From assembly GCF_004010195.1 (NCBI RefSeq), contig NC_057719.1:35919041-35983040 (forward strand): a stretch of 64,000 nucleotides of DNA, in the 5' to 3' direction. A program made the position numbers and the translations under genes. Of this stretch, positions 1 to 64,000 are shown piece after piece. Under the pieces are notes generated by a model. That model had not been told where the DNA came from. It was given only the letters and a program-made list of their open reading frames with translations, and ran no database searches. The stretch's first letter is position 1. Each line of letters opens with the position of its first letter. This stretch comes from Chiloscyllium plagiosum (taxonomy: Eukaryota).

Positions 1-206
1 GGGGAGATGTTAGGGGTGGGTTCTTTACCCAGAGAGTGGTGGGGGCATGGGATGCGCTGCCCGTGGGAGTGGTAGAATCAGAATCTTTGGTGACCTTTAA
101 GCGGCAATTGGATAGGTACATGGATGGGTGCTTAAGCTAGGACAAATGTTCGGCACAACATCGTGGGCCGAAGGGCCTGTTCTGTGCTGTATTGTTCTAT
201 GTTCTA
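1..206 (+). mobile_element. CR1 LINE 3' end (ORF2 C-terminus + 3' UTR)
   Basis: FFTQRVVGAW motif, then gggccgaagggcctgtt and a (ttctatg)n tail. Confidence 0.85.
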
Positions 207-780
207 ACTGCGATGAGGAAGAATTTCTTCACTCAGAGTTGTGAACCTGTGGAATTCTGTCCCACAAGAAGCTGTTGGGGCCAGTTGATTAGATATATTC
301 AAGAGGGAGCTGAATGTTGCCTTTGTGGCTAAAGGGATCAAGGGGTATGGAGAGGAAGTGGGACTGGGATACTGAGATTACGTGATCAGTCATGATCATA
401 TTGAATGGTGGTGCAGGTTCGAAGGCCTGAATAGGGCTGAATCGGGAGGCACAGTGGCTCAGTGGTTAGCACTGATGCCTCACAGTGCCAGGGACCTTGT
501 TCGATTTTCACCGTGGGTAACTGTCTGTGTGGAGTTTGCACATTCTCCCCATGTCTGCGTGGGTTTCCTCCTACATTCCAAAGATGTGCAGATCAGGTGA
601 ATTGGCCATGCTAAATTGCCCATAGCATTAGGTGCATTAGTCAGAGGTAAATGTAGGGGAATGGGTCTGGGTGGGTTACTCTTTGGAGGGTCAATATGGA
701 CTTGTTGGGCCAAATGGCCTGTTTCGATACTGTAGGAAACCTAATCTAAAAAAATCTATTCCTGCACCTATTTTCTGTTA
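207..780 (+). mobile_element. CR1 LINE 3' end interrupted by an HE1 SINE
   Basis: ttcttcactcagag...gtggaattc motif; 3' UTR stops at ~433 and resumes at ~756 (ctattcctgcacctatttt). Confidence 0.75.
444..749 (+). mobile_element. HE1-type V-SINE
   Basis: tRNA-like head (gtggctcagtggttagc), V-domain (gtgtggagtttgcacattctcccc), CR1-like tail with aatct repeat. Confidence 0.85.
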
Positions 781-794
781 CTAGAAGGTATTGG

Positions 795-1192
795 GATCAA
801 ATTTTGTTACAGAGACTTCAGCACAAAAGCCTATGCTGACATTGCACTGCCATACTGAGGGAGTGCTACATTGTAAGAGTTACTGCCTTTGGGACATGAT
901 GTAACTGAGGCCTGCCTGCCTTACCAGGAGAATGCAAATGATCTCATGCTACTATTTTGAAGGGGAGGAGGTAACTCCAGCATCCAGGTCAACATTTTCC
1001 ATCAATCAGCATCACAAAAACGGAAGGTCACTGTCAGTTTACAGATTGAGAGAGCTTGCTGTGCTCCAACTGGTGGCTGTGTTTTCATAATTGAAATGAT
1101 GATTACATTTCAGGATACTACTTCATTTGCTGCCCTGTGGGACATTGAGAGGTCATGAAAGGTACACTATAAATGCCAATTTTTCTTTCTTT
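795..1192 (+). mobile_element. Old DeuSINE (SacSINE1/AmnSINE-like)
   Basis: Deu-domain-like blocks tactgagggagtgctacattgt and agcttgctgtgc, with 3' end gaaaggtacactataaatgc..tttctttc. Confidence 0.6.
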
Positions 1193-1399
1193 TATGCCTC
1201 CAACTGTAGACTCAAGATTAAAATTTTAAAAAAACTTTTGTATAAAATGACACAGAGGAATTCATTTTATGATTTGTTTTCAGTCACAGTTGTGAGGGGA
1301 CTAAATGCCATTAAATTAATCTTTCACTCATGATTATATTGTGACCAAAGCATTGTTCTTGATAAAATAGCTTGAAGTTGTATATTTTAGAATTCAAGA

Positions 1400-2590
1400 C
1401 ATTCAAAGACTCGGGTACACAATGAACACGTATTGCATGCTGAATCACCGCTTCTACCTCCATCCCCCTTTTTGCTGTCAAGTTAACCAAATAACATTTC
1501 TTGTTTTGATATTCTGTTGGTTGACAGACTGCCCAGAACTGGATTGTTGGCACGGCGTGGAGTTCATCTGAGGACAAGCAATGCTCCAGCGCACGTTGAA
1601 TGCCGCTGAATGTGGTATTTATTACACAGAATGAACGTGGAGTTGGGTTTAATCACTGCATTCCTGACAGCACATCGACGAAAACAATTTTAATTATAAT
1701 ATTCAGAGCACTCTACACACAATCAAACCTCTCAGAACAATGCACAAATCACAAGCTACTTAAATATACAGGATTTACTGCAGTACCGTTGTGAAATGAA
1801 TCTGTTAACCGTTCATAACCGTTAACCTATCTAGTTTTTAAAATACTACAAGAACCAGCGAACACCATAGATTAAATGTTGATGTAGTAATGAATAATTC
1901 TCAATAAACTGTAACAGACAACACTTTTAGACCAACTCTTTTTCAATAAAACGGCAATTTAACCAGTGCACCATGGTTATTTCAATGTGAACCGCGGTCT
2001 CTTTCAGGAGTCAATCCAACTGCTATGGAAATGAAATAGAAACGAGGAAAGCTTTCTTACCGGCTGCACTTTCAAACATTACTCTGAACGTGCGGGCAGG
2101 TATTTCTGCAGATACCAGCAAACTTGGCTAGTCTACACTTCAAACTTTAATTCGAAGTTTTTTACTCTAAAGGAAGTCAGCTAGTCCCTTGTGAACTTTC
2201 CCAGCGAGTTCTGGCCTGCTTTTGAAAAAAAAATCAGTTGTTGAATCGACATATGTTTCAAAAATGCAAATGACCCATAAACTCGGCACGGAACTGTGTG
2301 CTTGTAGAAAAATTGTAAAAGCTTCCAAAATGCAGGAAGTTCGTTCCTCTCTTTTGCTTTACTTTCAAAGCACAAAGACAGACGACCAGAATTAGGAAAA
2401 AGACTATTTTTATTGTCTGAAATCAGAAGTGCTTCGAATATTGCTTAACTTTTAAGCTTTATCACCAGTTCAACGTCTCTTCCAGAGAAACTGACAAGGT
2501 GAATATAAATTGATAAAACAGCTGGCGCTTGGAGCAGAGATGAATGACTTCCCCTTCATCCCAGGATTTGGGTTCATTGGGGTACGTATG
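1400..2590 (-). promoter_or_regulatory. Candidate CpG-enriched promoter with immune-type motifs
   Basis: Non-repetitive and visibly CpG-richer than the flanks. EICE GGAAATGAAA 2027-2036, ISRE-like GAAATAGAAAC 2033-2043, ETS AGGAAGT 2171-2177 and CAGGAAGT 2333-2340, octamer ATGCAAAT 2264-2271. Confidence 0.45.
2061..2079 (-). CDS. Candidate short first coding exon (MFESAA + phase-1 intron), product unknown
   Basis: ATG at 2079 with G at -3 and an upstream in-frame stop; consensus donor CCG|GTAAGA at 2061/2060; no downstream exon seen in the window. Confidence 0.3.
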
Positions 2591-2639
2591 GAATTATTGA
2601 TGTTTTCATATCTTGTCTTGTTTTTAATGTGTTGGCAGC

Positions 2640-3730
2640 ACATTCCAAATCCTAACAACTCTCTGAGAGAAAAAGTTTCTCCTCATCTCACTTCTAGCTC
2701 TCTTGCTGACAGTCTTGAAATTGTGAGCACTAGTTACTGACATACCAACTCCTGGAAACAGCATATCCTTCTTTGTCCTGTCAAAATTGTTAATAATTTT
2801 GAACACCTCAAGATGGTCACCTCTTCATCTCTGCTTCAAGAGATGAAGAGGTGACCATCTCCCTATCTCCCCAATCTTTCTTTATATCTAAAATGCCTCA
2901 TTCCTGGTATCATTCTAAAAAATTTCCTTTGCAATCTCTCCAGGACTTTAACATCTTTCCTTAAGTAAACTGCTCAGAACTGAGTGCAATACTCCAAATG
3001 ATTTGCAGAGGTGTAGCATCACTTCCTTGCTTTTATACCCTTATGTCTCTATTTATGAAGTCAAGAATTCTAGACGCCTTCTTAACAACTGTTTCAACTT
3101 GCCTGACAGCCTTCAGAGAATCATTCACATGAATTCTGAGATCCTGCTGTTCCTGTACATCCATCAAAATTGTGCCATTGAGCCTATATTGTATCTCCTC
3201 CAGGTTTTTTCTATCAAAATGCATTACCCTACATTTTCCTGTATTGAAATTCACTTGCTGTGTACCTGACTATTTAGTCAAATTGTCAATTCCTTTTGAA
3301 GTTGCTTGGCATCATCCTTACATTCACTATTCTCTCTAGTTTAGTATTATCTGCATATTTAGAGATTTTGCCCTCTACACCTATCTACAAATCATTTATA
3401 TAAATCAGTAAAAGCAAAGGTCCCAACACCGATCTCTGGGGATCACTACTTTCAACTCATCACTAATCTGAGAAATGCCCATCTATACCTACCCTCTGTT
3501 TCCTATCTTTTAGCCAATTTCTATTCCATGCTGCTCAGGGTCCATCAATCCCAAACGTTTCTAATTTGCAAACCAATCAACCATGTGACATTGTTTCAAA
3601 TGCTTTCTGCAAGTCCAAATATACAGCATACATGACTACCATCATCCACTGCCTGTGTCACCTTGTCAAAGAACTCATTCAAATTTGTCAGACATGACCT
3701 GTCCTTGACAAAGCCATGCTGACTGTCTTC
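2640..3730 (-). mobile_element. Degenerate CR1 LINE RT to 3' region
   Basis: ORFs with SQHGFVKDRSCLTNL, FNTGKCRVMHF, RNFFSQRVVRIWN. Confidence 0.85.
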
Positions 3731-3739
3731 CTTCTTTAA

Positions 3740-4650
3740 GGAAGAAACATGCACACTGTATAAATGGGAACATATGGATGTATTGTCCATGGATTTCCAG
3801 AGGGCATTTGATAAAAATGGTAGAACAAAGGTTATATTGAAAAGTAAAAGCTCACGGTGTAGAAGATAACATGGATAGAAGATTGGCGAGCTAACAGAAA
3901 ACACAGAGCATATTCTGATTGGTAAGGTGTAACGAGTGTTGGTTGTTAGGGTTTCAACTGTTTACAATCTAGAGATATCAATGACTTTGAAGGGACCAAA
4001 TATGTAGTGGAAAAATTGCTGATGACACAAAGGTACATGAGCAAGTAAATTACGAAGAGGACATAAGGAAGCTACATATGTTAAGTGAGTGGACAAAGAC
4101 TTAACAAATAGAGTGTAATTTGGGAACGTGTGAGATTTTCTATTTTGGCAGGAGTAATAAAAAAACACTTTGCCTAAATAGTGAGAGATTGCAGAGCTCT
4201 GAGATACAGAGGCATCTGTGCACCTTGGAGCATGAGTTGCAAAATGCTAGCATACAGGTACAGCAGGTAATTAGGAAGCTAATACAAAGTTATTATTTAT
4301 TGCAAGGAGATTAATACAAAAGTAGGGAGATTATGCTTCAGTTATACAGGACATTGGCACGCTCACATTCAGCAAACTGTGTACAATGCTAGCCTCCTTA
4401 TTTAAGCAAGGATATAAATACATTGGAAGCAGTTCAAAGACGGGTCGCTGAACTAATACCTAGAATGAGTGGATTGTTTTGTTAAGAAAGGTTACAAAGG
4501 TTAGCCTTGTATTTCCAGGGGTTTAGAAGACTAAGAAATGATTTGATTAAAACATAAAAGATCCAGAGGGGTCGTTATAGAGGGCATGTACAAAGGGTTC
4601 TTATTTTTGTGGGAGAATCTAGAATTAGGGGTCACTGCTTAAAAAGAATG
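3740..4650 (+). mobile_element. Degenerate CR1 LINE RT fragment
   Basis: atggatttccagagggcatttgataa (MDFQRAFD), ADDT-like gctgatgacaca, CEIFYFGRSN. Confidence 0.8.
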
Positions 4651-5282
4651 AATGCAGTAGCTTTTTTTTAAACAAAGTGAACTGAACATTTTTGGGAGGA
4701 TCATATATGTTTTTGTTATGGTAAAACATAACTTTTAAAAATAAGTTTATGTGACAATCTAGGACACATTTACATCAGGTGTAACTAAAATTTTTATTAA
4801 ACAAAACAATAACATCTGGTGGTTTCAATTATCAGGCAGGCCTGTTGGTTGTTATGTTCACGTACTCCACCAAACTGAATACAAGCAACTAAGTGGCCTA
4901 TTTGTATATGATAATACCCGAATAATCCATTGGATGGACCTAGTCTTTGGCAATTCTGACTGAGAATACCATCCCAGATAATTCTCACAATTCTGGATAT
5001 TTGTTTTTGGTGTCAGCGCTCCCTCCTCCTTCCCCATCATGATCCATTGTATAGATTGTACAAGCCCCTAAACCACCCCCACCCCCACCACCACTTTGTA
5101 CGTCTAATGTTTAGTGTACAGCTGACCTTGCAGGGAGCCTTTCACCGCTTCGCACTGCATTATTCTCCAAGAGAATATTATCAAGATGCACAAACAATAA
5201 TCCTGCTGGATAAATCCTGTCCTACTTTCATCATTAATGGACTTTCACTATTTAATGGAAACTAAATAAACAAGGGTAGACC

Positions 5283-6640
5283 CATAGAAATTTAGAACAT
5301 GGAAACAAGCCTTTCAGTCTAACTTGTCCATGTCACCCAGTTTTCACAATTAACCTAGTCCTCCATGATTATCCCACCCATCCATCCATGTACCTGTCCA
5401 AATGTTTCTTAAATGTCAAAATTGTGCTATCTCTGGCAGCCCGTTCCAGGCATTCGTCATGCAGCATGTGGAGAAAATTGTCCATCTGGACCCTTTTATA
5501 TCTCTTCCCCTCTCACTTAAACAATGCTGTCTAGTTTTAGACTCCCCTACCATGGAGAAAAGCTGTTGGCTATCTACTTTGTCGATGCCTCTCATGATTT
5601 TATAAACCCTTATAAGGTCACCCCGCAGTCTCCTAATAAGCAGGGTAAAAGTCTCAGCTTATCCAGCCCCTCCTTATAACTCAAGCCTTCCAGTCCAGGT
5701 AGCATCCTAGTAAATCTTTTCTGTACTCTTTTTTTAGTTTCATAATATCCTTTCTATAGTAGGGAAACCAGAACTGCATGCAGTACTCCAAATGTGGCCT
5801 CATTAATGTCTAGTACAACTGCAACAGGTTGTCCCAACTCTTATACTCAAAGCTCTGACCGATGAAAGCAAGTATGCCAAAAGCTTTCTTCTTCACCCTG
5901 ACTACCTGTGACTCCAATTTCAAGGAGCTATGAACCTGTACCCCTAGATCTCTTTGTTTTATAACACTCCCCAGGGCCCTACCATTGACTGTGTGAGTCA
6001 TGCCCTGGTTTGCTTTATCAAAATGCAACACTTTGCATTTCTCTAAATTAAACTCTCTCTGCCATTCCTCAATCCACTGGCCCAGTTGATCAAGATCTTT
6101 TCATATTCCCAGATAACCACCTTCACTATCCACTGTACCACTAATCTTGGTGTCATTCACAAGAGTAGTAACCATACCTCCTAAATTCTCATCCAAAGCA
6201 TTTATATAAATTACAAATAATAGTGGGCCCAGCACTGATCTCTGTGGCATGCTACTGGTCACATGCGTCCAATTTGAAAAACAACCCTCTCGCACCTCCC
6301 TCTGTCTTCTACCTTCAAGCCAATTTTGCATCCATTTGGCTAGCTCTCCCTGGATCCCACAAGGTTTAATCTTACTCAGCAACTGACTATGCAATATCTT
6401 GTCAAAGGCCTTGCTAAAGTCCATGGAGACAACATCTACCGTTTTGCCTTCATCTACTTTCTTGATCACCCCTTCCAAAAACTGAAACACATTCACAACT
6501 TCCCATGCATGAAGCCATTTTGATTATCACAAATGAGTCCTTGCCTCTCCAAATTCCTGTAGATCCTGTCTCTCAGAATCCCCTCTAACAACGTATCCCC
6601 AAAAGTGTTAGACTCAGCAGTCTGTTGTTCCCAGGCAATA
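5283..6640 (-). mobile_element. CR1 LINE RT fragment with 3' UTR
   Basis: ORF 6101-6496 has MDFSKAFDK and SVLGPLLFVIYIN; ORF 5810-6031 has RDLGVQVH. Confidence 0.92.
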
Positions 6641-6859
6641 GCAAGTTAAGAAAAAACTACAGTAAAATGGTGATGTGGAATACTTGTAATTTCTTGTTAT
6701 GTAGAGTATTGAGATAGTCAAAGATGCCCCTGTATCCTGATTTACTTGCAAACAGGTCTATGTACAAAAAGAAAGCAAATAAAGTAATGTGATAAATATA
6801 TGAATGAGTGTTTATTTTTAAATTCAGTCACGCCTTAAAATGGCCTTATCTTGTATCAT

Positions 6860-7250
6860 AAAAGGCATTTATGTGGATTAACTCCAATATCTTTAGCTGC
6901 TGAGCATTCTTTCCTCCAGTCAGTCTATCAAGTTGTCAATGCAGTTAAATACCTTTACTCTGTTTTTAGACTGCAATGTGAAATCCTGGAGGATCTCTAT
7001 AGCCCTTGCAGTTTCAGCCATGGAAAAATGTGGGTGAACAGGCAGGCATTTGGGGTCATGAGGGTGATAATCTTCCTTTGCTTCCATTAATACATTTTGT
7101 GCCCACTTTCCTGATCCATGCCTGAAACATGCTGGAGTTTTTTTTTTGTTCGGCTCATACTGTGTGTGGGTAGCATCTTGCAAAGCAACGTGGCTTCTTG
7201 GACTTTTCTATTACAAGAGATAGCAGGTTTTTGGACATTCATATTAGTGC
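6860..7250 (-). mobile_element. Possible Tigger/pogo transposase C-terminal relic
   Basis: ORF 6920-7183 (PVHPHFSMAETARAIEILQDF) loosely resembles pogo/CENP-B C-termini; no catalytic motif seen. Confidence 0.2.
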
Positions 7251-8384
7251 TGGCCACAGCAGTGACATGTTTTTTGACTGAGGTTCTGCTTTACACATTT
7301 CATTTTTAAATGTTAGAGAACAATCTGGTAAAAGATGAGAAACAGTCCAGTCTCATTCATGTTAAAAATATCTCTAGGTGCATTCTCGTTCAGGACGATT
7401 GAAATCTTCTTGCAGCAGTTGTTACAGGTTTGACTGTCATTTTAGGTCCTAGTGTTACCTAATGCTACTCCCATTGGTTGGCTTGGTTATAAAACAGCCG
7501 CCCCTGAATTCAGTTAATCTGGAATTACCAGTCTGAATCTTTAGTTTACCACAGGCATCAGTCTATTTCCTATTCTGACGGTGGCAATGGCTGGCACCTT
7601 TGTCACAATTAGATTTTCAGGTGAACTGAATTCAACTCTGTGATGTCACTATTTTTACAGGTACAGTTACCAGTTGGTAAGTGACAGGAAATGCATTATG
7701 AAAATCCATATATCTCAAATGATATGAGCTCAATACTACAGCCCATGATATAAAACAACGCAGTTTTGGCATATGCCATATAGTTGATTAAATCCCATTT
7801 TATGTTGCTGTCCTGATTGAGTGTGAGTTTCCACACATGTGAATGTATTGGATGTATGTGAATGTGATGATAACTGTGTATAGTGAATATGATGATAATG
7901 TAACATGGAAGTGTACTGCTTATAAACTGACCTGCATGTTTTAATCTCTTAGTGATGTTACCTTTGACATTCAGCCCAGTTAAATATAGCTTGATAGTTG
8001 TGCTTTGACACTTTTTTCAAAGTGCTTGTTTTCTTTACAAAATTCCAGTACTCTTTTCCTTCTGCTTTTGTCTTCTTTCACTTTTAATTCTTAGTTCAGA
8101 TAATAATGAAATTTTGTAATAATTGTTTGTGAAATAAGAGCTACTTGATGTGAAACATAGTAGAAACAAGACAGTAAACTGCCTTTTCAACCAACATGCA
8201 AGATAAATTCTGTTGTGCATTTTGGTACAGTTTCAGGGTCATAATGATATGTGAAGTTGCTTTGGAAAATCTATTGATCAAACAATGGTCTACAGTGGGA
8301 AAACAAAACTTCCTTTTTTTTGTACAAGGCAATGTTCTGTTTCAGAGAATCATTTACAGATAAAGCATTCATTTTTGGAGCAGA

Positions 8385-8510
8385 TTATAGCAGATGCTCA
8401 ATGTCTGCAATAACAAAATATGCAGGAAAATGCAGCACATCTAGCAGTATCTGGAGAGAGCATAAAACACAGTTAATCATTCAGGTCAATTCTGATTAAA
8501 GCTTTTGATA
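8385..8510 (-). mobile_element. Old PLE pseudo-LTR remnant
   Basis: gcagatgct...gcagtatctggagagag..acagttaat resembles the younger copies at 54.8 and 62.3 kb. Confidence 0.45.
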
Positions 8511-8526
8511 AGCCTATTTAGCAAAA

Positions 8527-9305
8527 ATAGATCATACAGCATGAAAGCAGATCCTTCTGTCCAACTGGTCCACTCTGACCATGTTCCCAAACAAAACTAG
8601 TCTTACCTGACTGCACTTGACCCACATCCCTCCAAATCTTTCTTATTCATGAATTTATCCAAATGTTTTTTTAAATGTTGTAACTGTACCTGCATCCTCC
8701 ACTTTCTCTGGCAGTTCTTTCCACACACAAACCGCTGTCTGTGTTTTAAAAAAAATTACCCTTTGTGTCCTTTATAATTCTTTCTTCTCTCCACTTAAAA
8801 ATATGCCCCCTAGGTTTGAACTCCCCCACACAGGGGAAAAGACCCTTGTCATTCCCCTTATCTTTGTCCCTCAAGATTTTATAAACCTCAATAAGGATAT
8901 CCCCCAACCTCCTTCACTCCAGTGAAATAAGTCCCAGACTTTACAGTCTATCTTTATATCTCAACCCCTCCATTCCTGGCAACATCCTGGTAAATATTTT
9001 CTGACCCCTCTCCAGTTTAATAATATCCTTCCTATAACAGGGCAACCAGAACTGCACACACAACTCCAGAAGAAGCCTCACCAATATCCTATACAATCTC
9101 AACATGATGTTCCAACTCCAATGCTCAAAGATCTGAGCAATGAAGGCAAGCATGCTAAATGCCTTCTTAACCACCCTCTCTACCTATGGCACAAATTTCA
9201 AAGAATTATGTACCTAGATCCCTCCGTTGTACAACACTACCCAGGCCCGACCATTAATTGTACAAGTCTTATCCTTGTTTGTATTACCAAAATGCAATAT
9301 CTCAC
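8527..9305 (-). mobile_element. CR1 LINE 3' fragment
   Basis: ORF 8941-9174 LYRILVRLLLELCVQFWLPCYRKDIIKLE. Confidence 0.9.
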
Positions 9306-10299
9306 ATCAATCTCAGTCTTAAACATTTCAAATGATCCAGCATCCACAACAGGAAAAATCATTCCTATGTCTCCACCAGTTGAGTGAATAAATGGATCCA
9401 GATTTAATGCTATTGTTCTCCATTTAAGGTTGTGTACTGTCTTGTTTCAGATTGCCACACTTGAAGAAATCATTTCTCTGTATTCACCCATTTGAATTCC
9501 CTTATCACTTTAAACATTTAGTTAGGGCATCTTTTAATCTTCTAAACTTCAGGGAATAAATCTCAGGTTTATGTATTCTGTACTTAAACTTGAACCCTTT
9601 AAGCCCTGGTGCCATTCTAATGAATCTGCTCCCTCTTAAAATTGATATTTTCTTCTTGACATTTTGTTTCCCACACTTAGCTCATAACTCCAGGTGACAT
9701 TACACCATGGCAGTATGTAAAAATGAAGCTGTCCCTTAATGTCTGAATCTTTAGGCTTATTTTTAATTGTTTTCTCTGATGCATTCACTTCTATCAATTT
9801 TTGCACCCAAATCCCATTGCTGTTCCATAATTCGTATCCCCTGCATTTCAAAAATAAGTGATGTTGTCATGCTTGGATCCAAAGATCATTCACACCTCCT
9901 CATACTGTTCCTTATTTGCCAATTTGGTTGTTCATTTTACTTTGTCATTGATCACTTATAACTTGCTACCTACCCTATTGCACCTTCTAACTTGGTATCA
10001 TCTGCACATTTGGCTATATAACATCCCATTCCTTTATGTAGTTATTATTAAATACATAGTTGAAATCTACCACTCAACCAAAACATTAGAGTGCATTCTC
10101 TGTATAATGACCAACTCCTATTATGAGGGTTTGGAGAGTTTTGAAGAGTTAGTATCTTTGAAGTACTTGGAAATAGAGAGGCAAAAACAAGAAGTTGATT
10201 GTTTCACTGAAGTGACAAAGGGATCAAGCTGTAGCGAATCAGTCATCGCACTGCTACTGGACTGAAAGTTAGAAGCACTCGGTATGTGATATGAAGTGA

Positions 10300-10613
10300 T
10301 GTGAACCAGCAATTGTCATCCATCTCTAAACTGCCTTTGAACTCTGTGACTTGTTAGGCCACTGAAGGAAACCAATAAGGGTCAAGCATATGCTGTGAGT
10401 CTAGAGGCTTATCCAAATTAGGACAGGTTTCCTTCCAGGAAGGACATGAGTTTTATAATGAGCAATGTTAGTTGTCATCATTACTCTTACTTGCATTAAA
10501 ATTCAATGAATAAATTTGGAATATAATCAGCTGCCACAGCAGGATTTGAACCCCCATCCACATACATTCTGAATTTCTAGTCCAGTTATATGACCATCCC
10601 GTCACTGGCTCCC
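10300..10613 (-). mobile_element. Old tRNA-headed SINE/L2-associated repeat
   Basis: Minus-strand B-box (ggatttgaacc) and ctagtccag head; similar to 11775-12080. Confidence 0.5.
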
Positions 10614-11397
10614 TCATGAAAAATACAAAACTGAAAGGGTTGGACAACAGGCAACATGAAGGAGTGGGAGTTGGCAGAATACTGCAGCACCTTTAGCTTA
10701 ATGTTAAACTCCTAGGTTGGACTGTCAAATACTATAGAAATAATTGGAAGGAAAATAGGTATCATTATGATGTAACTGTGGTCAGGAGACATGTAGTGAT
10801 AACTAATTTGTAATTTACATACCATGTCAAAAGCTTAATGCTATACAACACAAAAATAGATGCTTGAATTATTCAAGAATAGAGGTAATTAATATAAGTA
10901 ACAAAGTTCTTCTTCTAAAAGGAATTGTGGATTTGTGCTCATTTCCAACTTCTTCTGACCCAAACTGGAATGAATTCGGTCATTGTCCTACCCCTAGCAA
11001 TTCAGACCACAGAGTTACCTGTAATGTGCACTTTCAATCATAGTTGTTTTTCTATGACCACTTATTTGCAGGTCGGTAAAGTGGAGTGTCTGCTTTTAAT
11101 TTACTTCAAGACAACAAAACCATGTATGGGCAATGTGAAGGCAATTTGAAGAGACACTCTCAAAAGAATGGAATTTCAAGTGTCAAACATTTTCTGGGAA
11201 AGGCAAGATGAGGTCAAAAATAGCTCACATTTCATCAGGATGGTATCAGGCCTTAAAGGGTTATAGTGTACGTACCAAATGCACAAACCTAAGCGGTAAC
11301 TTAAAAATGAGCACACAAGCATATTACATTCACTGAAACCATATGTAATCAAATGCTGTGAAAGGTGAAAGGTAAAGTGAAACAAATGATGAAACCT

Positions 11398-11632
11398 GTA
11401 GGGGAGTTTGAATTTCCTCTCCAAGTTTGTTTGGGTTTCCCCTGGGTTTTCCTGATTTTCTCCCATAATCCAAAGGTATGCAGGTTCGGTGGATTGGCCA
11501 TGGGAAATTTTAGGGTTATGAGGATGGGGTAGGGAGGTGAGTCTGGGTGGGATGCGCTTCAGAGAGTTGGTGTGGATTCAATGGCCAAATGATTGCTTCC
11601 ACATGCTAGGGATTTTATGATACTATGATTCA
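11398..11632 (+). mobile_element. HE1-type SINE, 5'-truncated
   Basis: ggagtttgaatttcctctcc...ggattggccatg...tatgattc tail. Confidence 0.7.
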
Positions 11633-11774
11633 GACTTGTGTTATTTAAAAGGTAGAGAAGTAATGTTAAATGACCATGCAAACACATTACATTTACTGAA
11701 GTCAAATGCTGTGCACAATCAGAGTTGCTTCTTTTGCACATCACTTTTTATACCTTGCTGTTTTGTTTTTTTCA

Positions 11775-12080
11775 ATTCAGTCACAGGATGTGGGTGTCAT
11801 TGGCTGAGTCTGTATTTAATACCTGTCCCCAATTGTTAAAAGTCAACCACATTACTATAGTTCTGGAGTCACATGTAGGCTGCTTCCTTCCTTGAAGGAC
11901 ATTACTGAGCCAGATGGTTTTTCCCCCAGTAATCAACAATGGTTCACAGTCATCATTAGGCTGTTAATTCCAGATTTTTAAAAATTTAATTTCACCACCT
12001 GCCATCACAGGTTTTAAACCAGGATCCTCAGAATATTACCAGCATCTCCGGATTAATACCATTAGGCCATCACTTACTCA
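11775..12080 (-). mobile_element. Old tRNA-headed SINE/L2-associated repeat
   Basis: gtcaaccacatt..ctggagtcacatgtaggc..ttccttccttgaaggacatt blocks shared with 10300-10613. Confidence 0.55.
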
Positions 12081-12784
12081 AACCCTTGTTCCTTTTAAAG
12101 GCTGATAGTATCTCTTGGAATTCTGGCAAAATGATATCCCACAGTCTGTCTGATACAGATCAAAATTTAAGATGCTGCTGTCCCAAAACTATTGTGTAAT
12201 ACTTCCATATTTGGTAACAGACCATCTATTGACTTTGATTTGAGGTAGTTGACTTTTAACTATCTGAGCCATTAGATTGCTTGATTTGTATTGTCACATT
12301 GTGGTGACCTGGGAGTTATTCACCCCTCCAGGGAAACTACGGCGGGGGGGTTTCAAAACATTGTCCATTTGTTCCTGACCTACATGCATTATAATTCCAA
12401 TACCACCTCAATTTTCAATGTGACTTTGGCGAACCATTTTGTAGGATTCTGTAATTATTTTAAAGAGAGATTAACCTTCATATTGGACCAGATATTCCGA
12501 GGACTGACAGTGATGTGCATATTGCCATTCTGGACTTTTTTTTTTCATAATAAAAAAAGGCAACTTCACATTTCTGAAATGTGATTCTGCTCAGAGCTCC
12601 CTCTGAAATGTGAGGACATACATCTCTTCTGACATTTCTTTCAGAGTTCAGAACTCTGACAAGAAGACAAATCACATTCCCTTTTCACAGCAATTGGCTG
12701 TTGTATTATGAAATTTAAAATTCTAGACAGCCACTTAGACAGTGTCTGTCAAATTGTAATTACCCAAGTTACGTACGATATTAT

Positions 12785-13385
12785 GGTGGGAGGGAAAGGT
12801 GATAGATGGATAGGGTAGATAGGATGCCAGTTGAGGAGTGGGTAGGATGCCAGGCATTGTATGCCATCTAGGTAGGGTACTGGCTATGTATAGAGTATGG
12901 TGCCAGATGTAGGTTGCCTGATGGGAGCGGTTAAGGTTTCAGTGTGCTAACTAAGTAGGGTGCCAGTTTGGTAGGGGACAGGTGCGAAATGGATAGGGTG
13001 CAAGGTAGCAAGAAAAGTGATATAGTACTGAGGAATAGTTTGGCATTAGTGTGAGAAAGTGGGTCTAGCAGGGGAGGTGGGTGTTGGGTCAGGTCTGGTG
13101 GTAGAGCTGTCAGGTTGGGTTGGTTCGGGATTGTGGGAGGAAGAGGGCCTGATCCAGGGGTAAGATGGGGTCGGGGATGAGGATGGGGTGATGATTTGGG
13201 AAGGACGAAGGAGGTGGGGGAGCATATTTGGAGGTTGTGTCAAATATGACTGGGGAGGAAGGAGTTCAGATGCAGGGGTAAGGATTTGTTGGGTGTGCAT
13301 GGGGGAAGGGGTGTTGGGTAAGGGTCTAGGATCTGTTAGAGGTAAGGGTAGATATAGTTGAGGGTAAGTGAGGTAAAGTATGAGG
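12785..13385. repeat. G-rich low-complexity tract, probably inside an old DNA-type repeat
   Basis: Degenerate gggtagg/ggggt units; explains the Pro/Ser/Thr-rich ORF 13046-13300. Confidence 0.6.
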
Positions 13386-13620
13386 TCAATTTAACAGTCT
13401 CTTGAGGTAGACTATGGATTTATTAGTCCAACTTTTCCTGAGTAGCTATTTTACTTTATTCATCGGAGCCATTAGACTGCCATCTAATTGGTCACTTTCA
13501 GGGGCTTCCAGGCGTAGTTGAATTGCCTAGCAGAAAACTAAATTTCCTGGGCAATTCCTTCTCATTATGTTACGATTGGGATTTCACAGGGTCCCCATGC
13601 GCAACTTTGATCTGTGATAA

Positions 13621-14449
13621 GTTAAAAATCACACAACACCAGCTTATAGTCCAGCAGGTTTAATCGGAAGCACTAGCTTTTGAAGCGCTGCTCCTTCATC
13701 AGGTGGTTGTGGAGTATAAGATCGTAAGACACAGAATTTATAGCAAAAGTTTACAGTGTGATGTAACTAAAATTATACATTGAAAAATATCTTGATTGTT
13801 TGTTAAGTCTCTCATCTGTTAGAATGACCATATTAGTTTTACTTCTTTCATATGTAAATCGCAAAACGTTTTTTGAAAAGTTACATTCTCAAGTGAACTT
13901 TAACAATTGGTGTCAGCCCAGATAATGTATTGAAGGTGTTATCCCCGTGTGCCGTGGTCTGTGCCATAATTGCAGAGTTACATTGTACTTTGCTCAAAAA
14001 CTGCATGAATCCATGTAAGATTCTGCTAATTCATTTTTTAGATTAGAATCAGTCTAAACATTATGGCACAGACCGCAGCACACAGGGGGATAACACCTTC
14101 AATACATTATCTGGGCTGACACCAATTGTTAAAATTTACTTGAGAATGTAACTTTTTTTAAAAATGTTTTGCGATTTACATGTGAAAGAAGTGAAACTAA
14201 CATGGTCATTTCTACAGATGAGAGACTTAACAATCTATCAAGGTATTTTTCAATGTATAATTTCGGTTACATCACACTGTAAACTTTTGCTATAAATTCT
14301 GTGTCTTACAATCGTGTACTCCACAACCACCCGACGAAGGAGCTGTGCTCCGAAAGCTAATGCTTCCAATTAAACCTGTTGTTCTATAACCTGGTATTGC
14401 GTGATTTTTAACTTTGCACACCCCAGTCCAACACTGGCATCTCTAAATC
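13621..14449. mobile_element. Fold-back PLE-derived element (inverted pseudo-LTRs, hammerhead family B)
   Basis: 13621-13970 is an inverted copy of 14060-14412; ~37-nt extension on the right arm only; TSD ttgatctgtg 13607-13616 / 14450-14459. Confidence 0.9.
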
Positions 14450-15239
14450 TTGATCTGTGCTGACATAACAACTACCTGGTCATTCGAAAATCCATGACAT
14501 TGATGTAATGATATAGTTGCATTAGTGCTGCTTTGAGATGTCTGGTGAGGAGCAACCCTTCTCCCCTCCCACCCCAATACAGAGGAGTGTCATTAGTGGG
14601 GGGACAGGATCTATTGGTGCTTGCTTGGTTGAGCCTAGGACTTAGTTCACTGTTGGAGCCTAGCATAAAGAATGAACTTCCAAAGGCACATCTGGCACTC
14701 ACTAGTGGGTTCCAGTGGACATGGACTCCGGAAGAAAGTTTTTCTTTTCCTTTAAATTTCTTCTAATTTCTTTAAATAAATCTCTCCAAAAATTTATGTA
14801 GGGAGTTAACTGTCAGGATCATGGCTCAAGAATTTCAATACTATGTATTATCTTCTGAAAGTTGGACCCACATTTAACTTGTGATAGTTCCTTCATTTAA
14901 GAACTGCAATCCTTCCAGAGTAGTTAGCTTTTGTTTCAAAATTTTGAATGTATTCTCATGATCCTGTTAGACTGGTAACTTTTGAAAACAAATTTGAATA
15001 TCGAAGCTGACATTTCTAAGCTAAAAGGGCCATACAAAAAGAATAAACATTTTATAAACAAAAGGCTTTCATTGACGAAAGACATTGAACAAACATTATT
15101 AAGTTAACACTGTACAGTATCTCAAAACCAAATTACAAATGGAATTCTCACCATTCTGCAGTTAATTTTAATCAAGAATTCCTTTCTCCTTATGTTGCAG
15201 TTTTGAGAAGTTATTCACTTATCCTGCAAATAACCAATG

Positions 15240-15725
15240 TCTGAAGGATTTGATTGTACTGGAGAGGGTGAAGAGGAAATTCATGAGGATATTGCCTGGG
15301 CTGGAGTAGTTTATCCATGAAGAGAGGCTGGATAAGCTTGGGTTGTTTGCTTTTGAACGGGTGACCTGATCAAGGTGTATAAGATTGAGGGACAAGGACA
15401 GGGTGGATAAGAGGCAGTTGTTCCTTTTAGTTGAATGATAAATAACAAGTGACATAAGTTTAAGGTGCAAGGCAGAAAGTTTAGAGGGGATTTGAGGAAA
15501 GTTTCTTTTCACCCAGAGGGTTGTGCCAATCTGGAATGCACTGCCTAAAATGGTAGTTGAGGTGGAAAAGCACACAGTACTTAGATAAGCACATGAAATA
15601 TCATATCATTCAACGCTATGAAGCAAGTGCTGCAAAGTGGGATCCATGCAGATTTGGAGTACTTTTTGTTCGTGTAGCTTGATGGGCTGAACGGGCTTTT
15701 CTCTACTGTATGATTCTACAATTCT
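15240..15725 (+). mobile_element. CR1 LINE 3' fragment
   Basis: ctggagagggtgaagaggaaattc, ttcacccagagggttg, tatgattct tail. Confidence 0.85.
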
Positions 15726-16559
15726 GTCACAACCCCTAGAAAGTTTACTTAGTTCCCTAATTCTCCCTGGTTGAAGGCTTCCTGGGAGATTCTCCCATCA
15801 GCATCTGGCTAGCTTTAAATGTTTTTCAGTTTTCTGGTATCAAAGATGCAGGCATCGAGTCAGTGCATTAGGAATCATTCTCCATGACAGATGCTCTAAC
15901 CCCAGTTCTGGAGCAAGATAATGCAGACCATCCATTTCTCTCAAATGAGAAGCTTAAATGGCAGTGAAGAAAAGGCATCAAAGTCAAACATGTTTGGCCA
16001 CTAGAAGACGTTTTAGAGCTTGGTTTGTTCTTTCCGGATGCAGACAGAGAAGGGACCCGGCACTCATTTTGTGCATTTAGTGAAGGTAAAGATTTTGGAT
16101 CATTACGTACTCTTGAATTCCAGTGACACTGTCCCTGAGACCCTGAAATCTCTCTTAATGGTAATTATCTTTTAACTGAAGAAGGTACAAAGAGTTAATG
16201 TTTTTGACTTGCATCATAAAACCAGCTAAAGATTGCACCAATAGTAATTGCAACCACAATTAGGTGGAGACATTCCTCGCCAGGGAATACAAATAAACCT
16301 TATATTCCCTCAATAGCAAAAGAAAGCAAACAAAATTTCAAAACATTCTGTACCTTCCAAAATGCTCTCAACATCTGAGATACCTTGGATTATGGAGTTA
16401 GAGATATTCACGTGTATTCATCCAACTATAGCTGGATAGTAGAATCGAGTTAGCATTGGATGAAGGAGGTGTTACAGGGGCACATCAAGCAGATCATGAG
16501 GTGAGTTTGGGATGAAACTGTGACAAGTCTTTCTTGGCCTCAGGGAGAGAAACCCTCCA

Positions 16560-17450
16560 TGAAACTCAACAAAATTGATGCTTAACCAAAATGTCATAAG
16601 AATCAACCCAGGGTCTTTAAATCGTGCTAATCTCTTACTGGCCCGTATGCATCTTGTAGTTCAAATAGTTGATGTTCCTCTTCTGGGAAGTGTCATTCCC
16701 ATGTTACTTGTTGCTGTGGTGACTCTTGTTCTATTTCCATATTTAGATTGCAGTGCTCTGTGCAGATGGGGAGTTTATATCTTCCCAAAGCTAAGATAGA
16801 TAATTTTTTGAACAGTAAAGGAATTAAAGGTTATCGTGAGAGGGCGGGTAAATGGAGCTGAGTCCCCAAAAATGTCAGCCATGATCTTATTGAATGGCAG
16901 AGTGGGCTTGAAGGGTCAGATGGCCTATTCCTCCTATTTCTTATGTTCAGATTGGCTATTTACACATGTGTGTGTATGTGTCTGAAGTTTCCACAGTATA
17001 TTTGGTGTTCACTTTCTACCATGAATGAAGTGGCAGGTCCAAACTTTTCGCTTGGACTGACTTTAGTTGAGAGCATTGAAGGTTTATACCCTGGCTAGCT
17101 CTCCAATGCTCAAATTTGCAAGTTGTGGCAACATTCTTTTAATGATTGACATATGGTGCTAAGATCTCTCTTAAATGATTTATTCAGATGCATTGGCTCA
17201 ATGCATGTTCTCAGTTTTTCAGGTTATTTCACTGTTAATCTGTAGGAGCCATTACTTTTTTGATTACCCCCTGCTTTTCCAGCTCTTTCTTCTTGTCTTT
17301 CAAGCTGGATTGAGGATAGCTTGGACATTTCTTGGCAGAATCGGAATTGGTCTTACATTCTTAAGTCTTAACTAGTAAACACACCATCGTATTCCTCTAG
17401 GATCTGTTCTGTGGTCAATGGTCAATGCTGTAACATGCAGCAAGTCTCTT
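16560..17450 (-). mobile_element. Highly decayed Gypsy integrase C-terminal relic
   Basis: Minus strand reads KFGPATSFMVESEHQIYCGNFRH (like PRSYxV..YRRNRxH), an SNG-like motif upstream and a TTRxxRxSK-like end. Confidence 0.4.
16788..16948 (+). mobile_element. CR1 3' end nested in the Gypsy relic
   Basis: aaggaattaaaggttat...cagccatgatcttattgaatggc...cctatttcttatgtt. Confidence 0.8.
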
Positions 17451-17459
17451 TTGTTAAGT

Positions 17460-17780
17460 TGGTCGGGTCAGTTCATTGAGTATAGGAGCTGGGATGTCAT
17501 ATTGTGGCTGTACAGGACATTGGTGAGGTCAATTTTGGAATAATGAGTTTAGTTATGTCTCCCTCCTATTGTTAAACTTGAAAGGGTCAAGAACATTTTA
17601 CAAGGATATTGCTGGGGTTGTAGGGTTTGAGAGGCTGAATAGGCTGGGACTATTTTCCCTGGAATATCAGGTTCAGGAGTAACGTTATGGAGGTTCACAA
17701 AATCCTGAGGGTGAGAAGCCAAGTTATTTTTCCTAGCGTAGGGGAGTCCAAAACTAGAGAGTAATAGGTTTAAAGGCACC
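17460..17780 (+). mobile_element. CR1 LINE fragment
   Basis: IEYRSWDVILWLYRTLVR-like coding remnant. Confidence 0.8.
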
Positions 17781-18451
17781 CTGAGAATTGCCAGGTAATC
17801 ATAGACCAATAATTATCCGTCACTGGTATTGCCCCCAGGAATAGTGGCTGTTTCTGTTAACTCTCTAAGGCTCAGCCAGTGAAATGTTGCTGGATCCCTT
17901 AACACGGATGAATGGGGTGGATGGGATGAGGATACAGGACCTGTTGAATTCCTCTGAATTCTGGTGTGCTCAGGGTTAATGGGGTTTAAGTGGTTCATTC
18001 GTGAGACCAAATGGAACCCCCCCCCCCCCCCCCCCACCTCCCCCCACAAACCACCACCACCCCGCCATCCTGGCTATTAGGTGGGGTTGCTCCATTGTGT
18101 TCTTTCAGTCCCCATCTTAACAATGAGCAGCTTTCCTGATGCCAGGAATTGGACACTGGTCCAATCCTTGCAACCCCCTCCTGCCATCATGCCTGTTCTG
18201 GCAGCTCAATAAATTCTACCAAATGTGTTTAAAAATCTGGTCTAATTAAGATGTCGACATTTAGCAGGGCAGCCATCTGTTGATTTTCCATGTATTGTAG
18301 CATCACTTAACTCATAATGTTTTTGTATAGTACCCTGTTGACCCTGCATCAAAGATTTTTAGTTTATTGGGACCAAACATCTGTACTGAATGAATTGAAG
18401 CCATGTGTGTTCTGCGAAGCCATGTGCTGCAAAGTTGTCGAGTAAAATGTT

Positions 18452-18685
18452 TTGTTTTTACACAGAGAGAGGTTTGTGTGTGGAATGAACTGCCAGAGGA
18501 GGTGGTGGATGCAGGTACAGTTACAATATTTAAAATACATTTCAATAAGTACATGAATAGGGAAGGCTTGGAGGGATATGGGCCAAACATAGGCAAGTGG
18601 AATTAGTTTGGTTTGGAAACATGGTTGGCAGGGACTGGTTGGACCGAAGAGTCTGTTTCCATGCTGTATGACTCTATGATTCTAA
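18452..18685 (+). mobile_element. CR1 3' end
   Basis: FTQREVCVWNELPEEVVDAGT; ctgtatgactctatgattct tail. Confidence 0.88.
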
Positions 18686-19464
18686 GTCTTTAATTTCTGG
18701 CTGCCGATTTAATTGGACTTCTATATAGCCTAGTGTTGCTGAATAATAATATTTTAGCAGAGGCTATTGGAATTGCCAAACTCGTTAATATGACAGGAGA
18801 TATTAAGAATGTTTTTTTTTTGTAGTGCCTTGCTGCAGCTGCTAACATCTCTGTGTTAGGATAGATTTCTAAAAATACAGACATCTCATGCGGTAACCGC
18901 TGACATTGACAACCCACTACTGCTTTGGCGAAAATGAACTTGTGTTTTATTTTGCTGTTCCATACCATAGTACATTTATCCATTGAACCATTCTAGCACC
19001 ATTTATTTCATTAATGATGGAATTGATATTCATTATTTAAATAACATTTCGTATTACCAGAAAGTTACAATAGACAGATTTAGTTTAAATTCCAGAAAAG
19101 ACAAAATATTTCTCAAAGGCTGGTATTAATTTCAGTATGTTCTCTGAATCAAGTTAACTGGGTACTTGTGAGAGTACTGCAGCCATAGTTTGTTTATGTT
19201 CCACTCCTAGCAGTTGGGACAGCATGCCAAAGAGACTAGTCAGACAGTAGACAAAGGAATTTTGACTATCTGGCAACTTTATTATGTTTTAAACCACCTG
19301 CCTTAATGCTGTAACTGCTTGTTCAAGCAGCACACTGTTTCAATTTATTAAAGGTGGGGTTTCAGCACATTATATAAAGGCCATTTAAAAAGGAATGGTG
19401 CCAGTTTTGAATCTGATTTTCTGTCAGTTCTATTGACTTTTAAAGAGTCAGGAGGTAAAATTCA

Positions 19465-20440
19465 CAGAACGATAGAACTCTTATGGTGCAGAAGGAACAC
19501 TTTGGTCCACCTTGTTCATGCTGACCAGATATCCTAAACTGATCTAGTTCCATTTGCCAGTATTTGGTCCATATTCCTCTAAATCCTTTTTATTCATTTA
19601 CCCATCCAGATGCCTTTTAAATATTGCAATTGTACACGCCACCTCTGTCAGCTCATTCCATCCACGCACCGTTCTCTTCATGCCAAAGTTGCCCCTTAGG
19701 TCCCTTTTTAAATCTTTCCTATCTCTCACCTTAAACCTATGCCCTCTAGTTCTGGACTCCCTTATCCTGGGGCAAAATGACCTTGGCTATTCACTCTATC
19801 CATGCCCCTTATGATTCTATAAACATCTCTAAGGTCATCCCTCGGCTCCTGATGCTCCTGAGCTACCCCTATAGCTCAAAACCTGGCAATATCCTTGTGA
19901 ATCTTTTCTGAACATTTCAAGTTTCACAACATCTTTCTTATAGGATGGAGATCAGAATTGAGTGCAATTTTCCAAAAGTCGCCTAACCAATGTCCTGTAC
20001 AGCCACACCATGACCTCCCAAGACCTATATTCAAAGCCCTGACCAATAAAGACAGTGTACCAAATGCCGCCTTCATTGCCTATTTACCTGCAACTCCACT
20101 TTCAATGAATTGTGAACCTACAGTACAAGGTGTCTTTGTTCAGCAACATTCCTCAGGGCCCTTAGCATCAAGTGTCTAAGTCCTGCCTGATTGGCCCTAC
20201 CAAAATGCAGCACCTCACCTTTATCTTGATTAAACTCCGTCTGCGCATTGGTACATCTGATCAAGGTCCTGTTGTACTCTGCCGTAACCTTCTTTTCTGT
20301 CCACTACACCTCCAATTTTGGTGTCATCAGCAAACATACCTCCTATATTCACATCCAAATCATTTATGTAAATGACCAGCAGCAATGGATCCAACACTAA
20401 TCTTTGTGACATACCACTGGTCACAGGCCTCCAGTCTAAA
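19465..20440 (-). mobile_element. CR1 LINE RT to 3' fragment
   Basis: ORF 20230-20424 VIYINDLDVNIGGMFADDTKIGG. Confidence 0.9.
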
Positions 20441-20444
20441 TATC

Positions 20445-20820
20445 GTAATTAGTGCTATTCTCCTGCCCTTCTCACATAAGCCTATGCCTTACTTTGATTT
20501 GAATAATCCTCTAATGTCGTCTTGAATGCCTCAATTGAACCTGACTCCTCTACACTTTAAGACAGTATAAATCAATGTTTATTTACATGGAATTTATATG
20601 TTTTGCAAATAACTTTAAATCAATGCCCTTTTGCTCTTGATATTTTTAAGAGGAGGAACAGGTTCTCCCTGTCTACTCTGTGCAAATCTCTCATGAATTT
20701 GAAAACTTTAATCAAATCCCCACATAGCTTTCACCTCTCTAAGGAAAGCAGTCCCATACCTCTCTGACTTATCTTCATATCTAAAGATTTTCATTCCTGG
20801 AATAATTCTTGTAAACTTTC
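20445..20820 (-). mobile_element. Older CR1 3' fragment
   Basis: tccctgtctactctg, cattcctggaataattcttgtaaac resemble CR1 minus-strand blocks. Confidence 0.55.
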
Positions 20821-21254
20821 TTTTAGCTGTATTGCAGTTGAGACACGGGCACTAACAGATCTAAAATCCATTTGTGAAGTCACTGTAAAGGAACAGGAAA
20901 CTGATGCACTAAAGCTAAATTTCACACACTGGGTTCATAATAGCAGGGCAATAATGGGATTACTCACTCTAATCATACAGCATTAGAGTGAGTAAACCAT
21001 TATTATCAGAATTTATTGTTTAAACAATAATGTACGGAAACAACAATTGAAAGAAATAGAAACAATATCAAATTGATGTTCAAATTAAGCATGGCTCATC
21101 TTAATAGTTTAATATTAGACGATGATAGAATTCAAACTTTTGGGCGACAATACATAGGTTCCTTTGCGAGGAATTGCATAGGAGCATGTAGCAGATATAG
21201 GGAAAGGCATATAGGAAGTGTGATATTTTTCCTTTGAACACAGTGAACTGCTTT

Positions 21255-21855
21255 GCAGAACACCTATGTTCTGTTCCCAAACTTGTCTGAGCTTCTAGTT
21301 GCCTGCCACTTCAACACACCACTGGTTCGCTGGCCAACATTTCTGTCCCTTGCTGCTATATGCCAGCAAAGTTCAGCACAAGCTGGAAGAACAGCACCTC
21401 ATTTTCTGCTTGTGGACCCCACAGCCTTCAGGACTCAGTATCAAGTTCAATAATTTTAGGGCCTGAGCATCTTCTCCCATGTCCTTACTACAATATCCAA
21501 TACCAGGCCCTGTCATCACATGGGCTGCTACCACAACCCATTGTCAGTTACAAATGGTTCCCATTAGCAGTTATTGATTCTCTCAGGATGATGTTTATCC
21601 ATTCCTTTGTCTGCATAACTCTTGGAGCCCAGAGAGGGAGAAAAACATCTCCACCTCTTGTTTACTCCTCCCCACTCCCTCTATCCCATTCTCAGTATAT
21701 ATACCAATCTTTTCCTCACTACAGACTGTTCTGAAGAAGGTTCACTGGACCTGAAATGTTAACTTTGCTTTTTCTCTGCAAATGCTGCCAGACCTACTGA
21801 GTTTTTCAGCAATTTCTGTTTCATTTCTGGTTTCCATCATCCACAATTCATTGTT
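21255..21855 (+). mobile_element. PLE 3' end (GIY-YIG C-terminus + pseudo-LTR)
   Basis: VACHFN...KLEEQHLIF..QPSGLSIKFNNF remnants, then hammerhead motif and gctgccagacctactgag tail. Confidence 0.75.
21728..21763 (+). ncRNA. Minimal hammerhead ribozyme motif, family C
   Basis: gtt CTGAAGA a ggttc-actg-gacct GAAA tgtt aac; stem I gtt/aac. Confidence 0.6.
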
Positions 21856-23371
21856 TTTCTTTAATTTTTTTTATTTTGTTTGGCTCCAACTAATTCAGCA
21901 GGGGGATGAGAACCTAAATTGTAGTTCCAGTGTCCAGGAAGTTGAGAGTAGTGAGGTCAGAAATTAGGTTTCAAGGTCACAAGATTTCATCGGCAAGCAG
22001 GAAGATGGTTTGAAGTGTGTCTACTTCAACACCAAGAGCATCCGGAATAAGGTGGTGTACTTGCAGCATGGGTTGGTAGCTGGGACTTCGATGTTGTGGC
22101 CATTTTGGAGACATGGATAGATCAGGGACACGAATGGTCGTTGCAGGTTCCAGGATTTAGATGTTTCAGTAAGAACAGAGAAGATGGTAAAAGAGGGGGA
22201 AATGTGGCATTGTTAGTCAAGGATAATATTACGGTGTCAAAAAAGACATTTGAGGACTCATCTGCTGAGGTAGCATGGGCTGAGATTAGAAACAGGAAAG
22301 GAGAAGTCACCCTGTTGGGAGTTTTCTATAGGCCTCCAAATAGTTCCAGAGATGTATAGGAAAAGATAGCAAAGATAATTCTGGACAGGAGCGAGAGTAA
22401 CAGGCTATTGTTATGGGGGCCTTTAACTGTCCAAATATTGACTGTAAATAAATAAAGTTCGAGTGCTTTAAATGGGTCAGTTTTGTCCGATGTGTGCAGG
22501 ATGGTTTCCTGACACAGTATGTAGACAAGCCAACAAAGGGCAAGGCCACATTGAACTTGGTACTGGCTAATGAAACTGACCTGGTGTTAGATTTGGAGGT
22601 AGGTGAATACTTTGATGAAAGTGACCACAATTCGGTTATGTTTACTTTAGCGATGGAAAGGGATAGTTACATACCACAGCGCAAGACTTATTGCTGTGAG
22701 AAAGGTAATTATGATGCAAATAGGCAAGATTTAGGATGCATAGGATGGAGAAGGAAACTGCAGGGGATGGCCACAATTGAAATGTGGAGCTTATTCAAGG
22801 AACAGTTACTGCGTGTCCTTGATAAGTATGTCCTTGTCAGGCAGGGTGGCAGTGATCAAGCGAGGGAGCCTCTTGTCAAAAGGAAGAAAAAGGCTGATGT
22901 TAGGATGAGAGATGAAGGCTCAGTTAGGTCACTTGAGAGTTACAAGTTAGCTAGGAAAGACCTAAAGAGAGAGCTAAGAAGTGCCAGGAGCGGACATGAG
23001 AAGTCATTGGCAGATAGGATCAAGGAAAACCCTAAAGCTTTCTGTCGGTATATCCGGAATACAAGAATGATGAGATAGATTTGGGCCAATTAAGGATAGT
23101 ATTGGGAAGTTGTGTGTGGAGTCCAAGGAGATAGGGGAAGCGCTAAATGAATATTTTTCATCAGTATTCACACTGGAAAAAGACAATGTTGTTGAGGAGA
23201 ATACTGAGATACAGGCTACTAGATAAGACGGAATTGAGGTTCACAAGGAGAGGTGTTAGCAATTCTGGAATGTGTGAAAATAGATAAGTCCCCTGGGCCA
23301 GATGAAATTTATCCTAGGATTCTCTGGGAAGCCAGGGAGGAGATTGCAGAACCTTTGGCTTTGATTTTTAT

Positions 23372-23470
23372 TCTGGATCAGTGGTGCTGGAAGAGCACAG
23401 CAATTCAGGCAGCATCCGAGGACAGGCAAAATCGACGTTTCGGGCAAAAGCCCTTCATCAGGAATGATGA
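23372..23470 (-). mobile_element. 99-bp PLE pseudo-LTR mini-insertion with hammerhead family A
   Basis: TSD tttgatttttat 23360-23371 / 23471-23482; matches 46660-46756. Confidence 0.9.
23431..23465 (-). ncRNA. Minimal hammerhead ribozyme motif, family A, intact core
   Basis: attc CTGATGA a gggc-tttt-gccc GAAA cgtc gat. Confidence 0.75.
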
Positions 23471-23603
23471 TTTGATTTTTATGTCGCCATTGTCTACAGG
23501 AATAGTGCCAGAAGACTGGAGGATAGCACATGTTTTTCCCTTGTTCAAGAAGGGGAGTAGGGACAACCCTGGAAATTGTAGACCTGTGAGCCTTACTTAG
23601 GTT

Positions 23604-23820
23604 AGACCATAAGACCATAAGACATAGGAGTGGAAGTAAGGCCATTCGGCCCATCGAGTCCACTCCGCCATTCAATCATGGCTGATGCGCATTTCAGCTC
23701 CACTTACCAGCGTTCTCCCCGTAGCCCTTAATTCCTCGAGACAACAAGAATCTATTAATCTCGGCCTTGAAGACATTTAGCGTCCCGGCTTCCACTGCAC
23801 TCCGTGGCAATGAATTCCAC
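23604..23820 (-). mobile_element. Young CR1 3' end nested in CR1
   Basis: (ataagacc)n tail; ggtt duplicated at 23600-23603 / 23821-23824; same family as 53290-53513. Confidence 0.88.
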
Positions 23821-24465
23821 GGTTGTGGGTAAAGTGTTGGAAAAGGTTATAAAAGATAGGATTTATAATCATCTCAAGAGAAATAAGTTGATTAGGGATA
23901 GTCAACATGGTTTTGTGAGAGGTAGGCCATGCCTCCCAAACCTTATTGAGTTCTTTGAGATGATGACCAAACAGATGGATGAGGGTAAAGCTGTTGATGT
24001 GGTGCATATGGATTTCAGTAAGGCATTTGATAAGTTTCCCCACGGTAAGTTATTACACAAAATACGGAGGCATGGGATTGACGGTGATTTTGTGGTTGGG
24101 ATCAGAAATTGGCGAGCTGAAAGAAGACAGAGGGTGGTGGTTGATGGGAAATGTTCATCCTGGAGTTCAGTTATGAGTGGGGTACCACAGGGATCTGTTT
24201 TGGGGTCACTTCTGTTTGTCATTTTTATAAATGACCTGGATGAAGGGGTAGAAGGATGGGTTAGTAAATTTGCTGATGACACTAAGGTTGGTGGAGTTGT
24301 GCACAGTGCTGAAGGATGTTGCAGGTTACAAAGGGGTATAGATAAGCTGCAGTGCTGGGCTGATAGGTCGCAAATGGAGTTTAATACAGAAAAGTGTGAG
24401 GTGATTCACTTTGGAAGGAGCAACAGGAATAAAGAGTAGTGGACTAATGGTAAGATTCTTGGTAG

Positions 24466-25322
24466 CACAGTACAGGCCCTTTGGCCCCTGATGTTGCGCC
24501 GACCTGTGGAACCAATCTGAAACCTATATAACCTACACTATTTTCATCCATATATTTATCCAATGACCATTTAAATGCCCTTAAATTTGGCATATCTATG
24601 ACTGTTGCAGGCAGTACGTTCTATGCCCCGACTACTCTGAGTAAAGAAACTACGTCTGACATCTGTCCTCTATCTATCACCCTCAATTTAAAGCTATGTC
24701 CCCTCATGCTAGCCATCACTATCTGAGGAAAAAAGGTCTCACTGTCGACCCTATCTAACCCTCTGATTATCTTATATGTCTCAATTAAGTCACAACTCAA
24801 CCTTCTCTCTAATGAAAACAAATTCAGGTCCCTCAGCCTTTCCATATAAGACCTTCCCTCCATACCAGGCAACATCCTAGTAAATCTCCTCTGAACCCTT
24901 TCCAAAGCTTCCACGCCCTATAATGCGGTGACCTGAACTGTACGCAATACTCCAAGTGCGGCTGCACCAGAGTTTTGTACAGCTGAAGCATGACCTCATG
25001 GCTCCAAAACTCAATCCCTCTATCAATAAAAGGCCTTCTTAACAACCCTATCAACCTGGGTGGCAACTTTAGGGATCTATGTACATGGACATCGAGATCT
25101 CTCTGATCATCTACACTACAAGAATCTTATCATGAGCCCGGTACTCTTTATTCCTGTTGCTCCTTCCAGAGTGAATCACCTCTCACTTTTCCACATTAAA
25201 CTCTATTTGCCACCTCTCAGCCCATCTCTGCAGCTTGTCTATGTCCCTATGTAACCTGCAACATCCTTCAGCACTGTCCAGAATGCTACCGACCTTCGTG
25301 TCATCCGCAAATTTACTAACCC
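24466..25322 (-). mobile_element. CR1 LINE RT to 3' fragment
   Basis: [36 protein letters not shown] at the far end. Confidence 0.92.
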
Positions 25323-25644
25323 AGTAGCCCACTTGGATTAGTAAGGAAACTTGGGAAATTGAAATAGCTGATTGAGATCCCAGTGTGGGAAAGAAAAAGC
25401 AAAGACTGTGTCATTTTAAAGTGATAAGGCAATACCACCACAGAGAGTGTGACAAGCAGATAACTGTCTGTCTGATCCATTGCCACCTACATTGAGGGTG
25501 TGCGATGGGGATGAGTAGGTCCACATTGAACCCTCTACTTTGCAGCTAAACAGTGCCAAAATGCTAGAAAATTTTGCTTGCTTATTTGCTCACCGTATTC
25601 AGCGTTATGAATAGACCTAATGAGATTGCACACTGAACTTAAAG

Positions 25645-25739
25645 GTATGGGTGGGTTCGCTTCGGCGGGTCGGTGTGGACTTGTTGGGCCGAAGGGCCTG
25701 TTTCCACACTGTAATGTAATCTGTAATCTGTAATCTGTA
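25645..25739 (+). mobile_element. HE1 SINE 3' end
   Basis: cggcgggtcggtgtggacttgttgggccgaagggcc with (gtaatct)n tail. Confidence 0.85.
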
Positions 25740-27306
25740 TATGCAGAGATAGGCAGGCTGCACTGTTCTGGCTTTATATGATGTAGGTTTGTGAGAAACC
25801 GTTCCCATAATGCAGCATACCTGTAGACTTGACCCAGAGAAGCTGACACAAATTCAGGAAAAGATTAAATACGTGCTGGGGCATCAATTAAGAGAACCTA
25901 GCAGAAGGAGCTGGAAGAACTCCACAAGGCTTCGCACTGACTACTGAAAAGCTAATGCAGTGACTAGAGCTGACTCCCACCCGGTACCCTGCCGAGGAGA
26001 TTGCATAGATTGGATAGGTAAAGCTAGCTGTAATACCAAGATAAATTTATTCAAGGGGTACTAGTAGGTTCCCTTGACTATCCACCCAAAGGAAATCTCC
26101 AACTTTTTAACTCTAAAGGAAGTCTACCAATGTCAAATGGAATAGAATTGATTATATTGCTGCCAGAGTCTGGCATTGTCTTGATGGGCTGAGTAGGCTG
26201 CCTCTGTATAGTGTGGACTCTCTGACTTTATGAATGCCTTCCTTAGCTCAATTACTGCTTTATCCTGCAATTGCTTTTTCCAATCTACCTCTTCTTTAAG
26301 TCATCAAAACTAGCTCTTTTCCAGTTGAGTAATTTTACCTTTGATATTTTTTGGTCTCTGTCTATGATTACTGTAAACTGAATTAAGTTATTAGTTCAAT
26401 AATCTGCTAATGTATCACGATCCAATTGTTCCACTTTATTTCCCAGAATCAGAGCTGCTTGTTGGATCCAGAGATTTTTTTGATTGAGAACATTTTCCTG
26501 CACACAAATTAGAAATTTGTCTCCTTTGCTAGACTTAGCACTATGATTATCCCAGTTTACATTTGAGCAAGCAATTACTCTATTTTGTTGTCATTGTTTG
26601 AAACTCAACAAAAAAAAGCCACTAATGTAACAGCTCCCCCTCTGTTTCTTAATTAAAGTCAAGTCTATCCAGCCCTAGAAGCAGATCATACCTGAATACT
26701 CATCAACTGGGAGTATTAAGAACTAAATTCTGACTTCGTTTGCACAATGTTTCTGTGACTGTAACTACATAATCATTTGGAAAAATATATGCATGAGCTC
26801 ACCAGCTTTATTAGTTACACAACAGAGATTGAAGTACATCAAATTTAATACCTCCTTTGCTACTTATGCAGCTTTCTCAAACTAGTCCCTGCACACTTTG
26901 AGATATTATGAACTTTACTGATTTTCTGCATCATATGATTAATTTCTGTTCTGTTATTTTCTAATTTCCCAAACACAACTGCCACCAGCCTTATGTCTAA
27001 CACTAGCAAACCACGTTTAAACCCTTCTCAAAAGCTTTAATTAACCTCAGTGTTATTCAACTTGAATGCCTTAGCAAGAACTGTGCCTTGAGATTCTAAA
27101 TTCTTCCTCCTGCATCACTTTTCTAAACACACATTTACTTGCATAATCTTCCTTTTTCTATATTGTAAGCATGTGGCACAAGGTAGAATCTTGAGATGAA
27201 GATCTTTTGAGGTGTTTTATTTAAAACCTTTCTTCTAGCTCCAGACATTCTGCAAAAGTTCCTCATAATTACTGTAAACCAAATTATGTTGTGGCCACAC
27301 AAAAAA

Positions 27307-27601
27307 TTAGATTAGATTACTTAGTGTGGAAACAGGGCCTTCAAGTCCACACCGACCCTCTGAAGAGCAATCCACCCAGACCAATTCCCCTACATCTAAC
27401 TCTACGGGCAATTTAGCATAGCCAATTCACCTAACCTGCACATCTTTTGGACTGTGGGAGGAAACTGGAGCACCCAGAGGAAACCCACACAGACACAGGG
27501 AGAATGTGCAAACTCCACACAGACAGCCTAAGGTGGGAATTGAACCCAGGTCTCTGGCGCTGCGCGGCAGCAGTGCTAACCACTGTGCCACCATGCTGCC
27601 C
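27307..27601 (-). mobile_element. HE1-type V-SINE
   Basis: (agatt)n tail, V-domain, tRNA head gctaaccactgtgccacc. Confidence 0.92.
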
Positions 27602-28067
27602 AAATTATTGAATGGTACCTTCTGAGATTGTAGTTTACACTGCTCTTTAGTAACTCTGAATATTATGACGAATATTTGCTTTGAAATTTACTTTGATGAA
27701 ATGTAATTTATTTTTAGATCTAAAACTGCAAAATTGAGGCTGTTATCGTTTAAAAAGTTTATTTTTGTAAATTTTTGATTGTTTTGATCAATATCATTTT
27801 TGTAAGCATTGTTATTTTTGAAAATAGATGCCTGTAAAATATGAGCAATGTGTTGTAATACTTACTCATATGTTTCCTGCTTAAGAGCTATGAAAAGTTT
27901 GAGACAGTTGTGAGTTTACTAGGGCTTTTCTGAAAGGGATATCATTTGGACAGGAAGACCTGAAGGGAAGGTGTTTGGTTTCATTGGATTTCCACTTAGG
28001 AATCATATATGATGTGACCAAATATACTGTAAGTTATGTTGCATATGCTTTGTTGTTTCTATTGGTT

Positions 28068-28389
28068 AGCGAATTTTGAGAAAATTTGTAGCTCAGGTTG
28101 AGGTTATGGACGTAGGTTTGCTCGCTGAGCTAGAAGGTTTGTTTTCGGACATTTCATCACCATACTAGATAACATCATCAGTGAGCCTCTGAATGAAGCA
28201 CTGGTCGGCATGGCCCGCTTTCTATTTATGTGTTTAGGTTTCCTTGGGTTGCTGACGCCTTTTCCTATGGTGACATCATTTCATGTGGTGATGTCATTTC
28301 TATGGTGGTAAATGGGATCCAAGTCAATGTGTTTGTTGATACAGTTCCAGTTGGAATTCCATGCTTCTACGAATTCTTGTGCGTGTCTC
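28068..28389 (-). mobile_element. PLE (Poseidon-like) 3' end with hammerhead family D
   Basis: Minus-strand 28389-28305 reads RHAQEFVEAWNSNWNCINKHIDLDPIYH, a typical PLE endonuclease C-terminus; hammerhead motif downstream. Confidence 0.75.
28145..28184 (-). ncRNA. Minimal hammerhead ribozyme motif, family D, partly decayed
   Basis: tca CTGATGA t gttatc-tagtat-ggtgat GAAA tgtc cga. Confidence 0.55.
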
Positions 28390-28779
28390 ACAAGTAGTGC
28401 TTTAAATATGTTACCAGCACTTCCAGTGGCATAGCTTTAGCAGATGATTCCTCAATCTCCTCACACTTAATTGGTTATGAATGAATTGCAAACCCTACCA
28501 GTAAAGATTCTTAAAACTGCTATTTTTGATAACATAATGCTAGGGCTGAATTTACTGAAAAGCCTTGAATCCTGTTACCTGGTCTGAATGAAGGAGTCAG
28601 TGCCACTTAGGCAATGGGAAAGCCCACTTCACATGAGTTCAATGCATTCTCCAATCCACAGTCCAATGGCCTACCTCATGCAGAGAAATGTTATAGACAA
28701 TGAAGGAAACAGCAACAGGGTTGCAGAGTGCTTTATTGAATTGGCTGGATCAGTCAGGAAGAATAATCTGAAGCGTTCT

Positions 28780-29660
28780 TGTCCCAAGTCTTCTTTGCTT
28801 GTATCTCATTATGCCTTCCTGCAGATCCTGTGGTTCATCATTCAGTATCTGGTCAGCATCTTCCTTCCTATCCTCATTGTTGAAAGAACATTGCACTCCA
28901 CAATATCCTCCAATATTCAGTGACCATCTAACCCACCAAGCTGTATCACCAGGAGCGCTCAAATATGATATGAGAGCCTTGCTGGGATCTCCTGAATGGC
29001 TCCACTAACTCTATCTAGGCATCTAAGCCATATTTTCAGAAGGCTTCTGGCCTGCATGATGGAGTCTGGAGTTATCTGCATCAGTGCTTAGGTGTCATAC
29101 AATGAAGGCATGCCTCATAGGGTTGATATCTAGGACTCCCTTAATATATAGGCATTATGGATGCTTCCTGGAACCATGCACAAATTTGAAAGATCCATTT
29201 GTGCTGAATACAAACTGTTGTACTTTGAGAAAATGGAAATCTTTCTATTTGATGAAGGCTGCTGCCTGGCCATATTTTACATCCTCTGTTTTGGAAATCT
29301 GTGATGGCCACAAACTCTATGATCCTGTCAGCTTAACTGTTATGTAAGTACCCATGGACTGGCTAACTTTCTTGAAGATGGCATTGATGAGCACCTTGAT
29401 GCAGTGATGAGCCACAGACTGGGAAATCCCATACCCATCTTGGTGGTTCCTGGAACAATCCTGCAGCATAAAAATCAGCACTAGGATGGCCTTTGGCACC
29501 ACAGCCATTGGGTGACCACCATTTCCCATTGTGCTCAGCTTATCCTCCATCATTGCACTCTTCAGTAACACTGTTACACTGACACACACAAGACATTGTG
29601 TCTTTGATGATAGACTTCCTCTGGTAAATAATCTCATCTATGTATGAGTCTGATTGTCTG
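28780..29660 (-). pseudogene. PIF/Harbinger (HARBI1-like) DDE transposase relic
   Basis: Frameshifted motifs GISQSVAHHCIK, RKDFHFLKVQ (cf. NRKGFHSLNVQ), PGSIHNAYIL (cf. PGSxHD), LLKIWLRCLDRVSGA (cf. LKxRFRCLDxSGG). Confidence 0.8.
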
Positions 29661-30158
29661 CTCCTTTCAGTCATCTGTGCTCCTGTTGGTCTAATCATAG
29701 ACCTTGAGTTGCAGTCATCCCATTGACTGTGACTGCAATTCTCTGCCTCTGCAATGTTTATCATCAATGGGGACCCAAAGTTTGCGCGACTGAAGTGCAT
29801 GGTAAGTGGTTGGCTTAATTTGCAGCATATCTTATGTGTCTGCTGTATTCATACTTGTGCCATGACCAAGATGGCATTCAAGTGATGTGCCCCTGCTGTG
29901 TTGGCAAACTCATCATTTCTCCCAACTGTGATTGTCCATTCAGTTCCAGTCTTCCTAGAGGCAATGCTACTGTCTATAATGGTAATCATATGGACCCAGC
30001 ACTAATCTCCTCCAAACCCACTGCTATCTCATTCCTGGTAAAGTTCTGAAATACCTTTTTGCTGATGCACACTTTGTAAAATTTGAAATCCTTGGTAAAA
30101 ATAGCCATTAGGGCCTGTTAAATAGAGAAATTACCTTTCTGACATGTTTCACCGTATG

Positions 30159-30460
30159 ATTAGATTAGATTACATTACAGTGTGGAAACAGGCCCTTCGG
30201 CCCAACAAGTCCACACCGACCCGCCGAAGCGCAACCCACCCATACCCCTAACCTAACACTATGGGCAATTTAGTATGGCCAATTCACCTGACCTGCACAT
30301 CTTTGGACTGTGGGAGGAAACCGGAGCACCCGGAGGAAACCCACGCAGACATGGGGAGAACGTGCAAACTCCACACAGTCAGTCGCCTGAGGCGGGAATT
30401 GAACCCCAGACTCTGGTGCTGTGAGGCAGCAGTGCTAACTGCTGGGCCACCGTGCCGCCC
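30159..30460 (-). mobile_element. Young HE1 V-SINE
   Basis: CpG-intact, full head, V-domain and (agatt)n tail. Confidence 0.95.
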
Positions 30461-31119
30461 CGTGATCTTTCTATGAACCTGGCCACACTTTGGAAGAATA
30501 TCCACTTGTGACATAAAGAGGTCACATTTCTCTCCTGGAGCCTTTCACAAGATGTTAGAACGTCCCCCGTCTCTGCCCCAACAGTTTTAGAGATCTATCA
30601 TTGATTCTAAGACTGAAGAACTTTGCATAATGAATCATAAAAGATTTATGAGGCAGAAGGAGACCATTCAACTTATCATGCCTGTGAGAACTTTTTCTTT
30701 TTACTTACTTTGTAACCTACTTTTCTCTTTCTTTTCTTTGGGTATTGAGTTGAATTCCACCACCCTTATGATACCACAGTATAAAACCATATTTGAACCA
30801 TAGGCATGTCTGTTCAGCTGTGTGGCAGAGAAGGCAGTGCATTTACGCATCCAGTGTCATCTGTACTTGTAAGACAATAGTTCTTGAACAGTTTAAAGTT
30901 ATGTAACGTTAGTCCCAGATTTGAATGTTTTTCATTATGATTCATTTCAGCCATGGCGTACTGATAGATTTAACCACAGCACTAGCAAAGAAACAGAAAC
31001 AAAAACAAAGATTGTGTCATGCTGGAATGTATTAAAGCTTTCTAAATAAACCAGAAAATAACAGCTGGTCTTTATTGAATCAGACTGCAGTATCTTATAG
31101 TTCATGCAGTGCTATTTAG

Positions 31120-32025
31120 ATTCAGTCAGCAGAAACTGCTGAAAATATTCAGCAGCTCAGGTAGTATCTGTGGAGCGAAAAGTAAAGCTAATAGGATTGA
31201 GTGTCAAGGAATTTTATGCAGGCCTCAGGAGTCTGTTCTGCAGGCTTGAGAGCTGATGAGAAACGCACATTGCTTCCTTCAGGAAGACATACCAGTAACA
31301 AGTGCCTCTCAATACATGGCCACTGTGGATGTTGGTTTTCCCCAGGGCTTAAGTAGCTTGTGAAAGGAAATCTTGCCCCTTCCTAGCTGCCAGCTAGGAG
31401 TCCAACAGCTGTTTTGCTTTCTTGGTAGAGAGGGTATGTAGAGGTGGGGAGGGTATGTAGAACTGCTGAGGGAAATACAGATACTTGGAGGCCTGGAGTT
31501 GAGGAGTCCAGTGTTGGTCGTGGTGATTGGGAGTCTCGGGGAAGAGTGCAGAGTGTTCAGTCTCTGCTATGAGCTGTCCATCCAACTCCCTTGATTCATC
31601 ACCAAGTGAATGAGGTACCAATTAAGGAGATGAGAAGCAGCCAGTACAGGTTTATTTATTGTGAACACTGAATGGGTACAGACCTGGGCACATCAGCAGC
31701 AGGAGTGGGCCCTTAAGTGGGCATTAATTCCCAATTAATTGCCTCAATTGGCAATTGGATGGGAAGGCTGACCACAGGCCTTTGTGTGCTGGATGTAACT
31801 TTGACGAAGGTAGGATGTAGGCAGGGGATGTTACACTGCCCACCTGCATGATTAAATGCCTTCCTCACCTCCAAACACACCAAGTCTTCCTTCAATGTTT
31901 CAACTTGATATGACTTTCAATCAGAACTCTTGATAACAGGTAATCTCAACTTGAGAGGTTAATTCAGGTTTCCTCCACAGATGCTGCCTGACCTGCTGAG
32001 TATTTCCAGCACTTTTTGTATTTAA
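31120..32025. mobile_element. Old inverted PLE pseudo-LTR pair split by a non-autonomous DNA-type element (~31210-31895)
   Basis: 31125-31200 is inverted relative to 31955-32025 (cagcagctcaggtagtatctgtggag / ctccacagatgctgcctgacctgctg); the insert shares a ccttaagtg..attaatt core with 35225-35480. Confidence 0.5.
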
Positions 32026-34397
32026 TAAAAGACCCAGTGCAAATGGGTGTTTGATAACGTGAAATATGGCAGTTAATTGATGCTGCCCCTGTGCTGGATT
32101 TGTGTATTGCAGATCATTTCTGGCTGCCTTTTTTCAGCTTGCATCACTGTTCAGTGTCATGTAATTTGAATCAAAAGTAGTGTGATCCCATTTTTTACGA
32201 GGGGATCATTCAGAGTAACCTCTAAAGCCCAACAAAGAAAATCATGACTTCCCCAGCCAGATTTTCCCTTATTCTCACTGCCACTCCCTCTCTACTTTCA
32301 CCCTTTTCACGTTCTTCTGTTTTTGGTGATGTTAAGGGGAACCGGTTGCTGGTGGTGGAGTTAACAAACCAGAACGGATCTCATTGAAAACTCTCCATTA
32401 AGATCCACTCTCTGGTCTTCAGCAGCAACGATGTGCCACAAATGGACAATGGGCAATATCAAAACTGTTAGGTTTGAAGAAGAAACTGCTCAACCCCTCA
32501 GCTAGTGGGAGATGCAAACATTGGAAATCTACCAGGAGGAGGATGATCATCAAATGGATTACTTGGTGCAGTGAATGATTATGATCTCAATGTTTACACA
32601 AATTGGAATGTGTACTAATATTGCTCAGCCACTTCATATCACAAGTAAAAGTGTATTTTCCCATAAATATGATCATTATATCCTTGACATGTCCTGTTCG
32701 TTTAGAGCAAGAGGCAATAGCAAACAGCTTGGTAACTGCAGCACATCCATTTCTGCAACTGTATTGGTATCATACTTACTTGGATACCAGTCTCTACTTG
32801 GTTACATCTGTGATTCTATGTTTTTGGTGATGAGGTCCAAGGAGAAATCACAGACTTGATTGCTGTTAATTGCTGTTGAAAACACAGCTCTCTTCTGATT
32901 TATTCTTTAGTGCGTAATTTATTTCTCTCTGTTTAAAACTTGAAATCATCCAAGCTTTGAGATTTTCAGAAGTAATTTTAGTTTGGTTAAGAGGCAAACT
33001 CATTAGTAGTTGCTAATGTTTTCACTTCTGGACAATAGCAACAGCATCATGCTATCAGATACCAGATACCAGCAAAGCACAATCATTCCAGGCTTAATTC
33101 CAATACATAAACTTGCCCCATTGTTTCCCTTTCCCACTGTCCCCTTGTTGCCCATCAGTCCTGCTAGAACCAAATATTCACCATGGCAGTTCAATAAGTC
33201 CATGTTATTAGCACCTCTATGGACATAACTCCCTAGATTATATGTCAGGCTCTTTTTGATTCTGGAACCATCCCAATGCTTGCATAGTCTAAGTTCTTCA
33301 GTTCTCCTGAGAACCATGATTCTATATTGTGGGAACTGCTTATGTATTCCAAGAAGCTCTCTCTTCAATGCAATCAGATCTTGAGTTTCTTTTTAAAATA
33401 TTTCCACACCGTAAGATTCTGTTTTGATAGAGCTACATTCCCAGTTCTACTTTCAGTTCAATAAGTCCATGTTATTAGCACCTCTATGGACATAACTCCC
33501 TAGTTCTTATAAAATGTCTGACTCACCATGACCCATGCCAAAGGAGATTTGATAGTTTATTATAAATACTGCTGAACAACATTCCCAGTTGCCACTTATT
33601 ACTGCCCACTCTTTTATTGATCTAAATGGTTACTCAGCACTTGAATGTGACATGATGACCAAAATATTTATGCACTGGAACTTCACTCAGGCTTAATTTA
33701 AAAACTTTATTATGGAAAAAATATGGACCCCTTCTTCATACTTGGAATGTGCCAAAAACGAGCAAATTATATTCTGTATAAAGGCAGAATAAATCTGTTC
33801 TTAGCAATTGTTTTAGGCTGTGTTTTTTAACAAATGGATCCACAATCATTCACTGACATTATTTTGTGAAACTTGCACTTTTCAAGAATTTCAAACCTCC
33901 AATTTTTAAGTATAATTGTAAATACTTCCACAAATATTTTGGAAGCATTCCCATGCACATTCTATGTTGTAGTTTGTGAAATTTGGCAGTTAATTGTGAC
34001 AAATTATTTGAGTTTTCAACAATCATCAGTGGCTCAGGAAACAAGAAAAATCTAAGTGTTTAGGCATGTTTGAGAAGGGAAATCAAATCAGTAAATTTAT
34101 CCTTCCTCTTGGGAGGATTTAATACTTGACAGAGCTTCTGTTGATGTGTAAGTTACCCAATTGTTTCAAGTTGATGTCTTTACCTGGGAGTCCATAAAAT
34201 GCCAATGTGTGTTTCTTATTTACCAATGTCTGTGGGATTGACACTACACAACTTATGTTTAGGTTGGCTTTAGACTCTCTTCTCCTTCTGAATGCATTAA
34301 CAGCTATTGGGATACAATTCTATATATGACTTGACCAAGTGGCTATTCATCAAGAGTTAATGTGAAAAGTGATTGTTCATCATGGAAGGAGGGCATG

Positions 34398-34496
34398 ACT
34401 CCACAACCACCTGATGAAGGAGCAGCGCTCTGAAAGCTAGTGCTTCCAAATAAACCTGTTGGACTATAACCTAGTGTCGTTTGATTTTTAACTTTA
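34398..34496 (+). mobile_element. Solo PLE pseudo-LTR fragment, family B
   Basis: Matches 14318-14415 and 59150-59239. Confidence 0.88.
34408..34442 (+). ncRNA. Minimal hammerhead ribozyme motif, family B
   Basis: cac CTGATGA a ggagc-agc-gctct GAAA gcta gtg. Confidence 0.72.
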
Positions 34497-34829
34497 TAAT
34501 TTTACTGACATCCTGACTGACATTGAGAAACTTAGCACAGACCCTGAAACATCTATTTTCTTTAACTGTAGTTGATTTTATAATTCTATTTTAAATTTAA
34601 GACCTTAGGACCCTGGAGAAGTAGACCATTCAGCTTTTCAAGTCTATTCAGCCATTCAGTGGTCAATCTCATAATCTACAAAATGTGTTTATGCTTTTGT
34701 CAATCTCTTTTAAATATCAGTTTTACTGGATGATCCTCTCTCAAGGTATATGACATTAAGGCAACATATTTGATAAATCAGATTCTTAATAGCATCCTCT
34801 CTTTAAAGGGAACACCTAACCTATGTTTT

Positions 34830-35480
34830 CAGGTGGCGGGGTTCCATGTCCATCGAACGTATCCACAGCTATTTAACATTTAGCAAGGAGTTAATTAACT
34901 AAGTGCAAAATGTCCATCCCAATCTGGGCAAGATGTCCCACCTTAGAAAGTTCCCTGCCAATTGGATGGTTGGCAGCTCCATAGTCCCTGCACTGCCAGG
35001 TTTGAGTGTTAGCCACCTCTAAGACTAAAGGCAGTGCCAAGGAAGTGGAGCAAATGTAGATAGCACTGAAGGCAAGTGTGGGGTATCATTAGAGCTAGCT
35101 GGTAGACTCCAAGGTTGAGGGGAATGGGTAGCTGGGTTTGAGAAGCCAGTTAAGAGGATCATTAAAGGGTATGTAATGTTAGTTAGGGTTCCTCATTTGG
35201 CCCAAGATATAATTTGCCAACACTGCACTGTTAATTATGTTGTGTTGCTCTTGGTCTTGTGTCCCCCTGCCAAGTGTAATATAGCAGTGGAGTTGTTGGG
35301 GGGAGGAGGTGGGGGTGATGGTGGTGGGATGAGGCCCTTAAGTGTCCATTAATTGACCACTTAATCACCTCAGAGAGTGAAGGGCGGGCAGGAGGTCTAT
35401 CACTCTCCCCAGTATAATTGGAGACAGATTGGGGGAGGGTGGCTATCTTGTGCTTAGGCCACATGCTGCAATTTTATGAA
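34830..35480. mobile_element. Old non-autonomous DNA-type repeat
   Basis: Core ggcccttaagtgtccattaattgaccacttaa shared with ~31710-31750; boundaries approximate. Confidence 0.4.
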
Positions 35481-38400
35481 CCATGGCCTTCAAAAAAATG
35501 CATTCCCCATGTTATTTGTCTTTGACTTCTGTACAGTTAACTGGTCTATACAAAAATAAGATACCTTGTTGTACACATACCTCAGGAAACGTTACAGTTT
35601 TCTACATTAATATCCATCTGTTGTTAACTTTATATGCTGTGTTAATATTCCTTCAAACGTTACCTCACAATCACACCTTGAAATATTATCAGTTGTCCTT
35701 ATGTTCACCTGACCATATGTACCATCACCAATATTGATAAGAAATCTCCCTGTCCATAGTATTTATAAATACTATGAAGATAAAGAGACCTTGCAAAATG
35801 CATTTTGTATCTCCACCATAGCCGAAGCTTTTTATTGATAAACCATCATAGTCCTCATTATTGAATTAGTTTTGAATTAATTTCAGGAGTATTAATCTTC
35901 CCCAAGATTCAGCAAAGTAATTGTCTTTTAAAAGCCTCTCTGTAGAATTGTCAGGTGTCATCTGTTGCCTGGGAATTGATGATAACTTAAGTACATAGAG
36001 GCTGCAAGATGTATTAATGACATCATCTACAATATTCCTGCTGCTGCAGAGTTGACGAATTAGTCTATCTTTCAATTTTTTTGAATACCATTATATCTTG
36101 GCTTTCCTCCAATAAGGTTTATGTACATAGCAAGGTAATTTCTTCATCTATTTCCATGGGCTTTTCATTTGCAATGTTTCAAATGTTAGTTCGGTACACG
36201 TGACAATAAATTCAATTCAATTCAATTCAATTTTAAAATCTATAACTGTGAAGATATTAAGATACCATAACAAATAACTTCTTTGCTTTGATTTCTACTG
36301 GTTCTCCTTCAAACATCTCTTCACATAACATACCCATATACTTCGTTCTTTAAATGTTTGGATTGTATTGTATTTCAGCCTTCTTTTTCTTGTGAGAACA
36401 AGTTGTGTTCTCTAAGCTTCTCTTTACAGCTCAATGCTTTTAAGACCCTGAACAGTCCTTGTTGCTGTTCTTTGAACCATATCCGTTGTTATGTTTGTCT
36501 TTTTTTTGTTTTTTCTAAGAACTAGAATCCTAGGAGTCATTTGAGAGTACTTTGTACAGTATTATCAGCAGGATAATTGATATAAGCTATGGCTGGTTTT
36601 TGGTTATGTTACTGGTCTAGTTATACCAGAGACCTGGACTAATACCTTGCAGTCATGAATACAAACCAACATTGATAGTGGTTGACTTAATGAAAATGTT
36701 TAGTTTATGGTGCATATGCTTTAGCATATAATTTTTAGTTTTAGTAAGTAAGGTTTCATGGTAAAATGTGGAGTAAATGTAATTGAAGCTCCTTGAAGTC
36801 TATGGTATTTAACCTATTAAGGAAACATGACACTAACCGTTTAACTGTTGGGAAGGTAAGGTAAATAAAATGCTGGGCTTAAGTCATTACCAGCATAAAT
36901 GGCAGTTCAGTAGGTTACCAATGCTTATATGAAAAAAGCAGAATAGAAGAGGAGGACTATAAAAACAGTTGGTGAGTTTTCTTTGCTAAAGGTGATGTCC
37001 GTAAACTTTGCAGTACAGAAGTACAGAGAGCTTTAAAGCAATCAGTAAATCCTAAAGATCAGAATAAGGACAGCCTACATTATCATACAGCTAGGCAGAG
37101 CATAAGGTTTTTTGGTGTCAATTTACGTGTGTGTTTCCTGGGAAACAAGTTACAGTTTGGAGTTGGGAGATTGCTGAAACAGAGGAGAGGGGCTCCATGC
37201 AGCAAAAGCACTGCTGTTAGTTGACGTCAGGCAGTTGGTGTTCAAGAGTAGTCGCAAGAAGTTCCGGCTTCATGCCATACAAAAATAGTGTTAAAGTGAA
37301 GGCCTGAGAATTTGCCGTAACTAAGAGTGGTTTGAAGGAAGCCAGAAACAACAATTGATGCAGCCAGAGGAAGATTTGGAGTTTAGAGAAATTCAGCAAC
37401 AGTTCAGTGAATTGAGCTGTTTGATCACAATTGAAATTGTGTCGCCAATTAGAAGTTTTGGAACAGTCTTCTGAGTCTTGAGAAACTGGATAGAGAGAAG
37501 TTATTGAGTGATTAAAACTGGAACAGTTGTTGAGGCAATTAAAGTCTGTGAACCTTTATGATCCAAACTGATGATAATACTGGACAAATCAGATTCCAAT
37601 GTAAAACCTGGTTTGATAGACCATAGATTTTTTTTTTGCAATCTGTTTACCCATACTTAGTTACTGAACATATTCACAGGTGGCTGCCCGTGTACTTTTA
37701 ACAAGAGAACACACGTTAAAAAACCTATTTTACAATATGTAAGAACAATGTGAAATGGTCTTTTTGTAAATACTAGAAATAAAGATTGAACTCTTTTACC
37801 CTCATAACAGTCTTACAATATTCAACCTCAGTAAAAGGCCACCTTATTGCCACTTTAAGGTTCCTCCACTGGTAAAGCTGTAAGTATATCTTTCTGGCAA
37901 ACTTCTGCATTCTCTTAATGCTTTCTTTATTGCTGTCTCTTCTTGAGTCCCTTCAATGAACTCCTAATACAGCTTACTTACTATTTCATGTATTTGACAG
38001 TCTTGTATGATGTTTTCCTCTCTGACACCTTAAACCCTGGTGTTTCTGGAGATTTCTGTTGCCACCTCAGGATTTTTCTTCTGGCCTCACTATTTTGAAC
38101 ACTGCTGATGTTATAGGCTTTTTCTCTTAATGACCTGCTTTTTATTTTGAAATAAACCTGTATTCTCAATGACCTTTTGGATGATTCTCTCTTTCTAAAA
38201 GGAAACCTATTTCCATCTCTGACTTCCAGTATCACTTTATTGCTAAGCAGCAGTTCAATTTCTTCTTCTCTTCCACCCTTGTTTTCTCAGCTCTCAAGTA
38301 TTCTTTTCAAGGATTTTTTAAAGGCCCTATTTAATGAATGTAAAATCATTTCTACCCAACCTGTTAACATCCACAGAACACAGAAAATGAAGTATGAACT

Positions 38401-38837
38401 ATCTTTCCTTCTTAACCCACCAAATATATAAGTGCAAATCAAACTTAAAGCTATACATGGTTCTGTCCATTACAGAACCCAAGATTCCAAGGAATAGTAA
38501 TGCTGTGAATTCCATCACCATCTTTCCTCGGAAACAAATGAGAAAATATGACTGAAAGGCATTTTCATTTTCTATTAGTTACCTTTTATTTCTAAATCTA
38601 TTCTACTTAAACAGGTTTTACTTTAACAGTAACAACAAACACAATAAATACAATAAGATTTCATGATAGTTACTTGACTCTTATTAGTGCATCCACTATA
38701 ATAATGCATTTTCCTGAGATGTTAATGATTTTACCGGAGTAGGTTGGTAGCATTAATCTCCAAGGAAACACTCTTAAATTCCTGTTATTTTCAATTTTCA
38801 TGAAAAATTTTATATCATGATCCTTATAGGTAATCAT

Positions 38838-38962
38838 CTCTGCAGAGTTCCATTTCCAGTCCCATTTGCCAGCATTTGGCCCATATTTGTCCAAACCCTT
38901 CCTATTCACATACCTACCCAGATGCCTTTTAAGTGTTGTAATTCCACCAGCCTCCACCACTG
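38838..38962 (-). mobile_element. CR1 3' fragment
   Basis: VVEAGGITTLKRHLGRYVNRKGL. Confidence 0.85.
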
Positions 38963-39496
38963 TAGACATAAAGGGTGTCATAGATCCAATACCAAATTCA
39001 AAGTCTGTTTTGCAACAATTAGTTATTTCAGTTGCAATGTATTTCCATGTTATCTCTATTTTGGCACTTATTTTTCCTGGATAATTCTATGACCCTAAGA
39101 TCTAGTCAGAACACGGTCAGAAAATAATCTAGTGTGTTTCTCCTATATTACCTTAGTTTCTTTTACTTACCATTGGTTGTTCCAACCAACTTTTGGTGAG
39201 ACCAATATTTTTAAACCAGCGTGTTTTATTCCACAAGATAAAATCAATTCCTTCAATAAGGATTTGTGTTGTAAGACTGACTGAAACTTATTAAGTCACT
39301 TTATTAGCTAACTCTATGTAATGAATGTCGTTTGTAAGCTATGTGTGCACCTCCATTTAATGTTATTTCCTTTATTAATCTCATTTGTCAGCATTAACAA
39401 CTGACTTGCTCCAGTGTATCTCAACATCTTTATTGGCTTACCTCCTTGTATTTAAATTTCACTTTTGGGCTTTCATCTGTCGCCTTTATTATTTTC

Positions 39497-39838
39497 GTAG
39501 AATCACAAAATCCCTACAGTGCAGATAGAGGTCATTTGTCTGCATTGAGTCTGCACCAACCTTCCAAAAAACATCCCACACAGACCCCCAACAACCCTGA
39601 ATTTCCCATAGCTAATCCATCTCGCCTGCACATCCCTGGACTCTATGGGTGATTTAGGATGGCCCATCCACCTAGCCTGCACATCTTTGGACTGTGGGAG
39701 GAAATTGGAGGATCCAAAGGAAACCCACACAGACATGGGGAGAACATAGAAACTCCACACAGACAGTCATATAAGGCTGGAATCAAACTCAGGTCCCTAT
39801 GTTGTGAGGCAGCGGTGCTAACCACTGTGCCACATTGC
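39497..39838 (-). mobile_element. HE1-type SINE
   Basis: cctgcacatctttggactgtgggagg, aaactccacacagacag, gctaaccactgtgccac. Confidence 0.85.
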
Positions 39839-39977
39839 ACTTCTTTTTGCAAGACTAATACTTTCTCAGTTCCCATTTTTTCATTTCTTAAATTTCCTTC
39901 TGGAGTCTCATATGACTGTTTCTCCACATGCAAATGTCTGTGTAACACCTTATGGATTTCCTCCACAGCTTGCACTT

Positions 39978-42900
39978 AGTCAGAGAATTATAGTGATGTA
40001 TAGCACAGTAACAGACCCTTCAGTCCAACTTATCTATTCCAACCAGATATCCCAGCCTAATCTAGTCCCATTTGTCAGCACTTGGCCCATATCCGTCTAA
40101 ACCCTTCCTATTCATATACCTACCCAGATGCCTTTTAAATGTTGTAATTGTACCAGCCCTCCACCACTTTTTCTGGCAGCTAATTCCATCTATGCACCAC
40201 CCTCTGCTTGAAAACGTTGCCCCTTAGGTCCCTTTTAAATTTTTGCTCCCCCCACCCTAAATGTTTGTCCTCTGTATACACCCCCACCCCCAGGAAAAAG
40301 ACTTTGTCTATTTATCCTATCCATGCCCCTCATGATTTTATAAACCTCTATAAGGTCACCCCTCAGCCTCCAATGCTCCAGGGAAAACAGCCCCAGCCTA
40401 TTCAACCTCTCCCAATAGCTCAAATCCTCCAACCTTGGCAGCATCCTTGTAAATCTTTTCTGAATCCTTTCAAGTTTCACAACATCCTTCTGATAGGAAG
40501 GAGACCAGACAATATTCCAAAAGTGGCCTAACTAATGTCCTGTACAGACACAATGTGATCTCCCAACTCCTGTACTCAATACTCTGACCAATAAAGGAAA
40601 GCATACCAAACACCTTCTTCACTATCCTATCGACCTGCGACTCCACTTTCAAGGAGCTATGAACCAGCATTCCAAGATGTCTTTGTTAGCAACACTCCGC
40701 AGGACCTTACCATTAAGTGTATAAGTCCTGTTCAGATTTGCCTTTCCAAAATGCAGCACCTCACATTTATCTAAATTAAACTCCATCTGCCAATCCTCAG
40801 CCCATTGGTCCATCTGATCAGATTCTGTTGTACTCTGAGGTAACCTTCTTCATTGTCCACTACACCTCCAACTTTGGTGTCATCTGCAAACTTACGAACT
40901 ATACCTCCAATGTTTACAGCCACCTCATTTATATAAATGATGAAAAGCAGTGGACCCAGCACCGCTCCTTGTGGCACTCCACTGGTCACAGGCCTCGGTC
41001 TGAAAGGCAACCCTCCACCAGCATCCTCTGTCTTCCACCTTTGGGCCAGTTCTGTATCCAAATGGCTAGTTGTCCCTGTATTCCATGTGATCTAACTTGC
41101 TAACCAGTTTAACATAAGGAACCTTGTTGAACGCCTTACTGAAGTCCATATAAATCACATCTACCGCTCTGCCCTCATCAATTCTCTTTGTTACTTCTTC
41201 AGAAAACTCAATGAAATTTGTGAGACATGATTTCACACGCACGAAGCCATGTTGACTATCTCTAATCAGTCCTTGCCTTTCCAAATATATGTAAATCCTG
41301 TCCCTCAGGATTCCCTCCAACAACTTCCCCACTACTGATGTCAGGATCACCGGTCTATAGTTCCCCGGCTTTTCCTTATCACTTTTCTTAAATAGTGGCA
41401 CCACATTAGACAACCTCTGGTCTTCTGGCACCTCGCCTGTGACTATTGATGGTACAAGGGTCTCAGCAAAGAGCCCAGCAATCACTTCCCTAGCTTGCCA
41501 CAGAATTCTAGGGTACATCCGATAAAATCCTGGGGATTTATCCACCTGTTTGCATTTTAAGACATCCAGCACCACCTCATTTGTAATATGGACATTTCTT
41601 CAAGATGTCACCATCTATTTCCCCACAATCTATATCTTCCATATCCTTCTCCACAGTAAACACTAATGCAAAATATTCATTTAGTATCTCCCCCATCTCG
41701 TGCATTTCTACGAGTAGGCTGCCTTGCTGATCTTTGAGAGGCCCTATTCTCTCCCTAGTTACCCTTTTGTCCTTAATGTATTTATAGAATCCCTTTGGAT
41801 TCTATAAATACATTAAAGGTGGGGGATGGTGCAAGTGTAGCTGCGGAAGATGGACTGTTCCACATAATCCAACTGCCCCGGCCGATCCATTGTCTCAGCC
41901 TGCTCCTGCCCCACCGAACTCATCTCTGCATACCTCGACACTGTCCCTTAGTCCCTTACCCCTTAGTCCAAGAACTCCCCACCTACGTTTGGGACACCAC
42001 CCACGCCCTCCACCTCCTCCATGATCTTCGCTTCCCCAGCTCCCAACGCCTTATCCTCACCATGGACATCCAGTCCCTATACACTTCCATCCGCCATCAC
42101 GAAGGCCTCCAAGCCCTCCGCTTCTTCCTCTCCCGCCGACCCAACCAGTACCCTTCCACTGACACCCTCCTTTGACTGACTGAACTGGTCCTCACTCTTA
42201 ACAACTTCTCCTTCCAATCCTCCCACTTCCTCCAAACCAAAGGAGTAGCCATGGGCACCCGCATGGGCCCCAGCTATGCATGCCTCTTCATCGGATTATG
42301 TGGAACAGTCCATCTTCTGCAGCTACACTTGCACCATCCCCTACCTTTTCCTCCACTACATTGATGATTGTATTGGCGCTACCTCGTGCTCCCACGAGGA
42401 GGTTGAACAGTTCATCCACTTTACTAACCGTCCTAAAGGATCCTTCCATATCTGTCGCAAATTCACCTGCACCTTCACACCTTTCACCCCGACCTCAAAT
42501 TTACCTGGACCGTCTCAGACTCCTCCCTCCCCTTCCTAGACCTCTCCATTTCTATCTCGGGCGACCGACTCAACACAGACGTTTACTACAAACCGACCGA
42601 CTCCCACAGCTACCTAGATTACACCTCCTCCCACTCTGCCCCCTGTAAAAATGCCATCCCTTATTCCCAATTCCTTCGTCTCCGCCGCATCTGCTCCCAG
42701 GGGAACCAATTCCACTACCGAACAGCCCAAATGGCCTCCTTCTTCAAAGGCGTGGTCAATGATGCTCTCCATTGCATCTCCTCCACTTCCCGCACTCTGC
42801 TCTTGAACCCTGCCCCTCCAATTGCCACCAGGACAGAACCCCACTGGTCCTCTCCTTCCACCCCACCAACCTTCAGATACGTCGTATTATCCTCCGTCAT

Positions 42901-44432
42901 TTCCGCCACCTCCAAACAGACCCCACCACCAGAGATATATTTCCCTCCCCACCCCTATCAGCGTTCCAGAGAGACCACTCCTTCCATGACTCCCTCGCCA
43001 GGTCCAAACCCCCCACCAACCCAATCTCCACCTTCCCCTGCATCCGCAAGAAGTGAAAAACTTGCGCCCACACCTCCCCCCTCACCTCCCTCCAAGGCCC
43101 CAATGGATCCTTCCATATCCGTCGCAAATTCACCTGCACCTTCAAACACATCATTTACTGTATCCGCTGCACCCCACATGGTCTCCTCTACATTGGGGAG
43201 ACAGGCCGCCTACTTGCGGAACGTTTCAGGGAACACCTCTGGGACACCCGCACCAACAAACCCAACCGCCCCGTGGCTGAACACTTTAACTCCCCCTCCC
43301 ACTTGGCCAAGGACGTGCAGGTCCTTGGCCTCCTCTATCGTCAGACCCTGGCCACACGACGCCTGGAGGAAGAGAGCCTCATCTTTTGCCTAGGAACCCT
43401 CCAACCACACGGGATGAATGTAAATTTCTCCAGCTTCCTCATTTCCCCTCTCCCCACCTTATCTCAGTCCTAACCCTGGATTCAGCACTGCCTTCTTGAC
43501 CTGCAATTTTCTTCCCAACCTCTCCGCCCCCACTCCCACTCCCGGCCTTCCCTGACCTGCTGCGCTTTTCCAGCACCACACTTTTCAACTCTGGTCTCCA
43601 GCATCTGCAGTCATCACTTTCTCCTCCTCAATTTCTTTGGTCATCCAACATTCTCTACACATACCAGCCTTGTCTTTTCACCCGAATAGGAATATACTGT
43701 CTCTGGTCTCTTGTTATCTTGTTTTTGAAGACTTCCCATTTTCCACTCATCCCTTTATCTGTAAATATCTGCCCGCAATCAGCTTTTGAAAGCTCTTGCC
43801 TAATACCGTCAAAATTGGCCTTGCTCCAATTTAGAACCTCAACTTTTAGATCCGGTTTGTCCTTTTCCGTCTCTATTTTAAAACTGATAGAATTTTGGTC
43901 GCTAGCCTCAAAGTGCTCCCAAGTGACATCTCAGTCACTTGCCCTGCCTTATTCGCCAAGAGTAGGTCAAGTTTTACACTTCAACTAGAAGGTAAATCCA
44001 TATGATGAATCGGAAAATGTTTTTCTAGACACTTAACAAATTTCTCTCCATCTAAACCTTAACACTATGGCAGTCCCAGTCTATGTTTGGAAACCATAAC
44101 CACCCTATTATTCTTACTGATAACTGAAATCTCCCTACAAATTTGTTTCTCAATTTCCTGCTGAGTATTGGGGTGGGGGGTCTATAATACAATCTCAATA
44201 AGGTCATCATCCCTTTCTTATTTCTCAGTTCTATCCATATAGCTTCCCTGTATGCATTAATATGTATGTATGTATGTATGTATGAATATCCTCCCTAAGT
44301 ACAGTTGTAATGCTATCCCTTATCAAAAATGCTACTCCCCCTACTCTCTTGCCCCCCGCTTTCTATCCTTCCTATAGCATTTGTATCCTGCAATATTAAG
44401 CTGCCAGTCCTGTCCATCCCTGAGCCAAGTCT
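39978..44432 (-). mobile_element. Long CR1 LINE ORF2 pseudogene, split by a PLE insertion
   Basis: RT ORFs 40235-41575 (KSPG, YRPV, SQHGF, FADDTK); APE-side sequence resumes at 43626-44432. Confidence 0.93.
41815..43625 (+). mobile_element. PLE fragment: RT + Cys linker + GIY-YIG endonuclease (Neptune-like), pseudogenised
   Basis: MDIQSLYTSI, GVAMGTRMGPSYA, YIDD, FLD, YYKPTD; PCxRKK*KTC linker; IIYCIRC..LYIGETGR..ERFREH; stop at 43471-43473; pseudo-LTR tail with the hammerhead segment deleted. Confidence 0.93.
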
Positions 44433-44439
44433 CATCATC

Positions 44440-44814
44440 GCATCAGAGGCTGAGGGGTGACCTTGTAGTGGTTTATAAAATCATGAGGGGCATGGATAGG
44501 ATAAATAGACAAAGTCTTTTCCTTGGGGTGGGGGAGTCCAGAACTAGAGGGCATAGGTTTAGTGTGAGAGGGGAAAGATATGAAAGAGACCTAAGGGACA
44601 ACTTTTTCACTCAGAGGGTGGTACGTGAATGGAATCAGCTGTCAGAGGAAGTGGTGGAGGATGGTACAATTGCAACATTTAAAATGCAGATAGATGGGTA
44701 TATGAATGGGAAGGTTTGGAGGGATATGGGCCAAATGCTTGAAAAAGAGACTAGAGTAGGTTAGGATATCTGGTCGGCATGGACGGGTTGGATCAAAGGG
44801 TCTGTTTCCATGCT
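44440..44814 (+). mobile_element. CR1 3' end, near-duplicate of 46203-46580
   Basis: LRGDL..YKIMRG, NFFTQRVV; central block identical to the second copy. Confidence 0.9.
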
Positions 44815-46600
44815 AGAATAGTGCGCCTCTAAGATCAGAAAGGCGGCGTGTGTGTGGAGCCACAGAAAATTGGGGAGATATTAAATGAATATTTTGCATC
44901 AGTATTCACTGTGGAAAAGGATATGGAAGATATAGACTGTAGAGAAATCGATGGTGACATCTTGCAAAATGTCCAGATATACAGAAGAGGAAGTGCTGGA
45001 TGTTTTCAAACGGTTAAAGGTGGATAAATCCCCAGGACCTGATCAGGTGTACCCGAGAACTCTGTGGGAAGCTCGAGAAGTGATTGCTGGGCCTCTTGCT
45101 GAGATATTTGTATCATCGATAATCACAAGTGAGATGCCAGAAGAGTGGAGTTTGGCAGACGTGGTGCCACTGTTTAAGAAGGGTGGTAAAGACAAGCCAG
45201 GGAACTTTCGACCGGTGAGCCTGACCTCGGCGGTCGGCAAGTTGTTGGAGGGAATCCTGATGGACAGGATGTACATGAATTTGGAAAGGCAGGGACTGAT
45301 TCGGGACAATCAACATGGCTTTGTGCGTGGGGAATCATGTCCCACAAACTTGATTGAGTTATTTGAAGAAGTAACAAAGAAGATTGATGAGAGCAGAGCA
45401 GTGGATCTGATCCATATGGACTTCAGTAAGGCGTTCAACAAGGTTCCCCATGGGAGACTGATTAGCAAGGTTAGATCTCATGGAATACAGGGAGAACTAG
45501 CCATTTGGATACAGAACTGGCTCAAAGGTAGAAGACAGAGGGTGGGGGTTGAGGGTTGTTTTTCAGACTGGAGGCTTGTGACCAGTGGAATGCCACAAGG
45601 ATCGGTGCTGGGCCCTCTACTTTTTGTCATTTACATAAATGATTTCAATGTGAGCATAAGAGGTACAGTTAGTAACTTTTCAGATGACACCAAAGTTGCA
45701 GGTGTAATGAACAGCAAAGAGGGTTTCCTCAGTTTCCAACAGGATCTGGACCAGATGGGCCAATGGGCTGAGAAGTGGCAGATGGAGTTTAATTCAGATA
45801 AATGCGAGGTGCTGCATTTTGGGAAAGCAAATCTTAGCAGAACTTCTACATTTAATGGTAAGATCCTAGGGTGTGTTGCTGAACAAAGAGGCCTTGTAGT
45901 GCAGGTTCATAGCTCCTTGAAAGTGGATTTGCAGGTAGATAGGATAGTGAAGAAGGCATTTTGTATGCTTTCCTTAATTGGTCAGAGTACCGAGTACAGG
46001 AGTTCGGAGGTCATGTTGCGGCTGTACAGGGCATGGGTTAGGTCACTCTTGGAATATTGCGTGCAATTCTGGTCTCCTTCCTATCGTAAAGATGTTATGA
46101 AACTTGAAAGGGTTCAGAAAAGATTTTCAAGGATATTGCCAGGGTTGGAGGATTTGAGCTACAGGGAGAGTCTGAACAGACTGGGGCTGTTTTCCCTGGA
46201 GTGTCAGAGCCTGAGGGGTGACCTTCGAGAGGTTTACAAAATTATGAGGGGCATGGATACGATAGGATAAATAGACAAAGTCTTTTCCTTGGGGTCCGGG
46301 GTTTCCAGAACTAGAGGGCATAGGTTTAGTGTGAGAGGGGAAAGATATGAAAGAGACCTAAGGGACAACTTTTTCACTCAGAGGGTGGTACGTGAATGGA
46401 ATCAGCTGTCAGAGGAAGTGGTGGAGGATGGTACAATTGCAACATTTAAAATGCAGATAGATGGGTATATGAATGGGAAGGTTTGGAGGGATATGGGCCA
46501 AGTGCTGGCAAAAGAAACTCGAGTAGGTTAGGATATCTGACCGGCATGGACGGTTTGGACCAAAGGGTCAGTTTTCGTGCTGTACATCTCTATGACTATA
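44815..46600 (+). mobile_element. CR1 LINE RT fragment with 439-aa open frame (44951-46270)
   Basis: KSPGPD, FRPVSLTS, QHGF, DFSKAF, GMPQGSVLGP, FSDDTK; 5'-truncated, frameshift near 46260. Confidence 0.95.
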
Positions 46601-46622
46601 ACTAAAACACTGCTCCAGGCTA

Positions 46623-47223
46623 AAAAGGTAAAAACAATGACTACAGATGCTGGAAACCAGATTCTGGATCAGTGGTGCTGGAAGAGCACAGCAGTTCAGG
46701 CAGCATCCGAGGAAAGGCAAAATCGACGTTTCGGGCAAAAGCCCTTCATCAGGAATAAAGGCAGAGANNNNNNNNNNNNNNNNNNNNNNNNNNNNNNNNN
46801 NNNNNNNNNNNNNNNNNNNNNNNNNNNNNNNNNNNNNNNNNNNNNNNNNNNNNNNNNNNNNNNNNNNNNNNNNNNNNNNNNNNNNNNNNNNNNNNNNNNN
46901 NNNNNNNNNNNNNNNNNNNNNNNNNNNNNNNNNNNNNNNNNNNNNNNNNNNNNNNNNNNNNNNNNNNNNNNNNNNNNNNNNNNNNNNNNNNNNNNNNNNN
47001 NNNNNNNNNNNNNNNNNNNNNNNNNNNNNNNNNNNNNNNNNNNNNNNNNNNNNNNNNNNNNNNNNNNNNNNNNNNNNNNNNNNNNNNNNNNNNNNNNNNN
47101 NNNNNNNNNNNNNNNNNNNNNNNNNNNNNTGTAGGGCTTTTGCCCGAAACGTCGATTTTGCCTGTCCTCGGATGCTGCCTGAATTGCTGTGCTCTTCCAG
47201 CACCACTGATCCAGAATCTGGTT
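46623..47223. mobile_element. Fold-back PLE-derived element (family A) spanning an assembly gap
   Basis: 46650-46745 is inverted relative to 47133-47228; TSD tccaggcta 46614-46622 / 47224-47232. Confidence 0.88.
46721..46756 (-). ncRNA. Minimal hammerhead ribozyme motif, family A, intact core
   Basis: attc CTGATGA a gggc-tttt-gccc GAAA cgtc gatt. Confidence 0.75.
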
Positions 47224-47232
47224 TCCAGGCTA

Positions 47233-47750
47233 GCTTAGTATCTATGTTTTATATTGTTAAAATTTAATCAAGAGACAGATCTCAATAAAACATATGATCA
47301 AAAAAGAACTCATTCTACTCACTAATGTAGACTTACTGTAAGGTTCCATGTTAAGAACTATGCAACTGTGCTGCAAACTCACCCACACCGGTTCTTCCAA
47401 GATCAGCTGTGAGTCTCGCTGTTTGTTAATGTTTCCTAGACGCACTCCGATATCCAGAGATACTTGAACTAAAACAGCAAAGGCAGTAACTGTGCAGATT
47501 CACTGCTGTGTCAGACAGCAGTATAGGTTTCTTTCTCTGACCATGTTGTCTCTACCTTTGCCTGTCTTCCTCCTTTTGAAAGTGCTGTTGTTTGATCTTT
47601 TCACCCTCACGTTCGAAAACGATGCAACAGCTTATAAAACAGTAATTGCTGCTCTTGGAATTTGAGGAATTCACCTCCAACACCTAAAATACCTCAAAAA
47701 AGGAGCAGCTCTTACGGTCACAATTTTTTTCCCGTTCTTCATCTTGGATT
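47233..47750 (-). mobile_element. Probable CR1 5' UTR
   Basis: Collinear with and upstream of the minus-strand CR1; begins aatccaagatgaagaacggg; assignment inferred. Confidence 0.4.
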
Positions 47751-47777
47751 ATTGTTGCTTATTGGTATACTGTTTCA

Positions 47778-48250
47778 GATTTAGAGTCATAGAGATGTAC
47801 AGCACGGAAATAGAGCCTTCGGTCCAACCTGTCCATGCCGACCAATTATTCCAACCCAATCTAGTTCCATCTGCCAGCACCCTCCAAACCCTTCCTATTC
47901 ATATACTCATCCAAATGCCTTTTAAATGTTGCAATTGTAACAGCCTCCGCCACTTCCTCTGGCCGCTCATTCCATACATGTACCACCCTCTGCGTGAAAA
48001 AGTTGCCCCTTAGGTCCCTTTTATATCTTTCCCCTCTCACCCTAAACCCAGGCCCTCTAGTTCTTGACTTCCCCCACCCCAGGGAAAAGCCTTTGTCTAT
48101 TTATCCTATCCATGCCCCTCATAATTTTGTAAGCCTCTATAAGGTCAGCCTTCAGCCTCCGATGTTCCAGGGAAAACAGCCCCAGTCTATTCAACCTCTG
48201 CCTATAGCTCAAATCCTCCAACCCTGGCGACATTCTTGTAAATCTTTTCT
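47778..48250 (-). mobile_element. CR1 3' fragment
   Basis: RFTRMSPGLEDLSYRQRLNRLGLFSLE. Confidence 0.9.
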
Positions 48251-48561
48251 TTCTTGCAAATTCTATAAATGCTTGATTACATTTCTTTCTAATTGTCCTA
48301 CGTTGTAACTTGAATGAGAAGATTTCAGCATTGAACACTACTTTATTAGCACATCTTTAGTCTGCTGATTCCTCTTCTAACAAACTACTGTACGTACTTA
48401 TAAAGACTATCTGTACCCTGCACCTTGCAAGATCAGAACTAATGTCCTAGCGGTAGTATTTGTCCATGCAGATGGGGAAGGCTTCAACTAAAATGGTAGG
48501 GAGCTGGGAACCTGTGCACAGAAGCAGAACAGAGGGAAACAAAGACAAAAATAAAATCTCA

Positions 48562-49635
48562 TCAGACAATCAGACATTGGGCAGAATTAGGCCACTCAGC
48601 CCGTTGAGGCAGACGTGGGTACTGCAGATGCTGGAGAATAGAGTCAAGATTAGAGTGGCGCTAGAAAAACACAGCAGGTTCAGGCAGCATCCAAAGAGCC
48701 GGAAAATCGACATTTTGGGCAAAGTCCCTTCATCAGGAAAGCCTGATGAAGGGCTTTTGCCCGAAACATCGATTTTTCTGCTCCTTGGATGTTGCCTGAT
48801 CTGCTGTGCTTTTCCTGCACCATTCTAATCTTCACTCAACCCATTGAGTCAGCTCTGGCATTTGATCATGGCTGATAACGTTTCTCAACCCCATTCTCCT
48901 GCCTCTTCCCCTAACCCTTGATCCCCTTACCAATCAAGAACCTGTCTATTTCTGTCTTAAATTCACTCAGTAACTTAGCCTCCACAGGCCTCTGTAGCAA
49001 TAGGTTCAATAGATTAACTACACTATGGCTAAAGAAATTCTTCCTCCTCTCCATTCGAAAGGATCATCCCTTGATTCTGAGGCTGTGCCCTTGGGTCCTA
49101 GTCTCTTCTACTCATGGAAACATCTTCTCCAATCTACTCTATCCATGCCACTCAATATTCTGTAAGTTTCAATCAGATCCCCCCTCCCGCTCCCTCTAAA
49201 CTCCATCGAGTACAGAATCCACTCCTCCTATGACAAGCCTTTCATCCCTGGCATCATTCTTGTAAATGCCCTCTGGTCCCCTCCAATACCAGCACATCCT
49301 TCCTTAGAATATAGGCCCCAAACTATTCAATATTACAAATGAGGTCTGACCAGAGCCTTTTGCAGCTTCAGCAGGAAATCTCTTGTATTCTAGTCCTCTT
49401 CGAATGAATGCTTTTTTTGCAGTTGCACTTCTAACTGTCAACTGAACCTGCATGTTAACCTTGAGAATCCTGAACTAGAACTCCTAAGTCCTTTTGTGCT
49501 TCAGATTTCTGAATCCTTTCCCTTATTATAAAATAGTCTACATCTCTGTTATTCCAACAAAAGTGCATAACCTCACACTTTCCCACATCGTATTCCACCT
49601 ACCACTTCTTTGCCCATTCTTCTACCCTGTCTGAA
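48562..49635 (-). mobile_element. CR1 3' fragment carrying a palindromic PLE insertion in its 3' UTR
   Basis: gaattaggcc..atcatggctgat 3' UTR, aagaaattcttcctc, cctcacactttcccac. Confidence 0.85.
48613..48832. mobile_element. 220-bp palindromic PLE-derived element with two head-to-head hammerheads (family A)
   Basis: Arms 48646-48737 / 48742-48832, centre cccttcatcagg-aaag-cctgatgaaggg; imperfect ~20-bp TSD 48593-48612 / 48833-48852. Confidence 0.88.
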
Positions 49636-49904
49636 TCAAAGGCAAAATGGGAAAGAAAAGATTGTGATAAGTAGAGAGATCAAGAATGGTAATCAGACAG
49701 GAGTGCAATGTAAAATAATACAAATTGGATTAAGAATGATGAAAAGCTAAACTTAAGGTCTTGTGCCTTATTATATGGAACATTTATAACAAAGTGTATG
49801 AATTAGTCATGCCAACAGATCTAAATAGGTATATTTTTGATTGTAGAAATTTATCTGCAGGATGACAAGGGCTGCGAACTGAATATCCAAGGGGATTCAG
49901 TTTT

Positions 49905-50265
49905 CAGGGGTTTATAGAAACTTATAAAATTCTAACAGAACTAGACAGGGTAAACATAGGAAGAATGTTCCTGATGACCGGGGTGGGGGGGGGGGGGGGT
50001 CCAGAACCATTTAGGACTAAGATGAGGAGCAGTTTCTTCACACACAGTGGTGAGCCTGTGGAGTTCTCAGTCACAGGAAGTGGTTGAGTCCAAATCATTG
50101 ATGTTTTCAAATGGAGTTAGATAAAGTTCTTTGGAATAAAGAGATCAATGGTATGGGGATAAAGAGGGAACAGGCTACTGAGTTGGATAATCATCCATGA
50201 TCACATCATAGTGGGGCTGGCTCAAAGGACTGAATGGCCTACCGCTGCTCCTATTTTCTATGTTT
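49905..50265 (+). mobile_element. CR1 3' end
   Basis: atagaaacttataaaattctaacag, ttcttcacacacag, cctattttctatgt tail. Confidence 0.82.
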
Positions 50266-50314
50266 TTATGTAACATTAAGGTCCAAACATCTTTTGGCCA
50301 CTTCAACTCATGTG

Positions 50315-50613
50315 ACCATGAGAACCTTTTTCCACGTATGGAGTCAGCTATTACGAGGGGGCATAGCTTTAAATTAAGGGGTGGTAGGTATAGGACAGAT
50401 GTTAGGGGTAGATTCTTTACTCAGCGAGTCGTGAGTTCATGGAATGCCCTGCCAGTAGCAGTGGTGGACTCTCCCTCTTTATGGGCATTTAAACGAGCAT
50501 TGGATAGGTATATGGAGGATAGTGGGCTAGTGTAGGTTAGGTGGGCTTGGATCGGCGCAACATCGAGGGCCAAAGGGCATGTACTGCGCTGTATTCTTCT
50601 ATGTTCTATGTTC
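50315..50613 (+). mobile_element. Young CR1 3' end
   Basis: TRGHSFKLRGGRYRTDVRGRFFTQRVVSSWNALP; (ttctatg)n tail. Confidence 0.92.
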
Positions 50614-51200
50614 TCAGCTATCTTTTCAATTGAGGTGAAATATCTTTCAACTCGATCCTTTCTAAAGTTCAACAGTGTATAGCTTTCTAGTTAAATCAAA
50701 TCTCTCACTGGAATGAGAATCATCCTCTAGCCAGGTCATGTAAACTGTTTTCCCTTTTTCTTTGGATTTCAAGATTTTGTATATTATGTTTCCCTTTCCC
50801 TCAATGATTCTTTTTTTCTTTATATTTCTCTTTTCCTTTCTCTTTCTTGCCAATTCAAGCTTTATTTCCATCTCTTTTCATTTTTCTTTATTTATTTCTC
50901 TTTGCATTCTATTTCTCCATTCTTCCCTTTTTCTTCCAGATCACATTTTGTATTTTCTTTTTCTTTTAACTCAAATTTTAATTTCTTTCTAAATCTTTGC
51001 TAATTATAACAATGACACACCAACTTCAGGTTTTTCTCCCTTTAATTCTAAATGCTGGATATTCACTTTAAGCATCTGATTCTTTCAAGTCCTCCTTTTA
51101 TTACTACCTTCAATTTGTTCACAAACTGTCTGGTTAGCTTTAGTCAATGACTTTAAATAACACTGTTACAATTTTCACTCTCAAAAGTCTTAATAACTGT
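50614..51200 (-). mobile_element. Decayed Gypsy gag relic
   Basis: FRKDRVERYFTSIEKIAE (cf. FxExDVExFFxxFEKIA), preceded by a K/E/R-rich coiled-coil-like tract. Confidence 0.55.
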
Positions 51201-51947
51201 TAAAGCCATTTGCATGTCCAATCCATGTAATAAACTTTAAAACAATTCTTCTGCCTTTATGCTTGTCCCTTCCATGTACAGGGGATCCCCAATTTATGAG
51301 CATTTGTCTTATGCACATTCTACTTACAAATGCGATCCCATACAGGGGTGTAATTTTAAATATCCAACATGTGAACATTTCCTGTACTTATGAATGGCTG
51401 CTTTATATTGTCTTGCATTATGTCCTTTCTTGTTTACAAATCGACTTGTGAATAGGTTCAAGAAGGGAACCAGTTTGAACCCAGGGACTGCTTGTACTCA
51501 TTTCCGTAAACTTCACAGATCGCTCTTAAATTCAATGCAAGTTTCTATCCCAACAAGCGTTCCTACTTTGTTATGATTCCAGCCGGTGGGAGTACTGGGC
51601 AAATCAGACTCCAGATTGAAACCTGGCTCGATTGGCTGTAACTTTAATTTTTGAAATTTAAATCCCATGGTGATTAGACACTGAACACATTCACAAGAGC
51701 TGCAATGTACTCTCAATAAAATGATATCAAAATTTATTACATACAAAAGGGAAAACAAGCAAACTACATAAGAACTATGTGAATCAGTTTTGTTATAAAT
51801 ATATCAGAAGGTCACTGTGTTTCCACTGTAAAGTTGCTTTCTCAGTTTGCATAGTTGTATCTTACTTGATGCCATTTTCTTTGCTTAATATCTCCTCATG
51901 AGTCCCTTAAGAGCAAAATGCTGATACAGATCACTTACTACTTCACA

Positions 51948-53513
51948 TGTAGTCAGGGGGCTGAGTTGAGTATGGTTGCCATTACAAAAGAGAAAGTGCT
52001 AGAAAAGCTAAAAGGTCTTAAAATTGATAAATCTCCTGGCCGCGATGGGCTACATCCTAGAGTTCTGAGGGAGGTGGCTGAGGAACTAGCGGAGGCGTTG
52101 GTTGAGATCTTTCAAAAGTCCTGGAGTCAGGGAAAGTCCCGGATGATTGGAAGATCACTGTTGTAACCCCCTTGTTCAAGAAAGGATCAAGGCAAAAGAT
52201 GGAAAATTATAGGCCAATTAGCCTAACCTCGGTTGTTGGTAAAATTCTAGAATCCATCATTAAGGATGAGGTTTCTAAATTCTTGGAAGAGCAGGGTCGG
52301 ATTAGAACAAGTCAACATGGATTTAGTAAGGGGAGGTCATGCCTGACAAACCTGTTGGAGTTCTTTGAACAGGTGACAAGTAGGTTAGACCGGGGAAACC
52401 CAGTGGATGTGGTCTACCTAACTTCCAAAAGGCCTTTGATAAGGTGACACATGGGAGGCTGCTGAGCAAGGTGAGAGCCCANNNNNNNNNNNNNNNNNNN
52501 NNNNNNNNNNNNNNNNNNNNNNNNNNNNNNNNNNNNNNNNNNNNNNNNNNNNNNNNNNNNNNNNNNNNNNNNNNNNNNNNNNNNNNNNNNNNNNNNNNNN
52601 NNNNNNNNNNNNNNNNNNNNNNNNNNNNNNNNNNNNNNNNNNNNNNNNNNNNNNNNNNNNNNNNNNNNNNNNNNNNNNNNNNNNNNNNNNNNNNNNNNNN
52701 NNNNNNNNNNNNNNNNNNNNNNNNNNNNNNNNNNNNNNNNNNNNNNNNNNNNNNNNNNNNNNNNNNNNNNNNNNNNNNNNNNNNNNNNNNNNNNNNNNNN
52801 NNNNNNNNNNNNNNNNNNNNNNNNNNNNNNNNNNNNNNNNNNNNNNNNNNNNNNNNNNNNNNNNNNNNNNNNNNNNNNNNNNNNNNNNNNNNNNNNNNNN
52901 NNNNNNNNNNNNNNNNNNNNNNNNNNNNNNNNNNNNNNNNNNNNNNNNNNNNNCTCATTTGGAGTACTGTGTCCAGTTTTGGTCCCCACACCTCAGGAAG
53001 GACATACTGGCACTGGAGCGTGTCCAGCGGAGATTCACACGGATGATCCCTGGAATGGTAGGTCTAACATATGAGGAACGGCTGAGGATCCTGGGATTGT
53101 ATTCATTGGAGTGTAGAAGATAAAGGGGAGATCTAATAGAAACTTACAAGATAATACATGGCTTGGAAAGGGTGGACGCTAGGAAATTGTTTCCGTTAGG
53201 TGAGGAGACTATGACCCGTGGACACAGCCTTAGAATTAGAGGGGGTAAATTCAGAACAGAAATACGGAGACATTTCTTCAGCCAGAGAGTGGTGGGCCTG
53301 TGGAATTCATTGCCACAAAGAGCAGTGGAGGCTGGGACGCTAAATGTCTTCAAGGCAGAAATTGATAAATTCTTGATGTCACAAGGAATTAAGGGCTACG
53401 GGGAGAATGTGGGTAAGTGGAGTTGAAATGCCCATCAGCCATGATTGAATGGCAGAGTGGACTCAATGGGCCGAATGGCCTTACTTCCGCTCCTATGTCT
53501 TATGGTCTTATGT
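51948..53513 (+). mobile_element. Young CR1 LINE RT to 3' fragment spanning a gap
   Basis: KSPGRDGLHPRVL, NYRPISLTS, SQHGF, HFFSQRVVGLWN; (gtcttatg)n tail. Confidence 0.95.
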
Positions 53514-53793
53514 CTTCCTTAAGCTCAAGCACTTAACAGCCTTACAGGATATTTTGGAGCTTCTGTTTTACTAACGTTTAAGGCACTCATGATCATAAAC
53601 CTTTATCTCAGAATGCATTCCATGGTTAGATCTTTAATTTGAAGAATTGAAATTCTTTCAAAAAGAAATAGAGTTGGCATGAGAGGGGTGCTTTGTTTTC
53701 CTTATAGTTTATACTTCAACACTATACTTTCAAGTCCTCCTTTTATAGTCAACACTAGTCAAGTATAGTCAACACTATACTTCAACAGTATAG

Positions 53794-54129
53794 TGGGTGG
53801 CACGGTAGCACAGTGGTTAGCACTGCTGCCTCACAGCGCCAGAGACCTGGGTTCAATTCCCACCTCAGGCGACTGACTGTGTGGAGTTTGCACATCCTCC
53901 CTGTGTCTGCGTGGGTGTGCTCCGGTTTCCTCCCACAGTCCAAAGATGTGCAGGTCAGGTGAATTGGCCATGCTAAATTGCCTGTAGTGTTAGGGGCAGG
54001 GGTATATGTAGGGGAATGGGTCTGGGGGTGGGTGCACTTCGGCGGGTCGGTGTGGACTTGTTGGGCCGAAGGGCCTGTTTTCACATTGTAAGTAATGTAA
54101 TCTAATCTAAGTAATCTAATCTAATCTAA
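53794..54129 (+). mobile_element. HE1 V-SINE
   Basis: gggtggcacggtagcacagtggttagc head; (taatc)n tail. Confidence 0.95.
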
Positions 54130-54813
54130 AACACTAAGCTTTACCAAAGAATATAATATAGCAGTAAATAAGAATAACAACAAAGAATATGTTGTTAGAA
54201 GTGATACAGAAAAACGTGGAACTGATAACTAACTGAAAGGTGAATAGGTGGTGAAAACAATAGAATGTTTTATTTGTTTCTAGGATGTCAGCATCATTTA
54301 CCAGCAGGCCTTATTTGATCTTTGAGAAGGTGGTTGTGAGTCACCTCTGTCTGTACAATGGAATATCATGCCATTTCAGAGGTCAGATAATGATCAATTA
54401 TTATCCAGCTCTGAGAATACTGGACTAGCCAAATCTTTCTTATAATCTAGCTTCAGGGAACAGAATTTTTTTAAAGTATCAAGTATGTAGAAGAGGCAAG
54501 GGTAAGAAAATAAGTATCAGTGTTACAGAGTTGAAATGAAATATGAGAAAACAGATCTAATTGTACAAAACTGAACAAGACAAACACAAATATAATGTTT
54601 AAATAGGTGTATGGAACAGATAGTTATCCTAAATTATATATACAGATGTACAACTGGTTTAACCATCAGGTTTAACATTAGGTAATTCTGAGTTAACAGG
54701 CAAACTGTGGTCAAGTGCTCCACAGATAGCATTATAAATGGGTAATGCAGTCAAGACAGATCCTACCCAGATGTTAGCGACATTGTGAGTCACCAAATTT
54801 TGTTAAAACACTT

Positions 54814-54952
54814 ACACAAAAACAGAAATTTCTTGAGAAACTCAGCAGTTCTGGCAGCATCTGCGGAGAGAAATATTTTAGGTCCAGTGACCCTTCTTCA
54901 GAATTCCTGTTCCAGTTGTTTCAGATCTTTAGCATCCTAAGTTATTTGTTTT
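54814..54952. mobile_element. Decayed PLE pseudo-LTR, family C
   Basis: ggtccagtgacccttcttcagaa 54881-54903 (minus-strand hammerhead, GAAA lost). Confidence 0.65.
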
Positions 54953-55659
54953 ATAAACTACATTGGTTTAACTGTAAACCATTTCATCTCTAACTGTTAG
55001 ATCTTCTAAATAGGAAATAATAACTGGAATTATTTTAGATTTCTAACTTCTGATGAGGTAGCATTGCAGTAATACAACCAACAGGCACAAAGGAAAATTG
55101 CAAGAGGAAGCTCACAAAAATTGAAGTCAAACCAAAACTGTTACTGAAGTGCAAAAGCCTGAAACTCAAGAAGGAGCATGGGCAAAACAAGTATTTTTAA
55201 ATTAAAATTTAAACCACATCCCTCAATGAGACAGAACATGTGATTTGCAGTGATGGAATGTTCTATTTTGTTCTGGGAATCTAGGAAGCGTTAAGAAACA
55301 AGAAACAAGTACATAACAAAACTCTTGATGAGTCATCTTGGAACATAACAAAGACCCTCGGGAGTTTGCTGTAAATGGTACACCCAAAAGAGCAGTAAAT
55401 ATTTTAACATTTCTACATAGAGGAATGAATGTTTATGAATAACAGCAGTCAGTTTACTGTCCTGCCCTCCCCAGAATTCATCAATTCCTTCCTGTCATAT
55501 GCCTCTACAAGTTCTTATTTTTTAATTGTCCTTCACCAATAGCATACCAAATAATTATTCATCTGTTAATCTGGTAGTAAGCTAATTTATTTTAAGGACA
55601 AGCAGTCACTGAATGTTTTAAGAGAAATGTTTGAGATTAATTCACATGTATAATAGCTT

Positions 55660-56390
55660 CGGGGTTTGATTTCAACTTGAGTTCATTGGTATCACACTCT
55701 CTTCTGAGTCAGAATGTTGTGGTTCTCACCATATCCCAGGGTTTGAGTACGTATGTTAAGGTGCTCCCCAACAAAGTACTGAGGGAATAATGTACAGTTG
55801 GGTATATTGTTTTCTGATGACATATTAAATAAAAGATTTACCTATCCTTCTAGGTGGACTTAAAAGAAAAGGCAAATTCCCTTAGGGCGGCACAGTGGCT
55901 CCATGGTTAGTACTGCTGCCTCACACCACCGGGATCTGGTTTCGATTCCAGTCTCAGGCGACTGTCTGTGTGGAGTTTGCACATTCTCCCCATGTCTGCA
56001 TGGGTTTCCCCCGGATGCTCTGGATTCCTCCGTCAGTCCAAAGATGTGCAGGTTAGGAGAATTGGCCTTGCTAAGTTGCTCATAGTGTTCAGGGATGTGT
56101 ACGTAAGGTGCATTAGTCAGGGGTAATGTAGAGAAAAGGGTCTGGGTAGATTACTCTTTGGATGGTCAGTGTGGACTTGTTGGGCCAAATCACCTGTTTT
56201 GCACCCTGTAGTGATTCTATGATTCTAAATTTTCCCAGCACGTGACCAACATTTGTCCCTTAAGCCACATTATTAAAATAGGTAATTTGGTAAATTTAGC
56301 TCACTGCTATTTGTGGTATTTTTCTGTGAACAAACTGGCGACTGAAAGTCCCTGCACGACAACAGTAACCACACATGAAAAGTATTTTTC
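55660..56390 (+). mobile_element. Old DeuSINE interrupted by an HE1 SINE
   Basis: ttctgagtcagaatgttgtgg, gtactgaggga, aggtggacttaaaaga; resumes at 56230 with ctatttgtggt..acaacagtaacc. Confidence 0.6.
55884..56227 (+). mobile_element. HE1-type V-SINE
   Basis: gggcggcacagtggct head, V-domain, gattctat tail. Confidence 0.9.
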
Positions 56391-56394
56391 CTTT

Positions 56395-56928
56395 GATTCT
56401 GGAAACATTGCTGCAAATTAGAAAACTGCAAATGTATCATCTGGGTTCAAGAAAGGAAGGAGACATTAAGCATGAAACCATAGGACAGCTAACCCATCAC
56501 GAGTCATTGGGAAAATGCTAGAATTATTATTAAACAAGTAGTAGCAGTAAATGTAGAAAATCATCATATAATCAGGCAGAGTAAACATGGTTCTGTGAAA
56601 GATAAATTGACAAATTTGTTAGAGTGCTTTGAGGATATGACATGCAGGGTGAATTATGGGGGCATAATTTGCTTCATTTGGATTCCAAATGTGCATCATT
56701 TGGATTTCTAAAACACACTTGATAAGGTGTCACTTTAAAGGTTACCAAGATAAGAGTCCATGATGGTGGGCCTAATCTATTAGCATAGATTAGAGACTGT
56801 TTAACTAACAGGAAATAAAGAGTTGGGATAAATGGGTCGTTATAAGTTTGGAAAATAGTAATTAGTGAAATTCTGCAGTGCTTTGGTCTCAACTCTTTAT
56901 GATCTCCTTTAATGACTTGAATGAAGTT
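56395..56928 (+). mobile_element. Degenerate CR1 RT fragment (further piece at 58204-58455)
   Basis: WKTANV-like, KHGSVK, DF*NTLDKV remnants. Confidence 0.7.
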
Positions 56929-57017
56929 ATGATTTGGAGATGCTGGTGTTGGACTGGGGTGTACAAATTTAAAAATCACACAGCACCAGGTTATAGTCCA
57001 ACAGGTTTAATTGGAAG

Positions 57018-57052
57018 CACTAGCTTTCGGAGCGCCGCTCCTTCATCAGGTG
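57018..57052 (-). ncRNA. Minimal hammerhead ribozyme motif, family B, intact
   Basis: cac CTGATGA a ggagc-ggc-gctcc GAAA gcta gtg. Confidence 0.78.
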
Positions 57053-57091
57053 GTTGTGGAGGACACAATTGTAAGGCACAGAATTTATAGC

Positions 57092-57837
57092 TGAAAATAT
57101 TTTGCTGGAAAAGCGCAGCAGGTCAGGCAGCATTCAAGAAGCAGGAGAATCAACGTTTCGGGCATGAGCCTTTCTTCAGGAATGAGGAAAGTGTGTCCAG
57201 CAGGCTAAGATAAAAGGTAGGGAGGAGGGACTTGGGGGAGGGGCGTTGGAAATGCGATAGGTGGAAGGAGGTTAAGGTGAGGGTGATAGGCCGGNNNNNN
57301 NNNNNNNNNNNNNNNNNNNNNNNNNNNNNNNNNNNNNNNNNNNNNNNNNNNNNNNNNNNNNNNNNNNNNNNNNNNNNNNNNNNNNNNNNNNNNNNNNNNN
57401 NNNNNNNNNNNNNNNNNNNNNNNNNNNNNNNNNNNNNNNNNNNNNNNNNNNNNNNNNNNNNNNNNNNNNNNNNNNNNNNNNNNNNNNNNNNNNNNNNNNN
57501 NNNNNNNNNNNNNNNNNNNNNNNNNNNNNNNNNNNNNNNNNNNNNNNNNNNNNNNNNNNNNNNNNNNNNNNNNNNNNNNNNNNNNNNNNNNNNNNNNNNN
57601 NNNNNNNNNNNNNNNNNNNNNNNNNNNNNNNNNNNNNNNNNNNNNNNNNNNNNNNNNNNNNNNNNNNNNNNNNNNNNNNNNNNNNNNNNNNNNNNNNNNN
57701 NNNNNNNNNNNNNNNNNNNNNNNNNNNNNNNNNNNNNNNNNGGAGGTGGCGGAAATGACGGAGGATGATACGATGTATATGGAGGTTGGTGGGGTGGTAG
57801 GTGAGGACCAGTGGGGTTCTGTCCTGGCAAAAGTTAT
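57092..57837 (-). mobile_element. Nested Neptune-like PLE 3' fragment with hammerhead (family A variant, 57148-57183)
   Basis: TSD agaatttatagc 57080-57091 / 57838-57849; 57742-57826 matches ORF sequence at 42828-42912; attc CTGAAGA a aggc-tcat-gccc GAAA cgtt gatt. Confidence 0.88.
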
Positions 57838-59027
57838 AGAATTTATAGCAAAAGTTTACAGTGTGATGTAACTGAAATTATACATTGAAAAATACCTTGA
57901 TTGTCTGTTGAGTCTTTCATCTGTTCGAATACCATGATAGTTTCACTACTTTCATATGTAAATCACAAAACTATTTTTTAGAAGTTGCATTCTCAGGTTA
58001 ACTGTAACAATTGGTGTCAGCCAGATAATATGTTGAAGGTGTTAGCCCCCTGTGTTCCCTGTCTGTGCCATAATGTTTAGAATGATTCTAATCTAAAAGG
58101 TGAGTTAATAGAGTCTTACATGGATTCATGCAGTTTCTGAGCAAAGTACAATGTAACTCTGCAAGAACAAATTCACCCACAAACATATATGTATATGTAT
58201 ATGTTGGAAGCAGTTCATCCATAGTTTTATGAGATGGATTCCTGGGATGAGGGAGTTTTCAAATAAGAAAATGTTGATCAAGTTTAGCCTATACTCATCG
58301 GATTTTAGAAGAACGACAGGTGACCTTATTGGACAATATCAGATTCTGAGGCTGTTCAACAGGGTAGATGATGAAATAATGTTTTGACTTATCAGGGAAT
58401 CAAGGACTAGGGCGCACAGTTTCAAAATGAGGGATTGCCATTTAAAATGGAGATTTACTGTTAGAGAATGAAATATGGGATGTAAACTGTCAGGAGGAGA
58501 ACACTGTTAGGGAGTGAGGGAGGGAGTGAATACTGTCAGGTGAATTTGCGGTGGTGAACACTCGGGGGTGGGGGGGAATGAGAAGATAAGACTAAACCAA
58601 GAAATAATGGCTAGAGGATAATTAATAATTGTAGATATCATTTTGAAAATATATTTTACTGCAAATCACAACTGGGAATAGCTCAGTTAACACATGCTGT
58701 GGCTCAATTAAATTCCTTACTTCCCGGAATGCAGCACCGAGTGCCATGAAGCAGGCATGGTTTGTCTTCCTGCCAACTATCCTGCAGGTACAAAGGGAAC
58801 AATTGGATTTCAGCTAGGCTTCATTTTTTTCTGAAGGTTTGGAAGGTTGTGTCAGAAATGCTGAGCTTGGCTGTAGAGTAACAAGACCTGCTGAAATTTG
58901 TGCAGGGTTTTGATACAAAATTCAGAATATTCCGTATAGTTTTAGTCTCTGTACCCATGGAGTTGAAGTAGAATGTGAATGCAGATTCACAAAATTGATT
59001 GATGGGAGAACAACTTTCTTCTATATG

Positions 59028-59274
59028 GTTAAAAATCACACAACACCAGGTTATAGTCCAACGGGTTTAATTGGAAGCACACTAGCTTTCGGAGCGACGC
59101 TCCTTCATCAGGTGATAGTCCTTCATCAGGTGACTATCATCAGGACTATCACCTGATGAAGGAGCGTCGCTCCGAAAGCTAGTGTGCTTCCAATTAAACC
59201 TGTTGGACTATAACCTGGTGTTGTGTGATTTTTAACTTTGTACACCCTAGTCCAACACCGGCATCTCCGAATCA
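59028..59274. mobile_element. 247-bp palindromic PLE-derived element with two intact hammerheads (family B)
   Basis: Arms 59028-59119 / 59145-59236 near-perfect; 38-nt right extension; TSD ttcttctatatg 59016-59027 / 59275-59286. Confidence 0.93.
59150..59184 (+). ncRNA. Minimal hammerhead ribozyme motif, family B, intact (mirror copy 59080-59114, minus strand)
   Basis: cac CTGATGA a ggagc-gtc-gctcc GAAA gcta gtg. Confidence 0.8.
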
Positions 59275-59319
59275 TTCTTCTATATGCTATTCTATTTCAA
59301 CAAAATACACTTGATTTCA

Positions 59320-59700
59320 AAGAATGAGGGATGATCTCATTGAAAGACATGAGATTTGGAGAGGATTTGACTTGGCGGATTCTGAATGTTTTCCTGGCTG
59401 GAAGAAGAGTCTCAGTCTCAGAATAAGGGATGGCAATTTCAGACTGGGAGCAGGGGACACTTCTGCACAGAGACAGGGTTGTGAATCTTAGGAACTCTCT
59501 ATTCCAAAAGGATGCAGGATACTTATCCTATTTAACTATTCAGGCAGGGTTCATTTGATATTTGGATTTCTAAGGAAATCAAGAGATTTGGGGTCTGAGG
59601 GGAAAGTAGGGTTAGTATTGGGAATCAATCATAATGTTATTAAATAGTACAACAAGTCTGTGGGCCTGCATGACTGACTCATGCTCCCATATCTCATGTT
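59320..59700 (+). mobile_element. Old CR1 3' end
   Basis: agaatgagggatgatctcattgaaa, gggttgtgaatcttaggaactctct, gctcccatatctcatgt. Confidence 0.7.
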
Positions 59701-60718
59701 TTTAAAAGGGTTTTAGAGTGATGGTTTAGATTTTTACATAAGAAGCTTGAATTGGAAGATGGGATAATCCTGCCACTGTCCTGATATTATCTCCACCTTG
59801 AGAATTCCAGCAGGTAGGAACTTTTAGGGGTCTGCCCCTAAGGGGCCTGGAGGTGCACCTACTGGAGGTGGGCTGAGTCCAGTTTGGGCAGGTTGAAATA
59901 CTGATTTCATTCCCAGCTAATCTTCTATGCAGCGTTTCCAAGGCAATCAGCAACTCACCTAAGTACAGTTGAATCTTCTGGCTGCCTTAAATCTGTCCTC
60001 ACCCTACCCGCTGCCGCTGTTATGTGAAACTCCCCTACTCTCACCCTGTCATCCATTTTATGAATAATTCTCGCAAGTACTATTATAACAGTTGGAAGAC
60101 AATGAATAGCCTATAACTTGTTCTGAGTAAACAAATAAACTCTTCAAAGCACATTATTCTGTATTCAAATCCCTCAACCTTTCTTGCTTCTCACACAGTC
60201 ACGAATCTGCCTATTTCCAATTCTTTACTTCTGTTGTCCAGGCTAGTGGATTGTTTGTATTTGCTTACCCCATTGTTGCTAGTGCACCAACAGCAATAAC
60301 TTCTCCGTCTGTCCTGGCATTGTTACTTCTGAGATCTCACAAGGATCTTGCTAACCTCCCACAACTCTTCTCTGCCTCACTGGGGTAATTCATTGGAAAT
60401 CAAGTCCTGCTATTCTTGGCTTTGTAACATTTGGCAAGCACTTTCAGGAGGTGGAATTGGTCCTTAATTGGGTGTATGGGATGTTGAATTCCTCAAGGCA
60501 GATGCGTTGTGTGAGATATCTTTTAAAAAGGAAATGCTATTGCACTTCAACACACATATGGTTTTGACAGAAGGTAAATCCAATTTCAGTGGCAAGGAGA
60601 GCTCGATGACTGGGAATCTCCCTACAGCTACAGCCTTCATCCACTATCACAGATAATGACATCACACAACCATCTTCCCATGGATTGCTATTGAGGACTT
60701 GTTTGGACTCTGCTTTGT

Positions 60719-61007
60719 AAAGGTAAAAGCAATGACTGCAGATGCTGGAAACTAGAGTTTAGATTAGAATGATGCTGGAAAAGCACAGCAGTTCAGGCAG
60801 CATCCAAGGAGCAGGAAAATCGACATTTTGGACAAAAGCCCTTCATCAGGAATACAGACAGAGTGCCTGAAGGGTGGAGAGATAAATGAGAGGGGGGTGG
60901 GGGTGGGGAGAAAGTCTTCCTCCAGGCGTCGGATGGTGAGGGAGCGGCAGTGAAGGAGGCCCAGGACCTCCATGTCCTCGGCTGAGTGGGAGAGGGAGTT
61001 GAAATGT
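60719..61007 (-). mobile_element. Internally deleted PLE 3' end (family A), hammerhead decayed
   Basis: EHFNSLSHSAEDMEVLGLLHCRSLTIRRLEE joined to pseudo-LTR; TSD tctgctttgt 60709-60718 / 61008-61017. Confidence 0.88.
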
Positions 61008-62261
61008 TCTGCTTTGTCTGGTTCCTCCCCTGACATTACTATCATGGCTGTCCCTGCCAGAACTTGAGAACTCCTGATGGCTTTGCTCTGGGATCAATGG
61101 AACATGCAAGCCTCTCCAATAGAGCTGGATGACAATCCAAGGAGAGGATTTGAACATACACTGTATCTGAAAAATAATTAGCGTGACTAAGTCAAAATGA
61201 AAGTATTTGAATATTAATTTAAATGCACTTATTTTATATTGTAAGCATTGTTGGTGGAATTGTAGATTGAAATATGAAAGGAATAGATGGTAAACTGTTG
61301 CTGATAATACCAAATTTGTGCGAAAGATTAATCTGATTTCATTAAGCTAGATTTGGTAAGTTTATGTAAAGAAACAAATGAGCAAGTCTGATTTAGAGTT
61401 TAGCAATATAGATGATTGGAGATAAAGGGAGGGTGAAAGGATGCATTTTTGTTTTACTGCCTGGGTGTTAATCCAATGGAGCAAACAATCTGTCCTTTGT
61501 AGGATCTGCCTGGTTTTTCTTATTTCAATTGATTCAAAATAAAGTTGAGTAATCCCCTCTGACATATCATCTTTAAAGTAATGAAGTCAAAATCTATCCA
61601 CAGCTCTTTTACTGGTGTATGGGAGAGTAGGCAGATTCCTGTCCGTTCTTTAATTGTTGATCCTCCTTAAAGATTTTCATTAATCTCCAGATGTAGTATT
61701 TTGCAGAGATTTCTGAATGAGGTCAACCAAGAGATTTTGGCAGTTCAAACAAGGTTTTAGAATTCATGAGTAGTGTGAAAATCAGCCTGAATAGAATCAA
61801 GTCATTTATTTTTAAGCAAAAATCTTTACAGTAGCTTCATCAAATGTATTAAGTTTAATCATTTTTGTTATTGCATGAAGACAACTGAGATTTTGTTGCA
61901 GGCTGTCATGAAGGCTGCAAACTTGGGTTTGAATACTGTTTGAGACTAAAACAGAGTGAGTGATATCTGCGCAACTTCTACTTACTTTGGGTGTGTTCTA
62001 TGCTTAATACCAATGTGGTGAGGGTGGTACCTTGGTGTCATAAATGTGCATTGTAGGTCTGCAAAGTAGGCAGATTTTGAACTCAGTCACTGTGTAATAC
62101 TGATTTGACATACTACCATTCTGGATATCATATCTCCAGTAAACCATTGGTCCCGACAACCATTTAACATGCACACACCTTGCAAGCATTCAGCAGCAAG
62201 AAGGCTTCCTTCACCAATATCATGTAAATGGATTATCAATGTCAAGAAAAGATCTAACGAA

Positions 62262-62456
62262 GAAGAACAGAAATTGTTGGAAAATCTCAGCAGATCTGGC
62301 ACGTTTGTGGGGAGTAATCAGAGTTAATGTTTTGGGTCCAGTGACCCTTCTTCAGCGCTAGAGAAGGTGCATTGCTCTTTTCGACCCTACTGAAATTTTC
62401 CTGCAGTTACTGTTTTTGTTTTTGATTTCCAGCATCCGTAGTTCATTTGGTTTTCT
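62262..62456. mobile_element. Decayed fold-back PLE pseudo-LTR, family C
   Basis: gttaatgttttgggtccagtgacccttcttcag 62323-62355; degenerate inverted right arm. Confidence 0.65.
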
Positions 62457-62867
62457 TGTTAATGTTTAATGAATATGCAGATGAGCCTCTGAAGCAAACT
62501 GTGGTGTCACTGTGACCACAGGAGTAATGTATTAAGGTTCTTCTCAGAGTTTGGGCCTTGTGCAGTACAGAGCATGTTGGTGTTCTGTAGCCACTATCAT
62601 GCACAGTGCAACAACAAACAATGGCCCAGATTGACTGATAGCTAAAAAGTTGTTATTCCAGCATAGATGGGAATTGTGTGTGGTGAAACTTTGGAATTCC
62701 CATCATAGCAGAAGCCAGAGAATTCCCCAGGAATTTGAAGATTCCACGAGGCAATTACCTTAACGTCTGAAACTGTCAGAAGTTATCCATTTAAAGTGAA
62801 GTATTTGGAGCATGCCAATGAAACTGAATAAGTAGTTTCTCACAAAAAGCCAGACTATTATATACAT

Positions 62868-63700
62868 AAGGTGGTAAGGAAAAGCCAGGGAATGATAGAC
62901 CGGTGAGCCTGACATTGGTGGTGGGAATCCTGAGGGACAGGATGTACATGTATTTGGAAAGACAAAGACTGTGCGTGGAAAATCATGTCTCATGAACTTG
63001 ATTGAGTTTTTTTGAAGAAGTAACAAAGAGGATTGATGAGGGCAGAGTAGTAGACGTGATTAGATTAGATTACATTACAGTGTGGAAACAGGCCCTTCGG
63101 CCCAACAAGTCACACCGACCCGCCGAAGCGCAACCCACCCATACCCCTATATTTACCCATTACCTAACTCTACGGGCAATTTAACATGGTCAATTCACCT
63201 AACCTGCACATCTTTGGGATTGTGGGAGGAAACCGGAGCACCCGGAGGAAACCCACGCAGACACGGGGAGAATGTGCAAACTCCACACAGTCAGTCGCCT
63301 GAGGCGGGAATTGAACCCGGGTCTCAGGCGCTGTGAGGCAGCAATGCTAACCACTGTGCCACCGTGCCGCCCACACCTATATGATCTATATGGACTTCAG
63401 TAAGGTGTTCGACAAGGTTCCCCATGGGAGACTGGTTAGCAAGATTAGGTCACACAGAATAGAGGGACAACTAGCCATTTTGATACAGAACTAGTTCGAA
63501 GGCAGAAGACAGAGTGTGATGGTGGAGGATTGCTTTTCCATCGGGAGGTTTGTGACGAATGGTGTGCCACAAGGCTCGGTTCTGGGTCCACTGCTTTTCG
63601 TCATTTATATAAGTGATTTGGGTGTGAACATAGGAGGTATAGTTAGTAAGTTTGCAGATGACACCAAAATTGGAGGTGTGATGGACAGTGAAGAAGATTT
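62868..63700 (+). mobile_element. CR1 RT fragment interrupted by an HE1 SINE
   Basis: FFEEVTKRIDEGRVVDV | YMDFSKVFDKVPH, GVPQGSVLGP, FADDTK. Confidence 0.92.
63059..63372 (-). mobile_element. Young HE1 V-SINE
   Basis: Closely similar to 30159-30460. Confidence 0.95.
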
Positions 63701-64000
63701 GGGGCAGCACGGTGGCTCAATGGTTAGCGCTGATGTCTCACAGCGCCAGGAATCGAAGTTCGATACTAATCTCGGGCGACTGTCTGTGGGGAGTTTGCAC
63801 ATGCTCCCCGTGTCTGTGTGGGTTTCCTCCCACAATCCAAAGATATGCAGGTTAGGTGAAATGGCCATGCTAAATTGCCCATAGTGTTCAAGGATGTGTA
63901 GGTTAGGTGCATTAGGAAGGAGTAAATATAGGATAATAGGGTGGGGGAGTGGGTCTGGATGGGTTACTCTTCAGAGGGTCGGTGTCGACTTGTTGGGCCA
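63701..64000 (+). mobile_element. HE1-type V-SINE running off the window
   Basis: ggggcagcacggtggctcaatggttagc head and V-domain. Confidence 0.9.

Follow-up and report, generated by a model that had tools for sequence, protein, structure and literature searches.

The analysed window, 64,000 nt of Chiloscyllium plagiosum (GCF_004010195.1, NC_057719.1 35,919,041-35,983,040, forward strand), holds 13 insertions with hammerhead motifs of the form CUGANGA-N-stem II-GAAA-NNUH, besides a broken Penelope-like element (PLE) and several old fragments (Table 1). Judged from their sequence, the insertions are the pLTR (pseudo-LTR) ends of PLEs carrying minimal hammerheads (min-HHRs).

Table 1. Insertions, fragments and poly(A) signal in the window
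Position	Feature	Strand	Motif, extent and remnants	TSD
8408-8487	Old family C pLTR fragment	-	no recognisable hammerhead
13617-14449	Family B head-to-head inverted pair	both	minus arm 13619-13970, motif 13674-13702, no tail; plus arm 13970-14449, motif 14331-14359, 35-nt tail	10 bp, 13607-13616 / 14450-14459
21240-21860	Family C long copy	+	5' end approximate; GIY-YIG C-terminal remnant in 21299-21463 (48% to 43060-43416 frame, E 3e-7), 3' UTR, motif 21731-21760, tail	not found
23372-23470	Family A short copy	-	begins ~6 nt upstream of core; unbroken motif 23434-23461, no tail	12 bp, 23360-23371 / 23471-23482
28068-28390	Family D copy	-	Penelope/Poseidon-type ORF C-terminus (68% to P0038, an RT + GIY-YIG protein), 3' UTR, motif 28148-28181	not found
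31128-31190	Old family C pLTR fragment	-	no recognisable hammerhead
31949-32023	Old family C pLTR fragment	+	no recognisable hammerhead
34399-34498	Family B short copy	+	begins 13 nt upstream of core; unbroken motif 34411-34439, AATAAA, no tail	not found
41815-43625	Broken 5'-truncated PLE	+	RT and GIY-YIG remnants (GIY-YIG E 2.4e-5; 80% to P0001); family A pLTR and tail at end, hammerhead deleted
46623-47223	Family A inverted pair spanning N gap	both	minus arm, unbroken motif 46725-46752, tail; plus arm from 47131, no tail	9 bp, 46614-46622 / 47224-47232
48609-48832	Family A short inverted pair	both	minus motif 48709-48736, tail, begins ~4 nt upstream of core; plus motif 48743-48770, no tail, begins ~1 nt upstream	16 bp, 2 mismatches
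54812-54904	Family C short decayed copy	-	begins ~2 nt upstream of core; motif 54872-54901	not found
56929-58190	Family B long copy, split by 57092-57837	-	~400 nt upstream sequence, unbroken motif 57021-57049, tail to 56929
56991-57011	Family B poly(A) signal	-	ATTAAA/AATAAA 57011-57006, GU-rich stretch downstream
57092-57837	Family A long copy inside family B copy	-	ORF remnant 57743-57827 (93% to 42828-42913), motif 57152-57179, N gap, no tail	12 bp, 57080-57091 / 57838-57849
59028-59274	Family B short inverted pair	both	both motifs unbroken, each arm begins 3 nt upstream of core; 59083-59111 minus, no tail; 59153-59181 plus, tail	12 bp, 59016-59027 / 59275-59286
60719-61007	Family A copy	-	GIY-YIG C-terminal remnant with internal deletion (55%, E 9e-13), decayed motif 60822-60849, tail	10 bp, 60709-60718 / 61008-61017
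62258-62455	Family C inverted pair	both	minus arm 62258-62356, decayed motif 62326-62355; plus arm 62381-62455, tail, begins 3' of predicted cut site	not found

Hammerhead motifs and their families

The initial annotation counted about 15 motif copies, and all 16 of the positions that it listed match the motif within a few bases of where it had placed them. The descriptor scan for type I hammerheads that it proposed, run with a strict minimal descriptor, returned 9 matches in the window, whereas 200 block-wise dinucleotide shuffles gave 0.045 on average and 1 at most; an Rfam search gave no hammerhead match at E<=5. The core boxes, the bulged base before stem II and stem II itself are recognisable in 16/16 motifs, six of which are fully intact and ten decayed.

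Four families can be told apart by their stem II pairs, as had been claimed: gggc/gccc in A (6 copies), ggagc/gctcc in B (6), gggtc/gaccc in C (3) and gttatc/ggtgat in D (1). However, A and C are related in DNA (nhmmer cross-matches, E down to 2e-11), and A itself splits into several subfamilies that are 75-98% alike. Helix I has 2-3 bp across the motifs; the expected cac/gtg pairing is unbroken in 5/6 family B copies, whereas gtt/aac holds in just one of the three family C copies and family A has a stem I of 2 bp only. Similarly, the palindrome that makes up the loopless helix III (ACGT or AGCT, positions 15.2-16.2), attributed to the whole set, is unbroken in 9/16 motifs but broken in seven, six of which show TG or CA, which fits CpG decay. 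The predicted cut triplets are GUC (A and D), CUA (B) and GUU (C), the same assignment as had been reached before for A and B.

Insertion anatomy and linkage to PLE reading frames

Families A, C and D directly adjoin GIY-YIG ORF remnants, and for these families only is an ORF with RT and C-terminal GIY-YIG contiguous with the repeat. On the family A side, the protein P0002 combines RVT_1 with GIY-YIG, and a Cys-rich motif precedes GIY-YIG both in P0002 and near 43030-43070 in the broken family A PLE, an element absent from the earlier list; this motif is absent from P0038, the family D relative. A Zn-finger-like motif between RT and EN characterises the Neptune clade, to which families A and C may belong. 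For family B, neither a long ORF in the ~400 nt of upstream sequence nor a match in a metagenome pattern scan was found, and because no family B ORF was found, its autonomous partner is assumed.

It had been proposed that most copies lack any ORF and are flanked by clean TSDs of 9-20 bp. The former holds by count, as 8 of the 12 assessable insertions are without ORF sequence, but the other four hold PLE ORF remnants and two of the eight retain 270-400 nt of upstream PLE sequence. TSDs of 9-16 bp are present at 7/13 insertions (10, 12, 9, 16 with 2 mismatches, 12, 12 and 10 bp), but none was detected at the remaining six, which include all those of families C and D, and none has 20 bp; the score of the 9-bp case was matched by 3/142 random boundary pairs. 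An adjacent inverted 5'-truncated copy occurs in 5/13 insertions, and all four inverted pairs with two measurable arms carry a tail on one arm only (35, 36, 38 and 38 nt). An inverted copy with a tail at one side is the published insertion signature of autonomous PLEs (PMC8557442, PMC3846280, PMC2377424, PMC4209133), and this anatomy, together with the ORF linkage of A, C and D, supports the earlier view that the hammerheads are minimal, of type I and PLE-derived, and that PLE machinery inserted them.

Boundaries of the copies and polyadenylation of family B RNA

Eight of 15 arms have their start away from the cut site, 0-13 nt before the core (p ~6e-6 against an exponential; p ~8e-5 for 6/12 insertions), with offsets judged by eye from alignments and motif-bearing arms alone counted. 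Eight arm starts fall within 14 nt, four in the ~50-60 nt further 3', and seven over the next 650 nt; four family C arms begin further 3', and arms beyond the cluster extend 160-650 nt into 3' UTR or ORF. At 23.4k, 48.7k and 59k, TSDs fix the boundaries of the short copies without reliance on homology. The initial annotation had named randomly distributed 5' breakpoints as what would speak against it; such a distribution was not seen, and the clustering bears out its suggestion that the short copies go beyond random truncation. In sequence, the nearest relatives of several short copies are long or ORF-bearing ones (A23434 98%, B59153 98%, A48706 89%; 15 arms compared).

Just upstream of the family B core, depth drops by a factor of 11-14 in contigs and of 3-4 in RNA reads; the subfamily divergence at 57061, the insertion nested at 57091 and over-counting of contigs all exaggerate this drop. 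For the family A subfamily compared, by contrast, contig depth upstream of the core shows no drop in two DNA runs (1.1x and 1.2x), but one of 3.9x in a third (~2.9x in reads). Among the 15 family B joints listed, 13 are strand switches and 10 have one side at 57049-57061; two of these 10 have the other side at 57020, the first base past the predicted cut (p ~0.01, post hoc), so that cleaved RNA may template some arms.

The loose 3' ends of family B are sharp, at 56929/56930 and 56969, 40 nt apart, in three DNA runs (1180/552/1247, 639/294/803 and 1123/533/1322 contigs ending at 56929/56930/56969), and the flanks beyond them are heterogeneous and AT-rich. Poly(A) is added at 56994 and 56991 in 1,667 of 5,819 RNA reads (747 + 920), 27-30 nt past the predicted cut and upstream of both genomic 3' ends; the hexamer is present in 6/6 family B copies, and the template at the site is not A-rich. 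A used poly(A) site preceding both 3' ends is a new observation for family B RNA. The loci behind these reads could be host transcripts whose end is a family B copy, and a family with thousands of copies and a working poly(A) signal could also terminate host transcripts. No pile-up of RNA starts or ends was seen in one poly(A) single-cell library, a material poor at showing such ends, and an RNA circle rejoined at the cut would restore the original sequence.

Formation of the short copies

Taken together, we consider it probable (about 0.8) that the insertions are pLTR end modules of at least four PLE families, likely incomplete copies made by the elements' own RT-endonuclease, and not a separate non-autonomous class. 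Copies finish at either of two fixed 3' sites that lie 35-40 nt from each other, their targets are AT-rich, and in all four inverted pairs with measurable arms each site is used by one arm. Target-strand nicking and internal RT priming are established in vitro for another PLE (PMC11167929), and by analogy the protein would nick both strands here and prime RT internally at the two sites, one cDNA per strand then yielding TSD-flanked head-to-head pairs. About half of the arms start in the interval just upstream of the core, and the rest reach further. Since a polyadenylated 3' end would be unable to template insertions whose 3' sites lie beyond it, the family B template would be the upstream pLTR copy or read-through RNA; the poly(A) geometry favours internal priming on the upstream pLTR and suggests that short copies are run-off cDNAs, whose synthesis would have ended, by run-off or stalling, at a discrete boundary of the RNA just 5' of the hammerhead. 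An RNA 5' end is the leading candidate for this boundary, at somewhat under even odds, a structural or protein block is somewhat less probable, and another origin, such as a splice boundary, is unlikely. In D. virilis, Penelope transcription starts ~120 nt upstream of the hammerhead (computed from PMC2377424 and PMC4209133), which counts against an RNA start at the boundary. The hammerheads are predicted to cut only as dimers or with protein help, as established for others, and most copies would be decaying passengers.

The initial annotation had instead suggested a retrozyme- or SINE-like non-autonomous class mobilised by PLE machinery; such a class would have its own masters, ribozyme processing and mobilisation in trans by PLE proteins. 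The high share of ORF-less insertions and the clustered 5' ends speak for it, as do thousands of family B insertion junctions from a family seen without ORF whose RNA is polyadenylated; moreover, non-autonomous PLE derivatives exist, namely non-LTR retrozymes (10.64898/2026.07.22.740005) and non-autonomous Chlamys (PMC8557442), and pLTR sequence is enough for trans mobilisation (PMC3846280). However, we regard it as very improbable. None of 18 TRF rows covers any motif (longest period 25) and no head-to-tail hammerhead arrays were found; spaced Pol III A and B boxes are lacking in 6/6 short insertions but present in 3/3 control SINEs; no A-rich or simple-repeat 3' tail extends beyond target sequence at 7/7 arm ends inspected; and short copies are not grouped apart from long ones. 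Their boundaries, spread over 0-13 nt before the core, mark neither a single base nor the cut, and the poly(A) end precedes both insertion 3' ends. The hammerheads of inverted pairs lie on opposite strands, in a hairpin 84-87% paired, so that each transcript holds a single sense motif and no cis dimer.

Plain random 5' truncation, the clustering being an ascertainment artefact of counting motif-bearing copies compounded by upstream subfamily divergence, is unlikely: strong 5' truncation is typical of PLEs (PMC8557442), the four family C arms begin further 3', family A depth is level across the core in two runs and the 57061 divergence inflates the family B drop, but the uneven distribution of arm starts, the TSD-fixed boundaries and the concentration of listed joints at 57049-57061 argue against it. 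A template processed by the ribozyme is more doubtful; here copy boundaries would be set by the cut that the hammerhead makes in PLE RNA, which it might also religate. Four families of distinct sequence have all kept the core, stem II and palindrome, two joints fall on the base with which the predicted 3' product begins, and protein-assisted cleavage is described for an anole element (PMC11167929); however, 16/16 motif-bearing arms pass through the predicted cut site, the poly(A) library shows no place of mass RNA starts or stops, a religated circle would give no boundary peak upstream of the core, and for the anole element ribozyme mutants left insertion unchanged in vitro and no RNA-seq ends lay at the cut (PMC11167929). 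We also see little chance that the boundary is a splice acceptor at which copying stops or resolves, like the D. virilis Penelope intron, whose end PMC4209133 places at the start of helix I on its 5' side. C21731 and D28148 have a pyrimidine-rich YAG, at -7 and -8 respectively, but family B, whose boundary has the strongest support, has none in the 40 nt upstream, the only YAGs of family A are at -18 and -26, and the short copies share no common upstream exon, nor do the 15 joints listed include such a skip.

Compatible with the observations, though speculative and unlikely, is an LTR-like mode of PLE copying without a tRNA primer, with the hammerhead as a terminal, R-like repeat of ~60-70 nt. 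RNA would begin just upstream of the 5' pLTR hammerhead and receive its poly(A) shortly after that of the 3' pLTR; target-primed synthesis at the tail sites near the RNA 5' end would run off after 85-135 nt, and this strong-stop-like cDNA would have to jump to the 3' repeat, with failed jumps as the source of the short copies in their thousands. Pairing of the tail with the poly(A) region in a stem of 9-10 bp would mask the site solely in the upstream pLTR, and a dimer acting on both strands would produce the inverted pairs. If true, this would supply a mechanism for pLTR regeneration and give the hammerhead dimer the role of bringing two RNA ends together. Both pLTR regeneration and the role of the weak hammerhead are open questions in PLE biology (PMC2377424, PMC11167929), and a 5' boundary at the hammerhead edge with a poly(A) site before both RT starts constrains which RNA is the template.

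As a catalogue the set is ordinary, since dispersed minimal hammerheads of truncated PLEs are already described in PMC4209133. The metazoan min-HHRs there share CUGANGA, the unpaired base before stem II, G at 10.1, GAAA and the palindromic 15.2-16.2 without loop 3, and likewise form several sequence families per genome, mostly as single dispersed copies ascribed to truncated PLEs; schistosome motifs have a helix I of 4-5 bp against 2-3 bp here, and the passages compared name no shark. Animal non-LTR retrozymes (PMC7229834; 10.64898/2026.07.22.740005), also reported from one chondrichthyan genome, resemble the short copies in being non-coding dispersed monomers with type I hammerheads and PLE pLTR kinship. 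However, their arrays run head to tail and hold two or more hammerheads (of the canonical type in PMC7229834), and their RNA is circular, whereas here arrays are absent, motifs are minimal, pairs are inverted, and helix I contrasts with a canonical one of 6 bp with loop contacts.

The closest likeness is to EN+ PLEs (Neptune, Penelope/Poseidon; PMC8557442, PMC3846280, PMC2377424), which share the RT and C-terminal GIY-YIG ORF upstream of the pLTR (here in A, C and D), strong 5' truncation, the adjoining inverted 5'-truncated copy and a 30-40 nt tail at a single end; their TSDs of ~9-10 bp have a counterpart at 7/13 insertions here. By contrast, numerous units in the window consist of the pLTR alone and favour a particular 5' boundary, and a used poly(A) site lies between the family B hammerhead and the two 3' ends; we found neither feature in the papers compared, and the main text of PMC11167929 has no mention of 'polyA' or 'polyadenyl'. 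The anole Poseidon element PAc (PMC11167929), for which a multi-copy read-through RNA is proposed, likewise has two internal start sites bounding the tail, AT-rich targets and use of both strands, its start sites lying ~85-92 nt past the cut (computed) compared with 90-103 nt for the long ends here.

Hammerhead motifs and their association with Penelope-like elements

Scanning with a relaxed pattern and tabulating by coordinate recovered all 16 hammerhead motifs listed in the initial annotation, which are spread over 13 insertions. Their four types of stem II also agree with its description, distinguishing families A (gggc/gccc), B (ggagc/gctcc), C (gggtc/gaccc), and D (gttatc/ggtgat). A chance origin was ruled out, since a strict descriptor (CUGANGA, an optional base, a stem of at least 4 pairs, GAAA, and NNUH) gave 9 matches in the window, whereas 200 shuffles averaged 0.045 and never exceeded 1. 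Core, stem II, and palindrome are all intact in only 6 of the 16 motifs: the helix III palindrome, described earlier as a general feature, is kept in nine motifs and lost in the other seven, six of which carry TG or CA, the pattern of CpG decay. Stem I is 3 bp long in family B and in one C copy, and 2 bp in family A. In Rfam no hammerhead model matched at E ≤ 5, monomer folding did not recover the three-helix hammerhead, as expected of minimal motifs, and whole-module folding gave weak z-scores (−1.0 to −1.9). An Rfam mir-39 match at 59091–59173 (44 bits, gathering 62) was rejected as merely the fold-back of an inverted pair. Elsewhere in the window, short near-perfect hairpins at 2812–2861 and 20945–21009, with sub-threshold Rfam microRNA matches, are unrelated to the hammerhead families.

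The motifs lie in Penelope-like element (PLE) pseudo-LTRs (pLTRs). A broken PLE at 41815–43625, in which GIY-YIG was matched at E 2.4e-5 and RVT_1 weakly at E 0.029, is terminated by a family A pLTR from which the hammerhead has been deleted; its endonuclease frame shares 80% and 71% identity with two proteins named from bamboo shark, in one of which both RVT_1 and GIY-YIG were scored. The 5′ end of this element is formed by an inverted piece of 56 nt (41815–41870, from 42293–42348), and it also contains a 49-nt internal duplicate (42432–42480 of 43099–43147). Among the other family A copies, 57092–57837 includes a piece with 93% identity to 42828–42913, and 60719–61007 retains the endonuclease C-terminus (55%, E 9e-13). 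A homologous C-terminus lies upstream of the family C motif at 21731 (48%, E 3e-7). For the family D fragment, a word-based homolog search found nothing, an atlas search gave weak unnamed clusters only, and comparison with a Neptune-type protein was negative, while a full phmmer search yielded nine matches at E ≤ 0.001, two with GIY-YIG and one of these also with RVT_1; identity to this last protein is 68%. A weak match to the D module at 50186–50314 (E 0.003) is either an old D fragment or chance. No ORF was found for family B within the window, where its upstream sequence extends ~400 nt, and a pattern scan of metagenome contigs for this family gave 0 matches.

At the DNA level the pLTRs of A and C match one another, and a Cys-rich motif preceding the GIY-YIG domain suggests that both may belong to the Neptune clade, whereas its absence in the relative of D points to Penelope/Poseidon, as these clades are described in PMC8557442. 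Leaving aside the 46.7k insertion, which is interrupted by a gap, ORF remnants were found in 4 of the 12 assessable insertions and long upstream sequence in two, the remaining six being pLTR-only. Three PLE ends (23372–23470, 48609–48832, and 57092–57837) are nested in other repeats; one is a family A copy located within a copy of family B. The other two sit in what we take to be LINE-like remnants.

Tests of a separate non-autonomous class

The initial annotation proposed that the short copies form a retrozyme- or SINE-like non-autonomous class with target-site duplications (TSDs). A TSD search over 17 boundary sets found seven, all within the 13 motif-bearing insertions. The TSDs thus hold for 7 of the 13 (10, 12, 9, 16 with two mismatches, 12, 12, and 10 bp) and none was found for the remainder; among 142 random boundary pairs three scored as high as the 9-bp case without any exceeding it, and wider searches in seven insertions gave nothing above background.

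Several results argue against the class itself. Tandem retrozyme arrays were rejected, as no array in the window spans a motif. Heads of the tRNA type were likewise rejected, since spaced A and B boxes occur in 0 of 6 short insertions vs. 3 of 3 control SINEs of tRNA type (30160–30462, 53786–54130, and 63065–63376), some of which have TAATC-type repeat tails and which resemble the shark HE1 SINE. No A-rich tail follows any of seven arm ends, an arm being one copy within an insertion. Short copies resemble long ones in the module that they share: the short A23434 and B59153 (family letter and motif start) are 98% like the long A46725 and B57021, respectively, and the short A48706 is closest to the ORF-bearing A60822 (89%). 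In inverted pairs, i.e., two arms arranged head to head, the hammerheads lie on opposite strands within hairpins that are 84–87% paired, and such pairs are therefore incapable of the cis dimerization on which minimal motifs depend (PMC4209133). The insertions thus do not show what defines a SINE or a non-LTR retrozyme, the latter as given in PMC7229834 and 10.64898/2026.07.22.740005. The chondrichthyan retrozyme families listed with the second of these sources may overlap families A–D.

Boundaries of the insertions

Randomly distributed 5′ breakpoints, which the initial annotation held would speak against its proposal, are not what we observed. Among 15 motif-bearing arms with a definable end (read by eye from alignments, excluding the gapped 46.7k arm), the sequence retained upstream of the core is just 0–13 nt in 8 and ~160–650 nt in 7, a clustering that departs from an exponential at p ~6e-6 for arms and p ~8e-5 for 6 of 12 insertions. 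Four further C arms without a hammerhead begin further 3′ and are outside this test. Pyrimidine-rich YAG sequences resembling splice acceptors lie 7–8 nt upstream of the core in long C and D copies (21724 and 28189).

Contigs from three DNA runs, together with raw reads from a single RNA run, were placed on 56900–57294. For family B, depth drops between 57040–57053 and 57068–57081 by 12.7-, 10.8-, and 14.0-fold in contigs and 3.3–4.3-fold in RNA reads. These values are inflated, as this copy diverges at 57061 and has a nested insertion at 57091, and as read length and over-counted contigs add to the drop. The family A subfamily examined gave ratios of 1.1, 1.2, and 3.9 (contigs) and ~2.9 (reads). 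One side falls at 57049–57061 in 10 of the 15 joints listed (216 more lie beyond the listing). For two of the strand-switch joints listed, each present in the three DNA runs, the other side is 57020, the base that directly follows the predicted CUA cut (p ~0.01, post hoc); they may represent arms copied from cleaved RNA. Units defined by the cut site were rejected. The preferred boundary sits upstream of the core, a place to which cleavage by the ribozyme would not bring it.

The 3′ ends fall into two classes. After the cut site, single copies extend 57–64 nt (short) or 92–103 nt (long), with the sole D copy at 80 nt, and in all four inverted pairs with both arms measurable the arms differ by 35–38 nt. 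Family B loose ends at 56929/56930/56969 number at least 1180/552/1247, at least 639/294/803, and at least 1123/533/1322 contigs in the three DNA runs (six loose ends listed per run, 1,824 others), and have heterogeneous AT-rich flanks. A one-sided extra 3′ stretch is the PLE "tail" of PMC8557442 and PMC3846280, and has been explained by two internal start sites of reverse transcription, with nicking and extension on both strands at AT-rich targets (PMC11167929).

Opposite-strand joints of 56929/56930 to 56969, from long to short 3′ end (X1 has 8 such contigs, X11 has 18), look as if tails had been joined to each other or an element had inserted into its own end. The junction of the 59k pair (59112–59149) is made up of duplicates of small pieces from the 5′ ends of its own arms, and both arms have the same extra 5 bases upstream, which suggests several rounds of fold-back or of template jumping at this boundary.

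Family B polyadenylation and a proposed model of template use

A poly(A) site is used in family B. In the RNA run, a single-cell poly(A) library of which ~2% was read, poly(T) precedes 56991 and 56994 in 920 and 747 of 5,819 placed reads, whose strand makes the RNA B-sense. ATTAAA or AATAAA occurs at 57011–57006 and at the equivalent place in 6 of 6 B copies, the AATAAA form accounting for about half of contig depth and of forward-mate reads. The template is not A-rich at the site and is followed by a GU-rich stretch, a layout (57011–56991) that fits a poly(A) signal. The predicted cut lies 27 and 30 nt before the sites, which in turn precede the two genomic 3′ ends by 22–65 nt, so that a polyadenylated B end is without both start sites. 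These reads may come from host transcripts; among the runs listed in a search with the unique flank, none was an RNA run. No A-tailed genomic copies at this site were among the six top loose ends listed per DNA run, nor did the RNA run show a position where many molecules begin or end, ends that this library type shows poorly.

In 5 of 7 tail-bearing arms the tail forms a 9–10 bp stem with the stretch 16–29 nt after the predicted cut, at a position common to A and B and with different sequence. Stems as good arose in 40–69 of 2000 shuffles for A, and two B arms gave counts of 2 and 9 in 2000, copies of one family not being independent. In B the stem covers bases up to the poly(A) sites; it is absent in decayed B14331 and in C21731.

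Tail stems in family A and B arms
Feature	Position	Family
Tail stem	56929–57003	B
Tail stem	46623–46710	A
Tail stem	60719–60807	A

Taken together, we propose that short copies would be cDNAs that were primed at the tail sites and stopped at a discrete boundary immediately 5′ of the hammerhead, and that long copies might arise on tandem read-through RNA or by jumping across the hammerhead repeat that is shared. In PMC11167929, internal two-site priming on both strands was obtained in vitro, and hammerhead cleavage in vitro was protein-assisted and dispensable; PMC2377424 locates a promoter within the pLTR. In D. virilis the transcription start lies ~120 nt upstream of the ribozyme motif, and helix I is where an intron ends (PMC2377424 and PMC4209133), and therefore the boundary need not be a transcription start. 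The literature searched, with most subscription papers and several early PLE papers outside it, gave no account of a poly(A) site that lies in the pLTR, upstream of where reverse transcription starts, and no strong-stop model for PLEs. The population itself is a known kind of element, ordinary as a class, and what it offers is a specific, testable lead on how PLEs use their templates.
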